From an uncultured Fibrobacteraceae bacterium (lineage in GTDB: Bacteria > Krumholzibacteriota > Krumholzibacteriia > LZORAL124-64-63), in NCBI GenBank assembly GCA_964484595.1, contig CAZAHC010000001.1, forward strand, positions 1 to 44,126: DNA of 44,126 nucleotides. Reading direction: 5' to 3'. Below, piece after piece: positions 1 through 44,126 of the stretch (positions are counted from its first letter, which is position 1; each line of letters begins with the position of its first letter). Both the position numbers and the translations under genes were made by a program. The notes under the pieces were generated by a model. It saw only the letters and a list, made by a program, of their open reading frames with translations, was not told the DNA's origin and ran no database searches.

Positions 1-121
1 TGATCCTCTTGACGGTGGAACGTTCCTTGCGGTTTCCCCCTCGCCGGGACCCGGCCGGGCCCTGCGCAACGCCGGGCGACTCGCCCAGAGGCCGAGGAAG
101 ACAACCGCTGGAGTGACAACC

Positions 122-649
122 ATGGGTAAGGCAGCCCGTCTCACATTTTCCGAAATGACTGCCCTGATGCGGCGAATGCCGAGCTACCACACCTACCGCA
201 CACTTCAGGAGGCCGAGGCCGCGGAGAAGGAGTTCCGGGAGGCCCTCGGCACCTTGCTCAAGGAATGTGGTAATCATCTGCTGAACGTTGCCGAGACCCA
301 GCAACCGGTTCTCTCGGAAGAACAGGAACTGATGATCGATGGTCTGATCGATCACATCGCTTCCATCTTCCGCCGCCTAAACCGGGAAGGCATCGTCAGC
401 CTGGTCGGAGACTGCGAGACAACCATCACCGAGCTGGAGGAGATCGATACCAGGTTGATCCTGCTGGTGGAGGATACCTACAACCTGGTCCGCACCCTGA
501 CCTGCGACGTGCGCTCGGCGGGCTGGTTCAAGAAGGAAGCCGGTCTGCTGTCGCGGGACCTGGCGGCCTTCAGCGAGGCGGCGGAGGAGCGGAACTACCT
601 GCTCGGTCTGGGCTGGGAATCCGAGTTCACCTGGGGAAGAGAGGGGTGA
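122..649 (+). CDS. hypothetical protein, mostly alpha-helical, no domain recognised
   Basis: ORF 113..649. ATG at 122 has GGAG about 8 nt upstream. Strong G/C third-position bias. Its TGA stop overlaps the start region of the next ORF, suggesting a coupled pair. Confidence 0.5.
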   Translation: MGKAARLTFSEMTALMRRMPSYHTYRTLQEAEAAEKEFREALGTLLKECGNHLLNVAETQQPVLSEEQELMIDGLIDHIASIFRRLNREGIVSLVGDCETTITELEEIDTRLILLVEDTYNLVRTLTCDVRSAGWFKKEAGLLSRDLAAFSEAAEERNYLLGLGWESEFTWGREG

Positions 650-651
650 TC

Positions 652-1392
652 ATGGCTCAGCAGTCTTTCCTCACCAACACCGGTATCCACACCTGTAGAA
701 CCTGGGAAACCCAGCTGGCTGACGACACCCCCCTGACCTGGTCGGTCGATCCGAACGACGGCCTGATCCAGGGGCCGCTGGACCTGCACTTCCTGCGCGG
801 CCGGAAGATCCTGCTCCAACTCGCCCCCAGTCAGATCGCCCTGCTGATCCGCGAGGGGAACCTGCTGGCCGTCTTCCTGGAGGGCACGTACCCGCTCGCG
901 GTGGGCCGCACCGGCGGCCAGATCCCGGTCGACAGCGAGATGATATTCCTCGCGGCCGATCGTCCCTTCCAGGTGACCTGGAACCGCAACGACCACCTGT
1001 GGCGAACGACCGGGGAGAAGCAGAACCGGCGCGTGGGGATCCGCGGCCGCTGCGAATGCAAGGTGACCGGACCGGCGCGCTTCTTCGGGGCCTTTTTGCG
1101 CCACAGCGAGGACGTTGGAGAATCCTTCACCCTGCGGGTTCTCGACGCCCTGATCCGTTCCCGGCTCGAGAAGATCCTCAACCAGGGCGAGCCGCCCGCG
1201 GCGGCAGACCTCGCCGACCCCCGAGCCTGGGAAGACCGCCTGGAGCGGATGTCGCCCGCCGACCTCAATCCAGTCCTGGAGGACCTGGGGATCACCTGCA
1301 CCAGCCTGGAGATCCAGACTGTTTCCCGGGACCAGGCGAGTGGGATTCTGACCACTGGACAACCCGTGGCCGACGGCGATAATAGGCCCTGA
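652..1392 (+). CDS. SPFH/band-7-like protein (COG4260, YdjI-like core)
   Basis: ORF 646..1392. Segments SQIALLIREGNLLAVFLEGTYPL, FLAADRPFQVTW and IRGRCECKVTGPARFF follow the order and spacing I remember for YdjI-type SPFH proteins. Start is ATG 652 or GTG 646. Confidence 0.5.
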   Translation: MAQQSFLTNTGIHTCRTWETQLADDTPLTWSVDPNDGLIQGPLDLHFLRGRKILLQLAPSQIALLIREGNLLAVFLEGTYPLAVGRTGGQIPVDSEMIFLAADRPFQVTWNRNDHLWRTTGEKQNRRVGIRGRCECKVTGPARFFGAFLRHSEDVGESFTLRVLDALIRSRLEKILNQGEPPAAADLADPRAWEDRLERMSPADLNPVLEDLGITCTSLEIQTVSRDQASGILTTGQPVADGDNRP

Positions 1393-1451
1393 CGGGAACT
1401 TGCCCCGGCAGGGGCCCCTTGTTTTTCGGTTCAGGAGAGCTGCGGAATCTC

Positions 1452-2786
1452 ATGCGTTTCGCCGGAAGAACCTCCCGCCAGTATCACCTGCCCGCTCTTG
1501 CCGTTCCCCGCCGCGCTGCCCTGGTTGGCCTGGCCCTGCTGTCCTGGGTCGCCGCGCCCGCCCTCGCTGGTGCCGGCGAGGAAACCCTGCCGGTGATCTG
1601 CGCCATCGAGATCGAGATCGAGGGAGAGGCCAGGACCGACACCGCCGTGGTCCTGCGCGAGCTGGGCCTTGCGGTGGGAGATCCCTTCGACGAGAAGGAC
1701 CTGGACCGCTTCTGGGACAACCTGGAGGACTGCGGCCTCTTCAAGTTCGTGGAGATGGACTTCGAGGAGGAAGAGCCCGGGTTCGTGACCTTGTTCGTAA
1801 CCGTGGAGGAGGAGAAGTTCCCCCGGGTCTTGCCGCTGATCGATTTCGACCGCCGCCACGATTACCTGGTCGGGATCCGGGTCGCCAACCCCAACCTGCG
1901 CGGAAAGGGCGAGAGCCTCGAGCTGACCTCCTACTTCTACCGGCTGCAGCGGTAACGGCTCTCCTGGGGACGTCCCTGGTTCCTGAACGAGTCCGACCTC
2001 TCCTGCGGGGCCACGGCAGGCTGGGAGCACGGCGGGTTCTTCTACCGCGACACCGACTACATCCGGTGGGACGTGCGGGCGTGGCTGCGCTGGCGCCTGG
2101 TCGGCGCCCTCTACCTCGAGGGAGAGCTGGCCCGCGCCGGGTTCAAGCAGCACACGGCCATAATAGACCCTGCGCCGCCGGGCGGCGGCCAGCCCGGCGA
2201 TCCCGTGACCATCCCGGCCGGATGGCGCCGCCGCCTGATCCCGTCGGTCACCCTCGGCTGGGACGACCGCGACCGCCCCCACTACCCGAGCCGGGGCGGA
2301 TTCCACCGGCTGCAGGCCCGGCGCGTCGCCAGCCGGGACTTTGCTTCCTACCACCAGCTGACCGCCGACCTGCGCCAGTTCCTGCCGACTCCCTGGCAGC
2401 ATATCCTGGCCCTGCACGCCTTCGGCCGGCGGGTGAGCAGATCCACGCCCCTGGAGGACCGGCTGTTCTGGGGCGGGGAGGAAACCATCCGCGGGTACGG
2501 GTTCGCCTCGCTCGAGGGGGAGGAGGGCTACCTGCTCAGCATCGAGTACCGCTGGCCGCTGTTCCTGGTCCCGCTCTCGGTCGAGGGTCAGATCCTGGGC
2601 GTCGGTCTCCATCTCTTTGCCGATGCGGGCGACACCTGGTATCACGGAGACGATCCCGGCCGGCTACGCTCGAGCTGGGGCGGGGGCGTGCACCTCAACC
2701 TCCTTTCCAGTCAATTCCGCTTCGAGTACGCCCGCACCGCCGACGGCATCGAGGCCTTCCAGTTCGGGGACACCTTCAACTTCTAG
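1452..2786 (+). pseudogene. Omp85/BamA-family outer-membrane protein (signal peptide, one POTRA-like domain, D15 barrel) interrupted by an in-frame TAA
   Basis: ORFs 1419..1955 and 2073..2786 share one frame. The only stop between them is TAA at 1953..1955. Translation across it reads YFYRLQR*RLSWGRPWFLNESDLSCG, an Omp85-like junction. The N-terminus is MRFAGRTSRQ...APALAGAG. The C-terminus ends FQFGDTFNF, a typical barrel terminal aromatic. Confidence 0.7.
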
Positions 2787-2886
2787 AATGCAGACTGGCT
2801 TTCTGCCTTCATCCGGTTTAATTAAAAGGATTACCGGCCGGCCTTGCGGCCGGCGGCGATGCCTCGACGCGGGAGGAAAACAACCG

Positions 2887-3945
2887 ATGACGACACCCGA
2901 GAAAGTGGCCCTGACCAGGTTCGCCAAGAGCGCCGGCTGAGCAGCCAAGCTCGGTCCGGGGGACCTGGCCCACATCCTGCAGCCCCTGGCGGCCACCTCC
3001 GATCCGGCTCTCCTGGTCGGATTCGAGACGGCCGACGATGCCGGCGTCTACCAGCTGGACGCGGAGCGGGCCCTGGTGTCGACCGCCGATTTCATCACCC
3101 CGGTCATCGACGATCCCCACGGTTTTGGCGCGGTCGCCGCCGCCAATTCCCTGAGCGACGTCTACGCGATGGGGGGACGCCCCCTGCTGGCCATCAACCT
3201 GATGGGCTTTCCGCCGCAGCAGGTCCCGGCCGAGGTGCTGGGAGCAATGCTCGCGGGCGCGGCCGAGAAATGCGCGGAGGCAGGTTGCGCCGTGGCCGGG
3301 GGCCACACCGTGCGGGACAGCGAGATCAAGTTCGGCCTGGCGGTCACCGGCGTCATCCATCCCGACCGGATCCTGAGGAACGGAACCGCCGGGCCGGGCG
3401 AACTGCTGGTTTTGACCAAGCCCCTGGGCACCGGAGCCCTGGTCGCCGCCGCCAGGGCGGGCAAGCTGGCTCCGGCCGGCGAGGGCTACCGGGCGCTGCT
3501 GGAAACCATGAGGACCCTGAACAAGGCGGGTCTGCTGCTGGCCGATCTCGGCGCCAGCTCGGTCACCGACGTCACCGGCTTCGGTCTGACCGGTCACGCC
3601 CTGGAGATGGCTCGCCCTGCCGGGGTCACCTTCCGGATCGAGACCGACCGCTTGCCGCGGTTGCCCGACGCGGTAGCGCTCTGCGGCGCTGGCTTCACCT
3701 GCGGGGGCACCAAGGCGAACGCCGCCTTCACGGAGCAGGATATCCGGTTCGACCCGGGAATCGGCCCCGACCTGATCGGTCTCCTGCACGATCCCCAGAC
3801 CTCAGGCGGCCTGCTGATCTCGGTGCCGGAGAACCGCTGTCCGGAGCTGGTCGCGGCCGTCCTGGCCGACGGGGCGCTCTGCGCCGAGGTCATCGGCGAA
3901 ACCCGGCCCCGGGACGACGGCGGCCCCCTCCTGGATTTTCGCTGA
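2887..3945 (+). CDS. selD: selenide, water dikinase (selenophosphate synthetase), selenocysteine-containing form
   Basis: ATG 2887 follows GGGAGGAAAA. Translation is MTTPEKVALTRFAKSAG-UGA(2938..2940)-AAKLGPGDLAHIL and continues in frame into ORF 3076..3945. The UGA aligns with catalytic Cys17 of E. coli SelD (GAGCGCKI). Downstream motifs include DDAGVY, TADF, SDVYAMGG, AGGHT, TKPLGTG, DVTGFGL and DPQTSGGLL. Confidence 0.9.
2944..2969 (+). promoter_or_regulatory. candidate bacterial SECIS hairpin for the selD UGA
   Basis: Lower stem GCCA (2944..2947) pairs with UGGC (2966..2969). There is a 5-nt bulge. Upper stem GGUCC (2953..2957) pairs with GGACC (2961..2965) around a G-rich apex. The upper stem starts 12 nt after the UGA, close to the spacing known for E. 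coli fdhF. Confidence 0.55.
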
Positions 3946-4077
3946 CCTCTCGCCGCTCAAGCGGCTCCTCTTCAGACCGATAATACCCAGAGATCCACCG
4001 ATCCCCAGGACAGCGGCCAGGTTCCCTGTCTCGGGCAAGCCCACCCTGACCGAGGGTCAGGGGGAAAGAGCGAGAAC

Positions 4078-4962
4078 GTGGCTCCCGTCAAGGCCAAGCA
4101 ATCACTACGGGATGTTCATCCGCGTGACCTGAAGGGGATCGTCAAGGAAATCCCCACCTTGCCGGTCATTTACCAGCAGCTGTTCGCGATGATGGAGGAC
4201 CCCAATGCGTCCATCCCCGAGCTGGCCGAGCTGATCAGCAAGGACCAGGCGCTCACCGCGAAGACCCTGTGCCTGGTGAACTCGGCGCTCTACGGGAACA
4301 AGAAGCAGATCAATACCATCAGCCGCGCCGTGGTCATTCTCGGCTTCCAGGCCGTTCGCCGCGCCGCCCTGGCCACCAGCGTCTTCGACTACCTCAAGGG
4401 AGAAAAGTTCTCCGACAAGCGCACCCTGGAGCAGTTCTGGGCGCACAGCATCGCCGTGGGCAGCATCTGCAAGGTCCTGGCCCCCAACTTCGGGATCCAG
4501 CAGGATGAGGAAGCCTTCGTGGCGGGACTCCTTCACGATATCGGCAAGCTGGTCCTCAAGAAATACTTCCCCGCCGACTTCGACGAGCTCGGGCAATACC
4601 TGGCCGAGAACCCGACAACCTGGTCCCAAGCCGAGAAACAGCTCTTCGGCTTCGATCACGCCACCATCGGCAAGACCGTATTCCGCGCCTGGCGCTTCCC
4701 GCCCAGCGTGGTCGAGGCGGTTCATCTCCACCACGCCCCCAGCTCCGGGGCCTCGTTTCCCCAGCTGGTCACCCTGGTCCACCTCGCCGACTACATCGCC
4801 TATCAGCTCGATCTGGGATCTCCCCTGGGCGAGGCGCCCGACGGATGGGACGAGGAAGCCCTGGCCAGCTTCGGCATCGACGAGGACACTGCTCTGGCCG
4901 AGCAGGAGGTCCTGGAGAATGCTGTCGCCTCCGCAATGGATATCCTCCAGCTGACCCAGTAA
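4078..4962 (+). CDS. HDOD domain signalling protein
   Basis: ORF 4078..4962 with a GTG start. Diagnostic stretches are LPTLPVIYQQLFAMMEDPNASIPELAELISKDQALTAKTLCLVNSALYG, ISRAVVILGF and LLHDIGKLVL. Confidence 0.85.
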   Translation: MAPVKAKQSLRDVHPRDLKGIVKEIPTLPVIYQQLFAMMEDPNASIPELAELISKDQALTAKTLCLVNSALYGNKKQINTISRAVVILGFQAVRRAALATSVFDYLKGEKFSDKRTLEQFWAHSIAVGSICKVLAPNFGIQQDEEAFVAGLLHDIGKLVLKKYFPADFDELGQYLAENPTTWSQAEKQLFGFDHATIGKTVFRAWRFPPSVVEAVHLHHAPSSGASFPQLVTLVHLADYIAYQLDLGSPLGEAPDGWDEEALASFGIDEDTALAEQEVLENAVASAMDILQLTQ

Positions 4963-5079
4963 GTTAAAATCCACCCTTTGACCCGCTTTTGGCTTAGGCT
5001 AGGCCCTGGACGTTGCGCCCGGCAAGCCGCATACTGACCGATCTTGGTTGTGAACCTACTTGGCCCGAGGCAGGAGTCC

Positions 5080-6369
5080 ATGGGAGTCAAGATCCTCTTC
5101 GTCGGGGACATGCACCTGGGGCGGTTGCCGGCCCGGCTGCCGGATTCCCTCGCCGGAGATTCCGTCGACCGGCGCCGGCTGGGACCGGCCGGCGCCTGGG
5201 CCCGCACGGTGGATCTCGCCCTGCAGCAAGAGGTGGCCGCGGTGGTGCTGGCGGGCGACGTGGTCGAATCGGCCAACGCCCGCTTCGAGGCCCTGGGACT
5301 GCTGGAACGGGGCGTCCGCCAGCTCACAGCGGCCGGAATCGAGGTGCTGGCGATCGCCGGCAACCATGATGTCGACATCCTGCCCGGACTGGCGGATATG
5401 ATCGAGGGCTTCCACTTACTGGGCCCCGCCGGAACCTGGTCCGGACACACCATTTCCAGCGCCGGCCCTCCCGCGGTGCACATCGTCGGCTGGTCCTTCC
5501 CCCGACAGGTCGTTCGCCACAGCCCGCTGGCGACCGGCTTCCCGCCCTTGCCGACCGACTGCCCCACCCTGGGCATCCTGCACTGTGATCTGCTGGACAG
5601 CGCCAGCCCTTACGCTCCGGTAAGGCGATCCGAGCTGGAGGACACCGGCCTGGACGGCTGGTTTCTCGGCCACATCCACAAGCCGAGCCTGGACGCCACG
5701 GACGGGGAACCTGGCTATCTGGGCTCGCTGGTGGGTCTCGATCCCACCGAGACCGGCCGGCACGGTCCCTGGCTGGTGTCCGTCACGCCCGGCCAGATCA
5801 CCCGGCAGCAGGTGCCGGTCGCCCCGCTGCGCTGGGAGGAACTCGAGGTGCCGGTTGCCGACCTGGAGGAACCGGACCAGGATCTGTTTCCCCGCCTGCG
5901 GGAATCCTTGCTGGAGCTTCAGCGGTCGCTTGGGGACGAGCTCGCCGAGACCCGGGTCGTCGGGTGCCGGATCCGACTGACCGGTCGCACTCCGGAACAC
6001 CGGCAGCTGGCCGGCGCGGTGGCCCGGCTCGAATCGGAACCGATCGAGGTGACCCGACAGGACACAGCCCTCTTCATCGAGAAGATCGTCGACGCCTCGT
6101 TGCCCGCCCTCGACCTGCCCCTTCTGGCGCGGGGAAACGACCCGGCCGCCCTGCTCGCCGCCACCCTGCTCGCCCTGGAGGACACCGCCGCTCCTGACAC
6201 CGAACAGGTCGCCGCCGCCAGGAACGAGCTGGCCAGGATCGCCGATTTTCGGAACTTCGCGCCGCTCGGCCTGCCTCCCCTGACCGACCAGGAGGTGCGG
6301 CAGCTGCTCCAGCGAGCCGGTTATCGCGCCCTGGAGGAGCTGCTGGCCACCAGGGGGGAAACGGCATGA
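5080..6369 (+). CDS. metallophosphoesterase, SbcD/Mre11-like (YhaO-like) DNA exonuclease subunit
   Basis: ATG 5080 follows AGGAG. The N-terminus MGVKILFVGDMHLG carries the phosphoesterase motif I. VLAGDV and AGNHD motifs follow. The stop overlaps the next start (ATGA at 6366). Confidence 0.8.
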   Translation: MGVKILFVGDMHLGRLPARLPDSLAGDSVDRRRLGPAGAWARTVDLALQQEVAAVVLAGDVVESANARFEALGLLERGVRQLTAAGIEVLAIAGNHDVDILPGLADMIEGFHLLGPAGTWSGHTISSAGPPAVHIVGWSFPRQVVRHSPLATGFPPLPTDCPTLGILHCDLLDSASPYAPVRRSELEDTGLDGWFLGHIHKPSLDATDGEPGYLGSLVGLDPTETGRHGPWLVSVTPGQITRQQVPVAPLRWEELEVPVADLEEPDQDLFPRLRESLLELQRSLGDELAETRVVGCRIRLTGRTPEHRQLAGAVARLESEPIEVTRQDTALFIEKIVDASLPALDLPLLARGNDPAALLAATLLALEDTAAPDTEQVAAARNELARIADFRNFAPLGLPPLTDQEVRQLLQRAGYRALEELLATRGETA

Positions 6370-9300
6370 GGCTCCGCCGGCTCCGCATCCGCAGCCTGCC
6401 CGGCATCACGTCCGAGTTCACCCTGGAGGCGAAACCCGGTCTGAACCTCGTCGTGGGTCCCAACGGCTCCGGGAAATCGTCCATCCTGCGCGCGGTTTTT
6501 GCGGTGCTCTGGCCCCGGCACGCCAGTCCCTCGCCCCTGGATGTCGAGAGCTGGTGGCAGCTAGGCAAGCGACGGTTCCACGGTGCTCGCTACGGATCCG
6601 GGCCCACCAGGTGGCAGGCCGGCGGAGAGGACATCCCGCCGCCCAACCTGCCCCGCGACCAGGTGGCCGGCTGTTACCGCCTGGGCCTGCTGGATCTTTT
6701 CAAGGCCGATGCCGGTCGCACCGACGCCGCCCTGGCCGCCCGGATCAGGAACCTGATGGCGGGAGGTTACGACCTCGCCGCTGCAGCGGCTGCCTTCGAG
6801 GTTCCCCGGCAGCCGGGCGCCAGAAAGGTCGCCGAGCTGCGCAAGCGCCGGGAAAACCTGCGCCGGCTGGGGGCCGAGCGGCGCGATCTGGCGGCGCAGG
6901 AGGATTCCCTGGCCGGGCTCAGGGAGGATCTCGCCGTGGTGGAGAGCGCCGCCGCCCGTCTTCCCCTCTGGCAGCAGGCGCGCCAGGTGGCCGAGTCGCG
7001 CCGCCTCCTCGTCCGGGCGGAGGCCGCCGTCGGGGACTGTCCGGCGGGGCTGGCCAACCTTACGGGTGAGGAAGCCGATCTGCTGGGCCAGCTGCAGAAG
7101 GACCTGGCCAGCGACGAGGAAGAGTGCAACCGGTGTCGCCAGGCGATTGCCACGGCTCGCGCGGTCGAACAGCAGTCCGAGCTGCCGGCCGGGCCGGTGC
7201 CGGAGGAAAAGCTGGCGATCCAGAACGAGAATACCCGCCGGCTCGCCGACCTCGCTCGTGACCTGCGTCAGGCCCGACGGGAGGAAACCGAGGCCGCGGC
7301 CGCCCTTGCCAAGGCCACAGCCCAGCTGGCCGACCCCGGCGAACCGGACCGGCACCCGCGTCCCGAAGCAGAGACCCTGGCCGAGATCGAGAGCTTACTG
7401 GAAAGGGCCAGCACCACCGGCTGGCACCAGGAGGGTCTGGCCAGAGTACTGGAACAGCTGCCGGCTCAACCCCTGCCCACTACCGTGGAGACTCTGCGGG
7501 CCGCCGTCGGCGCCCTGGAGAACTGGCTCGCGGTGAAGGGGCAGGGCTTCCCTCGCCGGCTGATCACTCCCCTGGTCCTGTTGAAAGTATTGGCCATCTG
7601 GGGCCTGAAGCTGGTTTCCGCCGGGCAAGCCCTGGGCTGGCTCGCCCTTGGCGGGGGGCTGGCCGGGATCGTCACGCTGGTCCTGCTCGGCCGCCTGCGA
7701 CCTGCCTGGCGGGGTTGCAGCCGCAGCCTGAACGATTGCCGGCGCGATTTCCGCCGGACCGAACTGGCCGAACCGGTGGCCTGGAAACCGGAGCCGGTGC
7801 TGGCGCGGCTCGCTGAGCTGCGCAGCGAGCTGGCCCGGGCCGAGGTTCACCAGGCCAGCCAGGAGATTCGCCAGGGGTTGACCGCGGAGATGCAACGCCT
7901 GCAGGAAAAATCCGCCCGGCTCGCCGGCCAGCAGAAGGATCTCTGGGACCGGGTCGCCGCCGACCCTGCTTCCGGGCCGGCCCGGTTGCTGGACTTCCTG
8001 CGCCGGCTGGAAAATTCCCACCAGCGACGGCAGGCCCACGAGGCGGCCGCCGCCGCCACCCGGCACCTCGAGCAGGAGCTGGCTGCCGGCCTAGAAGCCG
8101 TGAACACCTTCCTGGGGAAACACGGCAAGGGACCGGCAACGGACCCGGGCGAGGCCCAGGCGAGTCTAGACGACCTCGCCCGGACAAGCGACAAGCTGCG
8201 GGCCGCCCGCACGAACCTGGAGCGGGAAGGACCGCGCCTGAAGGACCTCCAGCAAAAGATCGACGAGCGCCGGGAACAGCGCCGGGTCCTGTTCGAGCGA
8301 GCTCACCTGGAGGATGGCGACCTGACCGGGCTCGAGAGCCTGCTCAGGCGGCTGGACGAGTACCGTCGAAACGTGGAGAACCGCAATCACCTGCAGCGGA
8401 AGCTGGCCGAAGACCTCGCCGCACTCCGGGCCCAGCCGGGATACGAGAGCCAGCCCGGCCTGGCGGACCTGGCCGCAGAGCAGGTCGAGCGCCTGGCCCG
8501 CGAGGACAAGACGCAGGCCGGCCGGGAAATGGAGCTGCGCGACCGGATCAGCCAGATCAAGGAACGGATCGACCGGGCGCGCCACAGCGCCGAGCTGGAA
8601 AACGCTCTCGCCGCGGTGGAAGAGGCGGCGGCAGACTTGAGCCGGGTCCGCGAGGACGCCCTCTTCAACGCGACCGCCCGCTTCCTGCTGGACCGGGTCC
8701 GCGAGGGTCACGAGGCGCGCAGCCAGCCGGCGGTCCTGGCCCGGGCCAGCGACCTGCTCGCCCACTTCACTAGGGGATCGCTGCGCCTGCAGGTGACCGA
8801 CAGCGAGGAGGGGCCGGTCTTTCGGGCCCTGGACACCGCGGGGGAGGTTGGCCTTTCCCTGACCCAGCTCTCGGACGGGACTCGCGCCCAGCTGCTGCTG
8901 GCGGCGAGGCTGGCGTTCATCCTCGAGTCAGAGGAGGGCGGCCGGGACGGCGGGGGCGCAGGCTCTCGTCCCCCCATTTTCCTGGACGAGTCCCTTGCGG
9001 CCAGCGATCCGGCTCGCTTCCGGGCGATCGCCGCCAGCCTGCTGGATCTCGGCGCCCGCCAGCACCGCCAGATCTTCTACCTGACCGCCAACCCGGGTGA
9101 TGTCCTCCTCTGGCAGGAGCTGAGCGAGCAGGCCGGCCTGGATCCGGCCGAGCCGGTGGATCTGGCCCGGGTGCGGCGGCTGGCCGGCGCCGCCGGTCCC
9201 GCCGAGCTCCTGCCGGCCGGCCGACCGCAGATCCCTTCTCCCAAGGGGTTGAGCCCCGAGGAGTACGGCGAGCTACTGCTCGTCCCACTCCTGGACGCCC

Positions 9301-9866
9301 GCGCCCCCGCCTCCTCCGCCCATCTCTTCCACCTTCTGACCGACGACCTGGCGCTCCTGCACGGATTGCTTCGCCTGGGCATCGAGAACGTAGGCCAGTG
9401 GCGGAACTTCGCCGGTCTGGACCTGAACCGTCCTCCCCTTTCCCCTGCGAAATCAACCCTGCTCTCGGCCCGCGCCGACGCCTGGCTCGCCTTCGTGGAT
9501 ACCTGGCGCCTCGGGCGCGGGCGACCAGTCGACCGGGAAGCCCTGGCCCTGAGCGGGGCGGTGAGCGACCGATTTCTGCCCGAGGTGCTGCACCTGGCCA
9601 ATCAGCTGGACGGGGATGGTGAGCAACTCCTGCAGGCCCTGCGCGAGGGTAGGGTGAAGGACTTTCGCCAGAAAAAAGCCGACCAGCTGGAGGATTTCCT
9701 CGCCGGGGAGGGCTTCCTGGACCCCCGGCCGCCCCTGGACGAGGACGGGGTCAGGAACGAGGTCCTGCGGGCGGTGAAACCTCACCTGGAGAGCGGGATC
9801 CTGGATCTGGCCGCGGTCGCTCGTCAGGTGCGTTCGTGGTGGGATAGCGTCGCCGGTCGGGGTTGA
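6366..9866 (+). CDS. SMC/Rad50-like AAA ATPase (SbcC/YhaN-like), 1166 aa, with a central hydrophobic hairpin
   Basis: Walker A is GPNGSGKSS. Long Arg/Glu/Leu/Ala-rich regions look like coiled coils. The signature-like motif is LSDGTRAQLLLAARLAF and the Walker B-like motif is PIFLDESLAASD. Two hydrophobic segments (LITPLVLLKVLAIWGLKLV and WLALGGGLAGIVTLVLLG) lie at about 7555..7700. Confidence 0.8.
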   Translation: MRLRRLRIRSLPGITSEFTLEAKPGLNLVVGPNGSGKSSILRAVFAVLWPRHASPSPLDVESWWQLGKRRFHGARYGSGPTRWQAGGEDIPPPNLPRDQVAGCYRLGLLDLFKADAGRTDAALAARIRNLMAGGYDLAAAAAAFEVPRQPGARKVAELRKRRENLRRLGAERRDLAAQEDSLAGLREDLAVVESAAARLPLWQQARQVAESRRLLVRAEAAVGDCPAGLANLTGEEADLLGQLQKDLASDEEECNRCRQAIATARAVEQQSELPAGPVPEEKLAIQNENTRRLADLARDLRQARREETEAAAALAKATAQLADPGEPDRHPRPEAETLAEIESLLERASTTGWHQEGLARVLEQLPAQPLPTTVETLRAAVGALENWLAVKGQGFPRRLITPLVLLKVLAIWGLKLVSAGQALGWLALGGGLAGIVTLVLLGRLRPAWRGCSRSLNDCRRDFRRTELAEPVAWKPEPVLARLAELRSELARAEVHQASQEIRQGLTAEMQRLQEKSARLAGQQKDLWDRVAADPASGPARLLDFLRRLENSHQRRQAHEAAAAATRHLEQELAAGLEAVNTFLGKHGKGPATDPGEAQASLDDLARTSDKLRAARTNLEREGPRLKDLQQKIDERREQRRVLFERAHLEDGDLTGLESLLRRLDEYRRNVENRNHLQRKLAEDLAALRAQPGYESQPGLADLAAEQVERLAREDKTQAGREMELRDRISQIKERIDRARHSAELENALAAVEEAAADLSRVREDALFNATARFLLDRVREGHEARSQPAVLARASDLLAHFTRGSLRLQVTDSEEGPVFRALDTAGEVGLSLTQLSDGTRAQLLLAARLAFILESEEGGRDGGGAGSRPPIFLDESLAASDPARFRAIAASLLDLGARQHRQIFYLTANPGDVLLWQELSEQAGLDPAEPVDLARVRRLAGAAGPAELLPAGRPQIPSPKGLSPEEYGELLLVPLLDARAPASSAHLFHLLTDDLALLHGLLRLGIENVGQWRNFAGLDLNRPPLSPAKSTLLSARADAWLAFVDTWRLGRGRPVDREALALSGAVSDRFLPEVLHLANQLDGDGEQLLQALREGRVKDFRQKKADQLEDFLAGEGFLDPRPPLDEDGVRNEVLRAVKPHLESGILDLAAVARQVRSWWDSVAGRG

Positions 9867-9872
9867 CCTTGA

Positions 9873-10205
9873 TCAGGTTCCCTTCTTGATCAGGTCGGTC
9901 AGTCCTACCTGTTCCTCCAGCCTTTCCAGCAGTATTTGCCGGGTCAGGGCGCAGGCCTCGGAGATCTTCGTTGAGCGCAGGCGGTAGAAAACGTTGATCC
10001 CGGTCTTGCGCGTGCTGACGACACCGGCCTGGCGCAGGACGGCAAGATGCTGAGAAGTGTTCGCCTTGGGAATCTCGAGCTGCTTCGCCAGCAGGTTCAC
10101 CGAGATTTCCTTCTCCTCCTTGAGGATGTCCAGAATCTCCAGTCGCTTGGGATTGGAGAGGGTTTTGCACAGCTCCGCTTGCATTTCGTACAGCTTTTTT
10201 TCCAT
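9873..10205 (-). CDS. ArsR/SmtB-family transcriptional regulator
   Basis: ORF 9873..10226. The likely start is the third ATG (10205), preceded by AGGAGG. The winged HTH reads LSNPKRLEILDIL...VNLLAKQLEIPKANTSQHLAVLRQAGVV. Confidence 0.85.
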   Translation of the reverse strand: MEKKLYEMQAELCKTLSNPKRLEILDILKEEKEISVNLLAKQLEIPKANTSQHLAVLRQAGVVSTRKTGINVFYRLRSTKISEACALTRQILLERLEEQVGLTDLIKKGT

Positions 10206-10305
10206 TTCCCCTCCTGGCATGCCCATGTCGAAAACCCCCGGAAGGAGACTGCTTTCCCATAACGATACTGACGTCGTCGCAAAACGTCAAAGTCAATCTT
10301 ATTCA

Positions 10306-10319
10306 AATCTATCTAGATT
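10306..10319. promoter_or_regulatory. AT-rich inverted repeat AATCTA-TC-TAGATT upstream of arsR, a possible operator
   Basis: This is a perfect 6-2-6 palindrome in the 90-nt AT-rich arsR upstream region, and it overlaps the ispH stop codon. A second imperfect repeat, TGACG-N11-CGTCA, lies at 10269..10289. Confidence 0.25.
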
Positions 10320-11298
10320 ATTTCTCGGGCGGAATCAGGGGCGGCAGCTGGAACTTCAGGTCCTCCTCGTGACCGCCAACCTCTTCCGGTTGCCACCCCT
10401 CCTGGCCGAGACGGCGAACCACGGCCTGGACGAGATACTCCGGCGCCGAGGCGCCCGCGGTCAGGCCCAGGGTCTGAAAACCGGACAGGGGCTCCGGGGC
10501 GAGATCGTCGGGGCCATCGATCAGACTGGCCGGGGTGCCCATCTTCCGGGCCACCTCGCACAGGCGCCGGCTGTTGCTGCTGTTGGCGGACCCGACAACC
10601 AGCAGAAAACCGATCTCCCGCTCGACGAGCGCCTTCACCGCCTCCTGGCGGTTCTTGGTCGCGAAACAGATGTTTTCCCGGGCGGGGCCGATCAGGCCGG
10701 GGAACCGGTCGCGCAGGGCGGCGACGATCTCCTCGGTCTCGTCCACGCTGAGGGTGGTCTGGGTCACGTAGGCGACCTCGGCCGCGGGAATTTCGAGTTC
10801 GGGCACCTGGTGCAGGTGGGTCAGCAGGAAAATCGCCCCCGGAGCCTCTCCCAGGGTGCCGAGAACCTCGTCGTGCCCCTCGTGACCGATCAGGACGACG
10901 CGGCGGCCGTTCCGGGTGTGACGGATCACCTCCCGGTGGACCTTGGTCACCAGGGGGCAGGTGGCGTCGATCACCTCGAGACCTCGCACCCGGGCCTCCT
11001 CCCGGACGGCGGGGGCCACTCCGTGGGCGCTGAAGACCACCGTGCTCCCGTCCGGCACCTGGTCCAGCTCGTCGACGAAGACGACCCCGCGAGCCTTGAA
11101 TCCGTCCACCACCGACCGGTTGTGAACGATCTCCTTGCGCACGAAGAGGGGAGCCCCCACCGAATCGAGCAGCCGTTCGACCACCTCGATCGCCCTCTCC
11201 ACCCCCGCGCAGAACCCGCGCGGGCTGGCGATCAGCAGTCGTTTCTTCCCATTTTCGGTCAAGACGCACCCCCGGTCGCTTGTCGACCAGCGACCCAA
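10318..11298 (-). CDS. ispH: 4-hydroxy-3-methylbut-2-enyl diphosphate reductase
   Basis: Motifs LLIASPRGFCAGVERAI, VRKEIVHN, VFSAHGV, IDATCPLVTKVH, IGHEGHDEV and SANSSNS place the three conserved Cys. The start is uncertain: TTG at 11298 or TTG at 11262. Confidence 0.9.
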   Translation of the reverse strand: MGRWSTSDRGCVLTENGKKRLLIASPRGFCAGVERAIEVVERLLDSVGAPLFVRKEIVHNRSVVDGFKARGVVFVDELDQVPDGSTVVFSAHGVAPAVREEARVRGLEVIDATCPLVTKVHREVIRHTRNGRRVVLIGHEGHDEVLGTLGEAPGAIFLLTHLHQVPELEIPAAEVAYVTQTTLSVDETEEIVAALRDRFPGLIGPARENICFATKNRQEAVKALVEREIGFLLVVGSANSSNSRRLCEVARKMGTPASLIDGPDDLAPEPLSGFQTLGLTAGASAPEYLVQAVVRRLGQEGWQPEEVGGHEEDLKFQLPPLIPPEK

Positions 11299-11420
11299 GA
11301 AAATGCTTTCGGGCCGGGTGATTCCATTTTATATTCGGCGACGGAGAACAGCAATCTCACGAATACGTCTTTGGCGGCTTGTCGGTATCTCCCTCCAATC
11401 CCCCACCGGCTTGCCGCTTT

Positions 11421-11457
11421 GCCGGCCCCGGTTTTACCGAGGCCGGCTTCTTTTTTT
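11421..11457 (+). terminator. rho-independent terminator oriented for the + strand, with no + strand gene upstream
   Basis: GCCGGCCCCGG-TTTTA-CCGAGGCCGGC forms an 11-bp stem with one mismatch, followed by TTCTTTTTTT. On the minus-strand RNA the hairpin has no U tract. Confidence 0.4.
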
Positions 11458-11480
11458 GTTCCAGCGGACCGGCGAGGCCG

Positions 11481-12050
11481 TCAATCCAGGTAGATCGACT
11501 TCACCGAACCCCAGGTCGAATGTTCAGGTATGCAGGCGGGACGGTTGATCCCGGCCACCAGCGAGTTGGCGCCGATGGTGCGGGGCGTCATGGGAATCAG
11601 GTTGGATGGATCGGAGCCGTCGGCGTAGGCCGGCGTTCCCGCGATGCTCGGTTGCGAGCCGGGGTAGATGAAAAAGCCCACCGGATCCCCGCCCATCACC
11701 AGGACCGAAACCTGAGCTAGCTTGACGGCGAGGTCGGCCGGCAGCGGGTAGGCCAGACCGACCATGAAGTCGGTCAGGCTCGGCCCGGCGTTAACCGCCT
11801 GGCCGGCCAGGGTGACCGACAGGATCGAGACGTTCTCCGCCTCGAGCAGGCATTCCCAGCCGCCGACGCTCACGGACGGTTCCAGCAAGAGCAAGAACGC
11901 ATCGAGGGTGGAAAACTGCTCGGCCAGGATGCAGTTCTCCTCGCCCACCGTGTCGAAGAAAACGCCGACCTCGTCGCCGGCGCCGGCTAGGGCCGGCCAC
12001 AGCAGAAGCGCCGCCGCCAGCAGCGGCGCCAGCGAAACGCGAAAACTCAT
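11481..12050 (-). CDS. secreted protein, C-terminal TWG-tail family member P1 (same core subfamily as P5)
   Basis: ATG 12050 follows GGGAGGGGGG. The signal peptide is MSFRVSLAPLLAAALLLWPALAGAG. The mature N-terminus is VFFDTVGEENC, compared with P5 LYFDTGGEVNC. The tail is STWGSVKSIYLD-stop. Confidence 0.75.
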   Translation of the reverse strand: MSFRVSLAPLLAAALLLWPALAGAGDEVGVFFDTVGEENCILAEQFSTLDAFLLLLEPSVSVGGWECLLEAENVSILSVTLAGQAVNAGPSLTDFMVGLAYPLPADLAVKLAQVSVLVMGGDPVGFFIYPGSQPSIAGTPAYADGSDPSNLIPMTPRTIGANSLVAGINRPACIPEHSTWGSVKSIYLD

Positions 12051-12162
12051 TGGTTCCCCCCTCCCATCCCAAGGGGCCCGGGAATTTGCGTGGCAGGAGC
12101 TTCTAGCTGAAGATACCGAGGAGAAGGACATCCGTCCAGAGTGAGGAGGGGGTTGGTCCGAG

Positions 12163-12942
12163 CTAGATGATGCCGAGCCAGTCTCGCAGCAGGAACTCCA
12201 CCCGGCCGACCAGCAGCGCGATGCGGCCCATGACCGTGAACCCGAAGCCGGCGCCGAAGGTCACCATCAGGATCCAGAGACCAACCTTGCTGCTGACACC
12301 CAGCGCCCCGTTCTGGCCGCGGCTAAAGTAGAAGTAGGAGAGACAGCACAACGTGCCGCCGGTCAGGAAGACCGCGTCGATGGTGCGGCCGAGGCTGAAG
12401 CCCTGCTCGGTGACGACACAGAGCGCGGTGATGCTGTTGCCAACCTGGTTCATGAAATTGGCTTCCAGGTCCCCGATGAGTCTCAACCCGGCGGTTGTGC
12501 CCATGATGAAGGCCAGGGTCAGGACGCTCGCCGGCCGGCCGCGGGGATGCAACCTCGCCAGCAGCAGCAGGCCCATGCAGAGAGGAATGCAGTAGAGGAG
12601 CCGGCGAGCGACCGAGACGTCTACCGGGGTGTCCAGGTGGAACAGGTAGACAGGTACCTCGGGGACGATGTTGGCAACCAGCAACGGGACGAGCGTGCTC
12701 CAGAAACCCAGGACCATCCAGTAGGCGGCGGTCACCCCGACGAAAACGTGCTCCGCGAAGCGGAAGAACGGGTTGTCACCGTAAAGGAAGCTGAGGGCGA
12801 ACAGGGTCAGAGCCGCCCCCACCCAGATGCCCAGGTTCTGGTAATCCAGGAAGGGGTTGGTCATGGACCCGCTGGAGGCCCTGATGAGAAGGAACATCAG
12901 GGCCGAAAGGCTGAAAATGGCGATGATCAATCGCCGCCTCAT
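12163..12942 (-). CDS. polytopic integral membrane protein, unknown function
   Basis: ORF 12163..12942 has about 7 hydrophobic segments. Its ATG overlaps the stop of the upstream reading frame (ATGA). Confidence 0.7.
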   Translation of the reverse strand: MRRRLIIAIFSLSALMFLLIRASSGSMTNPFLDYQNLGIWVGAALTLFALSFLYGDNPFFRFAEHVFVGVTAAYWMVLGFWSTLVPLLVANIVPEVPVYLFHLDTPVDVSVARRLLYCIPLCMGLLLLARLHPRGRPASVLTLAFIMGTTAGLRLIGDLEANFMNQVGNSITALCVVTEQGFSLGRTIDAVFLTGGTLCCLSYFYFSRGQNGALGVSSKVGLWILMVTFGAGFGFTVMGRIALLVGRVEFLLRDWLGII

Positions 12943-13106
12943 TCCTTCTTACCCCTTCGCCGGCGCACGACGTACTGCACGTTGCCAATGATGATCAGGA
13001 GGATGATCAGGAGGTGGGCCGCGGTCTGGGGCCCCATTCTTTCCAGAGCGGTCCGGCATTCGGGACGGTCCAGGTGGGGGTACGTCTCGACCAGCAGCTG
13101 CTCGTA
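12939..13106 (-). other. coding-like continuation after the in-frame TAG of the upstream gene, or alternatively a 32-aa membrane peptide from ATG 13037
   Basis: The same frame as 13107..13817 stays open for 55 codons: YEQLLVETYPHLDRPECRTALERMGPQTAAHLLIILLIIIGNVQYVVRRRRGKKE. The first 13 codons after the TAG all end in G or C. It ends in a TM helix plus a basic tail, and its TGA overlaps the next ATG. Confidence 0.5.
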
Positions 13107-13817
13107 CTAGGCCGCTCCCTTGAGCCCGGCCAGGAAACCGATGCACTGGTCGGGAACGAAGGGGAAGAGCTCCGGAGAGCCCACCGCCACCGATCCCCCC
13201 ACGATGGGAATGTGGCCCGGAATGGCCGCATACTTGATCCACTCCTCCATACCGGGGTAACCCGCGGAGCAGTCGATTATCAGGTCGAAGCTCCGGAGAT
13301 TGTCCACCCACTCCATGATGGGCAACCTCTCCGTGTCGTAGGTGCTGATGTTGTGGGTGTCAGTCGCGATGACCTTCTTGAAGTCGGTCAAGGCGACCGC
13401 GATGGCGCCCTCCCGGCCGCTGGCGAAGCCCAGGTTCACGTAATCCTGGCCGTACCGGTATTCGGGAAACTCCAGCTCCAGGATGTCCTCGACGGCCTTG
13501 TCGATCTCGACCGGCCCGGTCAACCAAAGGGTCAGACAGTAGAGCTTCGCCTCCTTCAAGCAGAGATGCCGGGCGAAGGCGTTGCTCATCGGCTTGATCT
13601 CGGGAGCCGAGGCGGGGTCGAAGTCAAAGACCAGCAGGACCCGGGCGTCCTCGGGCAACCCGGCGACCGTGTCGAACACCTCCCTGACCATCGGTGAGGC
13701 ATGCTCCTTGAAGGAGATCCGCCAGATCATGGGCACGGTCACGGCCAGCAGGATGCACAGGTAGATCACCCGGCGACCGGTGATGCGCTCGGCAACGTAG
13801 CTGGACAGGCGGACCAC
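13107..13817 (-). CDS. membrane-anchored protein of unknown function (N-terminal TM plus soluble domain), ending at TAG 13107..13109
   Basis: GTG 13817 lies 8 nt after GGGGGAGG and 1 nt after the upstream stop. The N-terminal TM is VIYLCILLAVTVPMIW. No domain was recognised. Confidence 0.7.
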   Translation of the reverse strand: MVRLSSYVAERITGRRVIYLCILLAVTVPMIWRISFKEHASPMVREVFDTVAGLPEDARVLLVFDFDPASAPEIKPMSNAFARHLCLKEAKLYCLTLWLTGPVEIDKAVEDILELEFPEYRYGQDYVNLGFASGREGAIAVALTDFKKVIATDTHNISTYDTERLPIMEWVDNLRSFDLIIDCSAGYPGMEEWIKYAAIPGHIPIVGGSVAVGSPELFPFVPDQCIGFLAGLKGAA

Positions 13818-13818
13818 T

Positions 13819-14493
13819 CTACCTACCTCCCCCCAGATACGGCCGGTCGATGCCGAGCAGGACCTTGAGGCTGGTGGCGATCGTGCCCAGGGCGACGCCG
13901 ATCATGATCGCCCGGCTGCCGGCGGTCATTGGCACATACATGATCCACTGCACGAGGTTGGGAAGCTCGAACGACTCCAGCGATCCAGGCAGCCAGGCCG
14001 TGGCTAGGTTGCCCAGGAAGGTGCGGCCGAGCAGCAGCAGGAAGGCGGTCACCAGCATCACCGTCGCCTGGACGCTACGCACCCGGAAGGCCCGGAAGGC
14101 CGCCGAGGCTACGTAGAAGGCCAGCAGGCTGAAGAACGTCGCGTCGCAGGGCGAAAAGACGTAGTCGTAGATCCAGGCGAACACGCTGCCGGGCGCGGTC
14201 TCCGAACCGCTCATCCCTTGGGGGTTGCCGATCTTGAACAGGCCCACGATCAGGGTCACCGAGAAGGCCACCAGGCAAATCACGGAGTAACCCCAGCCGG
14301 GGACCCGCCGCCGGATCCGGCGCCGGTGCGAACCAATCAGGCTGGCGCCACCGAGGATGAAGGCGAAGGCGGCCAGGATGCTGAAGAAGAGGGAGACCTC
14401 TTCCCGCAAGGGCTCCAGCGGGGGGATGAAGACGGCCAGGATGAGCACGCTCCCCACCGTGAAGGTGATGGCAAGTGGCAACGCCGTTCGCAT
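13819..14493 (-). CDS. integral membrane protein (about 6 TM), unknown function
   Basis: ORF 13819..14493 with an ATG start, hydrophobic throughout, and the same operon orientation as its neighbours. Confidence 0.7.
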   Translation of the reverse strand: MRTALPLAITFTVGSVLILAVFIPPLEPLREEVSLFFSILAAFAFILGGASLIGSHRRRIRRRVPGWGYSVICLVAFSVTLIVGLFKIGNPQGMSGSETAPGSVFAWIYDYVFSPCDATFFSLLAFYVASAAFRAFRVRSVQATVMLVTAFLLLLGRTFLGNLATAWLPGSLESFELPNLVQWIMYVPMTAGSRAIMIGVALGTIATSLKVLLGIDRPYLGGGR

Positions 14494-14533
14494 CTGGGTC
14501 CTTATCTCCTCGTTCTCGCGCGATTTCTCTTCA

Positions 14534-15748
14534 TCATTCCCTGGCCCCCGTGTCGAAGATCGAACGCAGGCTGTCGTGCAGCAGCTCCAGGAAGCTGGAT
14601 CCGCTCAGGGTGACGAGGGTGGCCAGCAGGCAGCCGACGATGATGGCTCCGGCCGCCATCAGCTTGCCGAAGTCCTGTCCGCGCAGGCAACCCAGCTTCC
14701 GGGGGTCGCCCGACAGATAGGCGGCGGCCGCGAACAGCTCCTCGCCGATCAGGACGTGGTCACAGGCGGTCAGCAGGAAGGGGATCTGCGCTCGTTCGGC
14801 CGTGCCGGCGATCTGCACGGCGCCGATGTCCTGACCGACCTCGGCCAGGGCCAGGCCCTCGGCGAAGAAGGAGCCGAAATAGAGGCAGACGGCCGGCTTC
14901 TCCCGGCACATCAGGCCGTTCACTCCCGCCACGAACCCGAACTGCTCATCCGAGACGTAGAAGTTGTCGAAGGGGTCGTAGGCCCCAGCTCGCCCGACGG
15001 CTCCGTAGGCGTGACGCAGGGTGTCGTCGGCCGCCGCCATCACCAGCGAGTGGAACTGCGGCACCCGCAGGTTCACCTCCCTGTCGGCCGCGACCTTGGT
15101 CACCTCTTCCAGGACCGTCAGGCCGGCGATGGTCTGGATCTCGTTGAGGTCTTCCGAGCCGGGCACGAAGAAGACGGGCCGGCCGGCCGCGGCCGCGTGC
15201 CCGATCGCCTTTTCGATTTCCTGGATCCCCGGCAGCTTCCGGATCCGCAGGCGCCTGCCCCTCTGGCCGGCCAGGATGAAGTAGAGGATGGTCCCGCCGA
15301 GCAGCAAGCTCAGCAGCAGGCGATTCCAGCGATCCCAGTTTATCCACTGGTGAGTCGACGACACCGGGCCCACCGGCGGGGAGGCACTCGCCAGTTCCCC
15401 GGCCACCGCCTCGACCTTGTAGTAGAAGGGAACTCCCTTGGTGGCAGCGACGTCGACGAGACGGGTGCTGCCGGCGGGAGTCCGGCCCACCACCTGGTAA
15501 CGCCCGATGCTGCGCGTAGAACGCAGGACGGTGTACCCGGTCACCCGACCGTGGGGCTGGAAGTCGTCGGGCGAGGGGATCCAGCTGACGACGATGGCGC
15601 CGCCGTTGTCGTTGGGGCGATCGACGGCCCCGACCCTTTCCGGGGGCGCCGGGGCGCCGGATTCGAGGGCCGCTTCCTCGGCGCGGCCGGCCGCCGGTAC
15701 GGAAAGAACGAGCCAGGATCCCGCCAGGCAGACCAGAAACCAGGCCAT
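14534..15748 (-). CDS. signal peptide + FN3-like domain + TM + uncharacterised C-terminal domain protein
   Basis: The internal ATG at 15748 gives MAWFLVCLAGSWLVLSVPAAGRAEE. The stretch IVVSWIPSPDDF...GYTVLRS...YYKVEAV is FN3-like. The TM is LLLSLLLGGTILYFILAG. The longer ORF reaching 15982 overlaps the upstream gene and looks spurious. Confidence 0.65.
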   Translation of the reverse strand: MAWFLVCLAGSWLVLSVPAAGRAEEAALESGAPAPPERVGAVDRPNDNGGAIVVSWIPSPDDFQPHGRVTGYTVLRSTRSIGRYQVVGRTPAGSTRLVDVAATKGVPFYYKVEAVAGELASASPPVGPVSSTHQWINWDRWNRLLLSLLLGGTILYFILAGQRGRRLRIRKLPGIQEIEKAIGHAAAAGRPVFFVPGSEDLNEIQTIAGLTVLEEVTKVAADREVNLRVPQFHSLVMAAADDTLRHAYGAVGRAGAYDPFDNFYVSDEQFGFVAGVNGLMCREKPAVCLYFGSFFAEGLALAEVGQDIGAVQIAGTAERAQIPFLLTACDHVLIGEELFAAAAYLSGDPRKLGCLRGQDFGKLMAAGAIIVGCLLATLVTLSGSSFLELLHDSLRSIFDTGARE

Positions 15749-15809
15749 CGCCGGTCCCGACGCGAACGGCCGGTTCCGGGGCACACCGGTACCGGGCGCA
15801 GGAAGTCGC

Positions 15810-16892
15810 CTAGGGCTGACCCTCCTGAGCTGCGCGCTCGAACCTGGCCAACTGGTCCTGGAAATACTGGTCATCCGGTTCCTTGGCAATAGCCCTCTTG
15901 ATCCAGGAAACGGCCTCCTCGTACTGGCCTCGGGCGAAGTAGACCTCCGCCAACGTGTCCATGATACCTGGATCTTCGTCACTTAACCGGACGGCCTTAT
16001 GTGCAATATCGGTGGCCTCTTCCAGGGCGAGGCCGGCCTGGGCGGCGTTCCAGGCGAACCCGTTCATGGCCCCGACATCGTCGGGGTTCCGGCGCATGAT
16101 TTCACGATGAGTGGCGACCATCCCCTCGGTATCTCCCTGGCGTTTCTGGACGTACGCGATCATCCCCAGCACCGCCTCCGGCTCCATCGCGGCGGAGTAG
16201 TTAGCCAGGAGGCGCTCGAAGGTGGCGATCGAGACGTCGTAGTTCTCCAGCTTCCACTCCAGGCTCGCCAGCTCCCACAGGGCTGCCGAGGCCACCTGCA
16301 GCTCGTCCTGCTCGTCCCCGGCCAGGGCCTTCTCGAGCAGGGGGCGGGCGGCCGCGGCGTCGAGACGCTGCGCCCGCTTGGTCCCCGCCGCCAGCAGGAG
16401 TTCCGGATCGTCCGGGGAGGCGGCCAGGCGCTTCTCCACGTCGGCCAGGGTGCCCTTGCCAGCCAGGTAATCGGCGATCGTGGCCCGGAACTCGTCGGCG
16501 GGGCGGAAGCCGATGAAACGGTCGATCTCGCTGCCGTCGGGATTGCACAGCACCAGGGTCGGCATGTTGAAGATGTGGAATACGTCCGTGAGCTCCTCGT
16601 ACTCCGGCTTGTCCACGTCGACCTTGAAGGTGATCAGCCGGGCCAGATCGGAGATCACCTCCGGTACCGTGTAGACCTCCTTGTCCAGCATCTTGCAGGG
16701 GCCGCACCAGGTGGCATAGAAGTCGATCAGGATCGGCTTGTCTTCCTGGCCGGCCAGCGCGGTGATCTCGGACCAGGTCTGGCCCTCGAGCCAGACGACC
16801 TCGGCGGGCAGGTCGGCGTCCTGGCAGGAAACGGTCCCGACCAGCAGGATCAGCGAGACGGAGAGGGTGACCCAGGTCAGATTCCGGAGCAT
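15810..16892 (-). CDS. thioredoxin-domain / TPR-repeat lipoprotein
   Basis: The signal ends in a possible lipobox, LLVGTVSC. The thioredoxin motif is FYATWCGPCK. The C-terminal half is TPR-like, for example AEVYFARGQYEEAVSWIKRAIAKEPDD. Confidence 0.85.
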   Translation of the reverse strand: MLRNLTWVTLSVSLILLVGTVSCQDADLPAEVVWLEGQTWSEITALAGQEDKPILIDFYATWCGPCKMLDKEVYTVPEVISDLARLITFKVDVDKPEYEELTDVFHIFNMPTLVLCNPDGSEIDRFIGFRPADEFRATIADYLAGKGTLADVEKRLAASPDDPELLLAAGTKRAQRLDAAAARPLLEKALAGDEQDELQVASAALWELASLEWKLENYDVSIATFERLLANYSAAMEPEAVLGMIAYVQKRQGDTEGMVATHREIMRRNPDDVGAMNGFAWNAAQAGLALEEATDIAHKAVRLSDEDPGIMDTLAEVYFARGQYEEAVSWIKRAIAKEPDDQYFQDQLARFERAAQEGQP

Positions 16893-17016
16893 GGTTTACC
16901 TTCTTTCGCGAGAAACCAGGGGTTGCAAGCCCGGCTAAATCATGAATGGCCTACTGCGGCTGGACAAATGGCCGCCCTCGCAACGGCCCTTCCTGAATAA
17001 ACCTGGCTACGGGATC

Positions 17017-18057
17017 TCAATTCCGGTCCTCCCCCGGCGATTTGGCACCTGGTCGGCGTGCGGCGTCGATCGTGAGCCAGGCGGAATGCGGATAGGTGCC
17101 GTCCAGCCGGTAACCGGTGAAACCGAGGCTGATCCGGATCTCGTCCGAGAGGTGCCACTGCTTCCGGAAACCGGCGCTCAGCAACTCGTCCGCCCGGTAT
17201 AAGGGCAGGCCGTCCTCCGCCAGGAAAGAATTCCCCCACCAGCAGGAGCAGAAGAGCTCCCAGCCCAGCACCGCCGCGAAGGCGGTGACCTCGGCGCCCT
17301 TTCCGGTCTGGGCGGGATCGCTCCGGGCGGCCACGTTCTTGGCCAGAAACCAGTGAGCGGCCAGGCCGCTCCCGGCAAGCCCCGCAGTCAGGAATCGGAG
17401 ATCCACGGTTCCTCCCAGCGCCACTGCCGTGTTGTCGGTGACCGGACCGCTGTTGAAGAGCTGGCCTCCCCGGTGCACGTAGTAGAGCTGGGCGTCGAGC
17501 TCGGCCGGCTGCAGGTCGAGCCGGGCGATGGCGCCGATGTCGAACTTCTCCCGGTGCTCCGCCGTGTTGAGCTGCTGCCAGTTGAGCCAGCAGTTCTGCG
17601 CGAATCTCCCGAGGCGGGTGTTCACCTCGAGGCCGGTCTCGGTCGGTTGCTCATACCGGACAACATCGTGGTACAGTGCCGGCAGGAACGTGTGAGACTC
17701 CGGGTCGAGGTTACCGAACCGCAGGCCGAAGTTCTCGTCCGGCCGATAGGTGAAGGAAATCGCTGGCTCCACGTGGTCCCACCGCTGCTCATCGTCCACG
17801 CCGTAGGCCGTCGCCAGGAAGAAACCGCCGGCTATGGTCACCTGGTCCGTCGGCAGATAAACGGCCTGGACCGTGAGGTGTTGACCGAAGAAGGTCTCAC
17901 CCGTGCGGTACTCGGCGGCCTTGCCGACGAACTCGAGGTTGTGAGCGAACCAGTGGGCGTCGAAACCCACGTCTATGGCGTCCGCGGCACAGAAGGCCGG
18001 GAACCAGACCATCAGGACGAGACCCAAGACAACGGCCAGTACTCTCCGGCAGGACAT
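17017..18057 (-). CDS. secreted beta-rich protein, possible outer-membrane protein
   Basis: ATG 18057 gives the signal peptide MSCRRVLAVVLGLVLMVWFPAFCAADA. The sequence is rich in alternating aromatic/polar strands. There is no terminal aromatic, so the barrel call is weak. Confidence 0.55.
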   Translation of the reverse strand: MSCRRVLAVVLGLVLMVWFPAFCAADAIDVGFDAHWFAHNLEFVGKAAEYRTGETFFGQHLTVQAVYLPTDQVTIAGGFFLATAYGVDDEQRWDHVEPAISFTYRPDENFGLRFGNLDPESHTFLPALYHDVVRYEQPTETGLEVNTRLGRFAQNCWLNWQQLNTAEHREKFDIGAIARLDLQPAELDAQLYYVHRGGQLFNSGPVTDNTAVALGGTVDLRFLTAGLAGSGLAAHWFLAKNVAARSDPAQTGKGAEVTAFAAVLGWELFCSCWWGNSFLAEDGLPLYRADELLSAGFRKQWHLSDEIRISLGFTGYRLDGTYPHSAWLTIDAARRPGAKSPGEDRN

Positions 18058-18080
18058 CGTCCCTCCTCGTGACCGGGAAT

Positions 18081-18593
18081 CTACCACCGCTCGTAACGAA
18101 CCAGCTCCGGCAAGGTCTTGCGCTTCTTGGCGCCTGCTTCGTCCGCGGGATACCCCAGCGGAGTGAAGGCCACCGGCTCGACTTCCGGCGGCAGCTGGAG
18201 GATCCGTCGCGCGGCCGCCGGATCGAAGGCGGCGACCCAGCAGGTCCCCAGACCCAGATCAGCGGCGGCCAGGATAAGGTGGTCCATCACGATGGCCACG
18301 TCCACGTCGTTGTAGTTCTTGCCGTCCTGCTTGCGAACCCAGTTCAGGCCGGGAACCCCGCAGGCGCCGATCACCAGGGGCGCCTGGACGAACCAGTCCT
18401 TCCGGTAGATCTGTTTCAGTTCCTCCCGTCGACCCTCCGTTCGCAGGACGACGAGCTGGAAGGGCTGCCGGTTGTCCGCCGTCGGCGCCAGCCGCGCCGC
18501 CTCGAGTACCTGCGCGAGCTTGTCCTCGGGAACAGGATCCGGTCGGTAGGCGCGGCTGCTGTAACGCGAGCGGGCAAGGTCCAGGAAATCCAT
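18081..18593 (-). CDS. nitroreductase-family protein
   Basis: ATG 18593 follows GGAGGTGAAG. Supporting stretches are MDFLDLARSRYSSRAY, LEAARLAPTADNRQPF and AAADLGLGTCWV. Confidence 0.85.
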   Translation of the reverse strand: MDFLDLARSRYSSRAYRPDPVPEDKLAQVLEAARLAPTADNRQPFQLVVLRTEGRREELKQIYRKDWFVQAPLVIGACGVPGLNWVRKQDGKNYNDVDVAIVMDHLILAAADLGLGTCWVAAFDPAAARRILQLPPEVEPVAFTPLGYPADEAGAKKRKTLPELVRYERW

Positions 18594-18631
18594 CTTCACC
18601 TCCGGACGGCCGGCGCCTCCGGGGCCGGCTA

Positions 18632-27373: not shown

Positions 27374-29041
27374 TCAGGGCAAGACGAGTTCGCCGAGGGT
27401 CTGCCGCTTGTTGGGCGCCTCCGGATCGGCGAACTCGAAGAGCTGCCGCTGCTCGACCTGCGGGGCGGTTTCGGGAAGCAGGACGGCCAGCCGCGTTTGC
27501 ACCTCCGGCGCCAGCTCCGAGGTGATGAAAACCCGTGATCCTGATCCGAGAGCGACGGCCGCCGCTTCCCCCGCCGCGGCCAGGATCGACTGCTCGGGGT
27601 CGTAGCGATCCGACCGGGGCGGCGGCACCCCGAAGACGGTCATCTGCGGGCAGTGGTAGTCGACGCAGAGCCAGAGCCGATCCTCCCGCAGGATCACCAC
27701 GTCCCCCTCCCGGTACATCTGCCGCAGGTTCGTCAGGAGCGGCTGCTGCTCATCGCTGCGCCGGTGCTTGGGCAAGATCCCCCCGAGGAGATTGCCGGCC
27801 AGCAACCCGCAGACCACAACCAGAGGTACCAGTCTGGAAACAACCCCCAGTCTGCCGGCTCGGGTCTGGGGCCGTTGCCCCCAGCCCAGACCCGCCAGCA
27901 AGAGGAGACAGGGAACCACCGGCGCCCAGAACTTCCGGTTGCCTGGCTCCCACCAGATGGCCGCCGCCCCGAACACGGCCGCAAAGGCAAGCAGGAGCAG
28001 CAGTTGTCGCCGCCGCTCCCCTCCCGCGGTCCGGGCGAAAATAAGAGCCAGCACCAGGCCCCAGACCAGGAAAACGGCCAGGACCCCGATCGGCACCAGA
28101 GCCAGCCAGTAGCCGGTGCCGGGGATCGCGCCCTCGAAGAAGTAAGCCTTCAGGGCGTTGCCGCTCAGAAAGGCCAGGGTCAGCCCCCGCAGGGCGGCGG
28201 TCGAGAAAATCAGATCAGCCCGCCCGTAAACACCCGCGAACTCCTCCAGGTACCCGGTGGACCAGGCCAGGAAACGGACCGGATCCACCCGGTCCAGCGC
28301 CACCAGGGCCCCCAGCCCGTACAGCAGCAGAACCGCCCCCAGGCAAATGACCAGGAAGAGTGCGACTCGCCCGGACCTGCTGCCTGGTGGCGTCCTGAAC
28401 CAGATGACGACCGCGGAGATGGGGATCACGAAAATGAGGGCCTGGTGCACCAGCACGCCGAATACGTTGGCCAGTCCCAGCCACCTGACGCTGCCGGGCG
28501 TGGCTTCGGTCCGGCCCAGCAGGTCGAGCAGGAGGTAGAGGTTCAGGCAGGAGAAGCAGAGGAAGAAGGCGACGGGTTCACCCTGGCTCGCATAGTGCCA
28601 GGGCAGGTAGCTGAACCCGAAGCAGAGCAGGAAAACCCAGCCCAGAAATCCCCGCCCCACCAGCAAGACGGCACACCGGGCGAAGGCGATCAGCGCGCCG
28701 AGCGAACCGATCAGGCTGAAGGACTTAACGAGCGAATCGGCGGCGCCGCCGTAACCGAGCGCCCACCACATCTCGCACCACAGCTTGACCGCCGGCTCGT
28801 AGAGCAGATGGTGCGGATGAAGAAAATGCCCCCCCCAGGCGGAAGTCATGTCCCGGAAGTAGTAAAGGGCATCGATGGAAGCGACGCGCGAGCGGGTCAG
28901 CAGGTATACCGCACCGAAGCCCAGGATGATCACCAGGTATCTGACCCGATTGGTGGAAGAAAGGGGGCTTTCAGAGACCACCTGTTTCCCCTCGCTGGCA
29001 ATTCGCCGGATGGTTGGCAGATTCCAGGACAAAGCTAGCAA
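27374..29041 (-). CDS. large polytopic membrane protein, GT-C-fold glycosyltransferase-like
   Basis: The 555-aa protein has 12 or more TM segments. An acidic/aromatic first loop (IDALYYFRDM) and a soluble C-terminal domain give an architecture like the ArnT/PMT/DUF2723-type enzymes. The start (TTG 29041) is uncertain. Confidence 0.55.
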   Translation of the reverse strand: MLALSWNLPTIRRIASEGKQVVSESPLSSTNRVRYLVIILGFGAVYLLTRSRVASIDALYYFRDMTSAWGGHFLHPHHLLYEPAVKLWCEMWWALGYGGAADSLVKSFSLIGSLGALIAFARCAVLLVGRGFLGWVFLLCFGFSYLPWHYASQGEPVAFFLCFSCLNLYLLLDLLGRTEATPGSVRWLGLANVFGVLVHQALIFVIPISAVVIWFRTPPGSRSGRVALFLVICLGAVLLLYGLGALVALDRVDPVRFLAWSTGYLEEFAGVYGRADLIFSTAALRGLTLAFLSGNALKAYFFEGAIPGTGYWLALVPIGVLAVFLVWGLVLALIFARTAGGERRRQLLLLLAFAAVFGAAAIWWEPGNRKFWAPVVPCLLLLAGLGWGQRPQTRAGRLGVVSRLVPLVVVCGLLAGNLLGGILPKHRRSDEQQPLLTNLRQMYREGDVVILREDRLWLCVDYHCPQMTVFGVPPPRSDRYDPEQSILAAAGEAAAVALGSGSRVFITSELAPEVQTRLAVLLPETAPQVEQRQLFEFADPEAPNKRQTLGELVLP

Positions 29042-29163
29042 CGGCCGTTGACCGGATCAACCGCAGACCGCAGACCGGGTGGGATTGGCCGGAGGGGCCG
29101 GAATCTCCTATAATCGAACCCCCTGGTGCGGCCGGTGACCGGCCGGCCGGCTGAGAGGAGCAA

Positions 29164-30402
29164 ATGTCCGGGAAGGTCCTTCACCTGCTCTCGCAGAGAC
29201 CGTTGCTCACCGGCAGCGGGATCACCCTGGATGCCCAGGTCAGCTGCGCCAGCGCCGCCGGCTGGCAGCAGCGGGTGGTTTGCGGGATCCCTGCTGCCGA
29301 CCCGACCCCGGCGGTGGGAGACCTCCGGCCCGAGCACATCCACCCCCTGCTCTTCGAGACGCCCGACCTGGATTTCCCCCTGCCGGGAATGAGCGACGTG
29401 ATGCCCTATCGGAGCAGCCGCTTCTCCGCCCTCACGGCCGGCCAGCTCGACGGGTACCGCGATTCCTGGCGGCGGCACCTCGACGGGGTCCTGGCCAGCT
29501 TCCTTCCCGACGTGATCCATTCTCACCACGTCTGGTTGCTGAGCGCGCTGATCAAGGACCTGGCCCCGGAACTCCCCCTTGTCATCCAATGCCACGCCAC
29601 CGGGCTTCGCCAGATGGAACTTTGCCCCCACCTGGCCGAGGAGGTTTGCCTGGGGTGCCGGCGAGGCGACGGCTTCCTCGTCCTGCACCGCGGCCACGCC
29701 CGGGAGCTGGCTCGCCGGCTGGACGTGCCGGCAGGCAGGATCCACCTCGTCCGCACCGGGTTCCGCGAGGATCTGTTTCATGCGGCGGGCCTGGCCGCCG
29801 ATCGTTCCGGCCAGCTCCTCTACACCGGCAAGTACAGTGCAGCCAAGGGGCTCCCCGCGCTGCTCGACGCAGTGGAGGGTCTTTCAAGGCGTTTCCCCGG
29901 GATCCGCCTGCACGTGGCGGGCGGCGGCGCTGGCGAGCAGGCCGACCGGCTGCGGCGACGTATGCAGGCCCTCGCGCCGGTCGTCGTTCTGCACGGGCAG
30001 CTCCCGCAGGCCGAGCTCGCCGACCTGATGCGGCGCTGCGCCGTCTGCGTGCTGCCCTCCTTCTTCGAGGGAGTGCCCCTGGTGCTGGTCGAGGCGCTGG
30101 CGTGCGGCTGCCGTCTGGTGGCCACCGCCCTGCCCGGGGTGGAGGCGGAACTCGCGCCCCATCTCGGAAGCAACCTGGATCTCGTGCCACTTCCCCCGCT
30201 GCTGGGCCCGGATCAACCGGACCCACAGGGCCTGCCCACCTTCGTCGCCCGGCTGGAGACCACCCTGGGCGCCGCCCTGGCGAGACGACCGCTGGACGGC
30301 TCGAACCTGCCCCGGCCGGAGGCGCTGGACCCCTTCACCTGGCGAGCGGCCTTCGCGAGAGTGGAGGCGATATGGCGGGAGAGCTCAGGGAGCTCAGGCT
30401 GA
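29164..30402 (+). CDS. GT4-family (GT-B fold) glycosyltransferase
   Basis: The RBS is GAGAGGAG. Supporting stretches are GSGITLDAQ, LLYTGKYSAAKGL and VLPSFFEGVPLVLVEALACGCRLVAT (the EX7E region). Confidence 0.85.
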   Translation: MSGKVLHLLSQRPLLTGSGITLDAQVSCASAAGWQQRVVCGIPAADPTPAVGDLRPEHIHPLLFETPDLDFPLPGMSDVMPYRSSRFSALTAGQLDGYRDSWRRHLDGVLASFLPDVIHSHHVWLLSALIKDLAPELPLVIQCHATGLRQMELCPHLAEEVCLGCRRGDGFLVLHRGHARELARRLDVPAGRIHLVRTGFREDLFHAAGLAADRSGQLLYTGKYSAAKGLPALLDAVEGLSRRFPGIRLHVAGGGAGEQADRLRRRMQALAPVVVLHGQLPQAELADLMRRCAVCVLPSFFEGVPLVLVEALACGCRLVATALPGVEAELAPHLGSNLDLVPLPPLLGPDQPDPQGLPTFVARLETTLGAALARRPLDGSNLPRPEALDPFTWRAAFARVEAIWRESSGSSG

Positions 30403-30407
30403 CCGGC

Positions 30408-30436
30408 TTGACGCGAGCCGAGCCACGGGGTACAAT
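30408..30436 (+). promoter_or_regulatory. sigma70-type promoter TTGACG-N17-TACAAT
   Basis: The -35 box is at 30408..30413 and the -10 box at 30431..30436, about 115 nt upstream of the lipoprotein gene start. Confidence 0.5.
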
Positions 30437-30551
30437 CAATCCGGGCTCTTCTCGTCAAGCCAAACCGCGGTAGAGGAGGAACTGGCAGGCGTCCGGCCGG
30501 GCTCGTTCCGGACGCGGCGGAGTCTCTTCTCCACGGCAGGAAAGAGCAGCC

Positions 30552-31193
30552 ATGAAAAAGAGAATTGCCTTACTCTCGTTGTTGATCTTGCTGGCCCTGT
30601 TCGCCGGCGCTTGCCAGAACGACAACCCCATTTGCACTCCCGGCGAGAGCGAGGATGAGACCGGGGACCCGACCGCGGTTGCGGGCAAGGGCCCCGATCC
30701 CTACCTCGACCTGCAGTGGCAGATCCACCTGCAAGAACTCTGGGATTACAGCAACAGCGTTGTGTACGACACCCTCACCGGCACGTTCACCATCGATTCG
30801 GACTGGGTCCTGAGCGACTACCCCGACACCTGGGGGCCGGATTATCTCTTCACCATCTCGATTCCCGCCGGCGCGGTCGAGGGACAGCCGGGGACAACCA
30901 TCGCCATCACCCTTCTGGTTCCCACCTTCAATCGCCTGCACAACCACGCGGTGTACAAGCTCCAGCCCGATCTCCAGTTCAACGAGCCGGTCACCGTGAG
31001 CCTCTGCTATCCGTTCTGGCTGGACCCCATCTCCTGGTACCGGAAGTTCTGCTTCTTCCCGATCAGCGAGGATCCCCTGTTGATGGGCCACAGCGATCTT
31101 CAGGTCGATCGGGCCGACGAGCTCGGCGGGGTCATCCGCGTGACCTTCAACACCTTCCACTTCTCACGGTGGGCGCTCGAGGAAGGGAAATAG
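30552..31193 (+). CDS. lipoprotein, unknown function
   Basis: The N-terminus MKKRIALLSLLILLALFAGAC has a lipobox (LFAGAC). No domain was recognised. Confidence 0.75.
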   Translation: MKKRIALLSLLILLALFAGACQNDNPICTPGESEDETGDPTAVAGKGPDPYLDLQWQIHLQELWDYSNSVVYDTLTGTFTIDSDWVLSDYPDTWGPDYLFTISIPAGAVEGQPGTTIAITLLVPTFNRLHNHAVYKLQPDLQFNEPVTVSLCYPFWLDPISWYRKFCFFPISEDPLLMGHSDLQVDRADELGGVIRVTFNTFHFSRWALEEGK

Positions 31194-31200
31194 CTGGGTT

Positions 31201-31230
31201 AACCCGGATTATTCATGAATTATCCGGGTT
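31201..31230. repeat. 30-nt near-perfect palindrome that fills the gap between two convergent stop codons
   Basis: AACCCGGATTATTCATGAATTATCCGGGTT is self-complementary except for one central-flank T:T pair. It has no U tracts, so it is a hairpin or binding site rather than a canonical terminator. Confidence 0.7.
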
Positions 31231-34200
31231 CTAGCCACTTCCACCGATGAGGCGGTAATAGGCCCAGAAGTAAGGATGTTCCCAGCGCCCGCCGGCGGCG
31301 CGCACGTCCTGCTGGGCCATCCTCAACGCCACCGCCTTGGTTTCACCGGCGAGCCAGTGGCCGTAGAAGCGTTCGGCCAGGAAGCGGGAGGCCTCGTCGT
31401 CGACCCGCAGGGTCGAGGCGATCACCGAGCGAGCGCCCGCCTGCAGGAACGCGCCCGCAAAATCCATCAGGCCGGTGCTGGCCCCGGAAAGCCGCCGCGA
31501 CGCCTCGCAGCAGGACAGGTAGACCAGGTCCGCGTTCAGAACCAGCTTGCCGACGGCGGGGATCGTCAGCTGCGGGGCTCCTTCCCCCCCGGCGAACCGG
31601 ATGGTCGAACGGGTCGGCAAGCCCTGAAAAGCGACGGCGTGGGTGGCGATGTGAAGCACCGCGAAGCGCTCCAGGCCCGAGCCGGCCACCTGGTCCCAGC
31701 TCGCCTCCCGGCCGACCCTGAGGACCGCCTCGCCTCCGGACCAGAGGTCGGCCACACCCCTGGCCTCGGACTCGGCGTGATGCAGGGCGCGTGAACCCGC
31801 CGCCGGCAGGCCCCTATCAGCGCTGTCGATGCCCAGAGCCAGCAGCGACCCACGGCCCACCGGGATTCGGCCAGGCGGCACGGCCTCCTCCAGCCCGAAG
31901 GAGACCAGGCAGGGCGCCTCGACCACCGGGCCGTGGTCCAGGGCCACCTTCGCCCCGGCGGAGTCCGCGGGCCGGGGCAGGAAGAGTCCGCTCCAGGGCA
32001 TGCCGAACAGCAGATCGTCCGGGATGATCAGGAGCGTCGAGCCCTCGCGCCAGTGGGAAACCACCGGTCCCAGTAGAACCTGGCCCAGGCGATGGGCGGC
32101 CCCGGGTTCGACCGGGCGGGCGGGGTTCTCCATGTCCGCCAGCGTGGGCAGAAGCAACTCGTTGAGTTCCCGGCGCGCAGGCAGGGCGAGCAGGTCCACC
32201 CGTCCGGCGGCAACCACCCAGGCAAAGGACCGCGTCCTGCCGACGAAAAAGGCCAGCAACGGGGATCGGCGCTGGTCCAGCAGCACCTGGAGGACCGGCC
32301 CGGGATCGCCCCCCCTCCCGCGCCCGCTCCCTCCGTGGCGATTCTGCTCGGCCAGCAGGAAGGTGTGCCGGCCGAGATCCTCTGCCGGCAGAAGCTCCGC
32401 ATGGTCGAGATAAAGACCGATCAGAGCCTCCGTGGCGTCCCGAAGGAGGTTCCCGCAGAACGAGCGCAGCTCGCCGACCTGGGACCGTCCCTCCTCCTCC
32501 CGGCCCAGCTCCAGCGCCCGCAGGAACGACACCTCGGCCCGGCGCCACTCGCCGAGGGCCGCCTGCGCCAGACCGGTCTCGACCTCCAGCCGGGCCCGCA
32601 GGTCGGCGGGGGAACGGCTGACACAGAGACCGCGAGCACGCTCGAAGTAGGCGAGAGCCTCGGCGAACTCCCCGGCCCGGGAACAGGACATGCCGAGGAA
32701 GAGGAGCGAGGAGAGCCTGGTCCGGAAACGGCCACCGAAGGCGGAATCGGCGCCGTGGTCCAGGAAGAGTTCCCGCGCCTGGACGAATTTTTCTTCCAGG
32801 AGCAGGACGTGTCCGAAGTGAAAGCGACTCCTGGCCAGCTGGTCGGAATTTCCCGCCTCCCCGGCCAGGGAGAGACTGGCGGCGAAGGATTCCCGGGCCG
32901 AACCGATGTCCCCGCGCAGGAGGGCGAGTTCCCCGGCGCTACGCAGGTACTCCCACTCCTGGCCGGTCCCGCCGCCGGCCGCCACCGCCTCCCGGGCCCG
33001 GACGTGGGCTTCGGCGGCCAGGCGGAACTCACCCTGGCGAGCCAGGAAATCGGCGGTGGCGATCTCGAAATCGGCCACCAGGTTCTTGTCGGGTTCGCTG
33101 TCGTGGAGAACGCCCCGCAGCTGCCGGAGCCGGTCGATGGCGCGGTAGGCGACCTCCGCCTGTCCTCGCTCCAGCCCTTGCCGGATCAGCCTCAACAGAA
33201 GCTCGGCCTCGTCGACGGCGAGGCTGGCGACCGACAGCCCGGCCCGGGCCTCGCTCAGCAACGATTCGGCGGCCGCGTAATCACCGATCTGGCAGAAATA
33301 CTCCGCCTCGAACCGAGGCAACAGGGCGCGGTTTCGCGGGTGGGGGAAGAGGTCCACCCAACTGCGCGCGCGGCGCAGGTAGACCCGGCAGGAATCGAGT
33401 TGCCCCAGCAGGCGGAAATCGTCGGCGATGTTCACCAGGCTGCGCGGCGTGTTCATCGAGTCGGCCACCGCCAGGTTGTACCCGAATACCATCCGGTCGA
33501 TCTCAAGGGCTTGCTCGGGACGGCCGAGGTTACCGCACACCGAAGCGGCCAGGTCGGCGCTGTGGGCATAGAGCCAGGGATAGTTGCCGGCCGCGGCGGC
33601 GGCCAGGCACTCCTCCAGGATCGCCAGGGCCTCGCCGTATTCCCGCCTGGTGGCCAGTATGTTCGCGATCGTGACCCGGGAGCGGAGTGTGCAGTAGGCG
33701 GAGCCGGATCTTCCCGCCATGGCGCCGCTCAGGGCGGCGGCGTGCAAGGCATCGTCCAGCCGGTCGTCCCGGAGCAGGAACCGGGCGATATCGAGCCAGA
33801 GGTAATATTCGGCGAAACACCCACCCAGAGCCCTGGCCTGCCGAATCCCGCCCAGCAAACGCTCGACCGCAGCGAGGTTCCGGCCGGCGTGACTCTCGAC
33901 CAGGGCCAGCTTGCGCTCCAGCCAGATCTGTTGCAGCGAATCGAGACCCGCCCGGCCCCGTTCGGCCCGGCGATAAAACTCCCCCCGATCACCGTACCGG
34001 TAAAAACGTCGTCCCCTTACGAAGGCGCCAACCGGCCCGGTGGTGTCCGCCAGGGCCGGCAGGGCATACATCTCGTTGCGTTCTCCGGTCCGCCGCAGCA
34101 GACCATTGTACCTGGTCGCCAGACCGATCCAGAGGAAATTCTCGGGATCGGACCGCCAGAGGGCATACAGCTCGTCCCCCGCCTCTTGCCGGGAAGCAGG

Positions 34201-34482
34201 CCGCTTGATCCGCACTGCCAGGTCCCGGTACCGCTTCACATCCCGTACCGTCCGGTTCGTCGGCCGGGTTTCCGGCAGGGAGGAGTATCCCGCGGCGATG
34301 GCGGCTTGCAGGTCCGCCGACAGGGGAACCCCCTGCAGATCGAAGAAGGGGGACGGCCCCCCCTCCGGTTCGGCCTGCCGCTCGCCGCAGCCCGGTAGGG
34401 CCAGCAGCGCCACCGCCAGGAACAACCAGGACCAGGTCCGGGCCGCCGCGACGAAACTCGCCTGTCCTCCGCAAACCGTCAC
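31231..34482 (-). CDS. TPR-repeat / CHAT-domain (caspase-like peptidase) protein, probable lipoprotein
   Basis: The C-terminal CHAT region has VLHIATHAV and LVYLSCCEAS (His/Cys dyad) and ends HPYFWAYYRLIGGSG. The long N-terminal region is TPR-like. The likely start is GTG 34482, giving MTVCGGQASFVAAARTWSWLFLAVALLALPGC. The track start at 34572 overlaps the sigma gene. Confidence 0.85.
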   Translation of the reverse strand: MTVCGGQASFVAAARTWSWLFLAVALLALPGCGERQAEPEGGPSPFFDLQGVPLSADLQAAIAAGYSSLPETRPTNRTVRDVKRYRDLAVRIKRPASRQEAGDELYALWRSDPENFLWIGLATRYNGLLRRTGERNEMYALPALADTTGPVGAFVRGRRFYRYGDRGEFYRRAERGRAGLDSLQQIWLERKLALVESHAGRNLAAVERLLGGIRQARALGGCFAEYYLWLDIARFLLRDDRLDDALHAAALSGAMAGRSGSAYCTLRSRVTIANILATRREYGEALAILEECLAAAAAGNYPWLYAHSADLAASVCGNLGRPEQALEIDRMVFGYNLAVADSMNTPRSLVNIADDFRLLGQLDSCRVYLRRARSWVDLFPHPRNRALLPRFEAEYFCQIGDYAAAESLLSEARAGLSVASLAVDEAELLLRLIRQGLERGQAEVAYRAIDRLRQLRGVLHDSEPDKNLVADFEIATADFLARQGEFRLAAEAHVRAREAVAAGGGTGQEWEYLRSAGELALLRGDIGSARESFAASLSLAGEAGNSDQLARSRFHFGHVLLLEEKFVQARELFLDHGADSAFGGRFRTRLSSLLFLGMSCSRAGEFAEALAYFERARGLCVSRSPADLRARLEVETGLAQAALGEWRRAEVSFLRALELGREEEGRSQVGELRSFCGNLLRDATEALIGLYLDHAELLPAEDLGRHTFLLAEQNRHGGSGRGRGGDPGPVLQVLLDQRRSPLLAFFVGRTRSFAWVVAAGRVDLLALPARRELNELLLPTLADMENPARPVEPGAAHRLGQVLLGPVVSHWREGSTLLIIPDDLLFGMPWSGLFLPRPADSAGAKVALDHGPVVEAPCLVSFGLEEAVPPGRIPVGRGSLLALGIDSADRGLPAAGSRALHHAESEARGVADLWSGGEAVLRVGREASWDQVAGSGLERFAVLHIATHAVAFQGLPTRSTIRFAGGEGAPQLTIPAVGKLVLNADLVYLSCCEASRRLSGASTGLMDFAGAFLQAGARSVIASTLRVDDEASRFLAERFYGHWLAGETKAVALRMAQQDVRAAGGRWEHPYFWAYYRLIGGSG

Positions 34483-34560
34483 CCGTCCTCCCTGTTCGCC
34501 GGTGAACCAGGATCTCCAGGTTTCTGGACAAAAACCCACGGGATGGAATAACCTTGAATC

Positions 34561-35220
34561 ATGACCAATCAACCCAAACCGGCGCCCGGGAACGACCCCG
34601 ACCTTGCCCGTGCCGTTGCCGCTTACCTGGCCGGGGATGAATCGGCCGCGGACGGACTATACCACCTGCTGCACGGTCCGGTCCATGCCGAGGCCCAGCA
34701 GTTCCTGGCCCGGGACAACATCGATTTCGACGACATCGTCCAGGATTCCCTGCTGGCCGTGCTCGACTACGTGCGGAAGAACGGAGGTTTCTCGGGCGAT
34801 CTGATCAAGTTCGCGGTCACCGTCGTGCGGAACCGCTGCCGGAACCTCCTGAACTCCCGCCAGAGGTGGCGCCAGGTCCCGATCGAGACGTTGCGAGATC
34901 GGTTGACCTCCGCCCTTTTGCGTAACCCTCTGGAAGCGCTCGAGGACGCGGAAATCCGCGGCCTGGTGCAGGAGGCGCTCGACCAGCTCGGACCCGAGTG
35001 CCGAGCCCTGCTGCACGCCCTGTACCGCCAGGGCAAGGCGTGCAAGGAAATGATCGGTCCCCTGGGGTTGAAATCGGTGCACGGAGTGTACCGCCGCCGG
35101 TCGTCCTGTCTGCTGCAGCTGAATCGGATTGTCAAAAAACGCCTGGATATTTGTTCATCTCCCAAGGGGAAAAGGCCGCTGCGGTCCACCGGGACCGCCG
35201 GGCCCAAGGCCAGGAAGTGA
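34561..35220 (+). CDS. ECF-type sigma-70 family RNA polymerase sigma factor
   Basis: Region 2-like sequence is DDIVQDSLLAVLDYV and region 4-like is ECRALLHALYRQGKACKEMIGPLGLKSVHGVYRRRSSCLLQL. It is transcribed divergently from the CHAT gene. Confidence 0.85.
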   Translation: MTNQPKPAPGNDPDLARAVAAYLAGDESAADGLYHLLHGPVHAEAQQFLARDNIDFDDIVQDSLLAVLDYVRKNGGFSGDLIKFAVTVVRNRCRNLLNSRQRWRQVPIETLRDRLTSALLRNPLEALEDAEIRGLVQEALDQLGPECRALLHALYRQGKACKEMIGPLGLKSVHGVYRRRSSCLLQLNRIVKKRLDICSSPKGKRPLRSTGTAGPKARK

Positions 35221-35222
35221 TC

Positions 35223-35996
35223 ATGAGCCCCACCGACAACGACCCGGGTTTCTTCGAGTGCGTCGACCCCGCCGTCGGAGATCTGGTCTGGCGGTACAGC
35301 GAACCGGACCTGGATCCGGCCCTGCGTCGCAAGCTGACCGATCACGTGGCCATCTGTGACGCCTGCCGGTGGGACCTGGGCCTGGAACAGGCCGTCCTGT
35401 CCGGCCTGCAGGACCGGACCCTGCAGGTCGACCCTCCCCGGCAGGGTCTTTTCTCCCCCTTCCGGCACCGGCGCCGCGCCGCCGCCAGGTCCCTCCGGGC
35501 CGCCGGCGGACTGGCCCTGGCCGCCAGCCTGGCGCTGATGCTGCTCCTGTCTCCCTCCGCCCCCGACGGCGACCTCGTCGACCGTGGCGGAGATGACCTT
35601 CTCCGCATCCTCCGGCCCGTCGAGAGCGAGGTGGTTTTCCAGACCGGTCCCCGCATCGTCTGGACGCCGCTGCCGGACGCGGTCAGGTACAAGGTCACCC
35701 TGCGGCAGGCCGGCGGCTCGTTCGCCTGGATCGATTCCACCTCCGCCACCGAGATCCGGGTTCCCCGCAACGCCTCGCTGCCCCGTCGCGCCCGGATCCG
35801 CGCCTTCGTCGAGCCCTTCCCGCCCGACCTGGCGCCGCCCCGCGGCGTCAGCGTTTCCTTCCGCACGGGTTCTCCCGCCGCCTTCTTCCTCTACCGCCTG
35901 GGCGCCGCCCCGCCGCCGGTACGCTTGCTGGCCGTGGTGGGCCTGGGCCTGCTAGCCGCTGGCGTAATGTCCGCCTGGCTGCTGCGCCGGCCCTAG
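35223..35996 (+). CDS. putative anti-sigma factor (zinc-finger type), single-pass membrane protein
   Basis: ATG 35223 lies 2 nt after the sigma-gene stop. It has an HVAICDACRW (HX3CX2C) motif, a central TM (LALAASLALMLLL), a periplasmic domain and a second C-terminal hydrophobic segment. Confidence 0.65.
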   Translation: MSPTDNDPGFFECVDPAVGDLVWRYSEPDLDPALRRKLTDHVAICDACRWDLGLEQAVLSGLQDRTLQVDPPRQGLFSPFRHRRRAAARSLRAAGGLALAASLALMLLLSPSAPDGDLVDRGGDDLLRILRPVESEVVFQTGPRIVWTPLPDAVRYKVTLRQAGGSFAWIDSTSATEIRVPRNASLPRRARIRAFVEPFPPDLAPPRGVSVSFRTGSPAAFFLYRLGAAPPPVRLLAVVGLGLLAAGVMSAWLLRRP

Positions 35997-36215
35997 AAAA
36001 TCCGCACAAAACCTCCGCCCCATCTGTTCAGGGAATACGGCCAGGGCGAGGTCTTGCCTGGCTCCTGTGCAAACCGTTTCGACCAGTCGGACCGGAGCCT
36101 GGCCGAGGGAGAAGACGAGCCCCACGACGTACGCGGGAGCGTCGGCCCTCCGGCCGACGTCGATCACGGGCGCAATCCCGGCGCCTCTCCCGCCAGAAAG
36201 AACAGGAGTGTGACC

Positions 36216-36404
36216 ATGGGCGAGAAGAGTACCCCGAGGAAAATGATGCTAAACAAGGAGTCGGTTCGCGTTCTGACGGATCCTGACCTGAAACAGGCGA
36301 GCGGCGGCAGGCCCCCGGTGAGCAATTTCGTCTGCCTCTGGCTCACCCAGGCCTGTCCACCGGTCTTCACCGAGGTCGGTTGCTATACCGACCAATGCCG
36401 CTAG
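36216..36404 (+). CDS. 62-aa double-glycine-leader peptide with a 4-Cys core (bacteriocin/RiPP-precursor-like)
   Basis: AGGAG lies 7 nt before ATG 36216. The leader is MGEKSTPRKMMLNKESVRVLTDPDLKQASGG, which fits the LxxxELxxxxGG spacing at -12, -8/-7 and -2/-1. The core is RPPVSNFVCLWLTQACPPVFTEVGCYTDQCR. Confidence 0.55.
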   Translation: MGEKSTPRKMMLNKESVRVLTDPDLKQASGGRPPVSNFVCLWLTQACPPVFTEVGCYTDQCR

Positions 36405-36434
36405 CCACAACGGCCCGATCTTCGGTCCAAAAAA

Positions 36435-36463
36435 GCGAGGGGGGTGCTTCGCCCCCCCCTCGC
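36435..36463. terminator. GC-rich hairpin between convergent genes, with a U tract only for the minus-strand transcript (P5)
   Basis: GCGAGGGGGG (36435..36444) pairs with CCCCCCTCGC (36454..36463). An A6 run at 36429..36434 becomes U6 after the hairpin on the minus-strand RNA. Confidence 0.5.
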
Positions 36464-36561
36464 GGTTAGGCTCTATCTGATAATCCCCGGACCGAGTCGG
36501 GTGCGTCTGGCGACGGGAGAGGGTTTTCAGAGAGAGCCTAGTCCGGCCAGACGACCGCCGA

Positions 36562-37161
36562 CTACCGGAACAGCGCCTTGAGACTGCCCCAGGTGACCCC
36601 CCGGTTGGGAATGACACCGCCGCAATCGCAGTTGATGCAGCCAACCGGCAGCGTGTAATCGCCGCTGGAGGGGGTCAGAAACTCCCAGTCGGCCATGAGG
36701 TTCCATTCCCCGCAGTAATAACCCGGGTTCTTCAGAGGCGGGGGCTGCTGGCCCGCGTAGGGACCCAGGTAGAAGAAGACCGGCTCAAAAGACAGGGGCA
36801 GGATGGTTACCTCGAGAACCTGTACGGCAGGGGCACCGGTGAAATCGAGCCCGCCGACGGTCCAGTGGCCCTGGGGATAGTCCGGAATCCATATGCCACC
36901 ACCGGTGGGTACGTAGTCGACGATCACGCCGTCAATGGGCGCGTAGGACACGCCGAATCCCCAGCCGTTAACGCAGGCAAGCTTGGGATTGGTGATCGTT
37001 ACCCAGCCGGTGACCGGAACGCCCGGAGTCGCGTCCACGCAGTTGACCTCCCCCCCGGTGTCGAAGTAGAGGCCGAAGCTGTTCAGAGCCGGATCGATCT
37101 GGGCCAGGGTGAGCGCAGGGAGCAGCAGGGCGAGACTGAAGACGATGCCTGGGTACCTCAT
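36562..37161 (-). CDS. secreted protein, C-terminal TWG-tail family member P5 (same core subfamily as P1)
   Basis: The RBS is GGAGGAG. The signal peptide is MRYPGIVFSLALLLPALTLAQ. The mature N-terminus includes LYFDTGGEVNC. The tail is GVTWGSLKALFR-stop. A candidate extended -10 (TGATACAAT on the minus strand) lies at 37211..37219. Confidence 0.75.
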   Translation of the reverse strand: MRYPGIVFSLALLLPALTLAQIDPALNSFGLYFDTGGEVNCVDATPGVPVTGWVTITNPKLACVNGWGFGVSYAPIDGVIVDYVPTGGGIWIPDYPQGHWTVGGLDFTGAPAVQVLEVTILPLSFEPVFFYLGPYAGQQPPPLKNPGYYCGEWNLMADWEFLTPSSGDYTLPVGCINCDCGGVIPNRGVTWGSLKALFR

Positions 37162-37272
37162 GAGTGCTCCTCCGGGAAGGTGGCCAACGGTCCGCCGCGT
37201 TTCCGGGGTAATTGTATCACAACCGGGGCCGGGAATTCATTAGCCCGGACTATTGAATCGTGGCGGGGTGGC

Positions 37273-38754
37273 TCAATCAGGCGCGGATAACCGCACCCAT
37301 CTTGCTTCACGCATGCCGGGGACGACCTCGCGAATGGCGGCCTCGACCGCCTCATCGTAGGGTCGCCACACACCGGTGCGGCCGGTCAGCCAGCAGACGG
37401 CAACGTTGTCGGTGAAGACCGGCCCCGGCGGCCAGGATCCCACTTCCCGGGCCAGCGCCGCGATCGAGGGTTCCTGCCGCCGGATCTCCGCCAGCCGGAC
37501 CGCTTGCCCGCCCAGATGCGGTGGCGCCCAGAGGATCGCGAGGCCAGCCAGGGCAGCCAGGAGCAGCGCGCGCCAGCGCGAACGCAGGGCAAGCCGGCGG
37601 GTCTCCTGGGTGGCCAGGAGCACGGTCTCCCAGGCCAGAACCGGCAGCAACACCAGTACGTGGCGGACTTCCTGGGACAGGAGGGCGTACACGAGGATCA
37701 GCCCGCCCAGGGTGAGCCCGAGCAGGGCGGTCGGACCGGCCGCCCGCAGCTTGCCGTGGCGCCGCCTCCGGCGCCAGGAAGCGCCAGCGAGAACGAGCAC
37801 CCCTCCCCAGACCGGCCAGGGCAGCCAGTGGCCGAGGGTTTCCAGGAAGAAGCGGATACCGTGGCGGACCTTGAGCAGGGTGGGCAAGAGGTTTGCCTGC
37901 AGGTTGGCCAGCGGCGGTTCCGGGGTCAGTCCGCGCAGCCGGGGGTATTCCCACCAGTTCTCCGCCAGATCCAGCTGCAAGGCGTAGGACAGCGGATTGA
38001 AGAGGGGAGAACCGGCGACCCGGGAAACATGAATCCACCAGGGCGCCGTCAGCAGGAGCCACATCCCGCAGGACACCGCCAGGTATAGCCGCAGGCGAGG
38101 CCAGCCGAACCAGCGGCGGTGCGGCGTGGACAGGACCGCGGCCAGCCACCAGAGGGCCGGCACCCATACGAGATCGATCCGCAGGAGAGTCAGGATCCCG
38201 ACCAGGGCGCCGTCGACCAGGGCGGTTCGCAGCCCGGCGGCGAACGGGTTCCGGTCGCGCAGACGCAACCAGAGGGCCAGCAGGAGAAAGGCGCAGGCAA
38301 CCTCCACCCAGCCCCAGTTCACGGCCAGACCCAGCAGGGGATTGAACAGCAGCAGGAGCAACCAGGCCGGCCCGGCGAACGCGGCGCCCCGCCGGAAAAA
38401 TCCGCCGAGTCCCAGCCAGACCGTCAGGGCCAGCAGACCGATCTGGAGAACACGCACCGCCTGCCGGGCCAGTTTGGGATCGCTGTCCACGGCCAGCAGC
38501 GCGGAGGTGAGCAACAGGGCGAACCCGGGTGAACGATGCAACAGCGGCTGGGGCAACTGCCGACCCCACTCGTAGGTGGTGGTCAGCGGGTAGATCACGT
38601 CGCAGCTCAGCCCGTCGCCCTCCAGGAGATTCCGGGCCACGCTGAGATGGTCGTACACATCCGCGCCGGCGTCCCAAGGCTCGGCAGGGTAAAGCAGCAA
38701 CCAGACGACGAGGAAGCAGAGGCCCGCCGCCGCGCCAGCCCGACCAGTGGTCAA
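37273..38754 (-). CDS. GT-C-fold glycosyltransferase-like polytopic membrane protein (ArnT/PMT-like)
   Basis: The 493-aa protein has about 12 TM segments. The first loop, PWDAGADVYDHLSVARNLLEGDG, resembles the acidic loop plus YxxxA motif of the ArnT/PMT family. The TTG start follows GAGGAGGAGGG. Confidence 0.6.
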   Translation of the reverse strand: MTTGRAGAAAGLCFLVVWLLLYPAEPWDAGADVYDHLSVARNLLEGDGLSCDVIYPLTTTYEWGRQLPQPLLHRSPGFALLLTSALLAVDSDPKLARQAVRVLQIGLLALTVWLGLGGFFRRGAAFAGPAWLLLLLFNPLLGLAVNWGWVEVACAFLLLALWLRLRDRNPFAAGLRTALVDGALVGILTLLRIDLVWVPALWWLAAVLSTPHRRWFGWPRLRLYLAVSCGMWLLLTAPWWIHVSRVAGSPLFNPLSYALQLDLAENWWEYPRLRGLTPEPPLANLQANLLPTLLKVRHGIRFFLETLGHWLPWPVWGGVLVLAGASWRRRRRHGKLRAAGPTALLGLTLGGLILVYALLSQEVRHVLVLLPVLAWETVLLATQETRRLALRSRWRALLLAALAGLAILWAPPHLGGQAVRLAEIRRQEPSIAALAREVGSWPPGPVFTDNVAVCWLTGRTGVWRPYDEAVEAAIREVVPGMREARWVRLSAPD

Positions 38755-38782
38755 GATCCCTCCTCCTCTTTGCCTGCCCGGG

Positions 38783-39868
38783 TTACCCGCTCAGCCATCC
38801 CGGCAAAATCTCCACCAGGTGTCCGGCCGTGAAAACCTGCGGTGTTATCGCCTGTAGCAGCAGCACCAGCGCCAGCCGCCGGCGAAAAGGGGCGCCGCCC
38901 TCGCGCAACCCCGCTGCCACCGCCGGCAACAGGCACGGGAACGCCAGCGCCGCCAGCCGCGACGAGTCGTAAGCAAACAAGAACTGGCCGCCGACGCCGA
39001 CCAGCAGCAGCGCCAGGCCCAGCAAATCCGCCCGGTTGCCCTCCCGCCACAGCCACCGGGCGTGCCAGAGCGGCAGCAGCCACAGCCACTGGAATGCCGA
39101 CAGGAAACCCAAAGGTTGCCAGGGCCAGGCGAGCCTCAGGTTCACCAAGGGATCGGCCAGCAGGGGCTGCAGGTAGTAACCCAGCGAATGCTCCACCTCA
39201 CGGTGGGACAGGATCGCCTGATGCGCCAGCAGCCAGATCGCGACGGCCAGCGGGATCCCCAGCAGGATCACGCGGCGGCGACCCGGAGCCGGCCCCGCTT
39301 CCCGCCACAACAACCACCCGAGCCAGGGCAGCAGAAAAAGCGCCCGCTCGTGATTCAGCAGGGCCAGCAGGAAGCAGCCAATCGCCGCCCCGGGCCGCGC
39401 CCTCCCCACCCAGGCGCCGAAAATCAGCAGATAGGTCACCACGTCGGTCAATCCACCATGGTGCAGGGAGGTGCGGGTCAGGAGCGTCAGACCGGGGACG
39501 CCGGCCGTGAGCAGGGCGTCATAGGCGCCGCTGCCGCACCGCAAGGCCCAGCGGGCCGCAACCGCGGGCAGCAGCACGCAGCAGAAAGCGATCAGCACCA
39601 GCAGGCCCTCCCCGCGCAGGCCCAGCAGCCAGGCCAGCAGGGGAGTCAGGAACCGGGGGGCCATCGCGTTGGGCGAGGTACCGAAGGGATCGGCAGCCAG
39701 CTGCACGTTGAGAATTCCCATGAGACTCTCGGGCATCCGGGCGGGGGCGGCCACCAGCGTGGCGACCAGGGTCACCAGCAGACCCGCCACCAGCGAAAAC
39801 GGCCAGGGGCCGAGGCGGGAAAGGAGGCGATCCGGAAGGTCGGTCACCGTCTGCAGGGAGATGGTCAT
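38783..39868 (-). CDS. polytopic membrane protein (about 9-10 TM), unknown function
   Basis: ORF 38783..39868 starts at ATG 39868. It is very hydrophobic and Trp/Leu rich, with conserved-looking loops LHHGG and LNHERALF. It lies 28 nt upstream of the GT-C-like gene on the same strand. Confidence 0.6.
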   Translation of the reverse strand: MTISLQTVTDLPDRLLSRLGPWPFSLVAGLLVTLVATLVAAPARMPESLMGILNVQLAADPFGTSPNAMAPRFLTPLLAWLLGLRGEGLLVLIAFCCVLLPAVAARWALRCGSGAYDALLTAGVPGLTLLTRTSLHHGGLTDVVTYLLIFGAWVGRARPGAAIGCFLLALLNHERALFLLPWLGWLLWREAGPAPGRRRVILLGIPLAVAIWLLAHQAILSHREVEHSLGYYLQPLLADPLVNLRLAWPWQPLGFLSAFQWLWLLPLWHARWLWREGNRADLLGLALLLVGVGGQFLFAYDSSRLAALAFPCLLPAVAAGLREGGAPFRRRLALVLLLQAITPQVFTAGHLVEILPGWLSG

Positions 39869-40006
39869 GGTCGGACCATGCTAACCCGTGAGTTTCGTCG
39901 GGGCAAGCGCAGCCCGACCGGCCGGCGCTTTGAATCCCGGAGACAGCGTACAAGCGCCAGTGGGGTCACAATTTTGTAGATTTTTTCTGAAAAAACTGCG
40001 CCAGGG

Positions 40007-40036
40007 TTGAAAATGCACCTCAGGAAATGGTAAAAT
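40007..40036 (+). promoter_or_regulatory. strong sigma70-type promoter TTGAAA-N18-TAAAAT
   Basis: The -35 box is at 40007..40012 and the -10 box at 40031..40036, inside a local AT-rich island. The next + strand gene starts about 250 nt downstream at 40294. Confidence 0.5.
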
Positions 40037-40293
40037 GTCGGAAGCTAGGGGGTTTCCAGACAATCGGTCGGATCCTGGGCGCTTTCCGCGCCGGTTTTTG
40101 GCGTACCCTCTGGAATGTCGCTTTCACCGGAAACCGGTCGTCCGGGTGTTGCGCCTAGTTGGGAGGAGCTTCTCTGACCCGCAATCCACTCCCGTAGCTG
40201 CTACCCGCAGGTCAGGGGGAGATCCGGGGCAGGGTTGCGCAACGGCTTTTCGCAACCGATCCTGGCGACCAGACAACCTATTGGAGGAACATC

Positions 40294-41013
40294 ATGAGGA
40301 AACTGTGCATGCTCACAATCGCAACCCTGTGCTTGAGTCTGCTGGCGGGCAGCGCCCTCGCCGAGCGGACCGTCGTGCCCACGCCCATCGGCGAGCTGGA
40401 ACTGCAGACCGCCGGCGTCGAGCGCAGCCGCCAGGACTGCACTGTCGGCAACCTCAACACACCTTCCTACATCGTCGGCGGCTGGTTCACCGGCGGCGAG
40501 GGCTACAAGTACCTCTTCAACCCCTTCGAGCAGAACTGTTACTGCCCGCTGGGATTCCAGCTCGAAACGGTCTCGATGATGCTCAACTTCCCCGACACGG
40601 CCACCTTCCCCATCGTGTTCACGGCCTATGTCGACCTGGAAGAGGCCGTCTGGGACGGGAACTGCTGGATTCCGGGACCGGAGCTCTGCGTGAGCGATGT
40701 TTACCAGATCCAGATCGACGAGCCAGGAGCCTACACGATCACCTTGCCGATCGTCTGCGACTGCGCGTTCATGGACTTCTTCTACTTCCTCTCGTTCCAC
40801 TTCATCGACCAGTTCGAGGCGGAGCTGATCACCTGTGATGAGCCCCTGCCCTGCACGGGCTACAACGACTGGGGCAGCGGCTGGGCCGACCTGTTCTTCT
40901 ACGGATTCGACACCATCGGCCTTCCCGTCATCACCGGTGACGTCATCTGCTGCGACTTCCCGGTCGACACGGAGGGCAACACCTGGGGCGGCGTCAAGAC
41001 CCTGTACAAGTAA
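40294..41013 (+). CDS. secreted Cys-rich protein, C-terminal TWG-tail family member P6
   Basis: The RBS is GGAGGAA. The signal peptide is MRKLCMLTIATLCLSLLAGSALA. The tail is GNTWGGVKTLYK-stop. Confidence 0.8.
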   Translation: MRKLCMLTIATLCLSLLAGSALAERTVVPTPIGELELQTAGVERSRQDCTVGNLNTPSYIVGGWFTGGEGYKYLFNPFEQNCYCPLGFQLETVSMMLNFPDTATFPIVFTAYVDLEEAVWDGNCWIPGPELCVSDVYQIQIDEPGAYTITLPIVCDCAFMDFFYFLSFHFIDQFEAELITCDEPLPCTGYNDWGSGWADLFFYGFDTIGLPVITGDVICCDFPVDTEGNTWGGVKTLYK

Positions 41014-41052
41014 GACCACCTGGCCGGGAGTACACCCACTCCCGGAAATCAC

Positions 41053-41085
41053 GGGGCGGGAGGCAAAGGCCTCCCGCCCCTTTTT
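41053..41085 (+). terminator. rho-independent terminator of P6
   Basis: GGGGCGGGAGGC-AAAG-GCCTCCCGCCCC (41053..41080) is followed by TTTTT (41081..41085). Confidence 0.8.
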
Positions 41086-41118
41086 CTCCCCCGTGGTCCC
41101 GGACCGCCCCAACCCGGA

Positions 41119-41655
41119 CTACTTTGTCCTGGCAGGGACGAGATCAAGGAACCTGACTCTCCGGCGCCTATCTGAACTGCCGAAGGTTGCCGAGAAATCC
41201 AGCAGCTTCGCCACGTGATCCCTGATTTCCGAAAGGTATACCTGCTTGCGCTTCTCGCTCGAGATGAACCGGTTTGCCAGTAGCTGGAAGAGAGTGTTCA
41301 CCTCGGAGTTTTCGAGTTCGTGGGCAGTCTGGTAGGCGTCTTCCAGGGTTTCAATCGCCGGCTCCCTGGCCAGCACTCGCTGCAGTCCCCAGGCCATCTT
41401 CAGCAATTCATAATCGGCAGGGAGCAGCAGCTGATCGTTTGGCAGAGATTCCCGGATTTCCTCAAGCGCCTTTTCGTGATGCACCTCGTCCCTGGCCATC
41501 CCTTCCCAGAAGGCAGGGAGTCCCGGCACATGCGAAAATCCCTCGGCCAGCATCAGAAAGAACTCCGCCGCCGATCGCTCGGCCTGGATTGCCAGCTCAA
41601 AAACCGCCGCGAACGTCATTGCCCGGGCGGACGGATCCATGCTTCCCTCTTTCAC
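41119..41655 (-). CDS. ferritin-like (rubrerythrin/DUF-type diiron four-helix bundle) protein
   Basis: GTG 41655 lies 7 nt after GGAGGAA. E...EXXH-like pairs are present (AIQAERSAAEFF, RDEVHHEKAL and AHELENSEVN). Confidence 0.6.
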   Translation of the reverse strand: MKEGSMDPSARAMTFAAVFELAIQAERSAAEFFLMLAEGFSHVPGLPAFWEGMARDEVHHEKALEEIRESLPNDQLLLPADYELLKMAWGLQRVLAREPAIETLEDAYQTAHELENSEVNTLFQLLANRFISSEKRKQVYLSEIRDHVAKLLDFSATFGSSDRRRRVRFLDLVPARTK

Positions 41656-41724
41656 CTGGTTTCCTCCGGTTGAATCCCCGGCGTCGCCCTCCCCGGGCGG
41701 CCCGTCGGGCGGTGCCCCGACCTC

Positions 41725-41762
41725 GGTAGAGCAGGGCAGCGAGGGCGCTGCCCTGCTCTACC
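41725..41762. repeat. perfect 17-bp GC-rich hairpin with a 4-nt loop
   Basis: GGTAGAGCAGGGCAGCG-AGGG-CGCTGCCCTGCTCTACC sits between the small membrane-protein gene and the ferritin-like gene. Neither strand has an adjacent U tract. Confidence 0.7.
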
Positions 41763-41841
41763 GTGGTGTCCCCTCTTTTCGATTGCCTTCGGGAAATATG
41801 CGGCCGGCCTTTAGCCCGGAACCGCGGCGTCGAGAAGCCGG

Positions 41842-42114
41842 TCAGGCGCCGCGGAGCAACAGGCCGATGATGGCCGCAAACAGGGCGAGGTTCATGCAGA
41901 TGACGTAGCCGTAGAAAAGGGGCCCGACCCGGCCGGTCTCGGTCCGCGTCAGGTGGCGATACTCGTCCAGGTACATCAGGATCTTCAGCTTCAGGAGGAC
42001 CCAGTTGACGTGCAGCCCCCGTTGCTGCCGGTCCCGGACGATGAGCATGGCGAATACCACTCCGGCAACGGCGGAAAGGATGGCGAGACCGAGGAAACCG
42101 ACAGTCAGGTACAT
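41842..42114 (-). CDS. small membrane protein (2 TM), unknown function
   Basis: This 90-aa ORF lies directly downstream of nuoN on the same strand, with hydrophobic N- and C-terminal segments. Confidence 0.55.
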   Translation of the reverse strand: MYLTVGFLGLAILSAVAGVVFAMLIVRDRQQRGLHVNWVLLKLKILMYLDEYRHLTRTETGRVGPLFYGYVICMNLALFAAIIGLLLRGA

Positions 42115-42156
42115 AATTCTGGCCCGGAGCGAGGAAAACGGGGCCGCCCCCTCGCT

Positions 42157-43683
42157 CTACATGCTGGAGAAATGAAGGACCGCCCGGTCGGCCATCGCCT
42201 TCAGCGGCGACCAGTAGACACCGAACACCAGGGTCGGCACCGCCAGCACAGCCAGAACCACCATGTGCAGCGGCGCCACGCGCAGCGTTCCGTCGGCGCC
42301 CTCCGGCGCCGCGGTGAAGTACATCGCCCTGCAGATCTTCATGTAATAGAACAGGCTGATCACGCTGTTCAGCACCCCGACCACCGCCAGCCAGAAGTAC
42401 TCGCGGTGAATCACCTCGGCGAACAGGTAGAACTTGCCGATGAAGCCCGCCGTGGGCGGCAGACCGGTCAACGAGAAGAGGAACAGGGTCATCATCGCCG
42501 CGGCCCACGGCGCCCGCAGGCCGAGCCCGGCGTAGTCGGAAAGTTCCTCGCTGCGCAGCCGGTTGTTGATGGCGACGACGAACAGGAACGCCCCGAGGTT
42601 CATCAGCGCGTACACGAGCAGGTAGAAGAGAATCGCCTGCAGCCCGGCGGGAGTGAGCAGCAGGAATCCCATCAACAGGTACCCGACGTGGGCGATCGAG
42701 GAATAGGCCAGCAGCCGCTTGACGTTGCTCTGGCGCAGGGCGACGACGTTGCCGTAGGTCATCGTCACGACCGACAGCAGCGCGATCAGGAGCGGCCAGT
42801 CGATCTTCTGCAGCAGCTCCGCCGAGGCGACCGAGGCGGCGCCGTCCGGCCCGCTCAGCATCGTGGTGTAGAAGAAGCGGATCATCAAGGCAAAGCCGGC
42901 CGCCTTGGGCCCCACCGAGAAGATGGCCGTAACCGGGGTCGGTGACCCCTCATACACGTCCGGGCACCAGAAGTGGAAGGGCACCATGGCGATCTTGTAG
43001 CCCAGTCCGGCCAGGACCAGAACCGTGATGACCAGCAGGGTGAACGTGTCGACGCCCCCGGCGAGAATCGCCTCCCGGATGCCCGCGAAGGTCGACTCGC
43101 CGGTCAACCCGTACAGCAACGAGAGGCCATAGAGCATGATCCCGGAGCTGACCGCGCCGTAGATGACGTACTTGAGCGAGGCCTCGGTCGAGCGCAGGCT
43201 CGTCCGCATGTAACCGGCCAGCACGTAGCTCGCCAGCCCCACCATCTCCACCGACAGGTAGAGCATGATGATGTCGCGCGCCTCCGCCATCACGGCCATG
43301 CCCGCGGTCATCAGGACGATCAGGAAGTAATATTCGCCCTTGTGCTCGCGCTTGCGACCCATGATCTCCTCGCTGGACCAGGAGAACAGGATCGTGACCA
43401 GGCCGATGAAGATGAACAGGATGCGGAAGAAGGCGGCCAGGCCGTCCACGATCACCAGGCTGCCCAGGATCGTGTGCGGCGTCTCGGGAAGGTCGGCCAC
43501 CGCGAAGCCGAGGGCCAGCAGGGTTCCGGCCAGCGATACAAGGAACGGGGCCGCGGCGTGCCGGCCGCGCACGATCAGGTCGGCCAGGAGCGCAAGCAAG
43601 AAGGTGGCGCAGAGGGTCGCCTCGGGCCGGAAGTGCCTCAGGTCCGACCAGTCGGGAATGCTAACGTTCAACACGTCGAACAA
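42157..43683 (-). CDS. nuoN: NADH-quinone oxidoreductase subunit N
   Basis: The 508-aa protein has about 14 TM segments with the NuoN/ND2-type antiporter-like pattern (for example SSIAHVGY and TGLPPTAGFIGKFY). The TTG start lies 6 nt after AAGGAG. Confidence 0.9.
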   Translation of the reverse strand: MFDVLNVSIPDWSDLRHFRPEATLCATFLLALLADLIVRGRHAAAPFLVSLAGTLLALGFAVADLPETPHTILGSLVIVDGLAAFFRILFIFIGLVTILFSWSSEEIMGRKREHKGEYYFLIVLMTAGMAVMAEARDIIMLYLSVEMVGLASYVLAGYMRTSLRSTEASLKYVIYGAVSSGIMLYGLSLLYGLTGESTFAGIREAILAGGVDTFTLLVITVLVLAGLGYKIAMVPFHFWCPDVYEGSPTPVTAIFSVGPKAAGFALMIRFFYTTMLSGPDGAASVASAELLQKIDWPLLIALLSVVTMTYGNVVALRQSNVKRLLAYSSIAHVGYLLMGFLLLTPAGLQAILFYLLVYALMNLGAFLFVVAINNRLRSEELSDYAGLGLRAPWAAAMMTLFLFSLTGLPPTAGFIGKFYLFAEVIHREYFWLAVVGVLNSVISLFYYMKICRAMYFTAAPEGADGTLRVAPLHMVVLAVLAVPTLVFGVYWSPLKAMADRAVLHFSSM

Positions 43684-43737
43684 GGTCCGCTCCTTAGCAG
43701 TCAGCAGGACACGGTCGGGTCGACCGGCCGGGGGCTG

Positions 43738-44126
43738 TTACCCGGCCACGACCTTGATCAGGTTGTTCAGCGTCACCCTCATCAGGTCCAGCACCGGCAT
43801 CGGGTAGACGCCCAGCAGCAGGACGATCAGGCCGATGGGAACCAGGGTGAACATCTCGCGGGTGCTGATCTCGGGCAAGTCGTCGTACTTCGGGTTCTTG
43901 GGTCCGAGGAACACCCGCTGCAGCATCCACAGGACGTAGGCGGCGCCGATCACGATGCCGATGGCGCTGATCATGGTGATCGTGCGGTAGACCGGGAAGG
44001 CCCCCAGGAACACCAGCGCCTCGCTCACGAAGCCGGACAGGCCCGGTAGGCCGAGAGCGGCGAACAGGGCGAACGAGAACACGCTCGTGTAGACCGGCAT
44101 CTGCAGCCCGAGGCCGCCGAAGCCGT
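43738..44126 (-). CDS. nuoM: NADH-quinone oxidoreductase subunit M, C-terminal part (gene continues beyond the window)
   Basis: The frame is open to the window edge (GFGGLGLQMPVYTSVFSFALFAALGLPGLSGFVSE...), which matches the typical NuoM/ND4 C-terminal region. Confidence 0.85.
   Translation of the reverse strand, partial: GFGGLGLQMPVYTSVFSFALFAALGLPGLSGFVSEALVFLGAFPVYRTITMISAIGIVIGAAYVLWMLQRVFLGPKNPKYDDLPEISTREMFTLVPIGLIVLLLGVYPMPVLDLMRVTLNNLIKVVAG

Follow-up and report, generated by a model that had tools for sequence, protein, structure and literature searches.

Secreted proteins with unrelated cores share one short C-terminal tail, of which [TS]WGx[VI]Kx[LM][YF]R is the most conserved part, and this tail is spread over the FCB superphylum (Fibrobacteres-Chlorobi-Bacteroidetes) and allied candidate phyla. 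Six copies lie within 30 kb of the window, by which we mean the whole stretch of 44,126 nucleotides that was analysed. The tail is portable between cores, strictly terminal in position, dependent on a signal peptide, highly conserved and located outside the fold, and in one core family it exchanges with the T9SS CTD. We put it at about an even chance that the tail acts on its own as a C-terminal signal by which Sec-exported proteins are sorted or anchored, and that a conserved envelope factor, perhaps one linked to T9SS, recognises it; a protein reader, a role in localisation and any such link are inferred.

Six tailed genes in the window

Six-frame translation of the window and the regular expression TWG.[VLIM]K.[LIVM][YFW] gave exactly six matches (the motif coordinates below), one in each of the following genes.

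11481..12050, minus strand: P1, secreted, signal peptide MSFRVSLAPLLAAALLLWPALAGA, FFDTxGExNC core, variant tail STWGSVKSIYLD; motif 11490-11516, tail codons 11484-11516, stop 11481-11483
21105..21818, minus strand: P2, secreted, downstream member of a tandem pair, tail STWGGVKSLFR; motif 21111-21137, tail codons 21108-21137
21851..22547, minus strand: P3, paralogue of P2, tail NTWGQVKNLYR; motif 21857-21883, tail 21854-21883
24685..25740, minus strand: P4, secreted protein of two beta-sandwich domains, from a large 'choice-of-anchor' core family, linker residues 333-342, tail ETWGALKSLYR; motif 24691-24717, tail 24688-24717
36562..37161, minus strand: P5, secreted, related to P1, tail VTWGSLKALFR; motif 36568-36594, tail 36565-36594
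40294..41013, plus strand: P6, secreted DUF7451-family protein, Cys-rich and jelly-roll-like, core ending in a CC pair (residues 219-220), linker DFPVDTEGN, tail TWGGVKTLYK (40981-41010); motif 40981-41007

The tails agree with those read in the first-pass annotation, and the back-translated DNA pattern for the motif, ACNTGGGGNNNNNTNAARNNNNTNTWY, occurs six times in the window against 0.00 expected (100 dinucleotide-preserving shuffles). Codons of the six copies vary at synonymous positions, hence conservation acts at the protein level and the motif is not a DNA repeat; recent DNA duplication as the source of the copies is thereby ruled out. A stop codon follows the motif within 0–2 residues in all six. 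The motif had been placed at the exact C-terminus in five of the six, and indeed P2 to P6 have one residue and then the stop after the regular-expression match, P1 being the exception with the ending SIYLD-stop.

Sec signal peptides had been assigned to all six proteins, which holds for five genes with an intact in-frame signal peptide but not as it stands for P3, where the signal peptide (MRNIAVFLGLCLLLTPATAPAQD, ATG at 22547) and the ORF with the tail are out of frame with each other. The two frames overlap at approximately 22468-22487, and an apparent 1-nt frameshift there suggests either a pseudogene or an error in the assembly. The proposed relations among the cores were recovered by alignment, with P1 and P5 sharing 27% identity (E=7e-9), P2 and P3 sharing 35% (E=1e-10), and P4 and P6 forming separate families. 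A homologue search with P5 returned P5 itself as the sole match, and comparing the fold of the P6 model with PDB structures yielded weak jelly-roll/lectin-like matches only (best E=2e-3).

Polytopic membrane proteins adjoin tail genes of the window at 37273-39868, 27374-29041, 18632-20944 and 22711-24114. These four showed no informative family except Wzy_C and an MFS/spermidine-synthase fusion, and they did not recur near tails at other loci.

Conservation, position and spread

A genome scan with a degenerate DNA pattern fixing T, W, G, K, Y/F, R and the stop detected at least 119 loci with at least 124 tails. The listed loci are almost all from metagenome-assembled genomes (MAGs) of FCB type, assigned to Eisenbacteria, Ignavibacteria/Kapaibacteria, Fibrobacteraceae, Latescibacterota, Krumholzibacteria, Zixibacteria, Gemmatimonadota, KSB1 and Calditrichaceae. 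Tails can be dense: besides the six in 30 kb of the window, one locus (L094) carries seven in 8 kb. The cores of 96 tail proteins are unrelated and include CHRD, LTD, DUF7450/7451, beta-helix, NHL, MAM, CBM96, DNRLRE, choice-of-anchor Y and DVUA0089 domains. Among the matches listed, 111 ORFs are complete, and a crude hydrophobic-run test assigns an ATG-start signal peptide to 96 of them; some carriers are lipoproteins.

Evidence independent of the scan pattern comes only from homologue sets retrieved through the cores and from a test on variants. The core-retrieved homologues, at 35–57% identity, retain the tail and yield the consensus P-V-[AP]-[TV]-E-x-x-[TS]-W-[GSD]-x-[VIL]-K-[SA]-[LMR]-[YF]-R-stop. 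Trp is kept in 86/97 and Lys, at position -5, in 93/97, and the tail, with its Y/F-R ending, has Arg as last residue in 80/97 and Lys in 6/97. Position 1 is T or S, position 3 is G, S or D, and position 8 tolerates Arg. Conservation of the tail is far above that of the cores. A basic residue is often found 1–3 positions ahead of it, R in Eisenbacteria and K/R in the Ignavibacteria family. The check proposed in the first-pass annotation, whether hits are confined to C-termini, came out in favour among variants: across 870 kb translated in all six frames, all 12 [SAH]WG variants, which the scan pattern does not select, lie 0–1 residue from a stop, and no internal copy was present.

In the six window proteins and the 96 listed tail proteins, the tail is matched by no Pfam or NCBIfam model, in line with the earlier view that it is none of the LPXTG, PEP-CTERM, GlyGly-CTERM and MYXO-CTERM signals, and no hydrophobic run and no TM segment occurs in the last 30 residues of tail proteins. 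A description of the tail was not found in the searchable literature; the tag is absent from the family databases and from the papers that can be searched. In a local test of a tail profile, true tails would score E-values of 1e-3 to 40 against 1.8 billion proteins; an exhaustive search was therefore run with the P4 core instead.

Exchange with T9SS domains and possible roles

The P4-core search returned 3859 representatives, and among the best 150, which were inspected, approximately 72 end in the tail and approximately 23 in a T9SS-type CTD. Members of approximately 350 residues are tail-ended, and in those of approximately 440 residues a T9SS type A sorting domain takes the same place after the core, the CTD starting where the linker and tail start. 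TIGR04183 scored above its cut-off of 23 bits in five homologues (P0035, P0110, P0096, P0076 and P0081), with CTD-bearing members at 23.9–35.7 bits, and one member has IPTL-CTERM in place of the tail. T9SS-CTD genes also adjoin tail genes in 23 loci among the matches listed. The presence of tail and CTD proteins in the same genomes fits different fates or machineries as well as a shared one.

We suggest that the tag would have two parts, a semi-conserved extended linker of approximately 8 residues (P-V-[AP]-[TV]-E-x-x), often just past the Cys that closes the core, and the near-invariant ten residues [TS]-W-[GSD]-x-[VIL]-K-[SA]-[LMR]-[YF]-R with an obligatory free C-terminus. After Sec export, the exposed peptide would be bound by one conserved envelope protein common to all carriers, and binding would set the final location, whether surface exposure, attachment or release; tagged proteins could also be periplasmic rather than on the surface. 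The tail would then be an evolutionarily interchangeable alternative to the T9SS type A CTD of approximately 80–100 residues. The leading candidate for the reader would be a T9SS-associated component, for example the translocon or a shuttle of the PorV or PorP/SprF type; the tail may then represent an extreme reduction to the essential C-terminal Lys-containing CTD motif. A separate new receptor would be equally allowed. As T9SS signals are known as folded beta domains, a ten-residue predicted helix is no canonical CTD. A bolder proposal, possible but rather unlikely in our judgement, is that the free motif alone is a sufficient address in about a dozen FCB-related phyla, being either the smallest T9SS signal or the mark of a new export or anchoring machine with its own receptor.

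AlphaFold models place the tail outside the fold, on a flexible low-confidence linker, with only 10–20 residues in all beyond the last core strand. In P6 the core has a pLDDT of approximately 97 and the tail below 50, with a helix at 232-235; in P4 the core ends near residue 332 and the linker leads into a helix at 343-349 (pLDDT ~81). With the unrelated cores and the alternation with T9SS domains in the P4 family, this placement bears out the first-pass reading of a portable module that is no part of a fold. Judged from these models, the tail is probably a two-turn helix. Its earlier description as helical and amphipathic keeps the helix, but the argument for amphipathicity is weak: the mean helical hydrophobic moment is 0.50, equal to the strand moment (0.49), and shuffles average 0.36±0.16, with 22% of them attaining the tail's value. 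The moment was discarded as a discriminator, since it separates a helix neither from a strand nor from shuffles.

A predicted terminal helix raises the alternative of a direct physical anchor, in which a cationic aromatic in-plane helix would lie on a membrane leaflet or on anionic LPS/lipid A and keep the protein on the envelope with no receptor, as in MinD, FtsA and PBP5. The composition suits such a role (W, I/V, L and Y/F plus K and R, net charge +2, on a flexible tether), as does the similar look of the FtsA SWIKRL-type helix. We nevertheless regard it as unlikely, for lipid-binding helices normally keep a pattern only, whereas residue identities here are near-invariant over phylum-level distances; Arg is tolerated at position 8, the moment is undistinctive, ten residues make a weak anchor and some carriers are already lipoproteins. 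Exchange with a secretion domain would also be left unexplained.

Genomic neighbourhoods bear on a further alternative, that the tail is a substrate tag which a periplasmic or surface enzyme cleaves or attaches via its Lys. Such an enzyme could be a C25/PorU-like peptidase-sortase or an L,D-transpeptidase, and by analogy with the Braun lipoprotein ending KYRK the target could be peptidoglycan, or else a glycolipid. The conserved Lys, the Y/F-R ending and the frequent basic residue ahead of the tail would suit this idea. So would two neighbours: a PorU-like C25 peptidase adjoins a tail gene in locus L113 (133 bits, below the cut-off of 420), and a SpoIID/LytB gene adjoins a conserved 130-residue tail protein in 11 loci among the matches listed. 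However, the last residue is mostly Arg and rarely Lys, C25 adjacency occurs in one or two listed loci in clusters joined by a shared FlgD_ig CTD, and the SpoIID synteny is largely of one lineage and may be inherited gene order; we consider the enzyme tag improbable. Neighbourhood clustering of all ORFs in the at least 119 listed loci, run in search of a partner gene, gave no cross-phylum family except other secreted proteins. Recurrent neighbour clusters were rejected as partners: the FlgD_ig CTD that they share, synteny within a lineage (SpoIID, Maf, MATE) or common kinases account for them.

Least probable is a quality-control or turnover signal that does not affect localisation, in which periplasmic proteases or chaperones would recognise the tail as a C-terminal degron or docking peptide. 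The strict free C-terminus and exposed flexible display are typical of C-terminal degrons and PDZ ligands, but ligands of PDZ and tail-specific proteases end in a hydrophobic residue and the tail in Arg, and such a signal is hard to rationalise on many constitutively encoded surface-type proteins where it is exchangeable with a secretion domain.

C-terminal signals such as LPXTG, PEP-CTERM and T9SS CTDs are the main predictors of bacterial surface proteins, and each led to a dedicated machine. Each genome has many secreted proteins that bear the tail, in phyla that are mostly uncultured and abundant in the environment and whose secretomes otherwise go by the label 'hypothetical protein'. With a curated C-terminus-anchored model, many of these proteins could be labelled at once (at least 119 loci, and approximately half of the best 150 of 3859 P4-core representatives), and the model would serve as input for phylogenetic profiling toward the reader. 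If the sorting tag is read by T9SS, the requirement for a folded CTD would be challenged and a minimal secretion tag for engineering would be at hand; if not, the tag points to a new sorting pathway. The FCB-wide spread, the coexistence and exchange with T9SS domains, the P-V-x-[TV]-E linker and the P3 frameshift go beyond the first-pass annotation.

Comparison with known systems

Several short C-terminal elements resemble the tail in part. The OMP beta-signal likewise occupies the extreme C-terminus as a conserved stretch of approximately 10 residues and has an aromatic residue close to its end, but it ends in an aromatic and belongs to a beta-barrel, whereas the tail ends in R or K in 86/97 and follows soluble beta-sandwich domains; its earlier exclusion on the basic ending therefore stands. 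Braun lipoprotein (Lpp) also has Lys, Tyr and Arg in a short peptide exposed at the C-terminus, the free end of which is needed. The Lpp acceptor for the peptidoglycan cross-link is the terminal Lys, a residue the tail seldom has at its end, and tail genes show no tie here to an L,D-transpeptidase. The C-terminal helices of MinD, FtsA and PBP5/6 are similar in size (~10–18 residues), terminal site, W/aliphatic plus K/R composition and predicted helix, but they work on the cytoplasmic face (PBP5 being periplasmic), in single protein families and with pattern-only conservation, whereas the tail is extracytoplasmic, found in many families and conserved residue by residue.

Like the tail, the tripartite signals LPXTG, PEP-CTERM, IPTL-CTERM, GlyGly-CTERM and MYXO-CTERM mark the C-termini of signal-peptide proteins, are short and portable and occur in many copies, and both kinds of signal are found on the same 'choice-of-anchor' type cores (choice-of-anchor Y, DNRLRE, DVUA0089, LTD and CHRD). 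The tail differs in having no hydrophobic TM segment, no later basic cluster and no NCBIfam match. The sortase-like enzymes that read and process tripartite signals act on membrane-embedded tails, hence that mechanism is inapplicable here.

The T9SS type A CTD (TIGR04183/PF18962, FlgD_ig-like, with the short three-strand Prevotella CTDs) is a further known system close to the tail. The T9SS signals known so far are folded beta domains no shorter than approximately 45 residues, with an architecture reported to be essential (PMC11285876, PMC12618676), with sizes of approximately 45–100 residues and either a 7-strand sandwich or, in short CTDs, a sheet of at least 3 strands (PMC11969387, PMC12618676). 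The tail, at 10 residues (~18 with the linker), is predicted to be helical or disordered and is no folded beta domain. Motifs B and D are missing from it, an alignment that starts at the C-terminus leaves its conserved Lys one position out of register, and T9SS CTD HMMs (TIGR04183/PF18962/FlgD_ig-type) matched 0/6 window proteins even at E<=10 and 0/96 listed tail proteins. CTDs can shrink to three strands, and their C-terminal strand with a conserved Lys is essential (PMC11285876, PMC11969387). Both signals sit at the extreme C-terminus of Sec-exported cargo, the tail carriers having the N-terminal signal peptide of T9SS cargo (in frame in 5/6, via the frameshift in P3, and in 96/111 listed ORFs). 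Both are portable among unrelated cargo after a flexible linker, occur in the same lineages and loci and at the same junction in P4-core homologues, and end in L-hydrophobic-basic with a conserved Lys in the last few residues.

The six tails of the window

Translated in six frames and searched with the regex TWG.[VLIM]K.[LIVM][YFW], the window holds six tail sites and no others, each 0–2 residues from a stop codon. These sites and their full ORFs agree with the sequences read in the first-pass annotation, which had described six secreted proteins (P1–P6) sharing one C-terminal peptide; here, the tail is this ten-residue peptide, the linker is the P-V-x-[TV]-E stretch preceding it, and the core is the folded part before the linker. 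The back-translated pattern gave six matches in the window versus none in 100 dinucleotide-preserving shuffles. The six DNA copies vary at synonymous positions, hence selection acts on the peptide and the tail is not a DNA repeat.

The groupings of cores proposed from the sequence also hold, with P1 and P5 homologous (27% identity, E = 7e-9), P2 and P3 homologous (35% identity, E = 1e-10), and P4 and P6 forming two further, separate families. Pfam and NCBIfam returned zero matches in the six proteins, even at E ≤ 10. Signal peptides had been claimed for all six, and the ORFs are as reported, but the signal peptide of P3 (ATG at 22547) and its tail-bearing ORF lie in different frames that overlap at ~22468–22487 (window 21851–22547, minus strand). 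This apparent 1-nt frameshift means P3 is either mis-assembled or a pseudogene. The window, a metagenomic contig of 66% G+C, was matched in JGI and ENA assemblies.

Tandem tail paralogues like the P3–P2 pair are kept in four further loci (L017, L022, L053 and L083, from Eisenbacteria and other MAGs), where the upstream protein has the C-terminus ...QVDGQTFL..P....[TS]WGx[IL]K[AR][RG]YR and the downstream member ...YLFRHDGKID.ECPT....TWGR[IM]KSLYR. The conserved tandem (window 21105–22547) suggests a two-protein unit. Other genes near the tail genes of the window are as follows.

12163–16892, minus: apparent P1 operon with a secreted thioredoxin-TPR protein, a DUF6754 protein (315 bits), three small polytopic membrane proteins and P1 last
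22711–24114, minus: large polytopic membrane protein, co-directional with tail genes
24160–24642, minus: STAS-domain gene (anti-sigma-antagonist type), directly downstream of P4
27374–29041, minus: large polytopic membrane protein, co-directional with tail genes
29164–30402: GT4 glycosyltransferase
31231–35996 region: TPR-CHAT protein of 1113 residues, divergent from an ECF-type sigma factor (Sigma70_r2) and a zf-HC2 anti-sigma-like membrane protein
37273–39868, minus: large polytopic membrane protein, co-directional with tail genes

The three small polytopic proteins of the P1 operon had no family. One of the large polytopic proteins is Wzy_C/O-antigen-ligase-like and the other two are without family, one of these having an N-terminal DxYDHLSVARNLLEGDG motif which we take to be reminiscent of GT-C glycosyltransferases. 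A STAS-domain gene was also directly downstream of a tail gene in two unrelated loci (L012, 7597–7998; L025, 6301–6651), one of them Zixibacteria.

Spread, terminal position and conservation

A degenerate DNA pattern encoding T-W-G-x-[VLI..]-K-x-[L..]-[YF]-R-stop, run against one genome per species, gave at least 119 loci and, after translation, at least 124 tail-bearing ORFs. Nearly all of these tails are genuine, as the great majority share the same upstream context. Taxon counts represent a sample, and the named records among the matches listed were almost all MAGs of a few groups: Eisenbacteria; Ignavibacteria, Ignavibacteriaceae, Melioribacter and Kapaibacterium; Fibrobacteraceae; Latescibacterota; Krumholzibacteria; Zixiibacteriota; Gemmatimonadota; KSB1; Calditrichaceae; and loosely labelled Bacteroidota. 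Phylogenomic studies usually set Eisenbacteria and Krumholzibacteriota near the FCB group. The NCBI taxonomy includes Fibrobacterota, the Bacteroidota/Chlorobiota group, Latescibacterota, Zixiibacteriota and Gemmatimonadota in that group, and leaves Eisenbacteria and Krumholzibacteriota unplaced. Five outlier labels among the matches listed (Alphaproteobacteria, Planctomycetota, Polyangiaceae, Elusimicrobia and Verrucomicrobiia), two of which are contigs of ~2.2 kb, are probably all binning or labelling errors.

Tail-ending ORFs, several of them encoding a signal peptide, were present on eleven IMG/VR contigs classed as viral (L123–L133); the explanation may be prophage host flanks, misclassified contigs or phage-borne tagged proteins. 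In the MAG F1F2.bin.167 (L094, 1646–6972), seven consecutive tail genes occur within 8 kb, at least three encoding lipoproteins whose LGC-GDDD start is similar to the signal for surface-lipoprotein export in Bacteroidetes. A conserved secreted protein of ~130 residues, with a single FN3/Ig-like domain, no Pfam or NCBIfam family and the end ...HNVSGVKRTWGSIKAMFR, was found in Ignavibacteria, Kapaibacteria, Melioribacter, Calditrichaceae and KSB1 (L005, L008, L015, L024, L049, L050, L054, L055, L058, L060, L067, L068 and some 15 others). Its gene is found in synteny with SpoIID/LytB-domain, Maf, MATE-type and UPF0104-like genes, and the protein may be a housekeeping envelope component bearing the tail.

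Terminal position could not be tested with the scan pattern because the pattern itself held the stop codon; variants outside it ([SAH]WG.[VLIM]K.[LIVM][YF][RK]) were used for this check. Across 870 kb translated in all six frames, each of the 12 variant sites was 0–1 residue before a stop, and the same sequence contained no internal copy of the Thr-form tail. A signal peptide was detected in 96 of 111 complete tail ORFs (by a crude heuristic of first ATG then hydrophobic run), a few tail proteins are lipoproteins with an LGC-(G/S)DDD start, and the median length was 221 residues.

The first-pass view of the tail as a portable module is borne out by 96 tail proteins, in which Pfam and NCBIfam identified unrelated cores (CHRD, LTD, DUF7450/7451, beta-helix/NosD, NHL, MAM, CBM96, DNRLRE, choice-of-anchor Y and DVUA0089). 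Elsewhere, a number of these families bear PEP-CTERM, LPXTG or T9SS anchors, as reflected in the NCBIfam "choice-of-anchor" naming. Across the 96 proteins, no model of either database covered the tail region and the C-terminal sorting domain of type IX secretion (T9SS CTD; TIGR04183/FlgD_ig) was detected in none.

A consensus free of ASCERTAINMENT bias was sought by collecting homologues via their cores and not via the tail: 28 for P6, of the DUF7451 family at 39–54% identity, and, out of 3859 representatives for P4, the best 150. Together they yielded 97 tails, with a regex that still fixed residue classes at positions 2, 5, 6 and 9. The linker profile, P-V-[AP]-[TV]-E-x-x, is followed by T/S (93/97), W (86/97, otherwise F or L), G/S/D, x, V/I/L, K (93/97, otherwise R), S/A, L/M/R, Y/F and a terminal R (80/97; K in 6/97). 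Conservation of the tail is far above that of the cores preceding it. In the scan-derived set, a Cys occurs 8–10 residues ahead of the Thr in 45 of 95 tails, a position at which the last core strand ends in the P6 model.

Exchange with the T9SS sorting domain

The exchange of tail and CTD in the P4 family is the most informative result of the analysis. Approximately 72 of the 150 best P4-core representatives have a tail end (65 by regex, plus variants such as TWTTVKSLFR) and are mostly 340–370 residues long; ~23 end ...G.Y.YRL.....T.[KR]M.L[LV][KR]. NCBIfam confirmed these latter ends as T9SS type A sorting domains, above cut-off in five representatives (P0035, P0110, P0096, P0076 and P0081), and placed an IPTL-CTERM domain at the end of P0053. 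The CTD of ~440-residue homologues starts at the same point as the linker and tail of ~350-residue homologues. Furthermore, tail genes adjoin genes for FlgD_ig/TIGR04183 proteins in 23 of 119 loci among the matches listed. Given the P4-core swap and this adjacency, the tail behaves as one alternative among "choice-of-anchor" ends, and the organisms concerned putatively use T9SS as well.

In one Krumholzibacteria locus (L113), the tail gene adjoins a gene for a distant PorU-like C25 peptidase, whose score of 133 bits with NF033707 falls short of the equivalog cut-off. This Krumholzibacteriia MAG encodes on one strand (941–7883) the tail protein, the 1467-residue peptidase with its FlgD_ig CTD, and a SpoIID/LytB-domain protein; among the matches listed, it is the sole locus with a T9SS sortase-like gene directly after a tail gene.

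Candidate function and known C-terminal signals

AlphaFold2, run with family alignments for P6 and P4, predicted confident cores and placed the tail outside them, the confidence on a ten-residue tail revealing little of its bound state. In the P6 model, pLDDT is ~97 up to the CC pair (219–220), ~63 in the linker and <50 for 230–239, which includes a four-residue helix. The P4 model has two beta-sandwich domains to ~332, then coil (333–342) and a helix (343–349), the block having a pLDDT of ~81. The amphipathic helix suggested in the first-pass annotation is thus predicted as a helix; its amphipathicity is plausible but undemonstrated, because the helical hydrophobic moment is no larger than that of a strand (0.50 vs 0.49) and 22% of shuffles attain it.

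We propose that the flexible linker would present the free C-terminal decapeptide, that one conserved envelope receptor would bind it, and that the tail would act as a self-contained sorting or anchoring tag. We give this reading about an even chance, its T9SS-linked form being the more tentative part. Phyletic range, co-location and likeness to the essential C-terminal motif of the CTD suggest a T9SS link; against it, the tail is predicted helical and known T9SS signals are folded domains. The coexistence of tail and CTD in single genomes is just as consistent with different destinations. Direct anchoring in the membrane or LPS is possible but clearly less probable, since specific residues are near-invariant across phylum-level distances, the need for a free end is strict and the tail is interchangeable with a secretion domain, features that point to reading by a protein more than to plain lipid binding. 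That the tail marks an enzyme substrate or a site of covalent attachment is unlikely, and that it signals turnover very improbable.

The CTD's C-terminal motif includes a conserved, essential Lys in the last strand, removing two terminal residues blocks secretion of RgpB, and the last 22 residues are the secretion signal of HBP35 (PMC11285876). Known T9SS signals are all folded (type A ~100 residues, type B 150–235 residues) and short CTDs retain motifs B, D and E (PMC12618676, PMC11969387); CTDs may shrink to a three-strand sheet, modelled to bind PorV as long CTDs do (PMC11969387).

Searches of Pfam-A (2025), NCBIfam 20.0 (2026) and the full-text literature covered here gave no description of the tail, and a paper elsewhere is rather unlikely. 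Defining tests failed for its identity as a T9SS CTD, tripartite sortase-type signal, OMP beta-signal or Lpp end. The tail resembles the CTD's essential C-terminal motif but is without an HMM match or the CTD fold. As had been argued from the sequence, it differs from tripartite sortase-type signals in having no TM segment, and from the OMP beta-signal in its basic terminal residue; this residue is Arg, unlike the Lys of the Lpp end. By function, the tail would be most like a C-terminal sorting signal, a known kind.

Follow-up and report, generated by a model that had tools for sequence, protein, structure and literature searches.

A candidate class I lanthipeptide-type precursor gene in a conserved TPR-CHAT/ECF sigma/anti-sigma cassette

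Production of the class I lantibiotic microbisporicin is under the control of an ECF sigma/anti-sigma pair, MibX/MibW (PMC4973701). In Myxococcus xanthus, the ECF sigma factor DdvS is paired with DdvA, an anti-sigma factor with a periplasmic TPR-CHAT domain (PMC11506125). Walker et al. (2020) described class I LanAs of Bacteroidetes that have the motif LxLxKx5L instead of FxLD, many of them ending in Gly-Gly, and the clusters of these LanAs often encode a C39 protease (PMC7268733). Prochlorosin precursors are encoded far from their synthetase (PMC7268733). Our search of the literature returned no description of such a precursor coupled to a TPR-CHAT/ECF sigma/anti-sigma cassette.

The stretch of DNA analysed here (the window, 44,126 nt) is contig C1 of a 3.37-Mb assembly that has 378 contigs and is 88% complete. 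The original prediction described a 62-aa Gly-Gly-leader ORF in it as an orphan and suspected a link with the neighbouring ECF sigma/anti-sigma/CHAT module. We show below that the gene is a member of a conserved five-gene cassette consisting of a lipoprotein, a TPR-CHAT protease, an ECF sigma factor, an anti-sigma factor, and the peptide. The comparisons draw on three other lineages, represented by the 22.8-kb metagenome contig L061, the 698-nt NCBI contig L096, and the genome G023. The features of the window locus are:

30552..31193, plus strand: 213-aa lipoprotein, the fifth conserved cassette gene
31231..34539, minus strand: TPR-CHAT caspase-fold protein (PF12770 CHAT, 127.5 bits, and TPR_12)
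34525..34554, plus strand: promoter-like TGGACA-N18-TAACCT, 5' of the sigma gene and conserved in paralogous modules too
34561..35220, plus strand: ECF sigma factor (TIGR02937, 53 bits; Sigma70_r2, 28 bits)
35223..35996, plus strand: anti-sigma factor (zf-HC2, 18.6 bits, and RsrA-type, 17.9 bits, both weak)
36001..36030, plus strand: conserved cis element TCCGCACAA-N15-TGTTCA, a candidate promoter/operator, 5 nt past the anti-sigma stop
36204..36208, plus strand: ribosome-binding site AGGAG, 7 nt 5' of the ATG, within the block AGAACAGGAGTGTGACCATG
36216..36404, plus strand: peptide gene for a 62-aa precursor, read directly as an ORF from the ATG at 36216 and including the TAG at 36402-36404
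36216..36308, plus strand: leader, residues 1-31, with a GG end; MxLxKx5L, the family motif being LxLxKx5L
36309..36401, plus strand: core, residues 32-62, with four Ser/Thr, each 3-4 residues N-terminal to its own Cys
36435..36463, no strand assigned: G+C-rich hairpin between the peptide gene and a convergent 199-aa gene, with its T-run on the minus strand

The 62-aa product consists of the leader MGEKSTPRKMMLNKESVRVLTDPDLKQASGG followed by the core RPPVSNFVCLWLTQACPPVFTEVGCYTDQCR. Translation of the ORF agrees with the original prediction of a Gly-Gly leader and of a 31-aa core with four cysteines spaced C-X6-C-X8-C-X4-C, and a ribosome-binding site is present, as had been claimed. The block around this site is identical in L061 and differs by a few bases in G023 and L096. 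The downstream hairpin that had been assigned to the gene is strong (-38 kcal/mol for an 81-nt stretch, z = -3.1), but its T-run, seen as A6 at 36429-36434, is on the minus strand, so that it is primarily a canonical terminator for the 199-aa gene that faces the peptide gene, and could at most act in both directions.

The ORF was predicted by gene callers in five independent metagenome assemblies. The exact peptide is found on five metagenome contigs, and since these are 99.97-100% identical to the window, they hold no polymorphism signal. The coding signature comes instead from the L061 orthologue: over 59 aligned codons, there are 22, 22, and 36 differences at positions 1, 2, and 3, respectively; 19 of the 29 conserved residues have a different, synonymous codon; and indels occur in multiples of three. 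A pattern of this kind, and conservation of the leader and the ORF in relatives, had been proposed as checks on the gene, and both were found. The 62-aa ORF is almost certainly a real gene.

A word-index search for close homologues returned nothing besides the peptide itself. When 1.84 billion representatives were searched in full with HMMER, two homologues that cover both leader and core came up, P0003 and P0006. P0003 (61 aa, 51-53% identical, E = 2.8e-10) has a leader ending in VQGG, followed by RPYPSAVLCIWLTQGCPPPLTVTGCPDTQWQCV; in P0006 (60 aa, 47-48% identical), VNGG is followed by RTTQYVTQLCAFPSQHCPPPLTEECYTMLNCE. Among 208 genomes of the phylum, the best match beyond the window's own genome was on contig C246 of G023 (E = 1.3e-12), and the peptide was found nowhere else in them. 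A scan of a genome-contig collection with the peptide and with the anti-sigma factor returned nothing, and a scan of metagenome contigs returned four peptides of the general family beside LanB, LanC, and PCAT genes and no further member of the subfamily. The subfamily was thus found in four lineages only (the window, L061, L096, and G023), all of them fairly close kin.

Read directly, the window leader is M-M-L-N-K-ESVRV-L ... SGG, which matches the motif exactly at three of its four positions and has Met in place of the first Leu. The class I lanthipeptide leader model NF038153 (lant_leader_L1a) is its best and only NCBIfam match, at 17.1-17.4 bits (E = 0.0046), which does not reach the cut-off of 22. 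In the same leader-model search, which had been suggested with the original prediction, the rSAM-target leader model TIGR04149 gave no match at E <= 1. The orthologue P0006 is over the NF038153 cut-off with 31.4 bits and the second peptide of L061 scores 21.9 bits. Six of the seven paralogues in the window's own genome score 29.7-33 bits, over the cut-off; paralogue C10a, which adjoins a LanC, is also under it at 17.3-18.1 bits. A leader HMM that we built from the seven other leaders of the genome and ran on 58,731 six-frame segments had the window ORF as its sole extra match (19.3 bits, E = 0.0022), the next best segment scoring 10.4 bits. The leader has the residues of PCAT-substrate leaders, with Gly-Gly at -2/-1, Ala at -4, Leu at -7 and -12, and Val at -15, as well as Asp at -8, all as originally read; at -4, where Val or Ile is expected and the paralogues have Val, Ala is weaker. 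The ORF is very probably a GG-leader RiPP precursor of the LxLxKx5L...Gly-Gly family.

The core contains exactly four Ser/Thr and four Cys, which pair as S-NFV-C, T-QA-C, T-EVG-C, and T-DQ-C. Such one-to-one pairing, four out of four, occurred in 0.035% of core shuffles (p = 3.5e-4), and in 0.47% (p = 0.0047) when a looser spacing of 2-5 was allowed; the spacing window was picked after inspection of the sequence, its direction and range being those needed for lanthionine rings. All four pairs are kept in both P0003 and P0006. The earlier reading of a Cys-rich GG-leader RiPP or bacteriocin precursor holds, and it can be narrowed to a class I lanthipeptide-type precursor.

No C39-ABC transporter, rSAM enzyme, or lanthipeptide enzyme was found by domain search on the 44-kb window contig, as the original prediction had said. 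The gene is an orphan in the window but not in its genome, in which the recommended genome-wide check found one PCAT, an rSAM/SPASM enzyme, a LanB, two LanC, and seven further small GG-leader ORFs (protein search and six-frame motif scan: three on C3, one on C7, two on C10, and one on C28). The leaders of these paralogues follow (K)KLxLNKETVRxLxxxELxxVxGG and their cores are Cys-rich. Contig C3 has a complete class I cluster with the three precursors, a LanB (PF04738, 586 bits; PF14028, 232 bits), a LanC (127 bits), a C39-peptidase ABC transporter with HlyD, and a PF07638-type ECF sigma factor with a Ser/Thr kinase-TPR protein. The transporter (C3:21197-23434; PF03412, 118-122 bits, with ABC_membrane and ABC_tran) lies next to the HlyD gene and, by eye, has the Cys motif SDCGAAC and the His motif KHFVV. 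The assembly has no LanB or PCAT other than those on C3, and a second LanC (122 bits) is 3' of the two C10 precursors, so the enzymes are present in the genome, on contigs other than that of the window gene. C1 and C3 agree in composition, with a G+C content of 0.664 and 0.659, respectively, and matching tetranucleotide profiles. The C7 paralogue, which has the closest leader to that of the window peptide in this genome (47% over residues 2-33), adjoins a radical-SAM/SPASM enzyme, a methyltransferase, and an ABC transporter, and this leader type is therefore not exclusive to Lan enzymes. The C28 paralogue has no enzyme nearby.

Of 41 related genomes, four contain the leader family (G000, G006, G023, and G039; NF038153, E <= 0.001). 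LanB accompanies it in three of these four (G000, G006, and G039) and is absent from all 37 genomes without the leader; the 41 genomes are kin, so that this co-occurrence is a pattern and not a statistic. In G006 (98% complete), 22 leader matches go with two LanB and at least six LanC. Tens of kilobases separate many of its precursors from any enzyme, and the one most similar to the window peptide lies among S9 peptidase and AbiE genes. Dispersed precursors that are served in trans thus appear to be normal in this group. In G023, an 87% complete assembly of 660 contigs that carries the peptide subfamily, neither a LanB, a PCAT, nor a strong LanC was seen.

The neighbours named in the original prediction were confirmed as an ECF sigma factor, an anti-sigma factor with a weak zf-HC2 match, and a TPR-CHAT protein. 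The anti-sigma factor has an N-terminal HxxxCxxC zinc finger, a transmembrane segment, a periplasmic domain, and a C-terminal hydrophobic segment. The TPR-CHAT protein, read by eye, seems to start like a lipoprotein (…LALPGC) and to possess a His/Cys dyad. Craspase is reportedly also a TPR-CHAT system, built on Csx29.

P0003 is encoded on L061 and several further contigs. The gene order on L061 is a 209-aa lipoprotein, TPR-CHAT on the minus strand, sigma, anti-sigma, a 78-aa GG-leader peptide, and P0003. Identities to the window are 41.5% for the lipoprotein, which is in the same position, 59% for the CHAT protein, 67% for sigma, 50% for anti-sigma, and 53% for the peptide. The flanks of the L061 cassette are unrelated to those of the window, and their orthologues (53-66% identity) are on other contigs of the window genome. 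The L096 contig, which encodes P0006, starts with the C-terminal 86 residues of the anti-sigma factor (68% identity over 59 aa, E = 2e-23), followed by the cis element and the peptide. In G023, contig C246 has the element and the peptide and starts 278 nt 5' of the element, and the orthologous module on C329 ends within the anti-sigma gene, which makes adjacency in this genome probable. The peptide gene is therefore directly 3' of an orthologous anti-sigma gene in three of the four lineages, and the proposed search for co-occurrence of such peptides with ECF/anti-sigma/CHAT loci gave a full cassette in L061 and part of one in L096.

This association is confined to one orthologous cassette. In a collection of 5.8 billion proteins, sigma orthologues of at least 61% identity were limited to the window, L061, and two G023 contigs; the second of the G023 copies, on C50, has an anti-sigma gene split over two reading frames and no peptide. 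Of 20 further CHAT/sigma/anti-sigma loci that we collected, 12 related genomes contributed 19 and contig C5 of the window's own genome contributed one; their sigma identities to the window are mostly 31-48% (61-65% for the two G023 copies). Searches of the surroundings of these 20 modules, out to about 6 kb, with a regular expression and with the leader HMM both came back without a GG-leader ORF. The genes 3' of anti-sigma in the paralogous modules are variable, and lipoprotein paralogues adjoin other modules. Conversely, about 30 peptides at eight G006 and G023 loci have no module nearby, and G006, the genome richest in such peptides, has no CHAT/sigma/anti-sigma module. Twenty modules without the peptide and about 30 peptides without a module could be taken to mean that the peptide is no partner of the module. 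The orthologous cassettes overturn that reading, which is still valid for the paralogues. The originally suspected link thus gains real support for the orthologous cassette from the adjacency, the conserved cis element, and the differing flanks, and it does not extend to the 20 paralogous modules. Functional coupling of the peptide to the ECF module is reasonably probable.

The intergenic DNA of the four lineages can be aligned at only two places, the ribosome-site block (AGAACAGGAG...ATG) and a two-box element, TCCGCACAA-N14/15-TGTTCA, which lies between the end of the anti-sigma gene and the first peptide gene, is invariant across the four lineages, and has no second copy in the 3.37-Mb genome. 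On L061, the anti-sigma stop is followed by a 13-bp hairpin (z = -6.7) before the element is reached, which favours a separate promoter/operator, so that the peptide would not be expressed solely by read-through. In the window, no terminator is predicted between the anti-sigma and peptide genes, folding of the intergenic region is unremarkable (z = -0.76), and Rfam has no family match in 35800-36700. All eight modules that we inspected, paralogues included, share a motif 5' of the sigma gene, TGGACA-N17/18-TAnnAT, which looks like a housekeeping-type promoter. This motif is absent 5' of the peptide gene, and the conserved element resembles neither it nor a textbook ECF promoter. No conserved block was found 5' of the cassette lipoprotein gene. 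The eight precursor genes of the genome share no promoter motif, the only repeat being a 68-nt duplication 5' of two C3 genes. The element may be a direct sigma-dependent promoter of the peptide gene, but we put this at slightly less than an even chance.

Our best explanation, which we consider evenly poised between right and wrong, is that the gene encodes a lanthipeptide precursor that would be matured in trans and whose expression would be the output of the ECF module of the cassette. The maturation part of this proposal, lanthionine formation in trans, is somewhat better placed and may be called probable. The single LanB, on C3, would dehydrate the four Ser/Thr of the core, and the LanC of C3 or C10 would join these to the four Cys in four consecutive (methyl)lanthionine rings. 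The sole C39-peptidase ABC transporter, on C3 with its HlyD partner, would then cleave after Gly-Gly and export a 31-residue peptide with four rings. Since these enzymes are on C3 and C10, the precursor would act in trans, like the dispersed precursors of G006. As to regulation, the periplasmic CHAT protease may inactivate the anti-sigma factor, after which the cassette sigma factor could switch the peptide on through the conserved element, and the peptide would be the output of the signalling module.

Several other explanations have to be weighed against this one. That the 62-aa sequence is a chance ORF and no gene is hardly credible: it is short, and overlapping reverse-strand ORFs have a similar third-position G+C, but it has a ribosome-binding site, its leader homology is significant genome-wide in the own-genome HMM search (E = 0.0022), and its homologues in the three other lineages combine a kept frame and multiple-of-three indels with synonymous divergence. 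The gene could also be real and its position beside the module simply inherited gene order, with the peptide separately regulated and the element read by another factor. We think this rather unlikely, because both flanks differ in arrangement between L061 and the window, whose proteins are about 55-66% identical, because only the element and the ribosome-site block of the intergenic DNA can still be aligned, and because the peptide was found nowhere else in the 208 phylum genomes. It is consistent with the presence of the arrangement in four related lineages only, with the difference between the element and the promoter-like motif of the sigma operon, and with the lack of a motif shared with the other precursor genes. 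It is unlikely, and a little more so, that the GG peptide is cleaved and exported without lanthionines, either as a disulfide-bonded, bacteriocin-like peptide or as a product of the C7 radical-SAM/SPASM enzyme. Four cysteines could give two disulfides, the closest own-genome leader is the one beside the C7 enzymes, and Lan enzymes were not seen in the incomplete G023 assembly; the exact one-to-one Ser/Thr-Cys spacing with its conservation in the homologues, the missing TIGR04149 match, and the tracking of the leader family with LanB at the genome level all argue against it.

A further alternative, which is compatible with our best explanation, makes the mature or exported peptide a signal or substrate of the module, as the original prediction had speculated, and would amount to an autoinduction loop. 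The TPR domain of the CHAT protein or the periplasmic domain of the anti-sigma factor would bind the peptide, the anti-sigma factor would be cleaved, and the sigma factor would be freed. TPR domains bind peptides, which fits this scheme, as does the conservation of the peptide in four lineages with this cassette (adjacency in G023 being probable). The Gly-Gly site, on the other hand, is a known target of C39 peptidases and not of a clan CD protease, the 20 paralogous modules do without such a peptide, and G006, with the most peptides, does without the module. Precedents exist in microbisporicin, which induces its own production via MibX/MibW (PMC4973701), and in DdvA, for whose TPR-CHAT-bearing anti-sigma factor signal-induced proteolysis has been proposed (PMC11506125). 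On balance we find a signal or substrate role improbable, and it is simpler to read the peptide as a transcriptional output of the sigma factor. Slightly less probable still is a fully self-contained circuit, in which the exported four-ring peptide would act on the CHAT TPR domain, anti-sigma cleavage would release the ECF sigma factor, and the sigma factor would act on the peptide gene via TCCGCACAA...TGTTCA. If such a circuit existed, it would be a protease-gated, quorum-type autoinduction loop that borrows the lanthipeptide machinery of the genome, and the TPR-CHAT/ECF modules that have multiplied in this phylum would gain a first ligand and a first output.

The peptide is a further member of a known, widespread class; its conserved coupling to the cassette is the new part. 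Compared with the class I precursors with L1a leaders (PMC7268733), it has the same leader motif bar one conservative L-to-M change, the same Gly-Gly end, a Ser/Thr-Cys paired core, and a LanB, a LanC, and a C39-ABC exporter in its genome. It differs in that its host is apparently a member of the Krumholzibacteriota, the known ones being described for Bacteroidetes, that its gene is on a different contig from all of the enzymes, that its leader is under the model cut-off, and that it is known here from genes alone. Prochlorosin-type systems (PMC7268733) likewise have precursors distant from the enzymes, conserved leaders, hypervariable cores, and GG-specific export. They use a class II LanM and Nif11-type leaders and occur in cyanobacteria, whereas the window genome has a class I LanB and LanC, and its relative G006 has several LanC per LanB, unlike the single synthetase of the prochlorosin type. 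Mining for RiPPs by proximity to enzymes misses precursors of this kind, as most of them in the window genome and G006 are far from the one or two LanB.

As in the MibX/MibW system (PMC4973701), an ECF sigma factor and a membrane anti-sigma factor are encoded beside a class I structural gene, and feed-forward control is plausible. The anti-sigma gene is followed by the peptide in the window, L061, and L096, and probably in G023, so that the pair is conserved beside the structural gene. MibX/MibW lie inside a full actinomycete biosynthetic cluster and have no protease partner (PMC4973701), whereas of such a cluster the window cassette has only the precursor, set beside the regulators and two lipoproteins, one of them the TPR-CHAT protein, and we infer its regulation. 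With DdvS/DdvA (PMC11506125), the cassette shares the combination of a TPR-CHAT caspase-fold domain, a zinc-finger anti-sigma factor, and an ECF sigma factor. In DdvA, CHAT and the anti-sigma factor form one polypeptide, the CHAT dyad is incomplete, and the regulon comprises CBASS and CRISPR defence genes (PMC11506125). In the window cassette, by contrast, CHAT is apparently a lipoprotein of its own that has a His/Cys dyad, and among the conserved neighbours the peptide precursor alone is a candidate output. The cassette offers a concrete, testable candidate output for a TPR-CHAT/ECF sigma/anti-sigma module that exists in many copies in an uncultured phylum. It would link signalling by a caspase-fold protease with the control of a peptide natural product, the nearest precedents being MibX/MibW, which have no protease, and DdvA, which acts on defence genes.

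Precursors with a lanthipeptide-type GG leader (NF038153) lie beside more than one set of maturation genes in the window's own genome (G000) and in its relative G006:

G000:C3:21197-34900 (L007, L008), complete class I lanthipeptide cluster with PCAT (C39-peptidase ABC exporter), HlyD, LanB (dehydratase), LanC (cyclase) and three precursors
G000:C3, about 34479-34546 and 34822-34889, duplicated 68-nt block, 85% identity
G000:C7:2006-8208, paralogous GG-leader peptide with radical-SAM/SPASM surroundings
G006:C4:246000-264000 (L057), G006:C6 (L054, L058) and G006:C18 (L056), precursor sets with LanC

The 68-nt block (…TGGCGCA…GGCAGGAATGYCGGCTCTCGCAACCCATCAT) is found 5' of two neighbouring precursor genes and could be a duplicated promoter or 5'-UTR element. 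Immediately 5' of the precursors in the same cluster are a PF07638-type ECF sigma factor gene and a Ser/Thr kinase-TPR gene. Such a pair also adjoins GG-leader peptides in the relative G023 (C541, C574), and G000 has a second copy on contig C191.

The G000:C7 paralogue, whose lanthipeptide-type leader scores above threshold, has as neighbours genes for a radical-SAM/SPASM enzyme, a methyltransferase and an ABC transporter that lacks the C39 domain; a single leader family may supply two maturation chemistries. In G006, precursor sets are accompanied by LanC genes of their own, and the genome encodes at least six LanC proteins versus only two LanB, which suggests that dehydration is shared while cyclisation is specialised.

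The module of lipoprotein, TPR-CHAT protein, ECF sigma and anti-sigma that precedes the window peptide occurs in many copies across the window's phylum. Related features are:

window 30552-35996, G000:C5:100-5830 and loci L026 and L035-L052, module copies
G023:C50 (L041:3965-4709), orthologous module, the second of its copies in G023
L061:9395-9432, perfect 13-bp palindrome, core GTCAATCCTGAAATTTCAGGATTGAC
L061:9633-9869, second GG-leader peptide of the cassette, 78 aa, seven Cys

The orthologous cassette on the metagenome contig L061 has its palindrome immediately 3' of the anti-sigma stop, where it might serve either to terminate transcription or to bind a protein; the window has no such palindrome. 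The C-terminal PQTQWQCV tail of the 78-aa peptide is identical to that of P0003, the L061 orthologue of the window peptide. Because the window has no counterpart of this second peptide, it was either lost there or gained in L061 by duplication.

Besides the window copy there are 20 module loci, spread over 12 relatives and G000's own contig C5, with at least five copies in G023. The copy on G023:C50, in which the anti-sigma gene is broken across two reading frames and no peptide follows downstream, may be a duplicate in decay. All eight modules inspected carry a TGGACA-N17/18-TAnnAT motif in front of their sigma gene. Since both the CHAT protein and the small protein of the module look lipoprotein-like, one possibility is that CHAT works in the periplasm as a site-1 protease on the anti-sigma factor.

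What the first reader, a model, noticed from the sequence alone, without database searches (positions are those of the whole stretch)
36562..41013. Two tail-family genes flank an ArnT/PMT-like GT-C enzyme and a second uncharacterised polytopic membrane protein
The minus-strand order is the 361-aa polytopic membrane protein, then 28 nt, then the 493-aa GT-C-like protein, then P5. P6 is transcribed divergently from the 361-aa gene from its own strong promoter. GT-C enzymes use polyprenyl-phosphate sugars to modify periplasmic acceptors, including protein Ser/Thr (PMT family) and, in eukaryotes, Trp (C-mannosylation by DPY19, also GT-C). The tail has an invariant Thr-Trp-Gly. A speculative reading is that this is a substrate/enzyme cassette in which the tail, or the Thr/Trp within it, is glycosylated or used to tether the protein to a glycolipid.
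Basis: inference. Interest (0 to 1): 0.65.

Follow-up and report, generated by a model that had tools for sequence, protein, structure and literature searches.

The report
Paired GT-C glycosyltransferases, coincidental tail neighbours
Two adjacent genes encode membrane enzymes of the type that attach sugars to cell-envelope molecules; the small secreted "tail" proteins on either side belong to a very common, widespread family, and no related genome keeps them next to these enzymes.

Summary
P5 is at 36562-37161(-). The 493-aa protein (M493) is at 37273-38754(-). After a 28-nt gap comes the 361-aa protein (M361) at 38783-39868(-). P6 is at 40294-41013(+).

No Pfam, NCBIfam or PDB sequence match exists for any of the four. 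Confident AlphaFold models place both membrane proteins in the GT-C glycosyltransferase fold. M493 is closest to ArnT (E 2e-6). M361 is closest to Pmt4, ALG12 and AglB (E about 1e-2). So the "second polytopic protein" is also GT-C-like.

M361 followed by M493 is a conserved, often overlapping gene pair in 8 of 14 independent contexts, all from Krumholzibacteria-type metagenome genomes.

The proposed substrate/enzyme cassette fails its own test:
- Only this window has tail genes adjacent to the pair.
- 120 tail loci from other genomes contain no M493 or M361 relative.
- The two closest P6 homologues lie in unrelated contexts.
- The tail occurs across FCB candidate phyla, far beyond the tiny range of the two enzyme families.

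The tail is attached to at least 69 unrelated protein bodies. In longer P6 homologues a T9SS sorting domain or a dockerin sits at the C-terminus instead. It therefore behaves like a modular sorting or anchoring signal.

Verdict: a new lineage-specific GT-C pair of unknown acceptor, with coincidental neighbours.

The parts
36437..36459 (-). Terminator-like hairpin downstream of P5. It is the likely end of the M361-M493(-P5) transcript.
   Evidence: 8-pair stem with 7 GC pairs, followed by a T-run.
36562..37161 (-). P5, a 199-aa secreted tail protein. Its body is related only to the window's 216-aa tail protein (11481-12131) and a few others.
   Evidence: body cluster of 5. One search found no other relative in 5.8 billion proteins. 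A GGAGG Shine-Dalgarno sequence lies upstream of the ATG.
36562..36594 (-). C-terminal tail of P5: T-W-G-S-L-K-A-L-F-R-stop.
37162..37272 (-). 111-nt spacer between M493 and P5. No terminator-like site was found, so co-transcription of P5 is possible in this genome.
37273..38754 (-). M493, an ArnT-like GT-C-fold membrane glycosyltransferase. It has about 12-13 membrane helices and a small C-terminal alpha/beta domain. D32 in the first outside loop is invariant. A flexible loop (248-288) carries invariant W268, Y270 and R274.
   Evidence: AF2 pLDDT 87.5, pTM 0.90. ArnT 5ezm/5f15 E 2e-6, TM 0.52-0.58, followed by ALG12, AglB, ALG9, AftB and PglB; invariant residues.
38755..38782 (-). 28-nt gap between M361 and M493. 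In homologous loci the two genes overlap or lie 16 nt apart.
38783..39868 (-). M361, a compact (about 11 helices) GT-C-fold membrane protein with no soluble domain. Its invariant polar residues (H136, D142, E174, D239, D301, E353) fall on the predicted periplasmic side.
   Evidence: pLDDT 81, pTM 0.82; the top nine matches are all GT-C (Pmt4, ALG12, AglB, AftA, STT3, ALG3, Pmt1/2), E 8e-3 to 0.15, prob >=0.98; invariant residues. The topology is my inference and the positive-inside rule.
40007..40036 (+). Sigma-70-like promoter match for P6, 258 nt upstream of its ATG.
   Evidence: Rfam finds nothing in the leader.
40294..41013 (+). P6, a 239-aa secreted tail protein. It belongs to a widespread body family of 219 representative clusters.
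40981..41013 (+). C-terminal tail of P6: T-W-G-G-V-K-T-L-Y-K-stop.
41053..41080 (+). Strong terminator-like hairpin after P6.
   Evidence: 12-pair stem with 11 GC pairs, followed by a T-run.

Best explanation
M361 and M493 form a lineage-specific two-gene operon, found in Krumholzibacteria-type bacteria, that encodes two integral-membrane glycosyltransferases of the GT-C fold. By analogy with every characterised GT-C enzyme, they would take a sugar from a polyprenyl-phosphate carrier at the outer face of the inner membrane and transfer it to an envelope acceptor. The acceptor could be a lipid A or LPS-core position, another envelope glycan, or a protein; it is not identified here. M493 is the ArnT-like catalytic enzyme, with Asp32 as the probable catalytic residue. 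M361 is either a second transferase or an obligate partner. P5 and P6 are two of six window members of an abundant family of small secreted proteins found across FCB phyla. These proteins carry a modular C-terminal peptide, P-[VT]-x-[VT]-E-x-S-T-W-G-x-[IVL]-K-x-L-[YF]-R, which behaves like a sorting or anchoring signal. Their position beside the GT-C pair is a local accident of gene order in this genome, not a functional cassette. Shown here: the genes, the folds, the conserved pairing, and the lack of conserved linkage to tail genes. Inferred: donor type, membrane face, catalytic residue, and the tail's role.
For: - Fold: AF2 models are confident (pLDDT 87.5 and 81). All significant Foldseek PDB matches are GT-C enzymes. 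For M493 they are ArnT at E 2e-6, then ALG12, AglB, ALG9, AftB, PglB, STT3 and Pmt4. For M361 they are Pmt4, ALG12, AglB, AftA, STT3, ALG3 and PimE.
- Catalytic residues: M493 has an invariant Asp (D32) 11 residues after the first membrane helix, at the start of the first loop helix. GT-C catalytic Asp residues sit in this position (my knowledge of PglB, ArnT and Pmt structures).
- Sequence relation: two M493 homologues weakly hit DUF2142, E 0.007.
- Pairing: M361 followed by M493, adjacent and overlapping or no more than 28 nt apart, occurs in the window, L005/8, L006, L007, L011, L136, L140 and L142.
- No linkage: no tail ORF is adjacent in any of the 13 other contexts. There is no M493 or M361 hit in 120 tail loci. 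The neighbour census is heterogeneous. Polytopic neighbours number 12/193 against 12/425, p=0.07. The P6 homologues P0028 and P0031 lie in unrelated contexts.
- Tail as a modular signal: 129 tail proteins fall into 69 body clusters, and they have signal peptides. P6-body homologues end in Por_Secre_tail/FlgD_ig or Dockerin_1 instead of the tail.
Against: - No sequence-level family membership exists for either protein, so the GT-C assignment rests on predicted structures.
- M361's statistics are modest (best E 8e-3), and its first-loop Asp (D60) is replaced by Asn or Ala in 4 of 11 homologues.
- No polyprenyl-phosphate sugar synthase (GT2) or GtrA-type flippase lies beside the pair in the window.
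- Both flanks being tail genes has only about a 2% naive chance.
- No terminator-like site separates M493 from P5, so P5 may be co-transcribed with the enzymes here.
- Several homologous loci have a large secreted protein or lipoprotein directly upstream of M361: a T9SS-CTD protein in L008 and L142, and lipoproteins in L007, L140 and L011. This leaves room for a protein acceptor.
Confidence: 0.7

Rival explanations
1. Substrate/enzyme cassette. P5 and P6 are acceptors of M361/M493, which glycosylate the tail's Thr or Trp or tether the tail to a glycolipid.
For: Tail genes lie on both sides of the pair, and P5 may be co-transcribed because no terminator lies between M493 and P5. GT-C enzymes include protein O- and C-mannosyltransferases, and Pmt4 appears among the fold matches. 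A variant-tail gene lies 6.2 kb from the pair in L008.
Against: Adjacency is seen in 1 of 14 contexts. There are 0 hits in 120 tail loci. P6 homologues lie elsewhere. The tail is FCB-wide whereas the enzymes form tiny families. The tail has no WxxW motif. No DPY19 structure is among the matches, and ArnT, a lipid-acceptor enzyme, is the best match.
Confidence: 0.06
2. Lipid A or LPS-core modification specifically. M493 would be a functional ArnT or EptA-type analogue that adds a cationic or neutral sugar to lipid A for envelope charge remodelling, with M361 as a helper.
For: ArnT is the best and only strongly significant structural match, aligning over nearly the full length (542-562 columns, TM 0.52-0.58). 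M493 has a small C-terminal soluble domain like ArnT.
Against: No ArnT, PMT or PMT_2 profile match. No arnA-F-like genes were found in 44 kb. Identity to ArnT is only 14%.
Confidence: 0.2
3. General protein O-glycosylation. The pair would decorate secreted or surface proteins broadly, in a PMT- or TMEM260-like manner and not tail-specifically.
For: M361's best match is Pmt4. Secreted proteins or lipoproteins lie immediately upstream of M361 in L008, L142, L007, L140 and L011. A distant M361 homologue precedes a chaperone-usher fibre cluster in L144.
Against: The upstream neighbours are unrelated to one another, and T9SS-CTD proteins are very common in these genomes. There is no MIR domain or PMT profile.
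Confidence: 0.15
4. M361 is not a transferase. It would instead be a non-catalytic membrane partner, scaffold or lipid-carrier handler for M493.
For: The first-loop Asp is not conserved. The fold-match statistics are weak. Six M493 lineages lack an adjacent M361.
Against: Six invariant polar or acidic residues lie on the predicted periplasmic face (plus the topology inferred). The top nine fold matches are all GT-C enzymes with prob >=0.98.
Confidence: 0.25

Closest known systems
ArnT (GT83; 4-amino-4-deoxy-L-arabinose transferase, PDB 5ezm/5f15)
   Same: M493 shares the overall GT-C fold over nearly its full length. It has an Asp at the start of the first periplasmic loop helix, a flexible conserved periplasmic loop carrying an Arg, and a small C-terminal soluble domain.
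   Different: Identity is 14%, with no PMT or PMT_2 profile match. The periplasmic domain is much smaller. No arn pathway genes are nearby. It is paired with a second GT-C-like protein.
Protein O-mannosyltransferases (GT39; Pmt1/2, Pmt4) and bacterial PMT_2 proteins
   Same: M361's membrane core matches the Pmt4 transmembrane domain (TM 0.53). PMT enzymes also work as pairs (Pmt1-Pmt2).
   Different: No MIR domain and no Pfam PMT or PMT_2 hit. The DE motif in loop 1 is not conserved in M361.
ER and mycobacterial lipid-linked mannosyltransferases (ALG3/9/12, PimE)
   Same: They are compact GT-C enzymes without a large soluble domain, like M361, and are among the top matches for both proteins.
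   Different: Their acceptors are lipid-linked oligosaccharides or PIMs, which are not known in this lineage. There is no sequence relationship.
DPY19 Trp C-mannosyltransferase (GT98)
   Different: It is not among the top 50 fold matches of either protein. The tail lacks the WxxW/C acceptor motif.
Three-component periplasmic glycosylation systems (GtrA/GtrB/GtrC; CsbB/GtcA/YfhO)
   Same: They fit the proposed mechanism: a GT-C enzyme uses a polyprenyl-P-monosaccharide outside the membrane to decorate an envelope polymer.
   Different: No GT2 synthase or GtrA flippase lies adjacent in the window. Only L001 has a divergent GT2-TPR gene.
T9SS C-terminal sorting domains (Por_Secre_tail/FlgD_ig) and dockerins, as comparators for the tail
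   Same: They occupy the extreme C-terminus of signal-peptide proteins with many unrelated bodies. Longer homologues of the P6 body end in these modules rather than in the tail.
   Different: The tail is about 17 residues, not a 70-100-aa folded domain, and matches no Pfam or NCBIfam model. Its machinery is unknown.

Membership tests
GT-C glycosyltransferase superfamily (fold level) | Polytopic membrane core with the conserved GT-C helix arrangement | tested here: met
   M493: Foldseek ArnT E 2e-6, and 22 GT-C matches precede any non-GT-C match. M361: the top nine matches are all GT-C, but best E is only 8e-3 and TM 0.53. Both results rest on AF2 models.
GT-C glycosyltransferase superfamily (fold level) | Conserved acidic catalytic residue in the first extracytoplasmic loop | tested here: inconclusive
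   M493 D32 is invariant in 15 of 15 sequences. M361 D60 is Asp in 7, Asn in 3 and Ala in 1 of 11. The equivalence to catalytic residues was inferred from position and was not superposed.
GT-C glycosyltransferase superfamily (fold level) | Uses a polyprenyl-phosphate-linked sugar donor | not testable with these tools
   Needs biochemistry.
ArnT / GT83 and PMT_2 sequence families | Match to PF02366 or PF13231 (or the NCBIfam ArnT models) | tested here: not met
   No hit at E<=1 for the window proteins. No hit at E<=10 for any of the 15 or 11 homologues, apart from weak DUF2142 in two. A PDB profile search found no GT-C chain; its single hit was an unrelated enoyl-ACP reductase at E 0.67.
ArnT / GT83 and PMT_2 sequence families | Genomic association with the Ara4N pathway (arnA-F) | tested here: not met
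   None was found among the Pfam-annotated genes of the 44-kb window or the homologous loci. The rest of the genome was not seen.
PMT (GT39) protein O-mannosyltransferases | MIR-domain luminal loop and a loop-1 Asp-Glu motif | tested here: not met
   No MIR or PMT Pfam hit. No soluble loop domain appears in the models.
DPY19 (GT98) C-mannosyltransferases | DPY19 fold or profile, and a WxxW/C acceptor motif | tested here: not met
   No Pfam hit and no DPY19 entry among the top 50 fold matches. The tail has a single Trp in T-W-G-x-h-K.
Conserved substrate/enzyme gene cassette (tail protein + GT-C) | Co-location conserved across genomes | tested here: not met
   Adjacent in 1 of 14 M493 contexts. 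0 of 120 tail loci have an M493 or M361 relative. PMT_2 occurs in 2 of 150 tail-gene neighbours. The P6 homologues lie in other contexts.
Conserved substrate/enzyme gene cassette (tail protein + GT-C) | Matching phyletic distribution of enzyme and substrate | tested here: not met
   The tail occurs in Eisenbacteria, Krumholzibacteriota, Zixibacteria, Latescibacterota, Fibrobacteraceae, Ignavibacteria and Neomarinimicrobiota. The enzyme families have only 15 and 11 proteins.
T9SS C-terminal sorting domain (for the tail) | Folded CTD of about 70-100 aa matching Por_Secre_tail or TIGR04183 | tested here: not met
   P5 and P6 have no Pfam or NCBIfam hit. The conserved tail is about 17 residues.

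The most novel reading that the evidence does not exclude
In this Krumholzibacteria-type lineage the M361/M493 GT-C pair acts on tail-bearing secreted proteins. P5 would be co-transcribed with the enzymes, and the pair would glycosylate the conserved Thr/Trp or link the tail to a glycolipid. The FCB-wide tail would then be a glyco-anchoring signal, served by different GT-C enzymes (for example the abundant PMT_2-TPR proteins) in other phyla.
Probability: 0.05. Interest if true: 0.75.

Novelty: new member of a known kind. Interest (0 to 1): 0.25.

Why it matters
The result adds two unclassified, lineage-restricted families to the GT-C glycosyltransferase superfamily and shows that they work as a conserved gene pair. 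This is useful for annotating Krumholzibacteria-type genomes and for CAZy-style classification. It is an incremental finding. The more interesting by-product is that the "tail" is a modular C-terminal peptide found across FCB phyla on at least 69 unrelated secreted protein bodies. In longer homologues of the P6 body, a T9SS sorting domain or a dockerin sits at the C-terminus instead. This points to an undescribed sorting or anchoring signal whose machinery is unknown, but that machinery is not the GT-C pair examined here.

Tried and rejected
- Sequence-family assignment of all four proteins (Pfam, NCBIfam, PDB sequences, profiles of the homologues) found nothing beyond a weak DUF2142 hit in two M493 homologues.
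- Profile-profile comparison of M493 with M361, the window's 555-aa polytopic protein and the L003 608-aa neighbour showed no relationship.
- A homologue search for P5 found only P5 itself.
- A strict tail regex on M493 and M361 loci found no hits. Relaxing it found one variant (SFGDLKLLFR) in L008/L010, 6.2 kb away.
- I tested a generalised idea that tail genes sit next to polytopic or glycan enzymes. Enrichment was marginal and not significant (p=0.07). The polytopic neighbours were a mix of transporters, SpoIIE phosphatases, MurJ and a few PMT_2-TPR proteins.
- An Rfam scan of the window, including the long P6 leader, found nothing.
- Literature searches for the tail motif, or for sorting signals in these phyla, found nothing relevant.
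- I first suspected the window's 770-aa polytopic protein beside two other tail genes of being another GT-C. It has no Pfam hit and no significant PDB sequence hit, so this remains unresolved.
Full report
**Observation**

The region contains exactly the four genes described.
- P5: 36562-37161(-), 199 aa.
- M493: 37273-38754(-), 493 aa, TTG start.
- M361: 38783-39868(-), 361 aa.
- P6: 40294-41013(+), 239 aa.

All four have the high third-position GC (0.81-0.90) typical of real genes in this 66% GC window. The M361 stop and the M493 start are 28 nt apart.

P5 and P6 have N-terminal hydrophobic signals and end in T-W-G-x-h-K-x-h-[FY]-[RK]-stop. Four more proteins in the window carry the same ending: 11481-12131, 21105-21854, 21851-22417 and 24685-25782, all on the minus strand. 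Outside the tail, P5 and P6 are not detectably related. P5 resembles only the 216-aa tail protein.

One sigma-70-like site, TTGAAA-18-TAAAAT with a TG extension, lies at 40007-40036(+). It is 258 nt upstream of the P6 start and is the only such match in 5 kb. Terminator-like hairpins follow P6 (41053-41080) and P5 (36459-36437). None lies in the 111-nt spacer between M493 and P5. P5 could therefore be co-transcribed with the two membrane-protein genes in this genome.

**What the two membrane proteins are**

Neither protein, nor P5 or P6, matches any Pfam or NCBIfam model at E<=1. Neither membrane protein matches any PDB chain by sequence.

Homologue searches returned small families. M493 has 15 proteins at 44-68% identity, all about 500 aa. 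M361 has 11 proteins. None carries a precomputed Pfam domain, and the few with source names are called "hypothetical protein". The only organism labels are Candidatus Krumholzibacteriia and "Gemmatimonadales" MAGs.

Profiles built from these families match no GT-C chain in PDB sequences; the only hit was an unrelated enoyl-ACP reductase at E 0.67. Scanning every member against Pfam gave only a weak DUF2142 hit (E 0.007) in two M493 homologues.

AlphaFold2 models built on the family alignments are confident. M493 has mean pLDDT 87.5 and pTM 0.90. M361 has pLDDT 81 and pTM 0.82.

Foldseek against the PDB places both in the GT-C glycosyltransferase fold.
- M493 is closest to ArnT (5ezm/5f15: E about 2e-6, TM 0.52-0.58, aligned over about 550 columns).
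- ALG12, AglB, ALG9, AftB, PglB, STT3 and Pmt4 follow, and 22 GT-C entries appear before the first unrelated fold.
- The top nine matches of M361 are all GT-C: Pmt4, ALG12, AglB, AftA, STT3, ALG3 and Pmt1/2. Probabilities are >=0.98, but E-values are modest (8e-3 to 0.15) and the best TM is 0.53.

The "second uncharacterised polytopic protein" is most likely a second, compact GT-C protein.

M493 has an invariant Asp32 eleven residues after its first membrane helix, at the start of the first loop helix. It also has a low-confidence, presumably mobile, loop (248-288) carrying invariant W268, Y270 and R274. From my knowledge of PglB, ArnT and PMT structures, these are the positions where GT-C enzymes place the catalytic Asp and the lipid-phosphate-binding basic residue. 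This equivalence is inferred and was not superposed.

In M361 the corresponding Asp60 is Asn or Ala in four of eleven homologues. However, six invariant polar residues (H136, D142, E174, D239, D301, E353) fall on the side I infer to be periplasmic. M361 may be catalytic with a different base, or it may be a non-catalytic partner. M493 and M361 are not detectably related to each other by profile comparison.

**The conserved unit**

I recovered 14 independent genomic contexts of the M493 family.

In eight of them, M361 lies immediately upstream on the same strand. These are the window, L005/8/9/10/134, L006/135, L007, L011/12, L136, L140 and L142. The two genes overlap by 10-19 nt or are separated by 16-28 nt, which is the signature of a co-translated pair.

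In six contexts (L001/2, L003, L004, L137/8, L139, L141) M493 stands without an adjacent M361.

Nothing else is conserved around the pair. The neighbours include:
- a T9SS-CTD protein (L008, L142);
- paralogous lipoproteins (L007, L140);
- a BNR-propeller lipoprotein whose gene overlaps M361 (L011);
- a GT2-TPR gene (L001);
- a 6-TM protein of unknown family (L003);
- pyrimidine-synthesis genes (L004).

**Test of the cassette idea**

Both were observed.

1. No ORF ending in the tail motif lies in any of the 13 other M493/M361 contexts, which carry up to 7-8 kb of flanking DNA per side where the contig allows. The exception is one 177-aa protein with a variant ending (SFGDLKLLFR) 6.2 kb upstream of M361 in L008/L010.

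The named records among them are labelled Eisenbacteria (the most frequent label), Krumholzibacteriota, Zixibacteria, Latescibacterota, Fibrobacteraceae, Ignavibacteria (including the cultured Rosettibacter primus), Neomarinimicrobiota and others.
   - Nearly all matches are genuine C-termini of 130-430-aa ORFs with signal peptides.
   - HMMs of the M493 and M361 families find nothing in those 120 loci.

3. A Pfam census of 150 immediate neighbours of tail genes gave 103 different families. None occurred in more than four neighbours, and PMT_2 occurred in two.
   - Polytopic proteins are 12/193 neighbours against 12/425 other genes, p=0.07.
   - The polytopic ORFs found in the tail loci are mostly transporters, SpoIIE phosphatases and MurJ, with four or five PMT_2-TPR proteins.

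4. P5 has no homologue outside this organism. P6 belongs to a family of 219 representative clusters. Its two closest members with retrievable context (49% and 45% identity) sit next to a sulfatase-family gene and GAPDH genes, or next to an RRM protein and a T9SS-CTD protein. Neither is next to a GT-C gene.

5. The phyletic ranges do not match. The tail spans many FCB phyla, while the two enzyme families hold 15 and 11 proteins out of 5.8 billion.

6. Six of about 44 genes in this window are tail genes. Tail neighbours are therefore not rare. Both flanks being tail genes has a naive chance of about 1.7% (my arithmetic), and the pattern was chosen after looking.

**What the tail looks like instead**

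From 149 distinct tails the consensus is P-[VT]-[PA]-[VT]-E-x-[ST]-T-W-G-x-[IVL]-K-[AS]-L-[YF]-R-stop. The T, W, G, K, L, [YF] and final basic positions were partly fixed by the search pattern. The upstream P-V/T-P/A-V/T-E was not.

After the last 22 residues are removed, 129 full-length tail proteins fall into 69 BLAST clusters. The tail is therefore a module attached to many unrelated secreted bodies.

Longer homologues of the P6 body carry further domains and end in one of two known C-terminal modules:
- a T9SS-type sorting domain (Por_Secre_tail/FlgD_ig: P0088, P0104, P0122, P0128);
- dockerin repeats (P0164, P0167, P0173).

The tail thus occupies the position that known C-terminal sorting or anchoring modules occupy. 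I infer that it is a sorting, anchoring or recognition peptide whose machinery is unknown. I found no description of it.

**Best explanation and rivals**

Most likely (about 0.7), M361-M493 is a lineage-specific operon of two GT-C-fold enzymes. They would transfer sugar from a polyprenyl-phosphate donor to an envelope acceptor at the periplasmic face, with M493 as an ArnT-like catalytic subunit. The tail genes would be coincidental neighbours.

Within that frame the acceptor is open:
- a lipid A or LPS-type acceptor is favoured by the ArnT match (about 0.2);
- a protein acceptor is favoured by the Pmt4 match and by secreted-protein genes upstream in several loci (about 0.15);
- M361 may be a non-catalytic partner (about 0.25).

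**Novelty and score**

Both proteins are new, unclassified families within a well-known enzyme superfamily, and their pairing is conserved. This is a new member of a known kind and is of modest interest (0.25).

The tail family itself is the more unusual feature. It is a separate finding and is not explained by these two genes.

Noticed in passing
window 11481-12131, 21105-22417, 24685-25782, 36562-37161, 40294-41013; loci L013-L132: The C-terminal tail (consensus P-[VT]-x-[VT]-E-x-S-T-W-G-x-[IVL]-K-x-L-[YF]-R-stop) occurs across FCB candidate phyla on signal-peptide proteins. These proteins fall into 69 unrelated body clusters and sometimes form tandem arrays (seven in 8 kb in L054). No Pfam or NCBIfam model or paper describes it.
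   Followed up: partly
P0088, P0104, P0122, P0128, P0164, P0167, P0173, P0138 (homologues of P6, window 40294-41013): The P6 body is also the N-terminal module of large secreted proteins that end in a T9SS sorting domain or dockerin repeats instead of the tail. In P0138 the body region matches Pfam DUF7451 (E 1.6e-10).
   Followed up: yes
L021:3540-5768, L077:4116-6344, L124:2652-5231, L037:1953-4481; window 24160-24642: Membrane-bound GAF-SpoIIE phosphatases (PDZ-7TM-GAF-SpoIIE in L124 and L037; polytopic GAF-SpoIIE without a PDZ hit in L021 and L077) lie beside tail genes in four loci from different phyla. A STAS gene follows the 365-aa tail gene in the window. PDZ domains read C-terminal peptides, so a tail/PDZ sensing link is conceivable but untested.
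   Followed up: no
window 18632-25782 (-): A second tail-gene neighbourhood has this order: 365-aa tail protein, STAS, Wzy_C/O-antigen-ligase-like 467-aa protein (22711-24114), two tail proteins (188 and 249 aa, overlapping by 4 nt), then an 11-TM 770-aa protein with no family match.
   Followed up: partly
window 40007-40293: The only promoter-like site for P6 lies 258 nt upstream of its ATG, implying a long 5' leader. Rfam finds nothing there.
   Followed up: partly
window 27374-30402: A 555-aa polytopic protein with a weak TMEM260-like hit (a GT-C protein O-mannosyltransferase family, E 0.019) is divergently adjacent to a GT4 glycosyltransferase (29164-30402). This may be another envelope glycosylation locus.
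   Followed up: no
window 1419-2786 (+): A POTRA-domain ORF (1419-1955) and an Omp85-barrel ORF (2073-2786) are in the same frame and separated by stop codon(s). This could be a split BamA/TamA-like gene, a pseudogene or an assembly error.
   Followed up: no
L144:1927-8532: A distant M361 homologue (P0026, about 33-36% identity) lies directly upstream of a chaperone-usher-type cluster with DUF4402 subunits, a PapD_N chaperone and a 950-aa putative usher.
   Followed up: no
L004:11179-12849, L138:3694-5265, L139:13830-15116, L141:11191-12684: In the M493 lineages that lack M361, a Wzi-like (capsule-assembly outer-membrane protein) gene lies 2-6 kb downstream on the opposite strand. This may be shared synteny or a functional hint towards surface polysaccharide.
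   Followed up: no
L008:1282-1815 (also L010): A 177-aa P5-like protein ends in a variant tail, S-F-G-D-L-K-L-L-F-R. The Trp of the tail is therefore not strictly invariant across the family.
   Followed up: partly
window 31231-35996: A 1113-aa TPR-CHAT protein lies next to a divergent ECF-type sigma factor (34561-35220) and a zf-HC2 anti-sigma-like gene, immediately upstream of the region studied.
   Followed up: no
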